Source: Octopus bimaculoides (lineage: Eukaryota). Taken from it: a stretch of 64,000 nucleotides of DNA. This document shows positions 1 through 64,000 of the stretch, in pieces. The notes below the pieces were generated by a model that searched no databases, was not told the DNA's origin, and worked only from the letters and a program-made list of their open reading frames with translations. How positions within the stretch are numbered: the stretch's first letter is position 1; each line of letters starts with the position of its first letter. The stretch spans positions 59,471,415 through 59,535,414 of the forward strand of contig NC_068993.1 in the NCBI RefSeq assembly GCF_001194135.2. Reading direction: 5' to 3'. The position numbers and the translations under genes are program-made.

Positions 1-384
1 ATGTCAATATGTATTATTATTTTGTAACGATTAAAACCTTTATTACTTGAAAGATTTCCTCGTAGTCATCTCCATTCTTTCAGAAACTAGCCCTACATAG
101 TTTCTAAACCTTAGCTTAAATCGTTAGTAATTTTGTGAGTACACATTTTTTAATCCAATCTTCCGTCCGGAACATCAACAATTTGTCCATTTCGTGGACA
201 CTCCTTGTTGCCCCTTTAATTACTGGTCGGTCATAGCTACTAGTGACCATAAATGACGGACAATCTGTATATGTTTATGTACGATATCAAATATATATAT
301 TTATTTATGAACTATAATATAAATACACGTAGACAACTAAAAGGTTTTTTTTTTCAGGAAGAGCTTACAGCTATACGTTTTTCG

Positions 385-545
385 TGCCAGTGACATGTAA
401 AAGACACCCAGTACATTATGTAAAGTAGTTGGTGTTAGGAAGGGCACTTAGCTGTAGAAACCAAGCCAAAAGAGACAACCGGAGCCTAGTGTAGCTCTCT
501 GGTTTACTAACTCTGGTCAAACCTAATCCATGCCAACTCAATATG
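385..545 (+). mobile_element. Degenerate RTE-type LINE/SINE 3' end fragment
   Basis: Contains gttggtgttaggaagggcac...gctgtagaaac...ccatgccaac, matching the RTE 3' UTR seen in better-preserved copies at 34954-35171 and 44345-44622. Confidence 0.55.
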
Positions 546-1106
546 TATTCTCTACTCTGATATGTATACATGTAAAAATGTAGTGATGTGCAGAACTTCA
601 GTTGTTTAGATAAATGTTTACTTCTACAATTTAAAGAAATGAAATAAAATTTCTGCTGTAGAATCTCTACTATGTCAGTCTTCTCCATCTCATACAGTTT
701 CTCTTATCTTTTCAGGGTGCTAGCTCTTGCTGACATTAAAAGTTATTCACATCCTCGGTACTTATCTTTTTGAGACAATGGAAAATGTTATACAGAACGA
801 ATGTAACCAGGTTTATGTAAACCTGGTGAATTAAGGTGAAATGTATCCCCTGGATGAGATTATTAGCAACATTTGTGTATGTCGCTGTCTAGAATGAGTA
901 GGAGATAATTTTATGTTTTAAGTGGACTTAAATATATTTATAAAGGACTTTGCTGCATTGATCACAGTTGATGGACACAGCAGAGGGAATATTTGTGAGA
1001 AATAAATTATAAAAACAGAAAATAAGAAACATTCATATATTGTAGAGAGAAGAAAAATGATGATGAAATGAGTTAAAAGATGGATTTTTTTTTTAATCCT
1101 TAAGAG

Positions 1107-1847
1107 ATGGCAAAAAATTTAGGAAAGTCTTTATATGTATGTGATATCTGTAACAAGTCATTCACTAAACAATATCATCTTACTACTCATATACGTATTC
1201 ATACAGGAGAGAGACCTTATCACTGTGATATCTGTGGGAAATCATTCAGTCAAAGTGGTGAGTTAACTATTCACAAACGTCTTCATACAGGAGAGAAGCC
1301 ATATCATTGTGATATCTGTGGTCAGTCGTTCATTCGTAAAGATATTTTAACTACACACAGACGTATTCATACAGGAGAGAAACCTTATCACTGTGATATG
1401 TGCAGTAAGTCATTTGCTAAAAGTACTAACTTAACTGATCACAAACGCATTCATACTGGAGAAAAACCATATCATTGTGATTTCTGTGGTAGATCATTCA
1501 ATCAAAATAATCAGCTAATTAAGCACAAACGTATTCATACTGGAGAAAAGCCCTATCACTGTGACATCTGTAACAAATCATTCTCTCGAAATGATGAGTT
1601 AACTGCACACAAACACATGCATACGGGAGAGAAACCATATCAGTGTGATAGCTGTGGTAAATCATTCCCCCGAAATGGTCAGTTAACTGCACACAAACGC
1701 ATTCATACTGGAGAAAAACGATTTCCTTGTGATATCTGTGGTAAAGCTTTCAATCAAAGTAATGTTTTAAAGGGACACAAACGAACTCATTCTGGGAAAA
1801 AAGCATTGATAACACTTGATATAAGTGGTAAGTCCTTTTCTCAATAA
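1107..1847 (+). CDS. C2H2 zinc finger protein, cluster copy A (8 intact fingers, 246 aa, C-terminus truncated by premature stop)
   Basis: Eight C-x2-C-x12-H-x3-H repeats with TGEKPY linkers; ATG homologous to the other copies; decayed finger sequence continues past the stop to about 1950. Confidence 0.9.
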   Translation: MAKNLGKSLYVCDICNKSFTKQYHLTTHIRIHTGERPYHCDICGKSFSQSGELTIHKRLHTGEKPYHCDICGQSFIRKDILTTHRRIHTGEKPYHCDMCSKSFAKSTNLTDHKRIHTGEKPYHCDFCGRSFNQNNQLIKHKRIHTGEKPYHCDICNKSFSRNDELTAHKHMHTGEKPYQCDSCGKSFPRNGQLTAHKRIHTGEKRFPCDICGKAFNQSNVLKGHKRTHSGKKALITLDISGKSFSQ

Positions 1848-2088
1848 TAGGTCAACTAAGCACAAAAGTAGTGGCATCAAGAAAACTATATCACTAATAG
1901 TTGTTTAAACCATTCTCTTAGTAGACTTAACTCTTCACATCTGTATTGCATGAAAGAAACCAACTCAGTGATGTTTGTGGTATTTCTCTCATATACATGT
2001 ATGTTCATACCAAAGCATGACAACCAAACAATTCTTCCTAGTATAAGAATAAGCCTGAAAGTCTTGTGGGGCTGGTTGATGACATTAA

Positions 2089-2172
2089 CCCCAGTGTTCA
2101 ACTGGTACTTATTTTATCAACCTTGAAAGGATGAGAAGCAAAGTCACTCTTGGTGAAGTTTGAACTCAGAAC
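2089..2172 (-). mobile_element. tRNA-derived SINE fragment (family of the 58443-58612 copy)
   Basis: ccccagtgttcaactggtacttattttatc...ggatga...gcaaagtc...tttgaactcagaac matches the near full-length copy. Confidence 0.65.
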
Positions 2173-2239
2173 ATGGACAAAGTGACAACTAAGTAATAAT
2201 GAATTAATGAACCAAAATATTTCATATTATAATCATATA

Positions 2240-2999
2240 TAGGGTGCGGTGAATATATTGTTGGCTAAATTACACAAAACGAACATAACACTGACATCTC
2301 ATTTTAACATACCAAAATTATACAAAAATATCTTGATATACTAAAGAGTAAATTTATTCAATAAAGTCGCCTTTAGCTTCAGCCATGACCTCCAGATGAC
2401 TTTGGAATCTCCTGCAACTCTTCTGGATAGTCTCCTTGTTTAAGTTGGCGAATGCTGCCATAATCCTTGCCTTCAGTTCATCTTTGGTGTTACAAGGAGT
2501 TTTGTTGGTCTCTCACTCAACTGTGCATCATAAATAATCAAGAGGGTTGCAGTCTTAGAGCCTTGACTGGGTTTTCTTCTTGTGTAGCGTAGTGTGGAGT
2601 CCTGTTGCCAGACATAAGGTTTTTCAGCACCTACCCTCTTGACCCAGAGCAGCACTACCTCCTCCAAGCACTTGATGTAAGCCTCCATGTTGAGTCTGAG
2701 GCCATGTGGGAAGACGAATGGAGGCATAATGTCATCATCACTAGTGATCACTCCAAGTACCATCATGTTGACTGGATGTGATTTTATCATTCTCAGTACA
2801 TGTCTTCAGATTGACACCCAAACACTCTGAACTGTTATTATTGGAGCTTCTGAAATTTCTAGCAGAATGAATTGCATCATGGCACTATTTTTCTCACAGG
2901 CTGTGCCCAACTGACCCTACTATACTGTATAATTGACAACAGCAAACAATGTGTGAAATTAAAAATATAAAATGGTGATAATTTACCCATTCCACCCTG
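2240..2999 (-). mobile_element. Internally deleted IS630/Tc1/mariner (maT/DD37D-like) transposon
   Basis: Minus-strand peptides MVLGVITSDDDIMPPFVFPHGLRLNMEAYIKCLEEVVLLWVKR..PYVWQQDS and ETNKTPCNTKDELKARIMAAFANL; ends TA|TAGGGTG and CACCCTG|TA fit TA duplication and CAGGGTG-type termini. Confidence 0.8.
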
Positions 3000-3959
3000 T
3001 ACATCTTGATGGTAAATTCATATTTTATGTGTGTTATGTATATTCTTGTTTTTTATATATAATATTTATTTCATTAAGGAACTAGTTCTGTTAGTAACAT
3101 TTATAGTTTTTTTGCCTGGCATGGACTTTGTGACTTTATGGTGAAACTTAATTTTCATTCTTGTCACTGTGGTCTTTACATAAAAGCAAAAATTGGTGGA
3201 GCAATTTTTTTTTATTATCGTTGTCCATGTTTTTATGTTGATTGTTAATGCTGGAATGTATTGGAGCACATTTTCTCAAACATTTTGTCATTTCAACTGT
3301 AAATCTCAAATTCCAGGGTTCGGACTGCACCAATCTTTGTGAATATTCATAACAATTTGAAATCTAAATAAAGTTGGTTTTCTCTTATATTCTTCTTCTC
3401 TTATTTTATATTTGGAACATCTAATCAAGTCTCTGCTATAAATTCTGCACATAACTTGCTAACTGGATCAATGTATGATGAAAGCTGCACATTTTCTAAA
3501 CTGATTTTCACCGATTCTTTACTTTAAAGCTATTTAATTTATTGACACTATTTGATAGAAGATATGATCTGATGTGAATGAGATGTAAATAATAGGATGA
3601 TATTGTAGATGAAATGGTGATGTTGGTGGCTTTGTAGTGGAAATGTGATATAGGTTGATGAGAGCCAAGTTAGAGGCTGTCTAAGGACAAGATAGTTCCC
3701 ATTTTCAGATAATGTTAAAATGTGATAATCATCATTTCACATACATTTCAAACACATATTGTTATATAGAAACTTATATGCTATTCATATCAAGAACAAA
3801 CAACTTAACACAGTATCTGTGTATATAAGATAGCCCTGCAATTTTTAGAAACAGAATAACTGAATTACTGGAAATCTTATTTCTTTTGGTGAATGCTGTT
3901 AGCATCGTGTGAAAAATAATTTGGATAGACAACATTTCTCATTCATCATCATCTTTACC

Positions 3960-4250
3960 AGTCCCACTGTGTGTCAACTTGGGCAAGTGTCTTCTACTAT
4001 AGCCTTGGGCCGACCAAAGCCTTGTGAGTGGATTTGTTAGATGGAAACTGAAAGAAGCTCGTCCCATATTTATATATGTATGTGTGTGTTTGTCCACCCC
4101 CATCACTTGACAACCGATGCTGGTATGTATGTTTATGTCCCTGTAACCTAGCAGTTTGGCAAAAGAGATAGAATAAGTGCTAGGCTTACAAAGAATAAGT
4201 CCTGGATTTGATTTGCTTGATTGAAGGCAGTGCTCCAACATGGCCGCATT
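3960..4250 (+). mobile_element. 5'-truncated tRNA-derived SINE (family of 63108-63266)
   Basis: cttgggcaagtgtcttctactatagccttgggccgaccaaagccttgtgagtggatttg...ggaaactgaaagaagc core followed by the tail seen in other copies. Confidence 0.75.
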
Positions 4251-4959
4251 CAAAATGTGTTTCTTTAGTAAGCTAAAGTAATCAACAATCATTCATTATC
4301 GGATAATTTGAGATTTTTAAGTATATTATTAATTATTGAGAAAGAAATTTGTTAGCTCCAAAACCTTTCAGGTAGTTTCATCAGGGTAAACTGTTTCTAT
4401 CCAATTTAGCTAATTATTTCTCAGTATTAATGAACAGCATTTTAAATTTCACACGTGTATTAAAGCTTTATTGTTTGGAAAATGGTGAATTAAAGTTATT
4501 TGGGATACTTCATTCTTAAATTTGTTCTGGCAGAAATTTGTCAGTCCATGTTGTACTTTGGGGTCTAAGCAAACATTACAAGTCAAGGTAGGGGTACTTT
4601 GTGCAGGGCGTTTGGGTATCCAGAATTCTGGAGTTACCATTAGTAAACATTGTGGCTTTCCATAGTATATATGCATGTTATACAAAATGTTGGTAATTAT
4701 ACTTCATAAATTTGAAGTTATAAATTCTCTTATCCAAATCAGTTTCTCATCTTAAAATTTGGGGTGGGTTGGTGATGGAGGGTGAAATTTCATTGTTTTT
4801 GCTTTTAAAAATTGCCGACTCAGAATCATGATTTTCAAATTTTAATTTTAAGTCAACACAAACATATTAGGTTATGTTTAAAAATGCGATGTTTTTTTTT
4901 TTTTATTATTTTCACATAAGTTTATATTCTTGAATATGTTTAACAAATCTTCATCTGCT

Positions 4960-5329
4960 GTAAGCGTTAGAGATTATCATTTTAGCGAAATCAGAAAGGG
5001 AGAAATGCGAACAACGCAAGTATAATTTGAAATTGGGGGCCAGGCTAGCCCTAGCGGTAATTTGAAATCGACTTTAGATGACCGGGTGGTAACTTGAAAT
5101 GCAGAGCAAGTTGAAGTCTTTACACCGGGCTATCAATCGGAATGATTACGAAACTGTGGTTAACAATAAATATCTGAGTGTATCCAGATTCTCCTTTTCT
5201 ATTTTATGTTAATTGCATTCTTTCCCTGGTTTCGCTGTTTCCCACCAAATGTCTGCTACAACAATTTCCAAAGATGTCATATTGTTAAGTCAAGTGAATT
5301 AACATTATGTAAAGAAAACATCAGTGAGT
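4960..5329 (+). promoter_or_regulatory. Putative promoter and non-coding exon 1 of ZNF B, splice donor at 5324
   Basis: CpG-containing block conserved in the C unit (donor 12712); donor GTGAGT is followed by intron sequence homologous to the intron-1 start of copies D-I. Confidence 0.55.
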
Positions 5330-7027
5330 ATTTATAGTATTCAAAACTACATAAAATATTTTCAAGCGGAGTTTCGGAATACCACATCGAGAAGAAAAGG
5401 GGGCAAAGAATTGGAAGGCGATTCTTTTTGGCATTCCTGTATTTCAGACTGCGGAAATTACGATTCTGGAAGAAGTTTCATTTTAATTTCAGTTTATAGA
5501 TATATATATATACGTTTTCTTTTTTATTTACCCCTTCCCTCAATTTTCTTCCCCATGCAGTACTGTTAGCTATTCTGAAACTCCAGCATTCTCAATATTT
5601 CATTTCATTTTTGAAATTTTAACTCTGTAGATTTCTTTTCCATCCATAGCTACACCTCGTACACCGCACAGAAATCGCACCCACTCATTTTCTATATTCT
5701 CTGGTAATTATATCGATGGGAATAGGGTTTTCTATTTACTCATACATTAATTTTTGTTAACTTCATTCTAATGTCTGTCGATTGTTTCCATGCTTGAAAG
5801 GGAATAGAGTATCAGAATAAGCGGGTACCCCTTAGCAGCTGGCCTTAAAGTTTTTTGTTAGGGCTTAGAGAACTATAATGAACAGAAACTGAAGAGAGAG
5901 TCCTGGTGCACTCCCATCTGAATTCATAGCTATACTCTTTTGTTAAATCTTATTTTGCTGACTTTATCCCTATACATCGTTTGTGTAGCTCTCACAAGGC
6001 ATTATTCATCTATTCCAAATGTCTTCGATGTTCACCAGACCACAACTATGAACCCTAGGTATAGGGACTAATTCATGGCTAGATACTTCTCAGTTTTGTC
6101 ACTACAAGACAGTATTAGTACTTCGTTGATACAATTCCAAAGTGCATTGCGTTTATGTTTAGTTTCTTGCTAGAATTCTTTCTGTAATCTTCATTGCGTA
6201 ATCCAACAGTTTATTAAATGAAAGATTCCCCCGTGGTCATCTTTTTCTTTCAATGTCAGGAAATGTTTCTAGTCCTATTTTGAATTGGTAGTAGTTTTAT
6301 GGGTAAACATTTTTTTTTTTATCTGATCATCCATTTAGAACCCAAACTATTTCACCATTTCCTGGATAGTCCATATTACTTTTTGCTATTATTATTGCCT
6401 CTATGTCGGCCATAGCATTCAGTGGGACAACTGTAAATTATGTGATCCTATTTACAATTTTTAAACAACGATGAACATCATGACGATATGTATATCTCTG
6501 CTCTGTTATGTCTGATATAATGTTGTGATACTTTGGATAGATTCAGTTATATTCTGCACCTTATCACCATAGAAATATAAATTTTTTGTTGTTCACGCTG
6601 TACTGTTTAACTATTCTTTACATCTTATTCTGTTTCTCTATCATTTCAGGTCCTTGATGAAACTGGTATCAAAATATTATTTTACATCAGAAGCATCATC
6701 AATATTTATCAGCTTTTAAAGATAAAGGAAGATTCTATATAAGAAATATGATACTTGTATAAATCTGAGGAAGTATGGCAAATTTTTTCAGTCTCTGTCT
6801 GGAAGGTCACTGTCTGGAATGAGAAAAAAATTCTGCATTCTAAATAAATATATTTATAAATTACTTTACATCATCTTCAGATATTGGTAAAGACTGCAGT
6901 TGATGGGAATATAATTGAAGGAATACTTGTTAAAAATAATTTATAAAAAGAAAAGCAAGTGTGGAGAAATAAGAAAAATGATAATAAAATGAGTTAGAAG
7001 ATTGATTTACATTTTTATCCTTCAGAA

Positions 7028-7969
7028 ATGGCCAAAAAATTAGGAAAGTCTTCATATGAATGTGATATCTGTAAAAAGTTATTCACTACAAAAGGTCATC
7101 TTACTACTCATATACGTATACATACAGGAGAGAAACCATATCACTGTGATATCTGTGGTAGATCATTCTCTCGAACTGATGAATTAACCACTCACAAACG
7201 TGTTCATACAGGAGAGAAACCATATAAATGTGATATCTGTGGTCAATCATTTACACGTAGAGATATTTTAACCACACACAGACGTATTCACACAGGAGAG
7301 AAACCATATCAGTGTGATATGTGTAGTAAATCATTCTCCAAACGTAATAATTTAGCTGATCATAAACGCATTCATACTGGAGAAAAACCATATCAGTGTG
7401 ATTTTTGTGGTAGATCATTCAATCAAAATAATCAGCTAATTAAACACAAACGTATTCATACAGGAGAAAAGCCCTATCACTGTGATGTCTGTGACAAATC
7501 ATTCTCTCGAAATGATAAGCTAACTGCTCACAAACACATTCATACAGGAGAGAAACCATATCAGTGTGATACCTGTGGTAAATCATTCCCTCGAAATAGT
7601 GCCTTAACTGATCATAAACGCATTCATACTGGAGAAAAACGATTCCATTGTGGTGTTTGTGGTAAAGCATTTGTTCAAAGTAATGTTTTAAAGGGACATA
7701 TTCGCATTCATACAGGAGAAAAACCGTATCCTTGTGATATCTGTGGTAAAGCATTTGCTCAGAGTACTGATGTAACTGTTCACAAACGTATTCACACTAA
7801 AGAAAAGCCATATCATTGTGATATTTGTGGTAAAGCATTCTCTCGCAGAAATTATCTAGCTAAGCACAAAAGTATTCATACAGCTTCAAGACTGCATCAC
7901 TGTAATATCTGTGATAAATCATTCCCTCAGCATGATGATTTAACTAATCACACATGTATTCCTACATGA
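7028..7969 (+). CDS. C2H2 zinc finger protein, copy B (10 intact fingers + degenerate terminal finger, 313 aa)
   Basis: Uninterrupted ORF of tandem C2H2 fingers; acceptor tttttatccttcag 2 nt before the ATG. Confidence 0.95.
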
Positions 7970-8094
7970 GAAACAAAAACACATCATTGATTTTTCCAGT
8001 AATCATTCTCACTAAAACGTTTCATATATTCATATGAAAGCAGACACTCCTATCATACTTGTATGCATGTTATGTACATTCTTTGGGAATATTA

Positions 8095-8640
8095 TGTACG
8101 ATTTGACTGAAGACCAGCGAACCAGATGGCTGCACCAGGCTCCAATCTGATCTGGCAGAGTTTCTACAGTTGGATGCCCTTCCTAATGCCAACCACTCCG
8201 AGAGTGTAGTGGGTGCTTTTACAGTCAGGCGGTACTGGCAACGGCCATGCTCAAAATGGTCTTTTTTACATGCCACCTGCACAGGAGTCAGTCCAGCGGC
8301 ACTGGCAACAACCTCGCTCGAATGCTTTTTTACGTAGCCAGTAAGGCGACGCTGGTAACAATCACACTCAAATAGCGCTATTTACATGCCACTGGCACGG
8401 AAGCCAGACAGCTGCTCTAGCAATGATCACGTTCGGACGGTGCTGTTAGCGCTCCACTGGCACAGGTGCCAATCATCGAATTTGGTTCAATTACGATTTC
8501 GATTTCACTTGNNNNNNNNNNGCTCCACTGGCACAGGTGCCAATCATCGAATTTGGTTCAATTACTATTTCGATTTCACTTGCCCCAACGGGTCTTCACA
8601 AGCAGAGTTTAGTGTCCAATGAAGGAGAGGTTGACATGGG
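8095..8640 (-). mobile_element. RTE LINE 3' UTR fragment with internal subrepeats
   Basis: tttctacagttggatgcccttcctaatgccaaccactccgagagtg motif plus repeated gcactggcaac...gctc units. Confidence 0.75.
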
Positions 8641-9878
8641 TGTATTATTTATTTATTTATATGTTGTAATTGTGTATTATTACTTGATTAGAGAATATAA
8701 TAAAAGTGAAAGAATTTTATCCTATTTATTTCAATTGTTCACCTGTTAATATTTGTTTGTTGTAATTGCATATTATTACTTGGTTTGAGAATATTATAAA
8801 ATTAAAAGGATTTTGTCTATTCATTTATTTTGACCGTCAACCTGCAACAGTGATTAAATTGCCTTCGTACATTGAACACAAGGAATATCCAATACCAAAC
8901 AATCTTAATCTCCATATTTAAACTGCATTAAACTTTGCCAAGCTTACCTTTACCTATTCCGAGTTACTTGAAAGGTAATGTTCCCTTCCCTCTCTTCTAA
9001 TTGTTGATACCTTTGTTTACCTACCAATGTGTTGTTTCACTTTAAGGATGCTTATTTACGCATACATCATGATATTTCGAATGCAACATCTTTTCACTGA
9101 ACTATTAAAGATTCAAAACAGTATTCATGAACTCAAGCCAAACACTTCATGTCTTCCATTTTTCATTACCTGAAGTCACTTTCAGACTGGTCTTACACTG
9201 TAAGCACATAGCAAATACATTCTTTTAACTCTTCTTTTTCAAGTATGTATTATATTGCCATTTTTGAACTTACCAGAAAAATAGCTCCCTTTGCTGTTGA
9301 ATAAAATAAACTTGCAGAGAGGAAGTTTCAATGTCTTCCTTCCATCTCCTAACACCATTTACGTGGCTGTTTCTGACAAGAAATTTCGCTTTCATGTAAA
9401 ACAACCATATTTTATAGCCATTATCCGTAATTTACTTCCAAAACACTTCAGTAGTTCTACTTTGCAGCGCTTGCAAACATATGTTCTGTGATCATTAAAG
9501 TGCAGTGACCTCCACAATAACCTGTCTTTAATTTGGTTTTCTGTTCTTAGGTTAATCGGACACATAGATTGCTGTGCTACTCATAACCCTTCTTGGTAGT
9601 TCAGTTATTTGGTGAAAAAAATACCAGTAAAGCAACTTAAACCATCCAAAGGATGGGTGGGTTTGCTAGTAGTGTTACAAATAAAGCTCTTTTGACAAAT
9701 TAATACTCAACAAAAGGGGGTTTCATAATTCAAGTCAGCAATACCTTTTGTTTGGTAATTATGAGGGAGAGAATGGCAAAAGATAATTTCATAGAAATAA
9801 ATATGGTGGTGATGATGAAATATTTTGTGGAACTTGATGGCAGTGTTGTATGTATGTATGTATATATATATATATGTG

Positions 9879-9909
<31 letters not shown>

Positions 9910-9964
9910 TATTAAGTGAAAGTAGTTTTGATTGAGGATTGTTTATTTTGGGAGTCTTTCATGA

Positions 9965-10313
9965 TTTATGAATGGCCAAAGTTTAGAGAGCTCTTACCCC
10001 TGCTGGCGACAAAGGGACTCTCACTCAGAGTAAAAGGCAGACTGTATGACGCATGCGTACGAACAGCCATGCTACATGGCAGTGAAACATGGGCTGTAAC
10101 TGCTGAGGACATACGTAAGCTCGCAAGGAATGAAGCCAGTATGCTCCGTTGGATGTGTAATGTCAATGTGAATACCCGTCAGAGTGTAAGTATCTTGAGA
10201 GAAAAGCTGAACATTAGAAGCATCAGTTGTGGCGTGCAAGAGAGACGATTGCGCTGGTATGGACATGTGGTGAGAATGGATGAGGATAGCTGCGTGAAAA
10301 AGTGCCACACCCT
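9965..10313 (+). mobile_element. RTE LINE ORF, region C-terminal to the RT domain (young copy, runs into gap)
   Basis: WPKFRELLPLL..KGRLYDACVRTAMLHGSETW..RNEASMLRWMC..VQERRLRWYGHVVRM, a typical RTE C-terminal signature; intact frame. Confidence 0.9.
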
Positions 10314-11081
10314 NNNNNNNNNNNNNNNNNNNNNNNNNNNNNNNNNNNNNNNNNNNNNNNNNNNNNNNNNNNNNNNNNNNNNNNNNNNNNNNNNNNNNNN
10401 NNNNNNNNNNNNNNNNNNNNNNNNNNNNNNNNNNNNNNNNNNNNNNNNNNNNNNNNNNNNNNNNNNNNNNNNNNNNNNNNNNNNNNNNNNNNNNNNNNNN
10501 NNNNNNNNNNNNNNNNNNNNNNNNNNNNNNNNNNNNNNNNNNNNNNNNNNNNNNNNNNNNNNNNNNNNNNNNNNNNNNNNNNNNNNNNNNNNNNNNNNNN
10601 NNNNNNNNNNNNNNNNNNNNNNNNNNNNNNNNNNNNNNNNNNNNNNNNNNNNNNNNNNNNNNNNNNNNNNNNNNNNNNNNNNNNNNNNNNNNNNNNNNNN
10701 NNNNNNNNNNNNNNNNNNNNNNNNNNNNNNNNNNNNNNNNNNNNNNNNNNNNNNNNNNNNNNNNNNNNNNNNNNNNNNNNNNNNNNNNNNNNNNNNNNNN
10801 NNNNNNNNNNNNNNNNNNNNNNNNNNNNNNNNNNNNNNNNNNNNNNNNNNNNNNNNNNNNNNNNNNNNNNNNNNNNNNNNNNNNNNNNNNNNNNNNNNNN
10901 NNNNNNNNNNNNNNNNNNNNNNNNNNNNNNNNNNNNNNNNNNNNNNNNNNNNNNNNNNNNNNNNNNNNNNNNNNNNNNNNNNNNNNNNNNNNNNNNNNNN
11001 NNNNNNNNNNNNNNNNNNNNNNNNNNNNNNNNNNNNNNNNNNNNNNNNNNNNNNNNNNNNNNNNNNNNNNNNNNNNNNNNN

Positions 11082-11400
11082 GAGGACTGGTGAAACCGGA
11101 TGGCAACACCAGGCTCCAGTCTAATTTGGCAGAGTTTCTACAGCTGGATGTCCTTCCTAACGCCAACCACTCAGAGAGTGTAGTGGGTGCTTTTACGTGT
11201 CACCCGCACGAAAACGGCCACGCTCGAAATGGTGTCTTTTATGTGCCACCCGCACAAGCCAGTCCAGGGGCACTGGCAATGATCTCGCTCGAAAATCCTA
11301 CGGGAGCCAGTCAGGCGGTACTGGCAACGGCCACGCTCAAAATGGTGCATCTCATGTGCCACCCACACAAGAACCAGTCCAGGGACACTGGCAACGATCT
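11082..11400 (-). mobile_element. RTE LINE 3' UTR (young copy)
   Basis: First ~150 bp nearly identical to 35023-35171. Confidence 0.85.
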
Positions 11401-11409
11401 TACTTGGCT

Positions 11410-12208
11410 TGCCGGGTCAAGCCAATTAGTGATAAGACATTAATAAATCTTATCCAGTTCTGAATTAACTGTATTGAATAGGGATCGAAGGTCCTGGTGA
11501 CTAATAAAAATTGTAGACTCATCAGCAAAATGTAGAAAATTTAATAAATTTGTAGACTTGTACATATCATTTATATAGATAAGGAACAGTAATGGGCCCA
11601 TAGAGGTCTAGCTTTATAGTTAGTTGGCACTCTGTTGCGTACGTCATCGAGGGTTCCAGTTGATCCGATCAACGGAACACCCTGCTCATAAAATTAACGT
11701 GCAAATGGTTGAGCACTCCACAGACATGTGTACCCTTCAGATAGTTCTCAGGGATTTCCAGTGTGACAAGGCTGACCATTTTGAAATACAGGTACAACAG
11801 AAATAGGAAGTAAGAGTGAGAGAATCTGGGAATCGAAACCACGATCCTATGACTGCGAGTCCACTGCCCTAACCACTAGGCCATTACGCCTCCACAGATT
11901 TATAGTGGATAATAGTAATTTTGATGTTTCAACAGTAACCTATTAGGCACTCCATGTATTCCTATATGCCTAAGTTTGGCCAACAATATATCTGAATGTG
12001 CTGAATTGAACACTTTACTGATATCTAAGTAAAGTGCAAGGAAATATTTAGTTATGTTTAGTGAGCTGTAGGTATGATCTAGAAATCCAAGGATTGCATC
12101 AGCAGTACTTAAGTTTTCTTTAAAGCCAAATTGGTGATTTGATAGTATTTTGTTAAGTCTTAAAAATGACTGTAGTCTCTTGTACATTAACTTTTCAAAA
12201 ATCTTCGA
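11410..12208 (-). mobile_element. CR1/L2-like LINE reverse transcriptase fragment, split by a SINE
   Basis: KIFEKLMYKRL...HQFGF...LYLDISKVF at 11900-12208 and GPLLFLIYINDM...LHFADESTIF at about 11500-11600. Confidence 0.8.
11626..11890 (-). mobile_element. tRNA-derived SINE nested in the CR1-like fragment
   Basis: Head GGCGTAATGGCCTAGTGG (A box) ... GGTTTCGATTCC (B box) followed by a non-tRNA body. Confidence 0.75.
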
Positions 12209-12213
12209 GAGAG

Positions 12214-15200
12214 GACTCAGAATCATGATTTTCAAATTTTAATTTTAAGTCAACACAAACATATTAGGTTATGTTTAAAAACGCGATGTTGTTTTTTTTT
12301 CACGTTAGTTTATATTCTTGAATATGTTTAACAAATCTTCATCTGCTGTAAGCGTTAGAGTTTATCATTTTAACGAAATCAGAAAGGGAGAAATGCGAAC
12401 AACGCAAGTATAATTTGAAATCGGGGGCCCGGTTAGCCCTAGCGGTAATTTGAAATCGATTTTAGATGACCGGGTGGTAACTTGAAAGGCAGAGCACGTT
12501 GAAGTCTTTACACCGGGCTATCAATCGGAATGTTTACGAAACTGTGGTTAACAATAAATATCTGAGTGTCTCCAGATTCTCCTTTTCTATTTTATGTTAA
12601 TTGCATTCTTTTCCTGGTTTCGCTGTTTCCCACCAAATGTCTGCTACAACAATTTCTAAAGATGTCATATTGTTAAGTCAAGTGAATTAACATTATGTAA
12701 AGAAAACATAAGTAAGTATTTATAGGATTCAAAATTACATATTTACCCCTTCCCTCAATTTTCTTCCCCATGAACTACTGTTATCTATTCTGAAATTCCA
12801 GCATTCTCAATATTTCATTTCTCCTTTGAAATTTTAACTTTCTGTATATTAATTACTTTTCCACCCATAGCTACATCTCGTACACCGCATAGAAATCCCA
12901 CCCACTCATTTTCTACCAGGGTCTTCTCTTCTTTCATATTTACTAATAAATTAATCTTTGCTAAATTCATTTTGATGTCTGTCGATTTGTTTTCATGCTT
13001 GAAATTTATTTTCTACTAATACAGATTTAGCTATGGTGCATCCCATCTCCTTGCTGAATTCATAGCTATACTCTTTTGTTAAATCTTATTTTGTTGACTT
13101 TTATCCCTATACATCGTTTGTGTAGCTTTCACAAGGCATTATTCATCTATTCCAGATTTCACCAGACCACAACTACGAACCCTACCATAGTTACTTGGTC
13201 AACAAATGCTAGGTATTGGGGCTTATTCCTGGCTAGATACTTCTCGGTTTTGTCACTACAAAACAATAATAGTACTTCGTTGATACAACTCCAAAGTGCA
13301 TTGTGTTTATGTTTAGTTTCTTGCTAGAATTCTTTCTATTATCTTTATTGCGTAATCCAACAGTTCGTCTGTAGTTTCCTCTCTCACGTTGTATCGTCTT
13401 TGTCTTTGAAATACTTGACAATAATTCTTCTGTACCAGATACCACATGTGAAATGCTCTTACGCGGTTTCTTTATATTTTCCATACTTGAGATTCGTGAA
13501 TAATATGACAAAATAATATTGCTTTATATAAATATGATTTACTTCTTGGAAAAAGGTTTTTCATTCAATGTCAGCTTCCGGTATTAACGTAGCAATTACC
13601 TAAACAATATTTCGTTGCAGGCGAAATTTTCCTTTTTCATTCTAATTATTGTTTTCATTTCAAGCTTTCATTCGCTATTTGCAAACAACTACGATAAATT
13701 ACCGAAAGACATATTTACTAAGCAAGTGAGACATTTTATAAATTTTGAAGAAAATTTACTTTCTGAAGTTCCTTTTACTATTGAATGTTTCCAGTTCACA
13801 AATTTAAATATTTGGTATGAAATAGTTTTTAACGAACTTTTATTTACAGGATTTTCTTCATTTCATGTTTATTTCATTCAGTGTTTGCAATGTTCTTTCT
13901 CTCTCTCTCTCTAATATAAACACACACTGTCTCTGTAATATATACACAAATACTCCAGGCTTAATTTTGTTATTACACAAATAGGATATTAGAATTTTGC
14001 AATTCAACATAAGATGACCAAAAAAAAAACAAAAAAAAATATATGGGCGTCTTTTCGCTTGAAGGTGACATTTCTTTTGTGGCATGATATGATATGTATC
14101 TCTATTATATGTATATCTCTGCTCTGTTATGTCTGAAATAATGTTGTGATACTTTGGATAGATTCAGTTATATTCTGCAATTTATCACCATAGAAATATA
14201 AATTTTTGTTGTTCACACTGTACTGTTTAACTATTCTTTATATCTTATTCTGTTTATCTATCATTTCAGGTCCTTGATGAAACTGGTATCAAAATAATAT
14301 TTTACATCAGAAGCATCATCAATATTTATCAGCTTTTAAAGATAAAGGAAGATTCTATATAAGAAATATGATACTTGTATAAATCTGAGGAAATATGGCA
14401 ACATTTTTCAGTCTTGGTGAGATTGTTAGCAACGTTTTTGAAAGTCACTGTCTGGAATGAGAACAAAATTCTGCATTCTAAATAAATATATAATTATAAA
14501 TTACTTTACATCATCTTCAGATATTGGTAAAGACTGCAGTTGATGGGAATATAACTGAAGGAATACTTTTTAAAAATAATTTATAAAAAGAAAAGCAAGT
14601 GAAGTATTCATATATTGTGGAGAAATAAGAAAAACGTATAATGAGATGAGTTAACAGATTGATTCACATTTTTGTCCTTCAGAAATGGCCAAAAAAGTAG
14701 GAAAGTCTTCACATGAATGTGATATCTGTGGAAAGTTATTCACTACAAAGGATCATCTTACTACTCATACACGAATACATACAGGAGTGAAACCATATCA
14801 ATGCGACATCTGTGGTAGATCATTCTCACGAACTACTGAATTAACCACTCACAAACGTGTTCATACAGGAGAGAAACCATATAAATGTGATATCTGTGGT
14901 CAGTCATTTACACGTAGAGATGTTTTAACCAGACACAGACGTATTCACACAGGAGAGAAACCATATCAGTGTGATATGTGTAGTAAATCATTCCCCAATA
15001 GTACTAACCTGACTGCTCACAAACGCATTCATACTGGAGAAAAACCATATCATTGTGATTTCTGTGGTAGATCATTCACCCAAAATAACCAGCTAACTAA
15101 ACACAAACGTATTCATACAGGAGAAAAGCCCTATCAATGTGATATGTGTGACAAATCATTCTCTCGAAATGATAATCTAACTGCTCACAGACACATTCAT

Positions 15201-15669
15201 ACAGGAGAGAAGCCATATTGGTGTGATATCTGTGGTAAATCATTCCCTCGAAATAGTGCCTTAATTGATCATAAATGCATTCATACCGGAGAAAAACGAT
15301 TCCATTGTGACGTGTGTGGTAAAGCATTTGTTCAAAGTAATCTTTTAAAGGGACATATACGCATTCATACTGGGGAAAAACCGTATCATTGTGATGTCTG
15401 TGGTAAATCGTTTGCAAAAAGTACTGCCGTAACTCTACACAAACATATTCACACTAAAGAAAAGCCATATCATTGTGATATTTGTGGTAAAGCATTCTCT
15501 CGCAGAAATTATCTAGCTAAGCACAAAAGTATTCATACAGCTTCAAGACTGCATCACTGTAATATCTGTGATAAATCATTCCCTCAGCATGATGATTTAA
15601 CTAATCACACATGTATTCCTACATGAGAAACAAAAACACATCATTGATTTTTCCAGTAATCATTCTCAC
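12214..15669 (+). repeat. Segmental duplication unit containing ZNF copy C (partner 4817-8012)
   Basis: Collinear homology with the B unit, including promoter block, introns and CDS. Confidence 0.9.
14685..15626 (+). CDS. C2H2 zinc finger protein, copy C (10 intact fingers + degenerate terminal finger, 313 aa)
   Basis: Intact ORF, same length as B; acceptor tttttgtccttcag 2 nt before the ATG. Confidence 0.95.
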
Positions 15670-16234
15670 CAAAATGTGGAGCAGAGAAGAGTATTAATGG
15701 ACGAAGAGTGGGTAACAAGGGAAATGGTGCTGGACTGTAAGAAAAGAAAGTGGTAACATGGAAGCACTGCAGTTTGGGAGATAATTGGGTGTACCTTCAT
15801 TGTGATATTAATCTTTACATAAAAACAAAATGTGTGGAATTATCTTTGAATTATCATCATCAATATTCTTGTGTCCATCATCAATGTTTCTCTAACATTT
15901 TGTCATGTCATTAGTTTGAAATTTGAAATTCTAGAGTTCTGGCTGCACCAATCATTGTGAATATTCTCAATTTGAAATCGAAATAAAACTGGTTTACTCT
16001 TAAAGTGTTCTTATTTTTTATTATATTAATGAAAGTTTTTACTGATTTCAACATCATTTTACATGCATTTTAAATACATATTATGGTATAGAAACCTATA
16101 CGTGTGATTACTTTTATATCAAGAACAATTGACATTACAACACAAAAATTACTTGTAAGATATGGCAATATTTAGAAGAAGAATAACAGAATTGCTGGAA
16201 ATTTTATTTGTTTTTTTTTAGGAATGCTGTTAAC

Positions 16235-16672
16235 ATTATCATCCTTTAACGTTCGTTTTCTATGCTAGCATGGTTTGGACGGTTCGATTGGGGTCTGGGA
16301 AGCCAGGAGGCTGCACCAGGCTCCAGTCTGATCGGGCAGTGTTTCTACAGCTGGATGCCCTTCCGAACGCCAACCACTCCGAGAGTGTAGTGGGTGCTTT
16401 TACATGCCACCGGCACGAGGGCCAGTCAGGTGGTACTGGCAACGGCCACGCTCAAATGGTGTTTTTTACATTCCCCCTGCACAGGAGCCAGTCCAGCGGC
16501 ACTAGCAACGACCTCGCTTGAATGTTTTTTCGTACCACCAGCACAAATGCCAGTAACGCAGTGCTGGTAACGATCACGCTCAAATGGTGCTTTTCACGTG
16601 CCACCAGTGCGTGCCAGCTGCTCTGGCAATGATCACGCTCGGATGACGCTGTTAGTGGGGCCCAGCATGATG
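16235..16672 (-). mobile_element. RTE LINE 3' end
   Basis: atcatcctttaacgttcgttttctatgctagcatgg tail followed by the RTE 3' UTR subrepeats. Confidence 0.8.
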
Positions 16673-16859
16673 GCATTTTATAGCGAGGAATGCATTAATG
16701 AATATAGTCCTCCCTTTCAAGATTGAATGGGATAACTTGAGGAAAACTTAACTGCTATTTTTAGGAGACCATACAAGTAGAGGTCCTATTGCTGCTACAT
16801 AAATATTTAGCCTCCTGCATAGCCATAGCTACCCTAATAAGCAGACATTCGATCAAAAA

Positions 16860-17480
16860 CCATTTTGTCCTTTCCTCTGGTATTGTATATACAACCTTAA
16901 AATATGGGGTAAAGAAAAAGACTCCTCTAGCAAGCAATGAGGAATAACTCTTTGTACCCGGAGTCACATTTTGACAGGATGCCCCAGGACACGATGTGAA
17001 GGCCGATACAAGGGGAGACACAACAAGGTTCTTGCAGATATTACAAAGTGGACTGCTTTGCAAAGGATGAAGACAAATAAACACCAGCCAACACAACCAA
17101 AGGGCATCATATTCTCAAAGGAAAGTGATAAAACAACCAATGTGAAAATAATGGGAGGAAATACGTTTTATATTTTGTGTTCAGCCTCAGAATGGGTGAT
17201 GTAAGTTAAACTGAGGGGCTGAGTTGTCTTTTCAGAGGAAATAGTGGTAATATCACTCTGATAACTGAAGAAAGCCATTGAAGAGATAGGTATGGCAGCT
17301 GAAACTAGGTTAAGATGGCTATGGTTGATAATAGACCACAAATGGAACACTCCTATAGATGAAGACTAGCTTAATCGTCTCTGCCCATTCAGGTGAAGCG
17401 TACGGGCGAAATGCTTGTGACCTGCTGACCGATACGGAAAGGTTTACAGCATTGAAATCGATTTAGAAAAGTTTGCAAAA
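16860..17480 (+). mobile_element. Degenerate non-LTR retroelement of restriction-like-endonuclease type (HERO/NeSL-like), C-terminal fragment
   Basis: NLKIWGKEKDSSSKQ*G..CTRSHILTGCP..EGRYKGRHNKVLADI resembles the CCHC knuckle and RH(N/D) motif upstream of RLE domains; stops and frameshifts present. Confidence 0.65.
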
Positions 17481-17814
17481 CCTCTGAGTAGCTCCTGCAG
17501 TTCTTGCGAGGGAGGTAAACCCTCTCAGATGTTTATTTTACCTGCAGTAATACATAAATAAATAGGTGTCAAGAATGTACAGTATAATCTGAGAGAAATG
17601 TGGCTGCTGTTTCTAGCAGATTGCGCAGGTACGCAGAGGTTCCATTGATAATATGAAGTTGTTTAGTCGCAGAAAAGCCATGGCTGTTCAGACTTGGCTA
17701 CACGGTGCTGGTCAATCCATAGTTGTTAACGGAATAACTACGAAACTACGTGTAATTATGAATCTCTAAGTGTCTACATATTTTCTTTTATACATTTATG
17801 ATAATAACAGTTTA

Positions 17815-17933
17815 TCCAGATTTTCTTACTTCCGCCCAGCATCTACCAAAATCATTTCCGGCGGAGAACATTGTCTTATGTTTGTTAAAAGAATTTACCA
17901 AAGAAAATACAAAGATAAAAAGGAAAAGTGAGT
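17815..17933 (+). promoter_or_regulatory. Putative promoter/exon 1 of ZNF D (ETS-like ACTTCCGCC at 17828 and TTTCCGGCG), donor GTGAGT at 17928
   Basis: Block conserved in six paralog cassettes at the same position relative to the CDS. Confidence 0.7.
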
Positions 17934-18410
17934 TTTTATAGTGTTTTAAATCTACATAAAAACATTTTCAAGGCGGGGTTTCGGAATAACTGTTGTTTCC
18001 CAATGAGGTAAGGACAGGGTGAAGAATTTTAATATTCTACGATTTTCCGCCAAAATTTGTATCAGAATCGTAATTTCCTTTGCATCAAATAATAATTTTA
18101 GAAGAAAAAAATGAGCAGTAGCTGTCACTAACAAAATAGTTTTTCTTTCAGGGGTTTTTATCGGCATTTTAAAAAATTATTTTCGACATTTTATGGAATC
18201 CCGCATTATTAAACAGTTGTAAATCGCTACAGTCTTTTGGTTTTTAGGTCTGTAAATTCGTGGGACTAAAATCGAAGCTGGACAATATGAGCGAAAATAC
18301 AAAAATAGTCTTGGGATTTCCCGACAAAGCGAAACATATATGAAATACTTGACAAACAGAAATACATTAATTTAATGTTCTTTCGATCAAATGTTTACAA
18401 ATATATTTTT

Positions 18411-18787
18411 GGTAATCTTCCAGTTTCGAGGGGTAAAAGAAATATTCAAGGGAAATAACTGAACGACTTAACAGTATTATCCGTATTGCTTTTTCTCTAA
18501 AACAGCATGCGACGGAATTTTTTTTTTATGAAAGTTTAAAATGTTTTTTTCTTTTTCCAAAACGGAAAATAAGATGTTGTGCAGCCGGTCTTCCACGAGG
18601 CATTTTCGACTTCTCATAAGAAACTATGATATTCAATCACCTGTGTGATTTATATATAAGCAGTTAACGTCATCAAATCACGTGATTTATTTATAAACAA
18701 AGTAATACGGATAATACTGGTAAGACGTCGGTTATTTCCCTTGTAATTTATTTACTTTTTTAACCCTCGAAACTGGAAGATTATCCC
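18411..18787. mobile_element. Non-autonomous element with ~80 bp imperfect terminal inverted repeats in intron 1 of D
   Basis: taatcttccagtttcgaggg...agtattatccgtatt (18413-18486) vs aatacggataatact...ccctcgaaactggaagatta (18703-18783); no clear TSD. Confidence 0.65.
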
Positions 18788-19029
18788 GAGTTCGAATTCC
18801 GCTGAGGTCAATTTTCCCTGTCATCCTCTCGGGTCGATTAAGTGCTAATAGCACAGTACTTGATTCGATGCAATTAACTTGGGGCCCTCCTCGAAATTTG
18901 CTGATTCTGCACCGAAACTTAAATGAATTAATATTATTATTGCTGTTCTTTTTGAGGTCGGTTTATTGGCGGAAGTTAAGGACATAGACTGCACCCACCT
19001 TTCGGTAATTTTTTTTTNNNNNNNNNNAT

Positions 19030-19230
19030 GTTTAGCGGTATTTCATCTACTGTTACGTTCTGAGTTCAAACTCCGCCGAGGTCGACTTTGCCTTTCATCC
19101 TTTCGGGGGTCGATAAATTAAGTACCAGTTACGCACTGGGGTCGATGTAATCGACTTAATCCCTTTGTCTGTCCTTGTTTGTCCCCTCTATGTTTAAGCC
19201 CCCTGTGGGCAATAAAGAAATAAGAAACGA
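19030..19230 (+). mobile_element. tRNA-derived SINE (family of 58443-58612)
   Basis: ttctgagttcaaactccgccgaggtcgactttgcctttcatcctttcgggggtcgataaattaagtaccag. Confidence 0.8.
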
Positions 19231-19677
19231 AATAAATTTCCACAATTAAATTATCCTCTATATCTTGTACTGTTTTTCTTATTTCAGGATCCTTACCGAA
19301 ACTGGCATAAAAAAAAAGTGTTTTTATATCTGAAGCATTGTTAATATTCCCCATCTTTTCAAGACTCAAGGATGATGTTATGCAGAACAAATATAACCAT
19401 GTTTATATAAAGTCTTGTGAATTATGGAGAAAGGTTTCTTCTGGGTGAGATTATTTGCAACATTTGTGTAATTCACTGTCTGGAATGAGTACAAAATACT
19501 TTTGCATTGTGTAAAGATAAATCTATAAAGGATTTTGCAGAGTCGATGGACCTACAGCAGAAGGAATATTTGTTAGCAATAAATTGCAGAAAGGAAAGCA
19601 AAAGGCATATTCATATGATGTGGTGAAAGAAGGAAAATTGTTGTTTGTTTAAAATATTAATTCTTTATCCTGAAGAG

Positions 19678-20973
19678 ATGGCAAAAGATTTAGCAAAATC
19701 TTCATATGAGTGTGATATCTGTAACAAGTCATTCACTAAACAATGTCAACTAACTACTCATATACGTATTCATACAGGAGAAAAACTACATTACTGTGAT
19801 TTCTGTGGTAAAGCATACATTCGAAATGATGAGTTAACTATTCACAAACGTATTCATACAGGAGAGAGGCCATATTACTGTGATGTCTGTGGTAAGACTT
19901 TTTATCGAAGTGGTGAGTTAACTATTCATGTACGTGTTCATACAGGAGAGAAACCATATCAGTGTGATATCTGTGGCAAATCCTTCACTCGTACAGATAT
20001 TTTAACTACACACAAACGTATTCACACAGGAGAGAAACCATATCAGTGTGATATGTGCAGTAAATCATTCCCCAATAGTACTAACCTGACTGATCACAAA
20101 CGCATTCATACTGGAGAAAAGCCATATCACTGTGATTTCTGTGGTAAATCATTCAATCAAAGCAATCAGCTAATTAAACACAAACGTATTCATACAGGAG
20201 AAAAGCCTTTTCACTGTGATGTATGTGATAAATCATTCTCTCGAAACGATGAGTTAACTGCTCACAAATATGTTCATACAGGAGAAAAACCTTATCAATG
20301 TGATATCTGTGGTAAATCATTCCTTCAAAATAGTGCCTTGACTGGACACAAGCGTATTCATACTGGAGAAAAACGATATATTTGTGATGTTTGTGGTAAA
20401 GCATTTCCTCGAAGTAATAACTTAACTGCACACAAACGTATTCATACCAAAGAAAAACCATTTCATTGTGGTGTGTGTGGTAAATCATTTTCACACAGTA
20501 ATTCCTTAACTGATCACACACGTATTCATACTGGAGAGAGACCTTATCACTGTGATGTCTGTGGTAAAACATTCCCTCGAAGTAATTCTTTGAGTGATCA
20601 CAAGCGCATTCATACTGGAGAAAAACCATATCATTGTGAAATTTGTGGTAAAACATTTATTCGGAGTAATGAGTTAAAGGTCCATAAACGTATTCACACA
20701 GGAGAAACACCATATCATTGTGATGTCTGTGGTAAATCATTCTCTCAAAATAATTCCTTGACTAATCACAAACGCATTCATACTGGGGAAAAACCATATG
20801 ATTGTGATATCTGTGGTAAATCATTCTCTAGAAATAATTCCTTGGCTGACCACAAACGCGTTCATACTGGAGAAAAACCATATCAATGTAATGTCTGTGG
20901 TAAATCATTCTCTCAGCATGCTGCTGTAGCCGTACATAAACGTGTTCATGCCAGAGAAAAGCCACAGCATTGA
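19678..20973 (+). CDS. C2H2 zinc finger protein, copy D (15 fingers, 431 aa)
   Basis: Intact ORF from the conserved ATG ([12 protein letters not shown]); stop TGA occupies the first Cys codon of finger 16. Confidence 0.95.
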   Translation: MAKDLAKSSYECDICNKSFTKQCQLTTHIRIHTGEKLHYCDFCGKAYIRNDELTIHKRIHTGERPYYCDVCGKTFYRSGELTIHVRVHTGEKPYQCDICGKSFTRTDILTTHKRIHTGEKPYQCDMCSKSFPNSTNLTDHKRIHTGEKPYHCDFCGKSFNQSNQLIKHKRIHTGEKPFHCDVCDKSFSRNDELTAHKYVHTGEKPYQCDICGKSFLQNSALTGHKRIHTGEKRYICDVCGKAFPRSNNLTAHKRIHTKEKPFHCGVCGKSFSHSNSLTDHTRIHTGERPYHCDVCGKTFPRSNSLSDHKRIHTGEKPYHCEICGKTFIRSNELKVHKRIHTGETPYHCDVCGKSFSQNNSLTNHKRIHTGEKPYDCDICGKSFSRNNSLADHKRVHTGEKPYQCNVCGKSFSQHAAVAVHKRVHAREKPQH

Positions 20974-21689
20974 TATATCTGTAGTAAATTATTCTCTTAC
21001 TATTTAATCTGTTAACTAAACACAAAGGTATTCATATGGGGCGGAAAATTATATTACTGTAATATCTGGTAAATTTTTGTGTCAGCCTGATTTAGTTATT
21101 CACATCTGTAAGCTTACATGAGAGAAAGAACTTCATTCTGATATTTGTGACTGTGATAGGTGAGAGACTAAAAATAATAAAAAGAAACAAAGTACAGTAT
21201 TTCATCATACTATTAAGTTGCTGGATAAATTTGTTCATTTCTTTCCTGTATTCTTTCAATTAACATGAAAAATATTTTTATCATAATGTTTTCTTGTTTA
21301 TATGTAGCTCTTTTCTTCCTGTACAATTTTCATTTATTATTTCCCAAGTTTGAACAAAATTTATCTCTTTTCAGATGATGATGGAATGCCAGTTCCATCA
21401 TCTTAATTGGCATTCCATTATATGATGTTGGTGACATCTTTAATTTCATGTATGGCATGATTCCTTCATGATTTCATACTGAAACTTAATTATTAATTTC
21501 AAAGTGTTGTGGACTTTGAAATTAATAATTATGTCAAAATTGGTGGAGTAATATTTGAATTATCATCAATGATGTTTTTATGTTCATTTCCCAATGCATG
21601 CCTACATAGAAAATGGGTGGAGGGGGAATAGGCAAGCATGATGCATGAGAGGTGCAGAGGGATCGCTTCCAGGACTCGGTTTTTCTGAG

Positions 21690-22330
21690 GTGGGAGATTC
21701 TTATTGAGAACCTCATATCACCAGAGACCCCAGTCCTTTGTCATCTCATCTGTCAGGCACAGGGCTTAAGGTTAACCTCTACCACTTCATCTCATCTGCT
21801 CCTAGATCTTCCTTTTCCACTAGTTCCAGCTACATTAAGTCATGGGTACTTTATACAGCTGTCTTCATCCATACGCATCACCTGTCCATATCAGTGCAGG
21901 CTTCTTTCTTGAACACAACATCTGATTCCTGTTATACCCAACTTTTCAATGTGTACCTTTCCACAAATTCTTTCATGCACACTCACATTGCACATCCACT
22001 TGTGCATACTTGCTTTGTTTCTTTCCAGCCTTCTCAAATTCTCTGCATTTCAGGCCCATGTCTCACTACCCCACATCATTGCAGTTCTAACACAAGCATC
22101 ATAAAACCAGCCATTCACCATTAGGAAAAGATCTCTCTTGTTAACAGTGGTAATAGCTCTGAACTTTCTCCAACTAATACTTACTCTAGCAGCTATACTT
22201 CCAGAACAACCACCTCTCTTACTAGTTACATCTCCAAAGTAACAAAAGCTATCGACTACTTCTAATGAGCCATAAAGACTCAGTTTCAGATGTACTCACA
22301 TGTACTGCTCCAGTGCATCTACATTTTGAG
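21690..22330 (-). mobile_element. Old RTE LINE C-terminal fragment
   Basis: Minus-strand similarity to KFRELLPLL/YDACVRT/SETW region; a related fragment lies at 34540-34790. Confidence 0.6.
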
Positions 22331-23064
22331 ATTGTGTTAGCTTACATATATGAAATTACAGAACAGTGGACAATAGCATAGTCATCTCTTTGGAACTCTC
22401 ATTTATCATTATTTGTTTGCTCCATTGGAACTGCCAGTGTCAGCGTAGTAGACCCTCATCTCTCTGTAGCTGATAAAATAAAGTACCAGTTAAGTGCTAC
22501 AGTCAGCACTTGTGTCTAAAACTCTTCTCCCAAATTGCTGCCTTTATGTCTAAGCTAGAAACAATTATTCAGTAGTCCCAGGTCAGTCCAACTGAGCAGA
22601 CAAAGATTCAAGATATTTTGGTGTGACCAATTCAGTTATTTTTTCTGGGGAACTTGTTCAATTTTTTCCAATCACTTGAAGTTTTTCAAATTTTTATGAA
22701 ATTATTTTTTAAAAAAATCAATGTAGTCTTCGTATGCTGGTGATAAAAATAGTATCCATTTTTTTTTCTAGAATTTAATAAAGAAGTCACAAACATACAC
22801 AGTTTTGTAATATAAGCCAAGGTATTTTAGGTGGAACTTATCTGATGCCATGGAAATTAGCAAAGACAAGAAAGATGAAGACTTTACGAGGTCTCTAGAC
22901 CTGCTAAAAGTAACGGTCACATTTTCCTTAAACTACATCGAATGGGGATGGGGGCATATTTTTTTTTCGTTCATAATGAGAGTACGAATTCATTATACGC
23001 TTGAATGCCCAGTGACCCTAAATATGTGTTTATTATATGTAATAAATATAAAAGGGTAAAGAGT

Positions 23065-23335
23065 AAGGTAAAGACCCATTTCGGTCATGAATGACCATGG
23101 GGTTGCTTCTAGAAAGTTTCCCTTCGAGGCACAATTCCGGGCAAGGTTGTTTATGGACAACCAGCAGTCGTCCAGCCTCCGCTCTCCACGCTTATCCAAG
23201 AGAATGGATACAACTTGGCACCAGTGACATTGCAACTCATTTCTACAGCTGAGTAAACTGAAACAACATGAAATAAAGTATCTTGCTCAAGAACACAACA
23301 CACAGCCTGGTCCAGGAATCGAACTCATGATTGTG
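23065..23335 (-). mobile_element. SINE (cttgagcaag-type core), with an orthologous copy at 28955-29255
   Basis: Two collinear copies upstream of E and F at the same cassette position. Confidence 0.7.
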
Positions 23336-23634
23336 GTATATTTTTATAAATATATTGTATGTATTAATAACAAGTACGTACACAGCATTATGCCATTGTA
23401 TAGTGAGGAATACATTAATGGACATAGTCCTCCAAGCCAAGATTAACAGTATAACTTGAGGGAAATATGACAGTTATTTCTAGCAGATTGTGCAAGTACG
23501 TAGAGGTTCCATTGCACCTACGTCGTCATTTAGTCCAAGAAAAACCATAACTGACCAGCACTACCTATTCAGTGCTGGTCAATCGACAGTTGTTAACAAT
23601 AACTATGAAACTACGTGTAATAAATCTCTAAGTG

Positions 23635-23951
23635 GGAGATGGTAAAACGTGTGCAAACATCCATCAGACGAAAGTGAAACAGCTGGTGGGGGAGGGGCCT
23701 TGACTGTTTCTTCAAGAAAAAAATATATTTAAAAACAGAAATTCCTAGATTCATAATTTCTGTATTTTTTAGAATTCGGAAAAAAGTTTAAATTAGGAAT
23801 TAATGGGGGGTAAAATTTCGGAAAAGTGATTTTGGGGTAAAATCTCATTCTCCTACATTGAAAGCATAGAAAACCGGAAAAAATCTTGGGTATAAATAAA
23901 TAAATAAAAAAACATCGGAAATGGATGGTGTGCACGCGTTTTACGTTCGCT
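23635..23951. mobile_element. 317-bp MITE with 8-bp TSD upstream of the E promoter
   Basis: TSD tctaagtg at 23627-23634 and 23952-23959; imperfect TIR gtaaaacgtgtgcaaacatccat / atggatggtgtgcacgcgttttac; empty site seen in copy D. Confidence 0.8.
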
Positions 23952-23999
23952 TCTAAGTGTATCCATATTTTGTTTTTCTATTTATGATAATAAATATTT

Positions 24000-24114
24000 A
24001 TTCGGATTCTGTTACTTCCGCCAAGCATCTACCATAATCATTTCCGGCGAAGAACTTTGTCGCATATTAATCGAATTTATCAAAGAAATTATAAAGGTAA
24101 AAAGAAAAGTAAGT
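24000..24114 (+). promoter_or_regulatory. Putative promoter/exon 1 of ZNF E, donor GTAAGT at 24109
   Basis: ACTTCCGCC at 24014 and TTTCCGGCG; conserved among paralogs. Confidence 0.7.
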
Positions 24115-24585
24115 ATTTATAATGTTTAAATCGATATTAAATATTTCCAGGACGGATCTTCGGAATAACTGTGGTTTCTTCACGGGAAATGAAAAAGGAG
24201 CGAAGAATTGGGAAGGTTTTTCTTTTTCCTTCATCATTCAATATTTTATGATAGTCCGATGAAATTTCTATCAGAATCGTAATTTCCTTTGTATCAAACA
24301 CAGGAATACTACGAAAAAGTGGGGTGGTTTTCGAAATAGCAGTCACTAATAAAATGGAATTTCTCGAAGATTTTTTTGTTATTTTTTGGTATTTTTACCT
24401 TTTGTAGAATCTCAAAGTAGATGTAAATCTCTTTAAAAAAGAAAAAAGAAAAATATTCCGTATCTTTGCTTTTTTGAAATGTCTCACTCTCTCTGTCCTT
24501 CTCAATTACGATTTCGGAATATCTGCCATGATTCTCATGAATTAATTTTCTTCCCAATTTCCTGTCTATTCTGAAATATTTACAC

Positions 24586-24856
24586 AAGTCTGGTACTTAT
24601 TATGTCGGTACTTTTTGCCAAACCATTATGTTATGGTGACGTAAACAAACCGACTTCAGTTGTCAAGCGATGGTGGAGGACACACACGCACACGACCGGC
24701 TTCTTTCAGTTTCCGTTTATCGAATCCTTTCATAAAGCATTTATCGGCTCTGGATCATAGTAGAACACAGCTGTCCAAGGTGCCATGCAGCTGGACTGAA
24801 CCCAGAAGCATGTGATTGGGAAGCAAACTTCTTACCACACAGCCACACCTGCGCCT
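24586..24856 (-). mobile_element. tRNA-derived SINE in intron 1 of E
   Basis: ggcttctttcagtttccg...gactgaacccagaagcatgtgattgggaagcaaacttcttaccacacagccacacc; related copies at 30230-30500, 36155-36320, 38143-38300, 52845-52980. Confidence 0.75.
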
Positions 24857-26610
24857 ATATATGATTTTTTTTTTTTTTTCATCATGCTTCTGTATTTCTC
24901 ATTTTGAAAGACTTGTAATATACGTTCGATTTCTTTCTTTCTTGTTTTCAAAAAATACATGTTTTTAAAAATTCTTCACCATCCTTCATCCTGAAACTGC
25001 CATTCCATTCTTGAAAAACAATTCTTTAAAATTCCATTTTTTAACATTTTGTTCTAATGTTGTGGGTAAATATCACAAAGAAACTATGCCTACCACATGT
25101 TTATTGATTATTTTTCATCCCCAAATGACATTTTTTTCACACTTTTGCCGTCTAAAAAAATTTTGCTTGTATGACATGGTAAACAGGAAAAAAAAAAAAC
25201 AAAAAAAACAGGAGAAACAAGAATTTGTTAAGACAACTTAATGCATCAGTTCGATTTTTAACATCAACTGATGAACTTTTTATGACTATTTTCCAATTAA
25301 GCATCCTCCAGAAAAGGAAGAATGTAAGTTTGAGTGACAGGGAACACGTTTTCTCAGAGAGTGCTATTTGCAAGATATTTTATCCAAGACTTGCACAAGT
25401 GGATGTGTGAAGAATATGTTTGGAATTTTGGAAGTAGTATCTATAAAATGTTAATTTCAGTTGTATAAAAAGTAGAAAAGAATATTTGTATCTGAAGAAA
25501 ACTATAATTTTGTTGCTATTCACATAACTGCTGAATTGCTTTTAGCACCCAAAAGTTGTTCCTTGTTCTGAAGAGTTGTTGAGATCATAGAATGAGATAA
25601 CTGCAGATTGCATGTGATAGTATGAACGGTTCCCTCTTATTAGTATATTACTGGTAGTCATAGCTACTAGTGGTCATAAGTCAAGGATAATCTTATATAT
25701 ATGCACAATATTATATGCACCATAATATAATAGGGACGTACAGAGTATATTCTTGCATGTATCAGGAAAATCATAAAGCCAAAAAAATTTTGACAGCATG
25801 CAAAAGCTGACATGAAAATGATAATATATTAACTTCTCTAGTATATTATAACATCTTTTTTTTTTTTCTTTTTTTCGTCTTAATGTCCAAGGGATCAGAC
25901 AGAATTGAAGCAGATTTTCTATTGTCTCTAACCTTCACTTGTTTCCAAGTAAGGTAATACTGTCCCTTTACTGGTCATGTTCAGAGAAGACTGGAAACAA
26001 ATGACACTTCGTGCATCGCAGTGACTCTTGCTTGGCAAGCAGACAGTTATCTTCTTATAATATGATGTATTGTTAAAATATATTTCTCTGCTCTGTTCTA
26101 TATGTAAAATTATAGAGATACACTGGAGGAATTTGGTTGTTCTGGTCAAGGTTTCACTTCTACAATTTATAAGTATAGTAATGAAATGAAATTTATGCTG
26201 TTTATGCATTCTTGAAATCTTATACTGTTTTCCTTATTCTTTCAGAATCAGAGCTGAAACTGGCAGAAACATTTTTGTTTATTATACATTAGAAGCATCA
26301 TCAATATTTACCATCTTTTAAAGACAAAAGATGTTATACTGAACAAATATAACTATCTTCATATAAATTTAATGAATTATGTTGAAAGATTTCCGTGGGT
26401 AAGATTATTAGCAACATTTGTGTGTCATTCTCTGGAATGAGTACAATACAATTATTTAGATAAATTTATGAAGCACTTTGCATCCAGATTATGGACTTAT
26501 AGCAGAATGAATATTTGTTAGAAAGGAAAGCAGCAAACATATATATTGTGGTGAGAGAAGAAAAATTATTCAATGAAATAAATGACTGTTATTTGTTTTG
26601 TTCTAAAAAG

Positions 26611-27801
26611 ATGGCAAAAAGCTTAGCAAAGTCTTCATATGAATGTGATATCTGTAAAAAATCATTAACTTCAAGAAGTAATTTAACTACTCATATACGT
26701 ATTCATACAGGAGAGAAACCATATCACTGTGATATCTGTGGTAAAAGGTTCTCTAGAACAGATGAATTAACTGTTCATGTACGTGTTCATACAGGTGAAA
26801 AGCCATATCAGTGTGATATCTGTGGTCAGTCATTCACTCGTAAAGATATATTAACTACACACAGACGTATTCACACAGGAGAGAAACCATATAAGTGTGA
26901 TATGTGCAGTAAATCATTCTCTAAAAGTACTAACTTAACTGATCACAAACGCATTCATACTGGAGAAAAACCATACCATTGTGATTTTTGTAGTAAATCA
27001 TTTAATCAAAATAACCAGTTAATTAAACACAGACGTATTCATACAGGAGAAAAACCCTTTCACTGTGATGTCTGTGACAAATCATTCTCTCGAAATGATG
27101 AGTTAACTACACACAAACATATTCATACAGGAGAGAAGCCATATTGGTGTGATATCTGTGGTAAGTCGTTCCCTGTAAATAATGCCTTGACTGTACACAA
27201 ACGTATTCATACTGGAGAAAAACGATATCATTGTGATATTTGTGGCAAAGCATTTATTCAAAGTCGTGATTTAGAAGGACATAAAAGCACACATACTGGA
27301 GAAAAACTATATCATTGTGATATTTGTGGTAAAGCATTTTCACAAAGTCCTGCTGTAACTGTACACAAAAGAATTCATACTAGAGAAAAGCCATATCACT
27401 GTGATATCTGTGGTAAATCATTCCCTCGAAGTGATTATTTGCGTGATCACAAACGTATTCATACGGGAGAAATACCATATTGTGAAATCTGTGGTAAATC
27501 ATTTATTCGGAGTAACTATTTAAAGGGACATAAACGTATTCATACTGGAGAAAAGCCATATCATTGTGATATCTGTGGTAAAGCATTCTCTCAACGTACT
27601 GCTGTAACTGTACATAAACGTGTTCATACCAGAGAGAGGCCATATCATTGTGATATCTGTGGTAAATCATTCTCTTACAGTTACCTATTGAATAAGCACA
27701 AATGTATTCATATGGGAGAAAATTCATATCCGTGTAATATCTGTGGTAAATCATTCTCTCAACAGGATGATTTAGCTATTCATGTCTGTATTCTTCCATG
27801 A
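26611..27801 (+). CDS. C2H2 zinc finger protein, copy E (13 fingers + degenerate terminal finger, 396 aa)
   Basis: Intact ORF from the conserved ATG; acceptor ttctaaaaag abuts the ATG. Confidence 0.95.
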   Translation: MAKSLAKSSYECDICKKSLTSRSNLTTHIRIHTGEKPYHCDICGKRFSRTDELTVHVRVHTGEKPYQCDICGQSFTRKDILTTHRRIHTGEKPYKCDMCSKSFSKSTNLTDHKRIHTGEKPYHCDFCSKSFNQNNQLIKHRRIHTGEKPFHCDVCDKSFSRNDELTTHKHIHTGEKPYWCDICGKSFPVNNALTVHKRIHTGEKRYHCDICGKAFIQSRDLEGHKSTHTGEKLYHCDICGKAFSQSPAVTVHKRIHTREKPYHCDICGKSFPRSDYLRDHKRIHTGEIPYCEICGKSFIRSNYLKGHKRIHTGEKPYHCDICGKAFSQRTAVTVHKRVHTRERPYHCDICGKSFSYSYLLNKHKCIHMGENSYPCNICGKSFSQQDDLAIHVCILP

Positions 27802-28554
27802 GAGAATGAATTTCTTTGTGGTAGGTAAGTGACTGAGATATTTCTTAACTGCAAGCATTCATACCCATGTATGGTACTAAATAATAAGGAATAAATAAAT
27901 CATAAAATATAGTATTTCATTATGCTATACTATAAGACAAGTATATCATGTGCATAGCTGGATTGTGGGTACACTTTTTCTGTATGTTATGTATATTCTT
28001 TCAGGTATATTATGTTTCTTGTTTTATCATTATTGTATTTGATCAAGAGACCAATTCTTTTGTTGGTAATGTCTATAATTTTATCTTTGACATGGTTCCT
28101 TCATGAGTTTATGGTAAAAATTAATGTTTATTTGTCATTGTCATATTAAATTTTACATTAAAACAAAAAGCAGTGGAGCAATGAGAAATATCTTGTCTTT
28201 AGACTGCCTCTCACTTGGTTCCCATCAACCAACTCACTACATTACATCTCCACTACAAAGCCACCAACATCACCATTTCATCTACAATATCATCTTATTA
28301 TTTACATCTCATTCACTTCCTCATAACATCAGATCAAATCTTGTATCAAATAGTATCAATAAATTAAATAGCTTTAAAGTGAACAATCGGTGAAAATCAG
28401 TTTAGAAAATACAAAAACAAAAACAGGCTAATTTTAGAGTAAACCAGTTTTATTCAGAGTTTAAATTGATATAAAAATACAAAGAGACTGTTGCAGTCAG
28501 AATTCTGGAATTTACACTAGTAACGACAAAATGCTTGAGATAACAATCATCATT

Positions 28555-28602
<48 letters not shown>

Positions 28603-29569
28603 TGGTCCAACATTGACAATGGACATAAAAAAAATATTGATGATAATAATTCCAATTTTGTTTAAGAGAAATTTTTTAAAAAAAATGTTATGTTTGGCTG
28701 TTATTTCTAGCATGTGAGGAGACCTTCTAGGCTTAACTTCATGTGCTGGTTGAAAATCACCTAAAAATGATTCTGGGGTCGACACATTCGATTAAAAAAT
28801 TCTCAAAGTGATGCCCCAGCATGGCCAGTCTAATGATTACAAATAAAAAGTTTAAAAAAAAAAAGCAAAAATAACCGTGGGGCTTTTGTCCACTTTCACA
28901 CTTTAACTACGGGGTTTTAGTCCGGATCCCGTTTATGATATGTAGTAAATAGGAAAGGGTAAGGTAAAGACCCCCTTCGGTTATGAATGACCATGGGGTT
29001 GGTCCTAGAAAGTTCCCTCCGAGGCACAAGTCCGGGCAAGGTTGTTTATGGAAGACCAGCAGTCACACATGCATATCAGCCTCCGCTCAACACGCTTATC
29101 CAAGGGAATGTCAAAATCCGATACAGATTGGCACCAGTGACATTGCAACTCATTTCTACAGCTGAGTGAACTGCAGCAACGTGAAATAAAGTGTCTTGCT
29201 CAAGAACACAACTCACAGCTCGTTGCAGGAATCGAGCTTACTACCTCATGATTGTGGTATACATCATAAATATATTGTATGTATTAATAGCAAACACATA
29301 CACATCATTTTGGCATTGTGTAGCGTGGAATATATTAATGAACTCCAATCAAGATTGAATGGTATAAACTTGTGGGAAATCTGACTGCTATTTCTAGCAG
29401 ATCGTTCAAGTACGTAGAGGTTCCATTGCACCTACATCGTTGTTTAGTCCAAGAAAAACCACGACTGAGCAGTTTTGCCTATCCAGTGCCGGTCAATTGA
29501 CAGTTAACAGAATAATTACGAAACTATGTGTATCCATATTTTGGTTTTCTATTTATTATAATAAATGTT

Positions 29570-29686
29570 TATCCGGATTCTGTTACTTCCGCCTAGCATC
29601 TTACCATAATCATTTCCGGCGACGAACTTTGTCGCATGTTAATCGAATTTATCAAAGAAAATAGAAAGGTAAAAGGAAAAGTAAGT
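29570..29686 (+). promoter_or_regulatory. Putative promoter/exon 1 of ZNF F, donor GTAAGT at 29681
   Basis: ACTTCCGCC at 29585 and TTTCCGGCG at 29613. Confidence 0.7.
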
Positions 29687-32128
29687 ATTTATAGTGTTTA
29701 AATCGATGTTAAATATTTTCAGGACGGATCTTCGGAATAACTGTTCCCCATGAGGGGAATGAAAAGAGCAAAGAACTGGGAGGGTTCTTTCTTCCCCTTC
29801 ATGAATTTAATATATTACGATTGTCCGCCAAAATTTCTATCAGAATCGTAATTTCCTTTGTATCAAACAAAGAAATACTACAAGAAAGTGGGGTGGCTTT
29901 CGAATTAGCTCTCAGTAATAAAATAGAATTTCTCAGACATTTCACCATTTTATAGAATCTCACTTCGCAAAACATATTAATCGCCTTCTTAAAAGAAACA
30001 AAAAGGAAAAAATTCAGTATCTTTGCTTTTTTGAAATGTCCCAGTCTTTCCGTCCTTCTCAATTACTCCTTCGGAATAGCTGCCACGATTCATATGGTTT
30101 TTTTTTTTTTTTTTCAATCTTCTGTCTATTCTGAAATATTTACAATTCACAATAGAAATAAAATAGAAAACAAAACCTACCAACTGCACCTCACTTTTCA
30201 TCGCTCATCGCACCTTCCACTATCTGTATGTTTTACTTGTTTCAGTCATTAGACTGCCGCCAGGTTGGGGCATCGACTTCAAAGGTTTAGTCGAACAAAT
30301 CAATCCCAGCAATTATTTTTTGATGCCTGGTACTTATTATATCGGTTACTGTTTCCCCAACCGTTAAGTTACGATGACGTAAACAGATCGACTTCAGTTG
30401 TGAAGCGGTGGTGAAACACACGCATGCATACATACCTATACACGACCGGCTTCTTTCAGTTTGCGTGTATCTAATCTTTTCATAAAGCATTTATCGGTCG
30501 TGTATTGGTATGTATGCATGCGTGTGTTTCTGCTGCACTGAAACACGTTTTCTCAGAGTGCTATTTGCAAGATATTTTATCGAAGACTTACACAAGTGGA
30601 TGTGTGAAGAATATGATTGGAATTTTGAAAGTAGTATCTATAAAATGTTAATTTCAGTTGTTTAAAAAGTAGAAAATAATATTTGTAACTGAAGAAACGT
30701 ATAATATCCTTGCTATCCACATGGCTGCTGAATGGCTTTCAACACCCAAAAGTTGTTCCTTGTCTTGAAGAGTTGTGGAGATCATAGAATGAGACAACTG
30801 GTGATTACATGTGATAGTGTGGACAGTTCCCATCATGAAAATGATGATATATCAACTTGTGTATTATAATATTGTTTCTTTTTTTCCGTTTTAATGCCAA
30901 GGCATTCAGACAGAATTGAAGCAGATTTTCTATTATCTGCAACCTTCACTTGTTTCCAAGTAAGGTAATACTGTCCCTTTACTGGTCATGTTCACAGAAG
31001 ACTAGAAACATATGACAGTGACTCTTGCTAGGCAAGCAGACAATTATCCTTTTCGGAGATGATGTATTGTTAAAATATATTTCTCTGCTCTGTTCTATAT
31101 GTAAAATTATAGAGATACACTGGAGGAATTTGGTTGTTCTGGTCAAGGTTTCACTTCTACAATTTATAGATATAGTAATGAAATGAAATTTATGCTGTTT
31201 ATGTATCCTTGAAATCTTATACTGTTTTCCTTATTATTTCAGAATCAGAGCTGAAACTGGCAGAAACAATTTCGTTTTTTATACAACAGAAGCATCATCA
31301 ATATTTATCATCTTTTAAAGACAAAAGATGTTATACTGAACAAATATAACCATTTACATATAAATTTAATGAATTACGTTNNNNNNNNNNNNNNNNNNNN
31401 NNNNNNNNNNNNNNNNNNNNNNNNNNNNNNNNNNNNNNNNNNNNNNNNNNNNNNNNNNNNNNNNNNNNNNNNNNNNNNNNNNNNNNNNNNNNNNNNNNNN
31501 NNNNNNNNNNNNNNNNNNNNNNNNNNNNNNNNNNNNNNNNNNNNNNNNNNNNNNNNNNNNNNNNNNNNNNNNNNNNNNNNNNNNNNNNNNNNNNNNNNNN
31601 NNNNNNNNNNNNNNNNNNNNNNNNNNNNNNNNNNNNNNNNNNNNNNNNNNNNNNNNNNNNNNNNNNNNNNNNNNNNNNNNNNNNNNNNNNNNNNNNNNNN
31701 NNNNNNNNNNNNNNNNNNNNNNNNNNNNNNNNNNNNNNNNNNNNNNNNNNNNNNNNNNNNNNNNNNNNNNNNNNNNNNNNNNNNNNNNNNNNNNNNNNNN
31801 NNNNNNNNNNNNNNNNNNNNNNNNNNNNNNNNNNNNNNNNNNNNNNNNNNNNNNNNNNNNNNNNNNNNNNNNNNNNNNNNNNNNNNNNNNNNNNNNNNNN
31901 NNNNNNNNNNNNNNNNNNNNNNNNNNNNNNNNNNNNNNNNNNNNNNNNNNNNNNNNNNNNNNNNNNNNNNNNNNNNNNNNNNNNNNNNNNNNNNNNNNNN
32001 NNNNNNNNNNNNNNNNNNNNNNNNNNNNNNNNNNNNNNNNNNNNNNNNNNNNNNNNNNNNNNNNNNNNNNNNNNNNNNNNNNNNNNNNNNNNNNNNNNNN
32101 NNNNNNNNNNNNNNNNNNNNNNNNNNNN

Positions 32129-32987
32129 GAGAGAAACCATATCAGTGTGATATGTGCAGTAAATCATTCGCTAAAAGTACTAACTTAACTGATCACAAAC
32201 GCATTCATACTGGAGAAAAACCATATCACTGTGATATCTGTGGTAAATCATTCAATCAAAATAACCAGTTAATTAAACACATACGCATTCATACAGGAGA
32301 AAAACCCTATCACTGTGACGCCTGTGACAAATCATTCTCTCGAAATGATGAGTTAACTGCACACAAACACGTTCATACAGGAGAGAAACCTTATAGGTGC
32401 GATATCTGTGGTAAATCATATACTCTAAATAATGCTTTGACTGTACACAAACGTATTCATACTGGAGAAAAACGATTTATTTGTGATATTTGTGGTCAAG
32501 CATTTATTCGAAATTCTTCTTTAGAAGGACATAAAAGAATTCATACTGGAGAAAAACTATATCATTGTGATATTTGTGGTAAAGCATTTACACATAGTCC
32601 TGCTGTAACTGTACACAAACGCATTCATACAAGAGAAAAACCATATCATTGTGATATTTGTGGTAAATCATTCCTTCAAAGTGGTTGCTTGCGTGATCAC
32701 AAACGTATTCATACTGGAGAAAAACCATATCATTGTGATGTCTGTGGTAAATCATTTATTCAGAGTAACGATTTAAAGGGACATGTACGTATTCACACTG
32801 GAGAAAAACCATATCATTGTGATATCTGTGGTAAATCATTCTCTCAACGTGCTGCTGTAACTGTTCACAAACGTGTTCATACCAGAGAAACGCCATATCA
32901 CTGTGATATCTGTGGTAAATCATTCTCTCAACTTACTGCTATAACAGTACATAAACGTGTTCATACCAGAGAAAAGCCATTTCATTG
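32129..32987 (+). CDS. C2H2 zinc finger protein, copy F (partial; 10 fingers visible, both ends in gaps)
   Basis: Open frame of tandem fingers between two N gaps; conserved exon-2 acceptor at 31242. Confidence 0.9.
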
Positions 32988-34953
32988 NNNNNNNNNNNNN
33001 NNNNNNNNNNNNNNNNNNNNNNNNNNNNNNNNNNNNNNNNNNNNNNNNNNNNNNNNNNNNNNNNNNNNNNNNNNNNNNNNNNNNNNNNNNNNNNNNNNNN
33101 NNNNNNNNNNNNNNNNNNNNNNNNNNNNNNNNNNNNNNNNNNNNNNNNNNNNNNNNNNNNNNNNNNNNNNNNNNNNNNNNNNNNNNNNNNNNNNNNNNNN
33201 NNNNNNNNNNNNNNNNNNNNNNNNNNNNNNNNNNNNNNNNNNNNNNNNNNNNNNNNNNNNNNNNNNNNNNNNNNNNNNNNNNNNNNNNNNNNNNNNNNNN
33301 NNNNNNNNNNNNNNNNNNNNNNNNNNNNNNNNNNNNNNNNNNNNNNNNNNNNNNNNNNNNNNNNNNNNNNNNNNNNNNNNNNNNNNNNNNNNNNNNNNNN
33401 NNNNNNNNNNNNNNNNNNNNNNNNNNNNNNNNNNNNNNNNNNNNNNNNNNNNNNNNNNNNNNNNNNNNNNNNNNNNNNNNNNNNNNNNNNNNNNNNNNNN
33501 NNNNNNNNNNNNNNNNNNNNNNNNNNATATTCTTTCAGGTATATTATATTGATTCTTGTTTTATCATTATTGTATTTTATCCAGAGATTAATTCTGTTGT
33601 TGGTAATACCTATAATTTTATCTATGACATAGTTTATGATGAAAATTAATGTTAATTTGTCATTGTAGTATTAAACTTTACATAATAACAAAATTAGTGG
33701 GGTAATGTTTTGAATTATCGTCATCAATGCTGGAATGTGTTGGAGCACATCATCATCATCATCAGCGTCATTGAATGATGATAATGATGATTGTCATCTC
33801 GAGCATTTTGTCATTTCAAGTGTAAATTCCAAAGTTCTGGCTGCGAGTCTTTATCAATTTTTATAACAATTTAAACTCTAAATAAAACTGGTTTACTATG
33901 AAATTATCCTGTTTTTGTTTTTGTATTTTCTAAACTGATTTTCACCAACTGCTTACTTATAACCCTATATAATTTATTGACACTATTTGATACAAGATAT
34001 GATCTGATGTGAATGAGATGTAAATAATAGGATGATATTGTAGATGAAATGGTGATGTTGGTGGCTTTGTAGTGGAGATTTGATATAGGTTGATGAGAGC
34101 CAAGTTAGAGGCTGTCTAAGGACGATATTTCCCATTCTCAGATAATATTACTTTCAAATTTTGGCACAAGTCTGGCAACTTCAGGGGAGTTGGGGGTAAG
34201 TCGACTACATTGAAGCCAGAGTTCAGCTGGTACTTATTTTATCGACCTGAAATGATGAAAGCAAAGTTATACTCAGTAGAAATTGAACCCAGAACATAAA
34301 GGCAGATGAAATGTTGCTGATCATTTTGCCTGTCAGATCACTCCATTTTTCCGCTCTTTCCAAACCATAATTTATAGACAGTGAAAGGATGAAAGGTAAA
34401 GTCAACCTAGGTTATATTTAAACTCAGATGTGCTGGTGGCACATGTAAAAGGCATCCGTGTTGGTGATATGTAAAAAGCACCCAATACACTCTGGAGTGA
34501 TTGACAGTTGGAAGAGCACCCAGCCACATCCATTTGTGCATACATGCTTTGTGTCTTTCCAGCCTTCTCAAATTCTCTGCATTTGAAGTAAATGTCTAAG
34601 AACCATGCAGCATTGCAGTTCCAACACAAGCATCATACAATCTGCCCTTCACCATTAGGAAAAATATTGCTGTTGTTAACAGTGGTAATAGCGCTGAACT
34701 TTCTCCAAATAGTACTTACTCTAAAGCTATACTTTCAGAACAACTACCTGTTCTGCTAATTACACCTCTAAGGTAACAAAAGCTATCAAAGAAAACGACT
34801 TTTGTTCACTTTTCCGTGGCCATGGCCAATTTCGACATTCTTTAACAGTAAGTTTACTTATTTTTCTCGTTATTTTCCTCTTCAATTTTTATTTACTTTT
34901 TTAAACACCTTATACTGAAAGTACCCATATATATATATATATATATATATATA

Positions 34954-35935
34954 TCATCATCATCATCATCATCATCGTTTAACGTCCGCTTTCCATGCTA
35001 GCATGGGTTGGACGATTTGACTGAGGACTGGTGAAACCGGATGGCAACACCAGGCTCCAGTTTGATTTGGCAGAGTTTCTACAGCTGGATGCCCTTCCTA
35101 ACGCCAACCACTCAGAGAGTGTAGTGGGTGCTTTTACGTGTCACCCGCACGAAAACGGCCACGCTCGAAATNNNNNNNNNNNNNNNNNNNNNNNNNNNNN
35201 NNNNNNNNNNNNNNNNNNNNNNNNNNNNNNNNNNNNNNNNNNNNNNNNNNNNNNNNNNNNNNNNNNNNNNNNNNNNNNNNNNNNNNNNNNNNNNNNNNNN
35301 NNNNNNNNNNNNNNNNNNNNNNNNNNNNNNNNNNNNNNNNNNNNNNNNNNNNNNNNNNNNNNNNNNNNNNNNNNNNNNNNNNNNNNNNNNNNNNNNNNNN
35401 NNNNNNNNNNNNNNNNNNNNNNNNNNNNNNNNNNNNNNNNNNNNNNNNNNNNNNNNNNNNNNNNNNNNNNNNNNNNNNNNNNNNNNNNNNNNNNNNNNNN
35501 NNNNNNNNNNNNNNNNNNNNNNNNNNNNNNNNNNNNNNNNNNNNNNNNNNNNNNNNNNNNNNNNNNNNNNNNNNNNNNNNNNNNNNNNNNNNNNNNNNNN
35601 NNNNNNNNNNNNNNNNNNNNNNNNNNNNNNNNNNNNNNNNNNNNNNNNNNNNNNNNNNNNNNNNNNNNNNNNNNNNNNNNNNNNNNNNNNNNNNNNNNNN
35701 NNNNNNNNNNNNNNNNNNNNNNNNNNNNNNNNNNNNNNNNNNNNNNNNNNNNNNNNNNNNNNNNNNNNNNNNNNNNNNNNNNNNNNNNNNNNNCCACATG
35801 TCCATACCAGCGCAATCGTCTCTCTTGCACGCCACAACTGATGCTTCTAATGTTCAGCTTTTCTCTCAAGATACTTACACTCTGACGGGTATTCACATTG
35901 ACATTACACATCCAACGGAGCATACTGGCTTCACG
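34954..35935 (-). mobile_element. Young 5'-truncated RTE LINE with (GAT)n tail, spanning a gap
   Basis: EASMLRWMCNVNVNTRQSVSILREKLNIRSISCGVQERRLRWYGHV on the right; 3' end gcatggaaagcggacgttaaacgatgatgat on the left. Confidence 0.9.
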
Positions 35936-36674
35936 GAGCATAATACAAAGAATATATATACATGTATACACACATATATGTACATACTTACATCTACATG
36001 TGTATATATGCATATCAGGGTACAGGACGTTAGAACAATGAACTACAGACAACGGAACGAACACATAGGAAAACGGAAAGCCACTTGGAATATTCCTTCA
36101 TCAGCTGTCTCTATTCTATATATATATATATATTGAAAGAGTACCTATATATATACGACGGGCTTCTTTCAGTTTCCGTCTACCATGTCCACTCTCAAGG
36201 CTTTGGTCAGGCTGAGGCTATAGTAGAAGACAGTTGTCCAAAGTGCCACGCAATGGGACTGAACACGGAGCCATGTGATTGGTATAGAAGCTACTTACCA
36301 TGCATCCACTCCTGCGCCTATTGTACGTATTAATAAAAAGTACGTACACAGCATTGCGGCATTGTATAGCGTGGAATGACATTAACGAACATAGTCCCCC
36401 AATCAAGATTGAATGGTATAACTTAAGATAAAATTGACAGTAGAACAACTACGAAACTATGTGTAATATTAAATCTCTAAAAGTATCCATATTCTGTTTT
36501 TCTATTTATGATAATAAATGTTATGGATCTGTTTATTAATTGGTTTTGCAAGAATCCAGATGTGAAATCGCGTGTTGTTTTTGTTTCTTTTCGTTTTTTT
36601 CTTTTTGCCAAATAAACACACGCACTATATATTTTTTGTTCACTCGTGTATTATTGTTATAATAATAAATGTTT

Positions 36675-36790
36675 ATCCGGATTCTGTTACTTCCGCCTAG
36701 CATCTTACCATAATCATTTCCGGCGAAGAACTTTGTCGCATGTTAATTGAATTTAGCAAAGAAAATATAAAGGTAAAAGGAAAAGTAAGT
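36675..36790 (+). promoter_or_regulatory. Putative promoter/exon 1 of ZNF G, donor GTAAGT at 36785
   Basis: ACTTCCGCC at 36689 and TTTCCGGCG. Confidence 0.7.
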
Positions 36791-37480
36791 ATTTATAGTG
36801 TTTAAATCGATATAAAATATTTTCAATGCGGATCTTCGGAATAACTGTTGTTTCTCCACGGGAAATGAAAAGAGCAAAAACGTGGGAGGGTTTTTTCTTC
36901 CCCTTCATGATTTTCATAGATTACGATTGTCCGCCAAAATTTCTATCAGAATCGTAATTTCCTTTGTATCAAACATAGGAATACTACGAAAAAAAGAAAT
37001 GGGTTGGCTTTCGAAATAGCTGTTTCTGGTAAAATAGAATTGCTCTGAGTTTTTTTTTTTGTTTCATTTGTTGTATTTTCATAATTATTTAGCATCGCAC
37101 TTTGCAAAACAGATATTAAAAAGAAAAGAAATTGAGTATCTTTGCTTTTTTGAAATGTCTCAGTCTCTTTGTCCCTCTCTATTACACCTTCGGAATAGCT
37201 GCCACGATTCTCATGAATTAATTTTCTTTCCGATTTTCCGTCTGTCCTNNNNNNNNNNNNNNNNNNNNNNNNNNNNNNNNNNNNNNNNNNNNNNNNNNNN
37301 NNNNNNNNNNNNNNNNNNNNNNNNNNNNNNNNNNNNNNNNNNNNNNNNNNNNNNNNNNNNNNNNNNNNNNNNNNNNNNNNNNNNNNNNNNNNNNNNNNNN
37401 NNNNNNNNNNNNNNNNNNNNNNNNNNNNNNNNNNNNNNNNNNNNNNNNNNNNNNNNNNNNNNNNNNNNNNNNNNNNNNNA

Positions 37481-38140
37481 TCGTATATACTAGAGTAAAA
37501 GTCGATCCCCTATTTGGTGATCTTTCGGTACTTATATCGAATTTGTGCCCCTATTTTTGGCAAAAATATGGGTAATTTTCCATGGACCCATATAGAAGCT
37601 CACCCTAGTAATTCACGAACAACAGAACAACATTTGTTGGTGAAGGTACAGTGTTATCCTGTACAACTCTACACCATATTATGGACAATATACTGGTGAT
37701 CCAGCAAACCTCTTTTGAAACACCCCGAGTAGGTATCAGGTGCCTGCACCGTATTACAGTAGGTAGTGGCATGCTGGTACCAGGTAGGTAGATATGTTAC
37801 CTGTGGAGATATAACCTAATTATGAGATATAGATTAATTTCACTCAGCTAGTCTGGTAAGTTTGATGGATACAAATAAAAGAGATAAGGTAAATATTTTT
37901 AAGAGCTACGTGGCTTTCTTTATGGGTTTTGTTATTTATTAGGACGTGTGTTTTGATGCACAGAATTCGTAATATTACTAATTGTGTTGTTTTTATTCGC
38001 TTAGAGGTCGTTTGGATTTCTGTTGCTGATTATAGCTTGAATTTCAGCCGCTTAAGAGTATTATCCATAGAATAGTCGGCCCCTAAATTTGGCCTTAAAA
38101 TATGGTCTAAAAAATTCAACTTTTACATGAGTATATACGG
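37481..38140. mobile_element. 660-bp Tc1/mariner-superfamily (Tc2/pogo-like) MITE in intron 1 of G
   Basis: TIR tcgtatatactagagtaaaagtcga vs ttcaacttttacatgagtatatacgg|TA; same terminus at 48561-48594 in H. Confidence 0.7.
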
Positions 38141-38986
38141 TATATTTTTTACTTGTTTCAGCCATTAGAGTGCGGCCAGGCTGGGGCATCGCCTTAAAAG
38201 GTTTAGTTGAACAAATAGATCCCAACTGTTGCAAGTCTGGTACTTAATTATGTCGGTTACTTTTTGCCCAACCGCTATATTACGGTGACGTAAACGAACC
38301 AACTAAAAAAATTCTTTACCATCCTTCATCCTGAAATTACCATTCCATTCTTGAAAAAGAATTCTTTAAAATTCCATTTTTCAACATTTCGTTCGTGAAG
38401 AATATGATTGCAATTTTGAAAGTAGTATCTATAAAATGATAATTTCAGTTGTTTAAAAAGTAGATACACTGGAGGAATTCATTTGTTCTGGTCAAGGTTT
38501 CACTTCTACAATTTATAACTATAGTAATGAAATGAAATTTATGCTGTTTATGCATTCTTGAAATCTTATACTGTTTTCCTTATTATTTCAGAATCAGAGC
38601 AGAAACTGGCATAAACAATTTCGTTTTTACACAACAGAAGCATCAACAATATTTATCATCTTTTAAGGACAAAAGATGTTAAACTGAACAAATATAACCA
38701 TTTTCATATAAATTTAATGAATTACGTTGAAAGATTTCCTCTGGGTAAGATTATTAAGCAACATTTGTGTGTGTCATTCTCTGGAATGAGTCCAATACAA
38801 TTCTGCATTTTAAATATATTCAGGTAGATTTATGAAGCACTTTGCATCCAGATGATGGACATATAGCAGAAGGAATATTTGTTAGAAATAAATTATAGAA
38901 AGAAAAGCAGCAAACATATATTGTGGTAAGAGAAGAAAAATTATTATTGAATGAGTTAAACAACTGTTACTTTTGGTTCTAAAAAG

Positions 38987-40012
38987 ATGGCAAAAAGCTT
39001 GGCAAAGTCTTCATATGAATGTGATATCTGTAACAAGTCATTAACTTCAAGAAGCACTTTAACTGCTCACATACGTATTCATACAGGAGAGAAACCATAT
39101 CGCTGTGATATCTGTGGTAAAAGGTTTACTAGAAGAGGTGAATTACCTGTTCATTTACGTGTTCATACAGGAGAGAAACCATATCGGTGTGATATCTGTG
39201 GTCAGTCATTCATGCGTAAAGATATTTTAACTACACACAGACGTATTCATACAGGAGAGAAACCATATAAATGTGATATGTGCAGTAAGTCATTTGCTAA
39301 AAGTACTAACTTAACTGATCACAAACGCATTCATACTGGAGAAAAACCATATCACTGTGATATCTGTGGTAAATCATTCAATCAAAATAACCAGTTAATT
39401 ACACATAGACGCATTCATACAGGAGAGAAGCCCTATCACTGTGATGTCTGTGACAAATCATTCTCTCGAAATGATGAGTTAACTACACACAAGCTAAGTC
39501 ATACAGGAGAGAAACCTTATAGGTGTGATATCTGTGGTAAATCATTTACTCTAAATAATTCCTTCAATGTACATAAACGTATTCATACTGGAGAAAAACG
39601 ATTTATTTGTGATATTTGTGGTAAAGCATTTATTCAAAATCATTGTTTGGAAGTACATAAAAGCATTCATACTAGAGAAAAATTATATCGCTGTGATATT
39701 TGTGGCAAAGCATTTACACATAGTCCATCTTTAATTGTACACAAACACATTCATACAAGGGGAAAGTCGTATTGTTGTGATATCTGTGGTAAATCATTCT
39801 CTGATCGTACTGCTGTAACTGTACATAAACGTGTTCATACTGGAGAGAAGCCATATCATTGTGATATCTGTGGTAAATCATTCTCTTACAAAAATGTGTT
39901 AACTAAGCACAAATGCATTCATATGGGAGAAAAATCATATCAGTGTAATATCTGTGGTAAATCATTCTCTCAACAGGATGATTTAGCTATTCATGTCTGT
40001 ATTCCTCATTGA
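38987..40012 (+). CDS. C2H2 zinc finger protein, copy G (11 fingers + degenerate terminal finger, 341 aa)
   Basis: Intact ORF from the conserved ATG. Confidence 0.95.
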
Positions 40013-40734
40013 GATAAAGAATCTCCTTGTGGCAGATAAGAGACTGAACAATCCCTTAACTGTATGCATTCATACCCATGTATGGAACTAAATAATAAGG
40101 AATAAACAAATCATAAAATATAATACAAGGTGTTCAAAAAGTCTCTCCACAGTAAGTATTTTATTGTAAAAGAAATATTTATAAGATGGTGTAAGACTAC
40201 AAAAGAATATATACAGTCTTTGTATTTTTATAACAATTTAAACTCTAAATAAAACTGGTTTACTATGAAATTATCCTTTTTTTAAATTTTTGTTATAACC
40301 AAGTCTTGTTTGCACATTTTCTAAACTGATTTTTACCAATTGTTTATCCTAAAGCTATTTAATTTATTGACATTATTTGATACAAGATATGATCTGATGT
40401 TATGAGGAAGTGAATGAGATATAAGTAATAAGATGATATTGTAGATGAAATGGTGATGATGGTGGCTTTCATTTTATTGTATTTTAAGAACAATGGACAT
40501 GATTTGTATTTTCAATAGAGTAAAATTACAAATATTTGAGAAATAAGATGGTGGCGTGTAGCATGTATTAACCACAATGTATTCCTGCTATTAACCTTTA
40601 CTAAATGAAATCACTGGTTGAACTTAGCACGAATCAAACAAAATGTTGGACAAAGTGTAATACAGAAATCCACAACACTGCTCCTCCTTTCAATTTGTCA
40701 TCCTCCTAACTGCTACAATCTGTTCTTGTTATCA

Positions 40735-42050
40735 TCATCATCCTCATTGTTTAACATTTTCCAGGCTGGAATAGACTGGACAATTTAGTCAAATGTGGCA
40801 AGCCATCTCAAGTTCCAATGTCAGTTTAGCATGGTTTCTGTAGCTGGACGGCCTTCCTAAAGCTGACCACTTTACAGAGTGGTCAGCTTTATGAATGGTG
40901 CTTTCTTTGTGTCACTAGCACCGTTCAGGTCGCTGGGTAACTTCAGAAACAGAAAAAGAACAGGGAAGAAGGAAAAGAAAAAGATCCCACAACTAAATGG
41001 GGAGTATTTGAGAGAGAAAGGGAGTGGGGAGGGTGTGTGGCATGTGCCGACTTTGCCCTCAGGTGATTACAGCAAACGGGTAGTACCATAAATGGTGGAG
41101 TGATGGTTTTAGAGAATGAGAATTGAGGGAGATGTCTGATGTGTCAGAGACAGCAGAAGACATGCAGTGATTTTAGGATATTTATGTAGGAATGGATGGA
41201 TTTACTCAAGCAAAGCAAATTGCTTGTCAGTTGTCTCAGTCCTTTGTCATCACCTCTTTAAGTAATTAGTACTTCGTTATATGGCTTTTCTCATCCACAC
41301 ACATCACATCATCAAACCAGTGAGGTTTTCTTTCCTGCACACTACATCTCATTCCTATTATGCCTAATGTTTCTCTCAGCATATGAACACTTTTTCATAC
41401 TTCCACAGTGACATCCTGTGAAACATACAAGCTTCAATCCTCTCTAGTCATTGCATGTGCACTTTTGTCAGAGCCCATGTCTCACTATCATGTTGCATTG
41501 CTATTCTACACAAGCATCATACGATCAGAAAGAGGGATCTTTTGTTGCTGACAGAGGTAATAGCTCTGAACTTTTTCAATCCTATTCTTATTCTAGCAAT
41601 TACATTTTATGGACATCCTCCTCCACTGCTAAGTAATTCTCCATATTTAATAACCTTTCGTAGTAGCACTTCCACACTTCTTTACAGAGTCACTTAGTGC
41701 ATACATACCATTTTCCACCCATACACATTTTTATCCTCAACATCTTGATACTCTCTACTACACTGTCTAGCGATCTGGAACACTTCTAGTTTCTGACCCT
41801 CTGAGCATCTCTAGATCCTCATGCTGTAACACATTGGCAATCTTCGTAATTTCTGCTCCTGCTCTTATTAGGTAAACCTGTCACCAAGCTTGCTTTTTAA
41901 GTCTCTCTATCTTTTCCGTCTTTCCAAACCTGTCTCCACATTTTATGGCCTTCTCTCATCACCTCACTGTTCCACCATCATGTCTGGTCTGGCTGAAGCT
42001 CTTCTCCAGTCTCAGGTTTAGTCTGTCACCCTCAGTATGTTGTAATAATG
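40735..42050 (-). mobile_element. Old, internally deleted RTE LINE
   Basis: 3' end motif near 40740-40900; decayed YDAC..SETW region near 41450-41560; linker region near 41700-42000. Confidence 0.65.
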
Positions 42051-42089
42051 ATAAACCTTCTTGCTACTGGTGCAAGGCCTGATATTCTG

Positions 42090-42810
42090 GGGAAGGGGTT
42101 CAGTTGAATATATCTGTGATGCATGTAACCTTTTAATCTGCAACACTAACTCCAGGAAGCCAGACAGCCACCTGGTAACCTATCAATCAGGTGACTCTGC
42201 AAGCCAGATTGATTTCATCCTCATCAGACAGCGGGATGCAGGGTTGCTCTTAAATACAAAGACCCTCCCGGGTGAAGAATGTAACCCCCAGCATAAACTA
42301 GTCATTAGTGGTTTTAGACTCGAGGCCAGAAGGATGCCAAGAAGCAAACCAATCCAGAAAAGAAGGATTTGGAAGCTAAAGAATCCTTCACATGGTCACA
42401 GATTGAGGGACATCCACATCAAGAAATTTGATGTGAGGGAGGAGGAGCTACAGACTTCGGACATAGAAGGTAGCTGGAAATTCCTACGGGACAGCTTAAT
42501 GAGTGCCACAGACCAAGTCTGTGGATGGTGCTAAGTCAATTCTATAGATAGAGTAATGTGGTGGTGTATTAATACAGTAGACAAAGCCATTAGAGCAAAG
42601 AAACAGGCCTGGAAAGCCTGGAAGAGTGGGGGTAGCAGGGAACTGTACCAGATAGCCAGAAGAGAGGCTGGGCGACAGGTATACATAACCAAGGGAGAAG
42701 CAGAAAATAAGTTTGCCAATGTCCAGCGACATGTGGACCAAAGAACTGAAGAATTTCAGATTGCAAGACAGTGTGTGAGAGAAAATTGTGATGTCACCAC
42801 CAACATCCCC
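42090..42810 (+). mobile_element. RTE LINE AP-endonuclease C-terminus and linker fragment
   Basis: LVTYQSGDSASQIDFILIR...EECNPQHKLVI, then WW...VDKAIRAKKQAWKAWK. Confidence 0.85.
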
Positions 42811-42849
42811 ACACACCGATGATCTTTGTTAGCTCAGAAAAAAGGTGGG

Positions 42850-43990
42850 ATCTGAATTGCCTGCCATGGTCTGTGGTAATGGTGGTAGGAAAGCTGTAGC
42901 ACAATATACATCCTGATACCAGGGCTTACGCTACAGATTCAGCAGAAATGTCAGTTAATGGAATCGCTTCAGGCCATAGGCTGAAGCGGTCAATGCAAAT
43001 CAAGATATATGTAAACCCCTGACTGACAGGCCAGGGTCCCACAAGATCAATATGTATGTGAGAAAAACAAGCATCAAGGGAGTTAAGAGAACAGAGAGTT
43101 GTACGGATGTGCTTGTGTAACTTAAACTTCTGGCACTGAAGACAAGAACAAGACCATTCAGGAATTTCATGTCTCATGTTTGGCTGAAGAATCTAGCCAT
43201 AATGAGTTTTACTTAAGCCACAATGCCAGGATGAGCAAGATTGTGCAAGGCGTTGAAAACCACTCTACAATGTTTCTCCGGAACAAAAGAATGAGGTGAT
43301 TGTTTTAACATGTTACACAAGGTGTTCTTGTCAGCAGTCAGTATAGGTAGGTACTTGAATTTAGAAGTCAAAAATTCTGTAGATGTGGTGTCTAAGGTGT
43401 CCAAAAGGGACTGGTCTGAGGCTGAAATAGTCAAATCAATTGCAGAAGTGGATGCCAAGGAATTGGTTGGCAAATGGAACAAATCAGCAGCAGCACTATT
43501 CTGACTTCCTGAGATATGTTGAATGTTGCTGATAAACTGGGAAACGAAATCAAGATGTCTCGTCTTCCTCGGCAAATATTTCTCAGGCTTGGACCATAAG
43601 GAACGTAAAAGGTTTACAATACATGTAGATAGTAAAATATCTTCATTCAACGAGATGACGAACGTGTTTCACTGACAGGTAAATCACTAATAATTTGTGC
43701 CCAAAAGTACTATAACGAGTTTCAACTAGTTTTAGCTGCCAAGACAAGAGAAGAATGCCAAAGGTTGCATATGCTTTTAGAGAAATAATACAAGCAGCTC
43801 GAATATCCTCGAGAAAACCTTTATGCGACAACCAATCTTTGATGAAAAATGCATGATTATGGTGATGTGCACGGGGAGTAGCTGCTGTGCTTAGTGACCT
43901 GCTTTGGCATTTCTCTGACTTGAATATGACCACAGTTGAATGTACTTCCTGGCATTCTGGCCAAAGTGATGATGATACCAACATAAGTTT
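42850..43990 (-). mobile_element. Degenerate Ty3/Gypsy pol fragment (RNase H end, integrase Zn-binding region and core start)
   Basis: RYSTFGHKLLVIYLSVKH; RHLDFVSQF; HNLAHPG; CLQCQ..K...HIHIDLVGPWPVSQGFTYILICIDRFSLWPEAIPL. Confidence 0.85.
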
Positions 43991-44344
43991 AACAAAGAGG
44001 CAGGAGATAAAGAGTATTGCCTAAGGGAGGATGACCAACTGAATACTCTCCAGCTTGGCAAATTCTGTGCAGCGCATAAGATATTTGCCTGCTGAGTGAG
44101 TTCCAGCTTGCTCTGGAGTGTTGCCGATTGTGTGGGGTCACACTGCTAGAATAGGAAGGGCTGCTCAGTCATGGCTTTTCTTGGACTAAACAACAACGGA
44201 GGAGCAATAGAACCTCTACATACTTGCACGATCTGCTAGAAACAAATGTCAAATTTCCTCAAGTTATACTAATCAGTTTTGATTGGAGGAATATGTTCAT
44301 TAATGTATTCCATGCTATACAATGCCGTGATGCTGTGTAGGCAG

Positions 44345-44622
44345 CCAGTGCCAGGTGACTGGTCCCGTGCTGGTGGCACGTAAAAAGCACCATTCAAGCA
44401 TGGTCAATGCAATGCCACTACCACCTGACTGGCCCTCGTGCTGGTGGGGCATAAAAAGCACCCACTTCACACTTGGAGTGGTTGGCGTTAGGAAGGGCAT
44501 CTGGTTGTAGGAACTTTGCCAGTTCAGATTGGAGCCTGATGCAGCCTTCTGGCTTACCAGCCCTCAGTCAAACTGTCCAACCCATGCCAACATAGACAGC
44601 GGATGTTAAACGATGATGATGA
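44345..44622 (+). mobile_element. RTE LINE 3' end with (GAT)n tail
   Basis: gttggcgttaggaagggcatc...cccatgccaacatagacagcggatgttaaacgatgatgat. Confidence 0.8.
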
Positions 44623-45335
44623 CATACAATATATTTATTGGTGAAAATCAGTTTAGAAAATACAAAAACAAAAACAAGCTAATTTCATAGTAAACCAGTT
44701 TTATTTAGAGTTTAAATTGTTATAAAAATTGATAAAGACTCGCAGCCAGAACTTTGGAATTTACACTTGAAATGACAAAATGCTCGAGATGACAATCATC
44801 ATTATCATCATTCAATGACGCTGATGATGATGATGATGTGGTCCAACACATTCCAGCATTGATGACGATAATTCAAAACATTACCCCACTAATTTTGTTA
44901 TTATGTAAAGTTTAATACTACAATGACAAATTAACATTAATTTTCATCATAAACTATGTCATAGATAAAATTATAGGTATTACCAACAACAGAATTAATC
45001 TCTGGATAAAATACAATAATGATAAAACAAGAATCAATATAATATACCTGAAAGAATATACACAACNNNNNNNNNNNNNNNNNNNNNNNNNNNNNNNNNN
45101 NNNNNNNNNNNNNNNNNNNNNNNNNNNNNNNNNNNNNNNNNNNNNNNNNNNNNNNNNNNNNNNNNNNNNNNNNNNNNNNNNNNNNNNNNNNNNNNNNNNN
45201 NNNNNNNNNNNNNNNNNNNNNNNNNNNNNNNNNNNNNNNNNNNNNNNNNNNNNNNNNNNNNNNNNNNNNNNNNNNNNNNNNNNNNNNNNNNNNNNNNNNN
45301 NNNNNNNNNNGTTAAGAGATTTTTCAATGGTTCTC

Positions 45336-46529
45336 TCATGGAAGAATACAGACATGAATAGCTAAATCATCCTGTTGAGAGAATGATTTACCACAGATAT
45401 TACACGGATATGAATTTTCTCCCATATGAATACATTTGTGCTTATTCAATAGGTTACTGTATGAGAATGATTTACCACAGATATCACAATGATATGGCGT
45501 TTCTCTGGTATGAACACGTTTGTGTACAGTTACAGCAGTACTTTGAGAAAATGATTTACCACAGATATCACAATGAAATGGCTTTTCCCCAGTATGAATA
45601 CGTACATGTCCCTTTAAATCGTTACTCTGAATAAATGATTTACCACAGATTTCACAATGATATGGCTTTTCTCCAGTATGAACACGTTTATGTGCATTTA
45701 CAGCAGTAAGTTGAGAGAATGATGTGCCACAAATATCACAATGATATGGTTTTTCTCTTGTATGAATGCGCATGTGTACAGTTACAGCAGGTCTATGTGT
45801 AAACGCTTTACCACAAATATCACAATGATATAGTTTTCCTCCAGTATGAATGCTTTTATGATCCTCTAAATCACGACTTTTAAGAAATGCTTTGCCACAA
45901 ATATCACAATGATATCGTTTTTCTCCAGTATGAATACGTTTGTGTACAGTCAAAGCATTATTTACAGGGAACGACTTACCACAGATATCACACCAATATG
46001 GTTTCTCTCCTGTATGAATATGTTTGTGTGTAGTTAACTCATCGTTTCGAGAGAATGATTTGTCACAGACATCACAGTGATAGGGTTTTTCTCCTGTATG
46101 AATGCGTATGTGTTTAATTAACTGGTTATTTTGATTGAATGATTTACCACAGATATCACAATGATATGGTTTTTCTCCAGTATGAATGCGTTTGTGATCA
46201 GTTAAGTTAGTACTTTTAGCGAATGCTTTAGTGCACATATCACACTGATATGGTTTCTCTCCTGTATGAATACGTCTGTGTGTAGTTAAAATATCTTTAC
46301 GCATGAATGACTGACCACAGATATCACACTGATATGGTTTCTCTCCTGTATGAACACGCACATGAACAGGTAATTCACCTTTTCTAGTGAACCTTTTACC
46401 ACAAAAATCACAGTGATATGGTTTCTCTCCCGTATGAATACGTATATGAGCAGTTAAATTACTTCTTGAAGTTAATGACTTGTTACAGATAACACATTCA
46501 TATGAAGACTTTGCTAAGTTCTTTGCCAT
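45336..46529 (-). CDS. C2H2 zinc finger protein, copy H (13 fingers + degenerate terminal finger, 397 aa)
   Basis: Intact minus-strand ORF from the conserved ATG ([12 protein letters not shown]). Confidence 0.95.
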   Translation of the reverse strand: MAKNLAKSSYECVICNKSLTSRSNLTAHIRIHTGEKPYHCDFCGKRFTRKGELPVHVRVHTGEKPYQCDICGQSFMRKDILTTHRRIHTGEKPYQCDMCTKAFAKSTNLTDHKRIHTGEKPYHCDICGKSFNQNNQLIKHIRIHTGEKPYHCDVCDKSFSRNDELTTHKHIHTGEKPYWCDICGKSFPVNNALTVHKRIHTGEKRYHCDICGKAFLKSRDLEDHKSIHTGGKLYHCDICGKAFTHRPAVTVHMRIHTREKPYHCDICGTSFSQLTAVNAHKRVHTGEKPYHCEICGKSFIQSNDLKGHVRIHTGEKPFHCDICGKSFSQSTAVTVHKRVHTRETPYHCDICGKSFSYSNLLNKHKCIHMGENSYPCNICGKSFSQQDDLAIHVCILP

Positions 46530-49162
46530 CTTTTTAGAACGAAAAAAATAACAGTCATTTATTTCATTGAATAATTTTTCTTCTCTCACCACAATATATA
46601 TGTTTGCTGCTTTCCTTTCTATAATTTATTTCTAACAAATATTCCTTCTGCTATATGTCCATCATCTGGATGCAAAGTGCTTCATAAATCTACCTGAATA
46701 TATTTAAAATGCAGAATTGTATTGGACTCATTCCAGAGAATGACACACACAAATGTTGCTTAATAATCTTACCCAGAGGAAATCTTTCAACATAATTCAT
46801 TAAATTTATATGTAAATGGTTATATTTGTTCAGTATAACATCTTTTCTCCTTAAAAGATGATAAATATTGATGATGTTTCTGTTGTATAATAAACAAAAA
46901 TGTTTCTGCCAGTTTCAGCTCTGATTCTGAAAAATAAGGAAAACAGTATAAGATTTCAAGAATGCATAAACAGCATAAATTTCATTTCATTACTATACTT
47001 ATAAATTGTAGAAGTGAAACCTTGACCAGAACAACTGAATTCCTCCAGTGTATCTCTATAATTTTACATATAGAACAGAGCAGAGAAATATATTTTAACA
47101 ATACATCATCTCCTAAAAGGATAACTGTCTGCTTGCCTAGCAAGAGTCACTGCGATGCACGAAGTGTCATTTGCTTCCAGTCTTCTGACCAGTAAAGGGA
47201 CAGTATTATCTTACTTGGAAACAAGTGAAGGTTGCAGACAATAGAAAATCTGCCTCAATTCTGTCTGAACCCTTGGACATTAAGACGAAGAAAAAAAAAG
47301 CACAATGTTATAATATACTAAACAAGTTTATAAATCATTTTCGTGGGAGGCTTTCCATACTGTCAAAATGCTTTGCTTCTATGATTTTCCTGATACAAAC
47401 CCTTTTGTCTCTTATGGCTTGCAGGAGTGCACTGTGTACATCCATATTATATTATGGCACATATAATACTGTGCATACATCATTCAACTACAGTAGTAAT
47501 TGAATAATATTCTGAAGGCCACAATTTGTTCCCATGCAGCATTTTTCTGAGCTTGTCGCTAATTCAGTTCTTAACTGAACTGAAAACTGTTAATATTTTC
47601 GAAGAGGGCTGGTTCCTAGCTACATTTTGGCATAAACATCATTGAGATTTGTCGAGCAGAAAAAAGTTTATATCAAAATTTGTAGCAACACTATTGTATA
47701 ATTAACTATTTAATTTTAAAAACAAACTATATTTTAATTAAGCCTAAATAATAGAGCTCAATTCGAAGAACTTCATGGTATCAATCTCATGCAATGAAGT
47801 TTTAAAAGAAAAAGGGTTATGAGTGTTTGTTTCAGAAATTTGAGGGTGATAATATAGTTCTATACTTTTTATGAATATAGTTCTAAAAGGGGACTTTTAA
47901 TATATGTCACGGGTGTTACTGAGGTAAGGAAAAAATTATCAACGACACCACTAATTGACATGTTATTAATTAGCATAACAGCATTGCATGGAAAAAAACG
48001 TGGATTACATGGGAAAATGTGAGTAAGAGAAATAATACCACTGATCTAGCGATTAAATAAATGTTTTTAGGCTTACCGAAGTCATGCCAGTCTACGAAGT
48101 CAATCTGTGGTGTTTGCTGTTGTTGGCCGATAGTGCTGTCTGTGAAAGATGTTTCTCACCATGTAAACAGACGAGCGGATGACGCATGTGTTTATTGTAT
48201 TTGATGAGGAAAGTAAAAAGGTCAGATGGGAACCATTGATCTAGCGATTACTTGTATGTTTTTAGGCTTGATGTATGTGTTTATTGTACTTGAAGATGTA
48301 TGCAGGCTTGCCGCATATCCTGTGCATACATTTTTGCAATGGGATGTATCACCCATCAACAAATGTGTAGTGCACGCTATTAGATGGTGCACCAAGCATT
48401 CCACCTACAGAATAGGCTAACAGTAAGGTAGCCACATAATTTTGTAACAGTTATCTCTACGTACAGGATAATAGAGTAGCTTGACCCACAAATATTATTC
48501 ATGAAATACTAGGGTCAGCTTTTATACGGAGTCTAAGGAAAAAATATAAATGGGCCGAAAAATAGGGGATCGACTTTTACTCTAGTATATACGATAGATC
48601 GTGAAAGGTGCGATGAAGTGTGAAGTGAAGTTGGTAGTTTTTGTTTATTACTTTATCTTATTTCTAATGTGAATTCTAAATATTTCAGAACAGACGGGAA
48701 ATTGGAAAGAAAATTAATTCATGTGAATCGTGGCAGCTTTGCCGAAAGTGTAATTGAGAGAGGGACAAAGAGACTGAGAAATTTCAAAAAAGCAAAGATA
48801 CTGAATATTTTTTTCTTTTTACTTTTTTTGCAAGGTGATTGATATCTGTTTTACGAAGTGAGATTCTATAAAATGGTGAAAATACTCGAAAAATAACGGA
48901 AAGAAATCTCTGAGAAATTCTATTTTATTACTGAGAGTTAATTCGAAAGCCACCCCACTTTTTTAGTAGTATTTTTGTGTTTGATACAAAGGAAATTACG
49001 ATTCTGATAGAAATTTTGGCGGACAATCGTAATATATTAAATTCATGAAGGGGTAGAAAAAACCTTCCCAGTTCTTTGCTCTTTTCATTTCCCGTGGAGA
49101 AACGACGGTTATTCCGAAGATCCGTCCTGAAAATATTTAATATCAATTTAAATACTATAAAT

Positions 49163-49280
49163 ACTTACTTTTCCTTTTACCTTTATAATTTCTTTGATAA
49201 ATTCGATTAACATGCGAGAAAGTTCTATGCTGAAAATGATTATGGTAAGATGCTGGGCGGAAGTAACAGAATTCCGGATA
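49163..49280 (-). promoter_or_regulatory. Putative promoter/exon 1 of ZNF H, donor at 49168
   Basis: GGCGGAAGT at 49256-49264; second ETS-like site mutated. Confidence 0.7.
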
Positions 49281-49727
49281 AATATTTTCGTAAATAGAAA
49301 AACCGAAATATGCCGCAAATCGTTCAGTTTGGTAATTTTAAAAAAGTAAATAAAATCTAAGGGGGAGATAAGCAGTAAAAGAAGTAACTTTTTACACAGC
49401 ATAAACACTGGTGATAGCCTTCGCACACACACACACATTCGGATACCACCCTTTCACATACACACAAATATACTCACAATGCTGATTTTTTTTTCACCCC
49501 TTCCTTTCTTATTCAGCTATCACCCTTTCCTGTCTCATTCATATGTAGTGACGGAGAAAAACAGAAAATACTACACGCACGCTTTGCCACTTTGTCTCCC
49601 TCGCTGCTATTACTTTCGCTCACGACTTCTCCTTCACCAAAGTACTATTTTCTCTCCTCTCCCTTCAAATATACTACTTCTACTCCATCCCACATGATTT
49701 TGGACAAACATGTATATATATATATAC

Positions 49728-50030
49728 GGTACTACTAAAACAGCACGGTCCCGAACGCGCAGTCGCGCGTCCGCTCTAGCTAGTCTTGAGTGGTCGATCC
49801 TAACCCTAACCCTATCCCTAACCCTATCCCTATCCCTAACCCTAACCCTATCCCTAACCCTATCCCTATCCCTAACCCTAACCCTAACCCTATCCCTAAC
49901 CCGCGTGTGCAAATGAATACATGGTTAGGGTTAGGGTTAGGGTTAGGGTTAGGGTTAGGATCGACCACTCACGACTAGCTAGCGCGGACGCGCGACTGCG
50001 CGTTCGGGACCGTGCTGCTTTAGTAGTACC
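49728..50030. mobile_element. 303-bp palindromic MITE, GG...CC termini, 9-bp TSD, internal telomere-type arrays (Merlin- or Mutator-like)
   Basis: TSD tatatatac at 49719-49727 and 50031-50039; 73-bp TIRs with 3 mismatches; 17 TAACCC/TATCCC units on the left, (TTAGGG)5+TTAGG on the right. Confidence 0.9.
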
Positions 50031-50289
50031 TATATATACAAAGCTAGATAAAAATACTAGGCTCATTATATTATTATACTGAGAAATAGTTTCGTAGTTA
50101 TTCTCTTAACAACTATCGATTGACCAGCACTGAATATGTAGTGCTGGTCAGCCATGGTTTCTCTTGGACTAAACAATGACGTAGGAGCAATGGAACCTCT
50201 ACATACTTACATGATCTGATAGAAATAACTGTCAAATTTCCCTCAAGTTATACCATTCAATCTTGATACTACCTACACCTTTTCTACAG

Positions 50290-51360
50290 ATCGAGCAGGG
50301 TCATCTATCTGAAGAGATTTGTGATTTGTCTGCCTTTCTGCTTACTAAGACTTTGGATTTTGCTAGATTGACTCTAAGGCATTTCAATTCTAGACTTTGC
50401 TTCCACACCTGAAACGTCTCCTCTAGTTCTAGTAGTGATTCAGCTATTTACAACAAGGTCATCAGCATAGAGGAGCTCCCAGGGGCATCCTGTTTTAAAT
50501 TCCCCTGTTATTGCCAGGAGGACTATGATGAATAAGAGGATGAGGACTGATCATTGGTGGACCCCTACTCCTACCGGAAATTCTTCACTATACTCGTTGC
50601 CAACCCTATGGTGCTGCTATTCCAGCCATTGGGTGTGATTCCTTCATGTATCACCTGGTTGACTAGACTATAGCCTACACTGCCAAATATTTTAAGCATC
50701 TCCGCAGTGACTGCTGGTGGGTTGGGGACTTTCCTTGTCTTCATACTCTTAATTGCTTTATCTACCAAAGTACAGTCAATATGGATAGCTGGTCCCTCTG
50801 TTGGGTTGATATTTGGCAGAATATTTCTCCCATTCATTCTCTTCATTTAGCAACCTTTCATAGTCTCCAAGTCTCTCTCTTCGCAGCATCATTAAATGTA
50901 AGTGAGCCATCATCTATGCAGACACATTTCTCTCCTATGAAATCACTATTCTCTTTCACACAATGTCTTGCAACACGAAACACTTTAAGTCTTTGGTCTT
51001 CATAACACAGAACATTGGCAAATTTTTTCTTATCTGGTTAAGTAAACCTGTCACCTAGCTTCCCTTCCAGTGATCTGATAACAGTTCCCTGCCACAATCA
51101 CTCTTCCATGCTTGTTTCTTTTCCCTAACAGCCCTGTCAACTACATTGTTCCGCTGCCACGTTACCTTAGGTTGAGAGCGAACTTTGCACAGATCTGATC
51201 AATAGCCCTCAACAGGTCGTCTCATAGGAACCTCCAGTTGTCTTCCACATTGTGATGGTATATCCTCCTCTTTTCTTTTTATCTAAATCTCTGTTCACTC
51301 ACAGGATCCTTAAACTTCCAGATCCTTCTTTTCCATGCTGGTCGTCTTCTGGATACACAC
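50290..51360 (-). mobile_element. Degenerate RTE LINE RT fragment
   Basis: LLAITGEFKTGCPWELLYADDLV with YADD at 50458-50469; KAIKSMK...VTAEMLK upstream. Confidence 0.85.
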
Positions 51361-52071
51361 ATTTTAATATTATCTGAGAATATTTGAAGGCAGTGATCTG
51401 GCAAAATGATAAGTACATCAGGTGAAATGCTCAGCAACATTTCATCTGCCTTTATGTTCTGGGTTCAATTTTTACCGACTTCAACTTTGCTTTCATCATT
51501 TCAGTTCAATAAGATAAGTACCAGTATTTCCTCATAACATCAGATCAGATCTTGTATCAAATAGTGTCAATAAATTAAATAGCTTTAAAGTGAACAATCG
51601 GTGAAAATCAGTTTAGAAAATGTGCAAACAAGATTTGGTTATTAAAAAAAGTAGAAAAGGAATAATTTCATAGTAAACCAGTTTTATTTAGAGTTTAACT
51701 TATTATAAAAATACAAAGAGACTATTGCAGTCAGAATTCTGGAATTTACACTTGAAATGACAAAATGCTAGAGATGACAATCATTATCGTCATCATGTGA
51801 TGATGATGATGATGATGATGATGTGGTCCAACACATTCCAGCATTGAAAATGGACATAGAAAAATATTGATGATGATAATTCAGAAAATTGCTCCACCAG
51901 TTTTGTTTTTATACCCACAATCCAGGGCCTACTTCTATCCTATTATAACATGATGAAAGACTATATGTTCTGATTTGTTTATTTCTTATTATTTAGCATC
52001 ATACATGGGTATGAATGCTTACAGTTAAGAGATGTTTTAGTCTCTTCCCTACCACAAGGAGATTCTTTCTC

Positions 52072-52443
<372 letters not shown>

Positions 52444-53127
52444 CTATAATTTATTTCTAACAAATATTCCTTCTGCTATATGTCCATCATCTGGATGCAA
52501 AGTGCTTCATAAATCTACCTGAATATATTTAAAATGCAGAATTGTATTGGACTCATTCCAGAGAATGACACACACAAATGTTGCTTAATAATCTTACCCA
52601 GAGGAAATCTTTCAACGTAATTCATTAAATTTATATGAAAATGGTTATATTTGTTCAGTATAACATCTTTTGTCTTAAAAGATGATAAATATTGATGATG
52701 CTTCTGTTGTATAAAAAAAGAAAATGTTTCTGCCAGTTTCAGCTCTGATTCTGAAATAATAAGGAAAACAGAATAAGATTTCAAGAATGCATAAACAGCA
52801 TAAATGATGTATTACTTAAATGGAAACTTAATGGGTTTGTTTACGTTACCGTGACTTAACGGTTGGGCAAAAAGTAACCGACATAATAAGTACCAGACTT
52901 CAAAAAATACGTACTGGGATCGAATTGTTCGATTAAACCTTTGAAGTCTATGCCCCAGCCTGGCCGCAGTCTAATGACTAAATCAAGTAAAAGATACAGA
53001 TCGTGAAAGGTGCGATGGTGTGTGAGGTGCAGTTGGTAGGTTTTGTTTTCTATTTCATTTCTAATGTAAATTGTAAATATTTCAGAACAGGCGGAAGATT
53101 GAAAAAAAAAAAGAAAGAAAAAAGTCG

Positions 53128-53398
53128 GCACTATCATGCTATTAGCTGTCAGAAGTGAAAGTGCTCACTGCCTGCTAGTGAAGTATCTGTCTGTCTGCCT
53201 GCCTGTTGCTGGCCTGTCGTTTCTTTGGCTACTGACAGCTAATACCATGACTGGCCGGAGCGAGCTATACGTCTGTCTGTCTGTCTCTCTATCNNNNNNN
53301 NNNGTTTTCTATTTTGATAGATTCTCACTGTTGAAAATTATATTTTTATATTTTAAATAATTTGCAATTTCAGGAAATGACGCGCGAACTTTCGAGTA

Positions 53399-53431
<33 letters not shown>

Positions 53432-53586
53432 GACAGACAGACATATAGCTCGCTCCGGCCAGTCATGGTATTAGCTGTCAGTAGCCAAAGAATCGACAGG
53501 CCAGCAACAGGCATGCAGGCAGGCAGACAGATACTTCACTAGCAGTGAGCACTTTCACTTCTGACAGCTAATAGCATGATAGTGCC
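53128..53586. mobile_element. 459-bp MITE with ~165-bp TIRs, GG...CC termini, 8-bp TSD, in intron 1 of I
   Basis: TSD aaaaagtc at 53120-53127 and 53587-53594; TIR GGCACTATCATGCTATTAGCTGTCAG...; subterminal (GATA)/(GACA) repeats. Confidence 0.9.
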
Positions 53587-53992
53587 AAAAAGTCATATAA
53601 ATCGTGGGAGCTTTCCCGAAAGCGTAATTGAGGGGGACAGAGAGACTGAGACATTTCAAAAGAGCAAAGATACTGAATATTTTTCTTTTTTGTTCTCTTA
53701 GAAGGCGATTGATATGTTTTGCAAAGTAACGGAAAGAAATCTCTGAGGAATTCTATTTTATTAGTGACGACTATTCCGAAAGCCACCCCACTTTTTCGTA
53801 GTATTTCTGTGTTTGATACAAAGGAAATTACGATTCTGATAGAAATTTTGGCGGACAATCGTAATCTATGAAAATCATGAAGGGGAAGAAAAACCCTCCC
53901 AATTCTTTGCTCTTTTCATTCCTCATGAAGAAACGACGGTTATTCCGAAGATCCGTCTTGAAAATATTAATATCGATTTAAACACTATAAAT

Positions 53993-54110
53993 ACTTACTT
54001 TTCTTTTTACCTTTCTATTTTCTTTGATAAATTCGATTAACATGCGACAAAGTTCGTCGCCGGAAATGATTATGGTAAGGTGCTAGGCGGAAGTAACAGA
54101 ATCCGGATAA
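53993..54110 (-). promoter_or_regulatory. Putative promoter/exon 1 of ZNF I, donor at 53998
   Basis: GGCGGAAGT at 54086-54094 and CGCCGGAAA intact. Confidence 0.7.
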
Positions 54111-55527
54111 ACATTTATTATAATAAACAGAAAACCAAAATATGGATACATTTAGAGTTTTATTATTACACATAGTTTCGTAGTTATTCTGTTAACAACT
54201 ATGGATTTATGTTGTTTGTTCCTGCTCGAGCCATGCCTGGTTCATAAGAGCCGGTTTCCCTGTTTCATAGGCGTATAGATTCCCCACCTGGACGGGTTGC
54301 CTGTCCGTCGCAGGTGAGCTGCTAGATGCAGCGGGAGAGATAGAAAGTTGTGGTGAAAGTGCGAATTCGTACTCTCGTTTTGAATGAAAAGAAAAACAGA
54401 AAATCAATGCCATTCTCAGTGTAGTTTAAGGAAGATTTGACTGCTATTTCTAGCAGGTCTAGAGACCACGTAAAGGTTTCCTCCTTCTTGTCTTTCCTGA
54501 TTTCCATGACAACAGACAGGTCCTACCTAAACTACACTGGCAATAAACGTCTTTGATTGGCATATATTACAGAACTGTCTGTGTTTGTGAATTCTTTATT
54601 AATCTCTAGATTAGTCAAAAGAAATTAAGCCGTAACAAAAAGATCAATTGATTTCAGTAATATTTATTGGTATTTCAGGATTCAGTATACATAATATTTA
54701 AGGAGTCTGATAATATCAGGAACCGCCACTGTTATTTCAGGCTGAAAATAGATTTTGCAAGAATGAATTAAGGAGAGTGGAGACAAAAAAAAAATCACAC
54801 CTTTGATAGATTTACTAGAAATTAATAAGAAAGGGGCATTTTTACTGCCATCCTCAGTATTCAATCAACGGACTATAACTAATTTATTACGTTCATGAGA
54901 AGATCTGTGATATGGAAGAGGCAAGTATCCAGGTTCCACTAATTCTCAACATACCAAATATGTCGGTCTTCAGGCTGGTATGTTGAGAATACTCCAGAAT
55001 GTGTGATCTGATTATGTATGTATGTGTGTGCGTACGCATGTGCCTGTGTATGTATCGTTGTTTAACTCGAGATTTGTATAGAAACTCATTTGGAGGGACC
55101 GTTTTTCATTCGTGGGGCTATACTTTACCTGCAACTTAGTTTAATACCACCAAATGGATGATGGCTACCTTTAGTAAGGACCATTCCTTTCTAAGTAATG
55201 GAGTCAAGGTTGAAGACACTTTCTTACTTTTTCCCTACAAGTCTTAGAAGTTTTGGAGTCTTGGGCGCTGTATTTATTTTTCTGACTAACTCAGGAAAGA
55301 ACAAAAAAAAAAAAAAATTAAGGTTTGGTTTGAAAGAGATTTGGTGTCTATTTCTAGCAGTGTGAATGGTCTCATTGAGTTTCCTTCTTTATTCAGTCTA
55401 CGCTATTAATGAGTGTGTTATGCAAATCGAATGCATATATATATATATACACGCGTAAAAATCGAACAATGGGAATGAGTGCTCAACACAGCATCGGTGG
55501 ATAAAAATTCTTTATTTGTATATTTTA

Positions 55528-55668
55528 GGCTACCATTGGTTTCATGTCAAAAAAATATCTTAACAATTTTAATTGTTTTAATCCAAAATAGAGATGACAA
55601 CAATTTCTCCATGTGATCGGCTTGGAAAATTGCTAAGATATTTTTTTAACATGAAGCCAATGGTAGCT
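55528..55668. mobile_element. ~140-bp miniature inverted-repeat element
   Basis: 43-bp arms ggctaccattggtttcatgtcaaaaaaatatcttaacaatttt and aaaattgctaagatatttttttaacatgaagccaatggtagct with 4 mismatches; no clear TSD. Confidence 0.6.
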
Positions 55669-56126
55669 TTCATATAAAAACAAAGTGTGTGTATAGGTGC
55701 ACACACTTGTGTGCGTGTGTTTGTATGTGTCTATATATATGTGTGTGTGTGTGTTCAAAATCTATTGTGTATAGTATATTTAACGAACTTTAAATATGAA
55801 TATAAATGTTCCATGCGTGTATTTGCACGTAAATTATGTATACGTCAAACGCAAGTGTTTTAAATCATTTATTTATGTGGAACGTATCGAAGTCACTTGG
55901 CATCGTAAATGCCAATTAATTCGAATTAAGTTTCAAGAAATCTAATTAAACCAATTATAAAATATTAATACATGACTGTCCGTACAAAACCGAAAGAGAC
56001 ACATTACAACAGCCCAAAATATGAGCTCAGTATAAAACTATTAAATCTTAGTAAAGAGTAGCGTACAAGATTGCAAGTGACTCTTGCTCCAGTGTATCCA
56101 TTCCTTAGGAACTCCACGGGACTCAC

Positions 56127-56163
56127 CAAGCAGGGTTCACCCAGCATGTGAGCGTTTTCAAGT
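56127..56163 (-). CDS. Candidate downstream exon of the tandem-WSC gene (DLKTLTCWVNPA)
   Basis: Acceptor ttccctctgcctag, donor ttg|GTGAGT; phase compatible with the previous exon. Confidence 0.4.
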
Positions 56164-56280
56164 CTAGGCAGAGGGAATAACTTCTCCCTGTCTTTCGTCT
56201 TATAGCATGGCACCGGAATCAGGAAAATGATCCGATCAGTTTAACCTGGGACATTCCCGACGAAGCTTTTCTCTACTCAC

Positions 56281-56364
56281 CCAGGCGCACACTGCTTATT
56301 TTCGTCTCTGTGGGAAACCCCACATTTGGCAGCAGCTTACTATATCTTACAAGAACGGAATTCT
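56281..56364 (-). CDS. Tandem-WSC gene, 84-nt exon after WSC2 (ENSVLVRYSKLLPNVGFPTETKISSVRL)
   Basis: Acceptor aatttaactctcag, donor tgg|GTGAGT; open in phase 1-1. Confidence 0.6.
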
Positions 56365-56586
56365 CTGAGAGTTAAATTTAAAATTTATAAGGTTTTCTAA
56401 CGAAAGCAAGGGAGACTACTCCTATTTACTGCGCCAGAGTTGATGTCGTTAAACCATTTAGTGGTCGCCGAATTGTCTGGTCCACCATGTGACTCAAACC
56501 AGAAGAAAATGAATGAGTTTTGGTTATTATTCAATAACAAGCTTTATTTATAAACTATGGCTGCCTCACTGCACAAGATTATTTAA

Positions 56587-57188
56587 GGATCTATCTTAAA
56601 ACGGGGGCGCCAGTTTTCATTTATGTTTTATGTAGTGTTTTTGGTACGGAAAGACTTTCAAACTTCGTATACTTATCTATTTTGTGTTATAGAACAGNNN
56701 NNNNNNNNNNNNNNNNNNNNNNNNNNNNNNNNNNNNNNNNNNNNNNNNNNNNNNNNNNNNNNNNNNNNNNNNNNNNNNNNNNNNNNNNNGTTAACCGTAA
56801 CCGTAACCCTAACCCTAAAACTAACCCTAACTCTAGAATCCGAACTCTAAAATTGTTACACACACAGATACGCACAGCGTAATTTATTATATAAACAATA
56901 TATGCGTATAAATTACGATTAAACCGGATGAAATATGTCACAGGGAATAACATTTTTATGACCGCCCAGCAGTAACTCTATTGGGCTGAATAGATGTCAG
57001 TGATTGGTTGAAATTACAGAAATACGACAACTTTAACATGGAATAACTTGCGAATTCCTTTTTTTTGTTAAGAAGACTAAGAGTAAAAGATGTTTTATAT
57101 GACACATTCTACCAGTGTCCCAAGTTTCAAAGTGTTTCGTTAGTGTTTCGTTAAGAACATACTGGCGCCCCCGTTTTAAAATAGATCC
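56587..57188. mobile_element. ~600-bp MITE, GG...CC termini, 8-bp TSD, internal TAACCC-type repeats
   Basis: TSD ttatttaa at 56579-56586 and 57189-57196; TIR GGATCTAT(C/T)TTAAAACGGGGGCGCCAGT; taaccg/taaccc units at 56791-56832 beside a gap. Confidence 0.85.
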
Positions 57189-57559
57189 TTATTTAATTTT
57201 ACTAATGATGAAGATTTTAGACAAACTGCTAAAACAATTATTTAATCTTCACATCTTTTGAGAACTCTTTCTTTTCGTCGATATACTGTCACGGACTCAT
57301 ACACAACACATACGTGTGTGTGTGTGTGTGTGTGTGAGCAGGCGTAAGTGTATACCTACTTTTATGCTTACAAGTATAAACCAGAGTCTAGCTGCATCCA
57401 TTTATGTCATAATCGTGACTTTGTAGTTCGATAAATGAGGTCCAGTAAAAAAATGTATCATACAATAAGTATGATCGACTAAAATCGTTGATGACACGCC
57501 TCAGCATGATTACTTTCGAAAAAATGAAACCGGTAAAAGATTAAAGGAATCTATCTCAC

Positions 57560-57698
57560 CTGATTTATAGACAGCCATCGAAAAAGAAGTTCCACAGAAT
57601 TTGTCGTTACTTCCGTGACATCCCTCTTGACAAGCTTTACTGGTGTACCAGAGACCGAACTTATCATAATTTGACCCACAGGAACAAACAAAACCTTT
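57560..57698 (-). CDS. Tandem-WSC gene, WSC2 second-half exon
   Basis: KGFVCSCGSNYDKFGLWYTSKACQEGCHGSNDKFCGTSFSMAVYKS; acceptor ttcgtattccag, donor cag|GTGAGA; phase 0-1. Confidence 0.9.
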
Positions 57699-58442
57699 CT
57701 GGAATACGAAATAAAAGTTCATGTTAAATTCTTTGCTATTGCTGTTGTTGTTGTTGTTGTTTAGGCCCTATCTGTGTCAATTCTAACCAAGTAGACTTTT
57801 GACGAAAGGCATTCCAGAAATGACCACCCTGCCATTTTGCATATCAGGAAGTACATTGTCATAATGTAATGTTCTTTATTTAAAATGACTGAGTGTAAAT
57901 TAAAGGAGATTTCACTGCTGTTTCTAAAGAGAGTGAGTTACCGCACAAACGGTCAGATAACCAATCTCTGCTTTGTTTTTCAAAGATAAAAAAACCCCCC
58001 ACCTAACCCTAACCCTAACGACTCAAGTGACCTTTTAGAATTTTCCTCATTGATATGGAGGTAGCAGAACTCCAATGTTATGCTTTTCATGCCTTTCCAA
58101 ACCACGTTAATGGCACAAGTAAAATGACTGCAAATAAAACTAAATCCGTCTCACATGTTCTGACTGTATGAGAAATTTCTGTTTGCACTGAAGACATCTT
58201 CTCCGTCGAGTTATTCTTCTCAAGTAAATATGTCAGATATCTATCATGTTGAGGGATATTGCCTTTCAGGAAAAGTTGTCTCCTTTCTCAATGACGGGTA
58301 GTCATGATAGGCACACTCGGTTTTGTATATTTGTACCCCAGCGTCACTTTGATGGCACGCACTACTCTCTCGCTCAATAATGATAATAATTATTATTTCA
58401 AATTTTGGTACAAGGATAGCAGTTTAGGAGGAGGGGGGGGGC

Positions 58443-58612
58443 TAAGTCGACTACATCAACCCCAGTGCGTAACTGGTACTTATTTCATCGATCCCCCGAC
58501 AGGATGAAAGGCAAAGTCGACCTCGGTGGAATTTGAACTCAGAATGTAAAGACGGACGAAATGCCACTAAGCATGTTGCCCGGCGTGCAAGCGGTTCAGC
58601 CAGTTCGCCGCC
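58443..58612 (-). mobile_element. Near full-length tRNA-derived SINE in a WSC-gene intron
   Basis: GGCGGCGAACTGGCTGAACCG...GAGTTCAAATTCC...gtcgactttgcctttcatcc...aagtaccag. Confidence 0.85.
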
Positions 58613-58613
58613 T

Positions 58614-58656
<43 letters not shown>

Positions 58657-59118
58657 TGTAAGTCTACGCGCGTGCACACACGCACACACACATACACTGT
58701 TAAATTGTTACTGACGTAATGTAATGAGCCAAACAATAATTTTAGTTCATTCAAATTACACCTGTCGTGCGGAGAAAAAAAATTGACGGTTAATTCTGAT
58801 GCAGAAAGACAAGGGAAGCAACCTTGAAATCTGGGAGTAAATTTATTTATTTCGTAAGAACAGCGACAACTTCTCATACGTTTCGTTCTTATTTGACCTC
58901 GTCAATGGTCTAATGGATTAAGAATATTTGAAAGAGAATGAGAGTTTTGGCTAACCAACACAAACTGACATGACATAAATGAATGATTACTGCACGTAGC
59001 ACTGATTGATATCTCTTCTAAAAGATCAATTTGAAATATTGCCGACCAAACGTTAAGCTTGTTATCTCTGTGGTCTGTTACTTACGCATGAGTAAGAAAT
59101 AACTTAGCTGTGACTTAC

Positions 59119-59246
59119 CGTTAATCCTGCATACTTTTCTCCTTGATTTCCACAATATTTTCGGCAAGTTTCAATAGACATATCTGACCGCGACGAATAT
59201 TTTGGCAAAACCGAATGGTGTCTAGTTTCGTAACAGCCCATGAAAA
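59119..59246 (-). CDS. Tandem-WSC gene, WSC2 first-half exon
   Basis: FMGCYETRHHSVLPKYSSRSDMSIETCRKYCGNQGEKYAGLT; acceptor tttctgcacag, donor acg|GTAAGT; 128 nt, phase 1-0. Confidence 0.9.
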
Positions 59247-59529
59247 CTGTGCAGAAATATAAACCCAAATTTGGAATTAGTTAATGTGCAAGGCATAAAA
59301 ATTTTAAAAAAGGCAAAAGTTATCAATTCATTTCACAAAAACAACAACAAACAAAAAACGAAAACGAAAACAAAAACAACATTTAATGAAGGGAAGCAAA
59401 ATATACTGAAATCGTCTCCTGAATTAAATTATTTTCTGTTCCATATTTAAGAGATGAGAAATTATTTACATTATTTACATTTGACGGATATTTGTGCTCA
59501 TCTTGTTTGCTGTTAGCAAATTTCCCCAA

Positions 59530-59575
59530 GACACCTGATGAAGGCTGGAGGGTATATCAGCCGAAACGTTGTGTT
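59530..59575 (+). ncRNA. Minimal type I hammerhead ribozyme motif (Penelope-like retroelement remnant)
   Basis: Stem I GACAC/GTGTT, core CTGATGA, stem II GGCTGG/TCAGCC, GAAA, palindromic ACGT stem III, GUU cleavage triplet. Confidence 0.7.
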
Positions 59576-60007
59576 AACAACAAACAAGATGCAGACAAAT
59601 ATCCGTCAAATGTAAATAATGTAAATAATGTATTTTATTTTCTATTTTAAGTCGTTTTCTTTTCTTTAATCAGACGAGAAAGAAATTCCTTTACTTTATT
59701 TTTCATCTTTAGGATTAAATTAGAGGAAGAATGGGCGGTGAGCGTAATCTTTTTCGGAACTTCTGTGCCTAGTGGAAGGCCAAAACGATCCTCAGAGTAG
59801 CGACCACTCCTGAATGGTTGCAACAGGGTAATCAGTGTTGAAGCTACCCAATGGCCAGTTATTGATGTTAAAGTAAGCGACCACGGGAACTTTCTTTCCG
59901 ATCTGCTTTCACAAAATTTCCTCACAATTAAAATTCCATTCCAAGAGCTTAACTATAAATTACAATAAATAAGGGACGGGGGATATATTAAACGTGACCC
60001 TACTTAC

Positions 60008-60028
60008 GAGAAGAGTATACGGGTTTCA
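60008..60028 (-). CDS. Tandem-WSC gene, 21-nt microexon 2 (LKPVYSS)
   Basis: Acceptor ttttccattttatatttcag, donor ctc|GTAAGT; keeps frame, phase 1-1. Confidence 0.7.
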
Positions 60029-60886
60029 CTGAAATATAAAATGGAAAATAAACATATAACATGATAGCTTTCATAAATTAGACAAAGTAAAATACTAATC
60101 CATTTATTNNNNNNNNNNCACACACACATCGTGGGACGGAACTTCATATTTAAATAGGTTTGATTATTTTTGAAAATTCTGCGAATTTCGGCGCATTATT
60201 GATTAATGTAAAATAAACTTTTGTTTCGAAAACTAAGTACATTGCGTGTATTCTTATGGATAAACTGAAATGTATTTAATTTTTCATATTTCCAACAAAT
60301 GTAAAAACTGCAAAACTGAAGAAATTTCTTTTTTTACAGAGATTATCAGTTGTTGTTGATATAATAAAGTATAAACGACACTCAACAATGGGATGAGTTT
60401 TGATAAATCCCCTTCAAATGTCTTAAAAGTGTGCTGCTACCAAATATTCACAAGTTAATAGTTGGAGACCATCATCGGAGATATTATGAATGTCCAATAA
60501 TTAAAACACTTCCTACATATTTTTTGAAACGATTCGAATAGTATTTTTTTTTATATATGTAATTAGAAAATTATACAGAAACAGAACTGAAAATTTGAAT
60601 AAAGTGTTAAAATTTGAATAAAATGGTAGAGATTCTCTCTGATGCATTATTTTATAAATAAATAATTTATTGTATTTCGGGATGGTCATTTTTTTTTTCA
60701 TCAACAAAACAATATTTCGACGAATACACCTTCATCAGTGTTCATGTAATCTACAGCACTTTCATAAAAATTTAAGGAAAATGTTAACCTTGCCAACCCC
60801 CACCAATATTATTGTTATGTTTTACTCTGGTATCAAATCAACAAGAAATAAACATCACTAAATAGAAATGGTATTCCTCAACTTAC

Positions 60887-60907
60887 GGTCGCTTGGTTTA
60901 ATTTTAA
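60887..60907 (-). CDS. Tandem-WSC gene, 21-nt microexon 1 (VKIKPSD)
   Basis: Acceptor tttattgtttttgtttcag, donor acc|GTAAGT; keeps frame, phase 1-1. Confidence 0.7.
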
Positions 60908-61826
60908 CTGAAACAAAAACAATAAACAAACAAATAAATAATATTAAATAAATAAATAAATAAATAAATAAAATAAATAACTGTTAGAGTGGTTAGGGAC
61001 AACGGCTTGAATGCTCTGAATTCAAATCCGAACGGGATCAATTTTGCTTTCTATTCTTTCAAGGCCAATAAATAAAATACCATCCCAGGGCAGTGGATTA
61101 GCAGAATCGTTTGAGAACTGATTCAGATGATTTTGTGAGAGCCGTTTCTAAGCTTTACGATTTGAATTCAATTTCCATCTGGGTACGATCACCTGACTCT
61201 AGGAGGACAATGCCCAACCCGTAGTTGACAAAACATGGAGGACGAGTAAGCTTAGAATCAATTTAAATAAACAAGCAATAGCATGCTGAAACTTTCATCC
61301 AGAAATGGTTCGCTAACGGCCGAAGGAAATTGAAAAAAGAAACAGTGGGAGCAATGAGGAGAAATGCGTCTGTTAGTTTACATCAAGGTATGTTGGAAAT
61401 GACGGGTAGTGACGCGGAAGAAAGAGGTTTCGTACCTGCGTGAGTGACAAGAGAAAGGCAACTACGAGAGTTGCGCGTATGATTGTGTATATATGTCCAT
61501 TGTGAAAGCAGACAGTTGTGTGTTGATGGTTTTCTTCGAGACTTTGTGCATGTGTGTGTGTACATGAGTGTGTATGAGTGAGGGGTATATTATTTGCTTA
61601 CAGTTCTTCAATTAGACTTTGTTACTTGCACTCAAGATTTGTCTGGAAGTTCATTTAAGATTTTCCTGGGCTTGAAACAAAGGAAAAGTCTTGTAACCGA
61701 AATATCACTCTGAATCAATGTTTCATCTCAACTATGGGCAAGTTACACTTTCTTTGCCGTTTTTCTGTTTTTTTTTTATGTGTTTATATGTGTGCGAATG
61801 CATGTAAAAATATAACTGAAGCATAC

Positions 61827-61962
61827 CTGTACGGTAAACAGACATAGCACTCCGTCCTCCACAAAATTGATGTTTATCACCGGGACATTTAAGATAGCAT
61901 TTTTCGTCAGGGTAAAATTTCTCAGACGGGATAACGTTGAAACACAGACAAATTGTAGTGAT
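61827..61962 (-). CDS. Tandem-WSC gene, WSC1 second-half exon
   Basis: ITTICLCFNVIPSEKFYPDEKCYLKCPGDKHQFCGGRSAMSVYRT; acceptor ttttcttttcatag, donor cag|GTATGC; phase 0-1. Confidence 0.9.
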
Positions 61963-62247
61963 CTATGAAAAGAAAATGGTTATGGCTATGAAACGTTTAG
62001 TAATTGCTTAGATCTTAATCAAAACCGACAGAGCAGACATGATGAAAACCATTCCAATCTTTTTGTACATGTAGGATTATATTGTATAATGTGGGCTTCT
62101 ATTATTTTTTTAAAAGTGTGTTTGGGGGCAAGCTCGGAAGTCACGGAGACCATGATTGACATACAGAAAACCCAGTTCTCTAGTTTTCTCAGACAAGACC
62201 GGCGGAGCATATAATAAAAAAAGTAATACTTAAAAGCTGAGGTCTGC

Positions 62248-62324
62248 ATGTATGTATGTATATGTGTGTGTGTGTGTGTGTATATATATATCTATCTATA
62301 TATCTATATCTATATATATATCTA

Positions 62325-62369
<45 letters not shown>

Positions 62370-62393
62370 CTCTCTCTCTCTCTCTCTCTCTAT
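62248..62393. repeat. Compound microsatellite (GT/TA/TCTA/TC) running into a gap; other microsatellites at 9850-9912, 28553-28601 (GAT), 58614-58656 (TAA), 63711-63791 (ATA)
   Basis: Direct reading of the sequence. Confidence 0.95.
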
Positions 62394-62883
62394 NNNNNNN
62401 NNNNNNNNNNNNNNNNNNNNNNNNNNNNNNNNNNNNNNNNNNNNNNNNNNNNNNNNNNNNNNNNNNNNNNNNNNNNNNNNNNNNNNNNNNNNNNNNNNNN
62501 NNNNNNNNNNNNNNNNNNNNNNNNNNNNNNNNNNNNNNNNNNNNNNNNNNNNNNNNNNNNNNNNNNNNNNNNNNNNNNNNNNNNNNNNNNNNNNNNNNNN
62601 NNNNNNNNNNNNNNNNNNNNNNNNNNNNNNNNNNNNNNNNNNNNNNNNNNNNNNNNNNNNNNNNNNNNNNNNNNNNNNNNNNNNNNNNNNNNNNNNNNNN
62701 NNNNNNNNNNNNNNNNNNNNNNNNNNNNNNNNNNNNNNNNNNNNNNNNNNNNNNNNNNNNNNNNNNNNNNNNNNNNNNNNNNNNNNNNNNNNNNNNNNNN
62801 NNNNNNNNNNNNNNNNNNNNNNNNNNNNNNNNNNNNNNNNNNNNNNNNNNNNATATAGAGAGAAATAAACGAAATATACATAC

Positions 62884-63011
62884 AATAGCCGCAAATTTAA
62901 AATTTTTTTCTCCACAATGTCTTTTGCATGTCCCAGGAGTCATTTCGGAATAGGTCCATCTATGCTTCAAATCTCTGGTTTTATACGACGAAATGGAACA
63001 ACCAATGTAAT
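62884..63011 (-). CDS. Tandem-WSC gene, WSC1 first-half exon
   Basis: DYIGCSISSYKTRDLKHRWTYSEMTPGTCKRHCGEKNFKFAAI; acceptor ctttattttctag, donor att|GTATGT; 128 nt, phase 1-0. Confidence 0.9.
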
Positions 63012-63058
63012 CTAGAAAATAAAGAGTGATGAGGTGATACCGATGCTGAGTAACCCTA

Positions 63059-63099
<41 letters not shown>

Positions 63100-63107
63100 C
63101 ACATACA

Positions 63108-63266
63108 CGACGGGCGTCTTTCAGTTTCCGTCTGCCAAATCCACTCACAAGGCTTTGGTCGGTCCTAGGTTATAGTAGAAGACACTTGGCCATGGTGCCC
63201 CGCAGTGGAACTGAACCCGGAATCATGTGGTTGGTAAACAAGCTACTTACCACACACAGCCACGCC
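63108..63266 (-). mobile_element. tRNA-derived SINE with (CA)n tail
   Basis: GGCGTGGCTGTGTGTGGTAAG...GGGTTCAGTTCCAC...caaagccttgtgagtggatttggcagacggaaactgaaag. Confidence 0.85.
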
Positions 63267-63383
63267 TTTAACAATTTTTAAAAAACGCAATTCCTTCGTT
63301 GGATATCAAACCCCTAAAAACTTTCACTGATAGTTTCAGACAGGTTGCTTACTCTCAACCAGGTGTAGTGAGCTTTTTAATAC

Positions 63384-63484
63384 CGTTGCCTAAGTGAGGG
63401 CACACTGTCGCATGTAGAGATGTCACGAAGAGCCACCAGTGCGAGCTGAGTGTCAGGTGTAGAACCGGTGGCAGATGAGCTGTC
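63384..63484 (-). CDS. Candidate N-terminal (signal-peptide-like) exon of the tandem-WSC gene
   Basis: Acceptor tttcttttcag; frame TAHLPPVLHLTLSSHWWLFVTSLHATVCPHLGN; weak donor acg|GTATTA gives the required phase 1. Confidence 0.35.
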
Positions 63485-63710
63485 CTGAAAAGAAATTGGC
63501 AGGATCCCTACCAAAAGTTCTTTTTCTCCTTGACACAGCATACTTCTAGAAGCCATACAATACTCTAGGATTCACAAAGACACATGAGGATACACAGGAA
63601 TTCAAAGACAAATGGGACAGATCAGAATCATAAGAAGCAAAAGGAGTTTTTACCTTTGTGATCTGAATGGCCGTCTGAAATGGAGAAACAATAGCAAGAT
63701 GATGACATTG

Positions 63711-63777
<67 letters not shown>

Positions 63778-64000
63778 TAATAATAATAATATAGGACTGA
63801 GGTAATTCCTCCAGAAGATATAGAAGCATAAATAGAAGAGTGCCATTGTTGTCAAGTGAACGATAGATACGTTTATCTTTTGAACCTGTGGAAGATACAC
63901 GAGATGTCGAAATATCGTTCACTTGATAACAATGGCACTCTTCTATTTTTGCTTCCAATAATGATAATGATAATAATAATAATGATAATAATAATAATAA

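What the first reader, a model, noticed from the sequence alone, without database searches (positions are those of the whole stretch)
1107..46529. Conserved four-finger core flanked by hypervariable recognition helices
Helix residues -1 to +6 of fingers 3-6 read RKDILTT, KSTNLTD, QNNQLIK, RNDELT(A/T) in A, E and H, with one change in G; F shows fingers 4-6, I keeps finger 3, and B, C and D carry variants. Fingers 1-2 and 7 onward differ in nearly every copy (finger 8: QSNVLKG, QSRDLEG, RNSSLEG, QNHCLEV, KSRDLED). Inference: a shared ~12-bp anchor or protein/RNA surface plus variable specificity modules.
Basis: partly seen in the sequence, partly recalled or inferred. Interest (0 to 1): 0.72.

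Follow-up and report, generated by a model that had tools for sequence, protein, structure and literature searches.

The report
Octopus zinc-finger cluster with conserved core
Nine tandem copies of a young zinc-finger gene in the Octopus bimaculoides genome keep four neighbouring fingers almost unchanged while the DNA-reading residues of the other fingers change freely, which is the usual way such gene clusters evolve and gives a testable shared 12-bp target.

Summary
The window is Octopus bimaculoides chromosome CM046613.1. It holds nine paralogous C2H2 poly-zinc-finger coding exons with no effector domain: A-H inside the stated range, I at 52072-52359.

All quoted helix strings are exact. 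No assembly gap lies inside an array. Copy F is an 859-bp island between two gaps, so its fingers 1-3 and its tail are unread.

Synonymous divergence is the same in core fingers 3-6 and in flanking fingers 1, 2 and 7 (pS 0.289 vs 0.286). Helix non-synonymous change is about four times lower in the core (omega 0.27 vs 0.93). Zinc ligands never change.

In non-core fingers, replacements pile up at -1, +1, +2, +3 and +6, at roughly the neutral rate (contact omega 0.98, not significantly above 1).

So the core is held by purifying selection, not by pure conversion. Short conversion tracts do exist in finger 4 (A-G, C-D). Some of the "hypervariability" beyond finger 7 reflects finger gain, loss and non-orthologous positions.

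The 12-bp anchor function is untested. This is an ordinary lineage-specific poly-ZF cluster of the kind known from KRAB-ZNF and FiNZ genes. Interest is modest.

The parts
1107..1847 (+). Copy A: 8 intact fingers. The core is fingers 3-6, at 1308-1622. Fingers 9-11 have decayed downstream: cysteines lost, two stops and a deletion.
7028..7969 (+). Copy B: 10 fingers plus a degenerate last finger. Core at 7229-7543, with variant helices RRDILTT, KRNNLAD, QNNQLIK, RNDKLTA.
14685..15626 (+). Copy C: sister of B (92% DNA identity). Core at 14886-15200. Its finger 4 (NSTNLTA) carries a conversion-like tract shared with D, at about 14983-15012.
19675..20973 (+). Copy D: 15 fingers, with one extra finger (D2) after finger 1. 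The core is therefore D4-D7, at 19963-20277.
26611..27801 (+). Copy E: 13 fingers plus a degenerate last finger. Core at 26812-27126. It is on record as a called 396-aa single-exon gene in GCA_001194135.2 (CM046613.1).
32129..32987 (+). Copy F: a partial array of 10 fingers on an 859-bp contig island between two assembly gaps. Only core fingers 4-6 (32146-32376) are readable. The start, fingers 1-3 and the C-terminus are unread.
38987..40012 (+). Copy G: 11 fingers plus a degenerate last finger. Core at 39188-39502, with one change (QNNQLIT). Its finger 4 (39272-39355) is 99% identical in DNA to A's finger 4; the significant A-G conversion-like tract is about 39283-39352 (about 1403-1472 in A).
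45336..46529 (-). Copy H: inverted orientation, 13 fingers plus a degenerate last finger. Core at 46014-46328. It is on record as a called 397-aa single-exon gene.
52072..52359 (-). Copy I: fingers 1-2 are intact. The finger-3 helix RKDILTT (52096-52158) is fused directly to the tail of the last finger, through an internal deletion of fingers 4-13. It lies outside the finding's stated range.
23952..24584 (+). Conserved upstream element, shown here for E. Homologous copies lie at 17796-18089 (D), 29524-30144 (F), 36657-37243 (G), 48677-49312 (H, minus strand) and 53600-54156 (I, minus strand). It is probably a promoter or non-coding first exon, with a donor-like AAAG|GTAAAAGGAAAAGTAAGT and up to three CTTCGGAATARCTG motifs.

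Best explanation
This is a tandem cluster of young paralogous poly-C2H2 zinc-finger genes in Octopus bimaculoides. Seven copies are direct and two are inverted. It is part of the known cephalopod C2H2 expansion.

Shown:
- Each gene has a single coding exon that starts MAK.L.KSSYEC, about 11 residues before finger 1. A splice-acceptor-like tract sits directly upstream, and a conserved putative promoter or 5'-UTR element lies 1.2-2.7 kb further 5'. No effector domain is detectable.
- The copies arose by unit duplication. They then diverged by point substitution, by gain, loss and deletion of whole fingers (mostly 3' of finger 7), and by short inter-paralog conversion tracts.
- Selection is finger-specific. 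The zinc ligands and framework are constrained in every finger. In fingers 3-6 the recognition-helix residues are as constrained as the framework (omega ~0.27). In the other fingers the base-contacting positions -1, +2, +3 and +6 change at about the neutral rate.

Inferred, not shown:
- Fingers 3-6 are joined by canonical TGEKP linkers. I infer that they form a contiguous DNA-binding module reading a shared ~12-bp site in all paralogs.
- The flanking fingers would extend or alter specificity, or be free to drift. This resembles the division of labour between core and peripheral fingers in long poly-ZF proteins.
For: Identity of the locus: E and H are exact called genes on GCA_001194135.2 CM046613.1. 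That accession is O. bimaculoides.

Family: Pfam finds only C2H2 families in the ORFs. It finds nothing in any open segment of at least 45 aa in the 5.6-kb D-E intergenic region.

Gene structure: a polypyrimidine tract plus AG sits directly before the ATG in all copies. The upstream element is conserved.

Selection:
- Per-finger trees give core helix S=15, N=15 (omega 0.27), against flank helix S=14.5, N=41.5 (omega 0.93; contacts 1.33). Synonymous rates are equal. Fisher P=0.03.
- With all alignable fingers, core helix N is 15 against 57.8 expected (P=2e-11). Non-core contact omega is 0.98 and non-core framework omega 0.24.
- Over 21 pairs, pS is 0.289 (core) vs 0.286 (flank), and pN is 0.058 vs 0.139.
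- Within the young E/F/G/H clade, helix non-synonymous differences for fingers 3-6 are 0, 0, 3 and 3. For fingers 2, 7, 8 and 9 they are 20, 13, 33 and 15.
- The zinc ligands show 0 replacements but 16 synonymous changes. Non-core replacements peak at -1, +1, +2, +3 and +6.

Conversion: A-G and C-D tracts in finger 4.

Finger indels: D's extra finger, I's internal deletion, A's decayed tail, and rearranged order in F versus H.

The same set of processes is described for vertebrate lineage-specific poly-ZF expansions (PMC2604467; PMC10547256).
Against: - No binding, expression or orthologue data could be obtained. All three word-indexed protein searches and the HMMER representative search were swamped by generic C2H2 proteins. 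Whether the core is conserved beyond these nine copies is therefore unknown.
- The sample is small (7-8 sequences, ~28 helix codons per class) and the pairwise comparisons are not independent.
- Per-finger tree topologies differ. Recombination therefore violates tree-based counting.
- Omega ~1 at flank contacts does not separate diversifying selection from relaxed constraint.
- A hand-derived recognition-code motif for the core is not enriched in the window: 2 hits against 1.42 expected.
- Two copies (A, I) are truncated and may be pseudogenes.
Confidence: 0.6

Rival explanations
1. The core looks conserved only because inter-paralog gene conversion keeps homogenising fingers 3-6. There would be no selection on their helices.
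For: Two conversion-like tracts fall in finger 4: A-G, 99% identity against ~80% in fingers 1, 2 and 7 (P=0.001), and C-D (P=0.0016). Per-finger tree topologies are mosaic. A-G and A-H pS is somewhat lower in the core, 0.22-0.24 against 0.30-0.31.
Against: - Averaged over all pairs, core pS equals flank pS (0.289 vs 0.286, Wilcoxon P=0.81).
- Synonymous changes per site on the trees are equal.
- D pairs have higher pS in the core than in the flanks.
- Fingers 5 and 6 keep their helices across clades at only 82-92% DNA identity.
Confidence: 0.07
2. Fingers 3-6 are the only fingers used for sequence recognition. The helices of the other fingers are simply unconstrained and drift, so the paralogues are largely redundant in target choice rather than carrying 'variable specificity modules'.
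For: Non-core helix omega is 0.85 and contact omega 0.98, which is not distinguishable from neutrality (P=0.35 for excess). Whole fingers are gained and lost freely 3' of finger 7. Copies A and I have lost their C-terminal fingers. Linkers become non-canonical after finger 7: TGEKRF, TGEKLY, TREKPY, MGENSY.
Against: - Framework omega in these fingers stays at 0.24 and no zinc ligand is ever replaced, so the fingers are kept folded.
- Replacements concentrate at base-contact positions rather than evenly along the helix.
- Individual fingers reach a contact omega of 1.5 (finger 7) and 2.9 (finger 8), though the counts are small.
Confidence: 0.22
3. The conserved four-finger block is a protein- or RNA-interaction surface (for example dimerisation or cofactor recruitment in a protein that lacks any effector domain), and not a DNA anchor.
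For: No effector domain is present, so some part of the array may have to recruit partners. C2H2 fingers are known to mediate protein contacts (PMC12774644, abstract listed).
Against: Fingers 3-6 have fully canonical TGEKP[YF] linkers. They also carry typical base-contacting residues (R/K/Q at -1, D at +2 after R, N/E/Q at +3). By established knowledge of Krueppel-type arrays these are hallmarks of DNA-binding fingers. There is no direct test.
Confidence: 0.08
4. The cluster is mostly decaying pseudogenes or assembly duplicates, and the pattern has no functional meaning.
For: A and I are truncated. F sits between gaps. A 422-bp flank of F is 99.3% identical to H's flank. B, A and D are not on record as called genes with exactly these products.
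Against: - Seven arrays keep open frames of 313-432 codons in 35% GC DNA.
- No zinc ligand is replaced in about 90 fingers.
- Framework omega is 0.2-0.3.
- Copies differ by 6-30% in DNA, so they are not collapsed or duplicated assembly copies.
Confidence: 0.03

Closest known systems
Lineage-specific tandem expansions of vertebrate poly-ZF / KRAB-ZNF genes (Emerson & Thomas 2009, PMC2604467; Nowick 2011, PMC3126818)
   Same: Tandem clusters of young paralogues. Framework and zinc ligands are constrained, while change concentrates at helix contact residues. There are short GENECONV-type conversion tracts, and frequent gain and loss of whole fingers (compared).
   Different: No KRAB, SCAN or BTB exon was found here. 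The protein is essentially the array alone. Positive selection (omega > 1) is not demonstrated. A contiguous four-finger block shared by all paralogues is under purifying selection, and this is not highlighted as a general feature in the passages of those papers that I read.
Cephalopod C2H2 superfamily expansions (Albertin 2022, PMC9068888; Holzinger 2025, PMC12513265)
   Same: Same organism and gene class. O. bimaculoides carries a greatly expanded C2H2 complement, partly in chromosomal clusters.
   Different: Term searches of the Holzinger paper, which treats gene counts, phylogeny and expression, found no mention of positive selection, gene conversion or recognition helices. Finger-by-finger selection in a single cluster does not appear to have been addressed there. 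I did not place these genes in their expansion classes.
Cyprinid FiNZ-ZNFs and the TE arms-race model for metazoan ZNFs (Wells 2023, PMC10547256)
   Same: An independent, lineage-specific poly-ZF expansion in which base-contacting residues are the most variable. Octopus ZNF ORFs were among those examined there for predicted binding-motif matches to TE consensus sequences.
   Different: No FiNZ-like N-terminal domain is present. No TE target has been identified for this cluster. The conserved core argues for a stable shared target rather than a moving one.
CTCF-type division of labour between central and peripheral fingers (my own knowledge, not tested here)
   Same: It works alike in the inferred sense: a central block of fingers reads a constant core motif, while the flanking fingers contact variable modules.
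   Different: In CTCF this holds within one conserved protein across its sites. Here it would hold across paralogues. There is no homology beyond the C2H2 fold, and no binding data exist here.

Membership tests
C2H2 (Krueppel-type) poly-zinc-finger proteins | Tandem C-x2-C-x12-H-x3-H fingers recognised by Pfam zf-C2H2 / zf-H2C2_2 | tested here: met
   About 93 fingers at strict 28-residue spacing. PF00096 scores E=3e-77 and PF13465 scores E=5e-108 for copy E.
C2H2 (Krueppel-type) poly-zinc-finger proteins | Conserved TGEKP-type inter-finger linkers | tested here: met
   The linkers after fingers 2 to 6 are TGEKP[YF] in all copies; the one after finger 1 departs from it in A, C and D (TGERPY, TGVKPY, TGEKLH). 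Downstream linkers vary: TGEKR[FY], TGEKLY, T[RK]EKPY.
KRAB-ZNF / SCAN-ZNF / BTB-ZF / ZAD-ZNF | An N-terminal effector or oligomerisation domain encoded upstream of the finger exon | tested here: not met
   Only 11 residues precede finger 1. Pfam finds no non-ZF domain in the ORFs, including the in-frame upstream sequence. It finds none in any open segment of at least 45 aa, on either strand, in the D-E intergenic region 20974-26610. E and H are called as stand-alone genes of 396 and 397 aa. Exons shorter than 45 aa, or lying further away, would have been missed.
Cephalopod / octopus-specific C2H2 expansion | Encoded in a coleoid genome, in a tandem cluster of close paralogues | tested here: met
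   Exact match to GCA_001194135.2 CM046613.1 at 59.50-59.52 Mb. That accession is O. bimaculoides. There are nine copies at about 6-7 kb spacing, and the full-length copies are 81-94% identical over fingers 1-7.
Cephalopod / octopus-specific C2H2 expansion | Phylogenetic placement inside an octopus-specific (rather than coleoid-wide) duplication clade | not testable with these tools
   Protein searches returned only generic C2H2 hits of 60% identity or less, even among octopus proteins. No orthologues could be retrieved.
PRDM9-like minisatellite finger arrays | A PR/SET domain, plus near-identical tandem fingers that differ almost only at -1, +3 and +6 | tested here: not met
   No SET domain is present. 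Fingers within one array are only 60-86% identical in DNA.

The most novel reading that the evidence does not exclude
The invariant four-finger block would tether every paralogue to one common ~12-bp sequence, with the rapidly changing outer fingers discriminating between variants of it. The common sequence could be a particular octopus repeat family, or the CTTCGGAATARCTG motif that occurs up to three times, 175-179 bp apart, in the cluster's own conserved upstream elements. That would be an 'anchor-and-discriminate' design, possibly with auto- or cross-regulation of the cluster. My hand-derived code for the core (nCG GAA CAG nTG) differs by one base from TCGGAATAGCTG in the F and G upstream elements. 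However, the hit count in the window is not above chance (2 vs 1.42).
Probability: 0.1. Interest if true: 0.6.

Novelty: new member of a known kind. Interest (0 to 1): 0.3.

Why it matters
Cephalopod genomes carry well over a thousand C2H2 genes, and their targets are unknown. The recent cephalopod C2H2 study states that finding their binding sites is the open next step (PMC12513265).

This cluster offers a small, clean test case. Several near-identical proteins share one constrained four-finger module and differ elsewhere. A single SELEX or DAP-seq series could therefore show two things: whether octopus poly-ZF paralogues share an anchor site, and what the variable fingers add.

In evolutionary terms it shows that the vertebrate-style mix also operates in an independent molluscan expansion that lacks any KRAB-like domain. 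That mix is framework constraint, contact-residue turnover, finger indels and micro-conversion. This is confirmation rather than a surprise.

Tried and rejected
1. Finding family members outside the window.
   - The search for homologous proteins was run with full-length E, with the four-finger core, and with an N-terminus plus fingers 1-2 profile. The HMMER representative search was also run.
   - All were swamped by generic C2H2 proteins. Best identities were about 55-60% (up to 83% over short partial alignments), and the hits seemed to scale with query length.
   - Exact-sequence cluster look-up found none of eight window proteins.
   - The look-up of encoding contigs found E and H but not A, B or D, so I could not walk beyond the window.
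2. Effector-domain exons. Pfam on the ORFs and on open segments of the D-E intergenic region found nothing.
3. Structured RNAs and tRNAs. None were found.
4. A recognition-code motif for the core, written from memory of the canonical -1/+3/+6 rules. CGGAACAG has 0 exact hits. CGGAACAGNTG with up to one mismatch has 2 hits against 1.42 expected. This is not significant and is kept only as a lead.
5. A three-finger block duplication (f8-10 ~ f11-13) as an explanation of the downstream fingers. Only f9~f12 is clearly related (86%); the others are 75-78%. This is not established.
6. Pure gene conversion as the cause of core identity. Rejected on equal synonymous divergence.
7. Albertin 2015 (the octopus genome paper) is not held in the library.


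Full report
**What the window is.** The window is 64 kb at 35% GC and has twelve runs of N. The protein of copy E (26611-27801) and that of copy H (45336-46529, minus strand) are exact called genes on NCBI assembly GCA_001194135.2. They sit on chromosome record CM046613.1 at about 59.50 and 59.52 Mb. That accession is the chromosome-scale Octopus bimaculoides assembly of Albertin et al. 2022. The paper describes a dramatically expanded C2H2 complement, partly in chromosomal clusters (PMC9068888).

**Checking the observation.** A six-frame scan for C-x2-C-x12-H-x3-H finds fingers in nine arrays at strict 28-codon spacing. Their coordinates are:
- A 1107-1847
- B 7028-7969
- C 14685-15626
- D 19675-20973
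- E 26611-27801
- F 32129-32987
- G 38987-40012
- H 45336-46529 (-)
- I 52072-52359 (-)

- A, E and H read RKDILTT / KSTNLTD / QNNQLIK / RNDELT[A/T] in fingers 3-6.
- G has the single change QNNQLIT.
- F shows only fingers 4-6.
- I keeps the RKDILTT helix.
- B, C and D carry variants, many of them at non-contact positions. For example, B RRDILTT and D RTDILTT keep the R/D/I/T contacts.
- D has one extra finger after finger 1, so its core is D4-D7.

**Assembly gaps.** No gap lies inside any array.
- F is an 859-bp contig island bounded by gaps on both sides. Its upstream contig ends where E's homologous sequence is 228 bp 5' of the ATG. The island begins at the linker before finger 4. About 496 bp are therefore expected to be missing, against a nominal 748 N.
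- Nothing can be said about continuity or frame across those gaps. F must be treated as a fragment.
- The other gaps in the stated range are intergenic.

**Gene anatomy.**
- All copies begin MAK.L.KSSYEC, only 11 residues before finger 1. The ATG is directly preceded by a polypyrimidine tract and an AG.
- A ~600-bp element is conserved 1.2-2.7 kb upstream of D, E, F, G, H and I. It ends in a donor-like AAAG|GTAAAAGGAAAAGTAAGT.
- I read this as a non-coding first exon or promoter plus one coding exon. This is an inference; no transcript data were available.
- Pfam finds only C2H2 families in the ORFs. It finds nothing in any open segment of at least 45 aa of the whole D-E intergenic region.
- These are therefore 'naked' poly-ZF proteins, without a KRAB, SCAN, BTB or ZAD domain.

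**Orthology of fingers.**
- Finger-by-finger DNA identity shows that fingers 1-7 are collinear in all copies. The unusual TGEKR[FY] linker after finger 7 is a good landmark.
- Downstream of finger 7 the arrays differ in finger number (8 to 15) and in finger order. B8 and C8 are closest to E11/F8/H11. An '..AVTV' finger recurs two or three times per array. F and H order their distal fingers differently.
- Copy I is an internal deletion that joins the end of the finger-3 helix to the tail of the last finger.
- Copy A has lost fingers 9-11 to point decay: cysteines are lost and there are two stops.
- So part of the 'finger 7 onward differs in every copy' impression comes from indels and non-orthologous comparison. 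It is not all of it, because within the young E/F/G/H clade the orthologous finger 8 is the most variable finger.

- Nei-Gojobori sums per finger column give flat synonymous divergence: pS of 0.22, 0.35, 0.23, 0.27, 0.30, 0.31 and 0.27 for fingers 1-7. Helix pN is 0.31, 0.24, 0.08, 0.085, 0.04, 0.08 and 0.28.
- I counted changes on per-finger NJ trees with parsimony ancestors. The core helix has S=15, N=15 (omega 0.27). The flank helix has S=14.5, N=41.5 (omega 0.93). Flank contacts have omega 1.33. Framework omega is 0.20 (core) and 0.31 (flank). Synonymous changes per synonymous site are 0.83-0.98 (core) and 0.93-0.97 (flank). Fisher P for helix N:S, core versus flank, is 0.03.
- With all alignable fingers added, core helix N is 15 against 57.8 expected at the local synonymous rate (P=2e-11). 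Non-core contact omega is 0.98 (65 observed, 61.6 expected, P=0.35). Non-core framework omega is 0.24.
- Over the 21 pairs of full-length copies, mean pS is 0.289 in the core and 0.286 in the flanks (Wilcoxon P=0.81). Mean pN is 0.058 against 0.139, with the paired difference highly significant (Wilcoxon P=3e-6). These pairs are not independent.
- By position in the finger, none of the four zinc ligands is ever replaced, although they carry 16 synonymous changes. Non-core replacements peak at -1 (14), +1 (13), +2 (20), +3 (18.5) and +6 (12.5). The structural Leu at +4 has 3.
- The core is therefore not homogenised at silent sites. Its helices are under purifying selection.
- The other fingers are kept folded. 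Their base-contacting residues turn over at about the neutral rate. Finger 7 (contact omega 1.5) and finger 8 (2.9) are above it, on small counts.

**Conversion does occur.**
- A GENECONV-like permutation of polymorphic sites finds an A-G tract in finger 4. Identity there is 99%, against about 80% for A-G in fingers 1, 2 and 7 (P=0.001).
- It also finds a C-D tract in the same finger (P=0.0016). After correction for 21 pairs these are about 0.02 and 0.03.
- Per-finger tree topologies are mosaic.
- A's identity with E/G/H in fingers 3-4 is therefore probably not independent conservation. Fingers 5-6 keep their helices across clades at 82-92% DNA identity.

**Mechanism.**
- Shown: finger-specific purifying selection, contact-residue turnover, finger indels and micro-conversion.
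- Inferred from established knowledge of Krueppel-type arrays (three bases per finger; canonical TGEKP linkers mark DNA-engaged fingers): fingers 3-6 read a shared ~12-bp site, and the outer fingers modify or extend the target.
- From the textbook -1/+3/+6 rules, written from memory, I wrote the core site as nCG GAA CAG nTG. It has no exact 8-mer hit in the window. With one mismatch it hits only TCGGAATAGCTG in the upstream elements of F and G, but 2 hits against 1.42 expected is not evidence.
- The alternative that only the core binds DNA and the rest drifts cannot be excluded, because omega ~1 fits both readings.

**Comparison with known systems.**
- The same combination is described for lineage-specific poly-ZF expansions in vertebrates: change concentrated at contact residues of recent paralogues, short conversion tracts, and different finger numbers among paralogues (PMC2604467).
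- It is also described for cyprinid FiNZ-ZNFs. The same study included octopus among the species whose ZNF ORFs it tested for predicted binding-motif matches to TEs (PMC10547256).
- The recent cephalopod C2H2 study deals with phylogeny and expression, and leaves binding sites as an open question (PMC12513265).
- The present cluster is a new member of this known kind. Its particular feature is a contiguous four-finger block (plus the degenerate last finger, QQDDLAI / QHDDLTN) held constant among otherwise diverging paralogues.
- It is not a KRAB-ZNF, since no such domain is present. It is not PRDM9-like either, since fingers within an array are only 60-86% identical and there is no SET domain.

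**Limits.**
- No relatives outside the window could be retrieved.
- The sample is nine copies, recombination violates the tree assumption, and no expression or binding data exist.

**Verdict.**
- Observation: confirmed.
- Functional inference: plausible but untested.
- Interest: modest.

Noticed in passing
36834-37201 (also 17980, 24159-24525, 29731-30082, 49106-49118 (-), 53937-53949 (-)): The conserved upstream elements carry a 13-14-nt motif, CTTCGGAATARCTG, up to three times per element at 175 and 179 bp spacing, with no longer repeat around it. There are 11 matches in the window against 0.31 expected. It looks like a cluster of factor-binding sites in a putative promoter.
   Followed up: partly
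33527-33948 vs 45059-44638 (inverted): The 3' flanks of F and H are 99.3% identical over 422 bp, while their finger arrays are only 91% identical. Both stretches abut assembly gaps. This could be a recent conversion or duplication, or a scaffolding artefact.
   Followed up: no
52072-52158 (-): Copy I joins the end of the finger-3 helix (…LTTH) directly to the tail of the last finger (…AIHFCIL*). This is an intragenic deletion of fingers 4-13 that leaves a protein of two intact fingers. The 3' flank is still homologous to those of E and G.
   Followed up: yes
1791-1960: Downstream of finger 8, copy A retains recognisable but dead remnants of fingers 9-11. LDIS replaces CDIC, there are two in-frame stops, and there is a deletion relative to B.
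   Followed up: yes
B/C, E/H, G/H, E/G arrays vs their 480-850 bp upstream regions: In young pairs, third codon positions of the arrays are 1.5-4 times more diverged than the adjacent upstream non-coding DNA: B-C 0.096 vs 0.048, E-H 0.106 vs 0.068, G-H 0.181 vs 0.042. Either the upstream region is constrained or homogenised, or the arrays receive extra changes, for example by ectopic micro-conversion between fingers. This is unexplained.
   Followed up: partly
7817-7969 vs 15474-15626: The last two fingers of B and C (RRNYLAK, QHDDLTN) are 100% identical in DNA, while the other B-C fingers are 87-96% identical. This may be a recent conversion tract at the 3' end.
   Followed up: no
27463-27480: The linker after finger 10 of copy E is one residue short (TGEIPY-C). 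It is the only departure from 28-codon spacing in any array.
   Followed up: no
about 21640-26610 (-), 33527-38986 and 50571-50846 (-): Short open segments in the intergenic DNA look by eye like fragments of a non-LTR retrotransposon reverse transcriptase (for example …AMMWGSETWA, NAENLRRLERNKASM…, …KSMKTRKVPNPPAVTAEMLK…). Pfam gave no hit on the segments submitted (the D-E intergenic region and three short ORFs between H and I, one of them 50571-50846; the F-G segments were not submitted), so this remains a visual impression only.
   Followed up: partly
49634-49912, 62200-63110, 63628-63958: Microsatellite and simple-sequence tracts (GT/CA-, TC- and AT-rich, giving VRDR or poly-I/L 'ORFs') flank several assembly gaps at the right end of the window. 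No finger arrays lie beyond copy I, which appears to be the cluster's right edge.
   Followed up: no

Follow-up and report, generated by a model that had tools for sequence, protein, structure and literature searches.

A palindromic MITE-like element with inverted telomeric hexamer arrays in an octopus zinc-finger gene cluster

Interstitial telomeric sequences (ITSs) are commonly attributed to chromosome fusions or to the repair of breaks. Foldback (FB) elements of Drosophila produce 9-bp target site duplications (TSDs) and combine a unique centre with long inverted arms made up of tandem sub-repeats, and the subterminal AAACGG hexamers of Ac/Ds bind the Ac transposase. Merlin elements, which are eukaryotic and related to bacterial IS1016/IS1595 (Feschotte 2004, summarised in PMC8101967), are marked by a conserved terminal 5'-GG, a TSD of 8 or 9 bp and terminal inverted repeats (TIRs) of 24-462 bp (PMC8101967). 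Octopus bimaculoides is unusually rich in them, with 191 transposase sequences (PMC8101967), and 21 Mutator, 2 Merlin, 49 unclassified TIR and 65 MITE families have recently been active in O. vulgaris (PMC13282606). Among mobile sequences that carry telomeric repeats, two groups of retroelements, Penelope-like elements (PLEs) and MoTeRs, bear telomeric sequence as a short stretch at one of their ends, where it serves to prime at chromosome ends (PMC4522978). Insertion of ITSs at double-strand breaks (DSBs) is documented in mammals, in the cases reported in PMC7215372. TTAGGG, established in an octopus, is the only cephalopod telomere motif that has been determined experimentally (PMC13218726), in agreement with the telomere repeat named in an earlier account of the present locus (hereafter the preliminary description).

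That locus lies in a 64-kb stretch of O. bimaculoides DNA (the window), which is a C2H2 zinc-finger (ZNF) gene cluster in a draft assembly with many N-gaps; one putative ZNF ORF in the window runs across such a gap. It holds a palindromic TIR element whose interior is filled with telomeric hexamers, and it is set out below against the systems just described.

Structure of the element, its target site and its probable superfamily

The focal element is a 303-bp palindromic TIR element at positions 49728-50030 of the window, and its parts, together with the flanking duplication, are as follows.

49719-49727, no strand: left TSD copy, TATATATAC, identical to 50031-50039; only k = 9 matches at the boundaries set by the TIRs
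49728-49798, plus strand: left TIR, unique part of 71 nt, starting 5'-GGTAC, CpG observed/expected (o/e) 1.5, complementary to 49960-50030 at 68 of 71 positions
49799-49902, plus strand: left array, 17 units of CCTAAC/CCTATC (the C-strand telomeric hexamer and a TATCCC variant), in which 6 units (36 bp) are duplicated exactly as a higher-order repeat
49903-49922, no strand: central spacer GCGTGTGCAAATGAATACAT, unique, 20 nt, the hairpin loop
49923-49959, plus strand: right array, 6.2 GGTTAG units, equal to 5 perfect TTAGGG (G-strand)
49960-50030, minus strand: right TIR, ending GTACC-3', from the inverted-repeat comparison
50031-50039, no strand: right TSD copy, 9 bp

The outline given in the preliminary description, with GGTAC...GTACC ends, CpG-rich TIRs of 73 bp with 3 mismatches and a 9-bp TSD, was largely borne out. 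GGTAC lies at 49728 and GTACC runs up to 50030, so that the termini are GG…CC. The three mismatches fall at 49740/50018 (A/G), 49775/49983 (T/G) and 49786/49972 (T/G); the length, however, is 71 nt, and becomes 73 when the first CC of the array is included. The CpG o/e of the TIRs is 1.5-1.6 against 0.64 for the window, and the TIRs are GC-rich by contrast with the window as a whole (33% GC). When the arrays are counted in, the two arms pair over 108 nt at 94%.

The duplication TATATATAC is found on both sides of the element, and nine is the sole length that matches the boundaries fixed by the TIRs. The left flank ends in …TAC and the right flank starts with TAT…, so no duplication of k<9 fits these boundaries; the TSD could otherwise be read only as TATATATA, 8 bp long, with an additional C at 49727. 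The insertion site is TA-rich and consists of a (TA)n microsatellite, but since TATATATAC contains a C that does not belong to the repeat, the TSD is more than a by-product of the microsatellite.

The element is non-coding, as its ORFs are translations of the repeats only. In the 64-kb window a 42-nt TIR probe detected the two arms and nothing else, with 0 matches expected in shuffles, and the TIR was seen once as an element in the window and 31 kb of O. vulgaris DNA taken together. A 23-mer from the TIR core gave 0 matches in viral and metagenome contigs, a collection without octopod DNA in which a multi-copy octopus block also gave 0, and the translated ORFs of the arms gave 0 matches in a protein collection that lacks octopus ORF calls of that type. 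The focal element is MITE-like, being small, non-coding, TIR-bounded and TSD-flanked, and the combination of small size, absent coding capacity, TIRs and a clean TSD identifies it as a non-autonomous TIR transposon.

We consider it probable that the element is a non-autonomous, cut-and-paste MITE of the foldback type with Merlin-type ends, in which the telomeric hexamer forms passenger sub-repeats. Under this account it would have inserted into the TA-rich site with duplication of 9 bp, and it would have been mobilised in trans, as the TSD and the end type suggest, by a Merlin (IS1595-like DDE) transposase binding the 71-nt TIRs, with a MULE/Foldback-type enzyme as second choice. The structural features agree with the Merlin hallmarks throughout: GG at both ends, a 9-bp TSD and a TIR of 71 nt (108 nt with the arrays). 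The same holds for a second family described below, whose TSDs are 8 bp. The Merlin/IS1016 affinity proposed previously is therefore matched in its GG ends, TSD and TIR length (PMC8101967), while Mutator/Foldback is still a live alternative.

This alternative, an element of the same kind that would be Mutator-like/Foldback (MULE-NOF type) rather than Merlin, is possible though somewhat unlikely. A TSD of 9-11 bp and sub-repeat arms around a unique centre, as expected of Mutator-like/Foldback elements, are both found here: the TSD is 9 bp, and the 108-nt arms (94%) have tandem repeats inward of a unique terminal domain. Moreover, active Mutator families outnumber active Merlin families in O. 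vulgaris by 21 to 2 (PMC13282606). Nevertheless, a conserved terminal GG is the stated hallmark of Merlin, the 8-bp TSDs of the other array-bearing family are better suited to Merlin than to MULE, and O. bimaculoides is the species singled out for Merlin abundance (PMC8101967). No transposase of any DNA-transposon superfamily was detected in the window or in the O. vulgaris locus L001, where only retroelement ORFs were found.

Other superfamilies were considered and rejected. The 9-bp TSD, 71-nt TIR and GG terminus of the focal element do not agree with the 8-bp TSD and short, non-GG TIRs of hAT, and Tc1/mariner, piggyBac and PIF/Harbinger (TA, TTAA and 3-bp TSDs, respectively) are dismissed as no k<9 duplication fits the boundaries.

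Internal arrays and their likely origin

The two arrays that face inward from the TIRs differ threefold in length (tracts of 37-104 bp). The left one comprises 17.3 hexamer units according to TRF. Its units 1-6 (49799-49834) recur exactly as units 7-12 (49835-49870), the exact run at period 36 extends over 52 nt, and TATCCC variants make up nearly half of the array. These measurements confirm 17 TAACCC/TATCCC units with a 36-bp duplication, as had been reported, and the (TTAGGG)5 of the opposite arm is likewise present as 5 perfect units; the 22-bp spacer was not reproduced, as 49903-49922 measures 20 nt and the value of 22 belongs to a different register. The left array reads (CCCTAA)n and the right one (TTAGGG)n, and both are interstitial.

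As a single strand, the element is predicted to fold into a hairpin of -128 kcal/mol (z = -26). All five canonical G-quadruplex (G4) motifs of the 64-kb window are inside it, four in the left array on the minus strand and one in the right array on the plus strand, so that the G4 motifs previously placed on both strands are recovered as predicted motifs. The likeness to a miniature chromosome, also drawn in the preliminary description, is correct as geometry. It is, however, a trivial outcome of the inverted duplication of one arm, since turning a single (TTAGGG)n-TIR arm into a palindrome makes this arrangement automatic.

A hairpin of this strength raises the question of a hairpin-RNA or microRNA-like gene, instead of or besides a selfish element, and in a permissive Rfam scan several miRNA-precursor models did match over their full length, at 36-39 bits. 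These values are far below the gathering scores of 74-200 bits, and a 108-nt perfect-type stem of simple repeats is not miRNA-like. The sub-threshold matches reflect a generic hairpin, and such a gene is extremely unlikely here. With regard to a structured-RNA origin of the TIR, neither an Rfam match at gathering level nor a tRNA was found.

The interior is made of host telomeric hexamer only, in two inverted arrays around the 20-nt loop, and these arrays are the inner parts of one palindromic pair of arms. Under the favoured account of a foldback-type MITE, one internal telomere-like tract was most likely doubled as the element turned into a foldback, after which slippage or unequal exchange would have expanded the left copy and made it diverge, giving rise to the TATCCC variant and the exact 36-bp repeat. 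In this way the arrays would behave as foldback sub-repeats that extend the hairpin-forming arms, presumably with no dedicated telomere function, and as a by-product each insertion would deliver a portable interstitial telomeric/G-quadruplex block.

The left array bears on the source of the hexamers. Its variant load together with the exact 36-bp duplication is a signature of slippage or unequal exchange, and its higher-order structure argues against synthesis by telomerase and would fit local expansion. Telomerase extends 3' ends; given this polarity, healed repair ends growing inward should yield TIR-(TTAGGG)n…(CCCTAA)n-TIR, which is the opposite of what is observed. Telomerase healing of aborted gap-repair ends was accordingly rejected as the direct source of the arrays as they now stand, on account of both the wrong orientation and the variant-bearing, higher-order make-up of the left array. 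An ancestor may have had a seed tract derived from telomerase or from an ITS, as ITSs are known to insert at breaks (PMC7215372) and break repair gives rise to internally deleted transposons. A true telomere or fusion relic was also rejected: (CCCTAA)n…(TTAGGG)n is not the head-to-head (TTAGGG)n(CCCTAA)n, and the tracts are interstitial, 37-104 bp long and bounded by TIRs and a TSD.

The palindrome might also have arisen locally and once, without any transposon, for example from a telomeric insert acquired in DSB repair and followed by inverted duplication, the flanking direct repeat being incidental. The single TIR copy in the window and 31 kb of O. vulgaris is consistent with such an event, as are the (TA)n microsatellite site, where short direct repeats are common, and the insertion of ITSs during DSB repair known in mammals from the cases in PMC7215372. 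Yet the 9-mer includes a non-repeat C and abuts the final base of each TIR exactly, and the 71-nt arms, GC-rich and CpG-rich, are foreign to surroundings of 33% GC. Reasoning from telomerase polarity, extension of broken 3' ends also predicts the opposite orientation of the arrays. Furthermore, the same end type, TSD class and telomeric arrays are demonstrably multi-copy in octopus, as the second family shows. A local palindrome is very unlikely on these grounds.

Genomic setting and a second array-bearing family

Three features of the surrounding ZNF unit place the insertion.

45336-46592, minus strand: 'ZNF H', a C2H2 zinc-finger ORF, the gene downstream of a conserved promoter-like block
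48700-49312, minus strand: promoter-like block of the ZNF units, 82-84% identical to four paralogs, containing CGGAAGT
49334-50085, no strand: lineage-specific block of ~750 bp, absent from paralogous ZNF units, outer limits approximate

The conserved block of ~600 bp is common to the ZNF units and lies 2.7 kb upstream of the ORF at 45336-46592(-); judging by its position and conservation, it may have a promoter role. Its ETS-type core CGGAAGT is at 49258-49264, and the focal element is 464 bp further upstream, in keeping with the ~460 bp stated before. No more than 8-14 bp separate the counterparts of 49312 and 50066-50086 in the paralogs at ~29.53 kb(-) and ~54.15 kb(+), and thus the focal ZNF unit holds ~750 bp of extra DNA. 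This block consists of a host insertion of ~450 bp with the 303-bp element nested within it, under its own TSD. The focal element is accordingly inside the ~450-bp insertion and not in ancestral upstream DNA, and the paralogous ZNF units are without the insertion. On the other side of the element, a LINE reverse transcriptase (RT) fragment was noted at 50.57-50.85 kb. The ZNF H protein has matches of ~50% identity that are spread over all Metazoa.

The window shares repeats with O. vulgaris. On the O. vulgaris chromosome OX597839.1, the DNA of its LINE fragment (42113-42797) has a counterpart of 89.5% identity and its SINE-like repeats have counterparts of ~92% identity. Altogether 37 repeat matches are common to the window and O. 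vulgaris, with identities of 75-92%, which marks the window as octopod DNA. A further locus, L002, proved to be unrelated DNA, with no repeats in common with the window and no ITS.

A second TIR family with a telomere-like array is represented in both species. Its copy in the window is as follows.

56587-57188, no strand: second-family element with GG…CC ends, 8-bp TSD TTATTTAA, 28-nt TIR and diverged long inverted arms

The two copies of TTATTTAA are at 56579-56586 and 57189-57196. A CCCTAA-like array (56790-56835) emerges from an assembly gap (56698-56789), and the inverted arms go on, diverged, for at least 110 nt into the gap; none of 1000 shuffles reached the inverted homology found beyond the TIR, whether against the element's own right arm or against an O. 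vulgaris copy. In O. vulgaris, L001:25108-25580 ends in GG…CC with a TIR of 29 nt, is flanked by the 8-bp TSD AAAGATGT, carries a TTAGRG array at 25210-25279, and is nested in another copy of its own family. A further O. vulgaris copy, L001:28620-28970, also has GG…CC ends and an internal telomere-like array, and is 86% identical to L001:25108-25580 from the array to the right TIR. The array and the adjoining G-run are identical at 21/21 positions between these two copies that are otherwise 86% alike. The window element is 64% identical to the O. vulgaris copies, with strongly conserved blocks.

No significant similarity was found between the focal TIR and the TIRs of the second family, and hence we count two families; what points to a superfamily shared by both is their GG ends and TSD length. 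Among the telomere-like loci with at least two perfect units in 95 kb of octopod DNA, 4/5 lie inside GG…CC TIR elements of the two families. The earlier proposal that such elements seed ITSs is supported by this count, and they probably help to scatter telomere-like sequence through the octopus genome. Two further ideas were given up. A conserved rule of array orientation (5'-GG-arm-(CCCTAA)n inward) was rejected as the flank homology of the array in 56587-57188 is not significant and the independent families are only two. A third telomere-like tract, 58001-58020, was rejected as a relative for its unconvincing alignment.

If the arrays are passengers, their persistence in a family diverged to 64% identity calls for comment, as it could mean functional upkeep, contrary to the passenger view. 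The arrays might then have been retained because they are useful to the element or to the host. By analogy with Ac/Ds they might recruit the transposase, or else a putative TTAGGG-binding protein of the Myb/shelterin type; G4/i-motif structures might aid excision or integration; or insertions near genes, ZNF H among them, could be ITSs with a regulatory or chromatin-organising role. We regard a functional module as unlikely, with evidence on both sides. Two unrelated-looking TIR families, in two octopus species, both have the host telomeric hexamer internally, and the array with its G-run is identical at 21/21 positions in O. vulgaris copies 86% alike elsewhere, with an array still present in the window relative at 64% identity. 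Every canonical G4 motif found in the 64 kb falls within the focal element, with both strands represented, and the element is 464 bp upstream of the CGGAAGT in the conserved promoter-like block. However, nearly half of the left array consists of TATCCC variants whose arrangement reflects local duplication, unlike the prediction from selection for TTAGGG sites, and the arrays of the two arms differ threefold in length. In the second family, where flank homology is not significant, the window copy and those of O. vulgaris also have their arrays in different orientations relative to the conserved unit. Finally, only two independent families are at hand, and microsatellite-like tracts can persist through slippage without function.

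A broader version would see an octopod guild of GG-ended Merlin-type elements with 8-9-bp TSDs, whose telomere module would be maintained and bound by the transposase or by a protein that recognises telomere repeats, and which would be the main source of ITSs and G4s, including those near C2H2-ZNF promoters; the module might have been adopted independently or ancestrally. We find this guild rather doubtful. The occurrence of telomere repeats in two TIR families and two octopus species raises a testable question: whether a transposon exploits telomere-binding proteins or repeat structure for its mobility.

If the focal family is multi-copy, it would constitute a transposon route that seeds ITSs and strand-symmetric G-quadruplex blocks across a cephalopod genome. 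The wider importance would rise if the arrays are maintained genome-wide and if such elements account for most octopus ITSs. There is a practical side as well. Elements of this palindromic, repeat-filled type coincide with assembly gaps, the second-family element at 56587-57188 being an example, and in the scaffolding of octopus chromosomes by the TTAGGG motif they could be misread as telomere signals or fusion relics.

Comparison with known systems

The searches of the literature yielded no close precedent. Neither the focal TIR nor the second-family block occurs as a literal string in any paper of the literature searched, and that literature contained no TIR element with inward-facing telomeric arrays and no description of Merlin elements with an interior of inverted host-telomere arrays. 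The paper on curated O. vulgaris repeats does not mention telomeric repeats (PMC13282606).

With Merlin MITEs, the focal element shares the 5'-GG, the 8/9-bp TSD, a TIR within 24-462 bp, a non-coding interior and a Merlin-rich host lineage. It differs in that its TIRs are without a linked Merlin transposase or an autonomous partner. Drosophila FB and MULE-NOF elements resemble it in the 9-bp TSD, in sub-repeat arms lying inward of a unique terminal domain, in a short centre and in unequal arms, a likeness of architecture. In contrast to the host telomere hexamer found here, FB sub-repeats are element-specific units of 10-31 bp, and FB arms measure hundreds to thousands of bp.

Ac/Ds, a hAT element, has multiple hexamers in inverted orientation in both subterminal regions, as the focal element does, and its transposase-binding hexamers could serve as a working model, by analogy, for what the arrays do. 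Yet hAT elements differ in their 8-bp TSDs, short TIRs and non-GG ends, and the Ac/Ds hexamers are unrelated to telomeres and dispersed instead of forming a perfect tandem array. The short ITSs inserted at DSBs are comparable as short, non-terminal (TTAGGG)n tracts; those described in PMC7215372 have a single orientation and are without TIRs or TSDs, whereas the focal tract is the cargo of TIRs and occurs in both orientations.

Oxytricha TBE1, Tetrahymena Tel-1, the Athena/Coprina Penelope-like elements and MoTeR are mobile and carry host telomeric repeats, like the focal element. TBE1 and Tel-1 carry these at the extreme ends of their TIRs, whereas the focal repeats are internal; compared with TBE1, Tel-1, PLEs and MoTeR, only the focal element combines an 8-9-bp TSD with arrays that face inward between its TIRs. 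The focal element is a cleanly bounded, probable MITE of the foldback type, with Merlin-type ends and a cargo of host telomere repeat, and it is accompanied by a second array-bearing TIR family.

G-quadruplex motifs and the insertion that hosts the focal element

The whole 64-kb window contains five canonical G-quadruplex motifs (G3N1-7 x4), every one of them within the focal palindromic MITE (49728-50030), at 49810-49948. Several miRNA-precursor models of Rfam (mir-3099, mir-1258 and MIR7723) match 49870-49959 over their full length but below threshold, with bit scores of 36-39 against gathering scores of 74-200, and these matches arise from the telomere-repeat hairpin. The element sits within a larger insertion in one of the zinc-finger (ZNF) gene units. 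Features of the ZNF cluster are as follows.

48700-49312, block of ~600 bp upstream of each ZNF gene, 82-84% conserved
29535-30110(-), 23964-24559(-), 36667-37235(-) and 53590-54144(+), paralogs of this block
49334-49727 and 50031-50085, ~450-bp insertion hosting the MITE, missing from the paralogous ZNF units
52072-52419(-), truncated ZNF ORF of 115 aa, three fingers followed by a stop

The conserved block, which contains GGCGGAAGT…TCCGG, probably represents a promoter, or a first exon, that the tandemly duplicated ZNF units have in common. The host insertion has an imperfect direct repeat of ~13 bp on its two sides (CAAATCGTTCAGT / GAAATAGTTTCGT), and no further copies of it were found in the window or in L001, the 31-kb O. 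vulgaris locus used for comparison. The truncated ORF shares its N-terminal motif with ZNF H, the C2H2 ORF at 45336-46592(-), and is probably a pseudogene or a partial duplicate.

Transposable element fragments and assembly gaps

Protein-coding remnants of transposable elements were observed at five locations in the window.

2476-2805(-), mariner-like, DDE-looking piece, with no Pfam match
11903-12238(-), RVT_1 fragment
42055-42819(+), LINE ORF2 region, 89.5% DNA identity to O. vulgaris
43216-44020(-), retroelement RNaseH/integrase-like piece
50574-50846(-), N-terminal piece of a LINE RT, adjoining the focal element

Large N-gaps are present at 10314-11081, 31381-32128, 32988-33526, 35172-35793 and 62394-62852, among others. 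Long multi-frame "ORFs" across such gaps (e.g., 31369-33552, 9916-11124 and 35031-36136) were rejected as artefacts of N translation, as were the low GC values at the large gaps.

A second family of terminal inverted repeat elements

An element of a family different from that of the focal element was found in the window, and related copies are present in O. vulgaris (L001, OX597839.1).

Window 56587-57188, GG…CC ends, 8-bp TSD TTATTTAA at 56579-56586 / 57189-57196
L001 25108-25580, (TTAGGG)n in the interior, then GTGGGG
L001 28620-28970, (TTAGGG)n in the interior, then GTGGGG

The window copy has long, diverged inverted arms and, in its interior, a CCCTAA-like array adjoining the assembly gap at 56698-56789, which was probably caused by the foldback and repeat structure of the element. 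A short interstitial telomeric tract (58001-58020, CTAACCCTAACCCTAAC), with C6 and A7 runs ahead of it, shows no convincing relationship to either TIR family. The first O. vulgaris copy is inserted in a further copy of its own family, with the 8-bp TSD AAAGATGT, and the second starts with the array itself, immediately after a (GAT)n tract. Blocks at 57004-57030 and 57075-57125 in the window, and at 25026-25050 and 25395-25420 in L001, are strongly conserved between the species. One of them includes a CCAAT-box-like core (CAnTGATTGGTTGAAAT) and may be a motif for transposase binding or for regulation.
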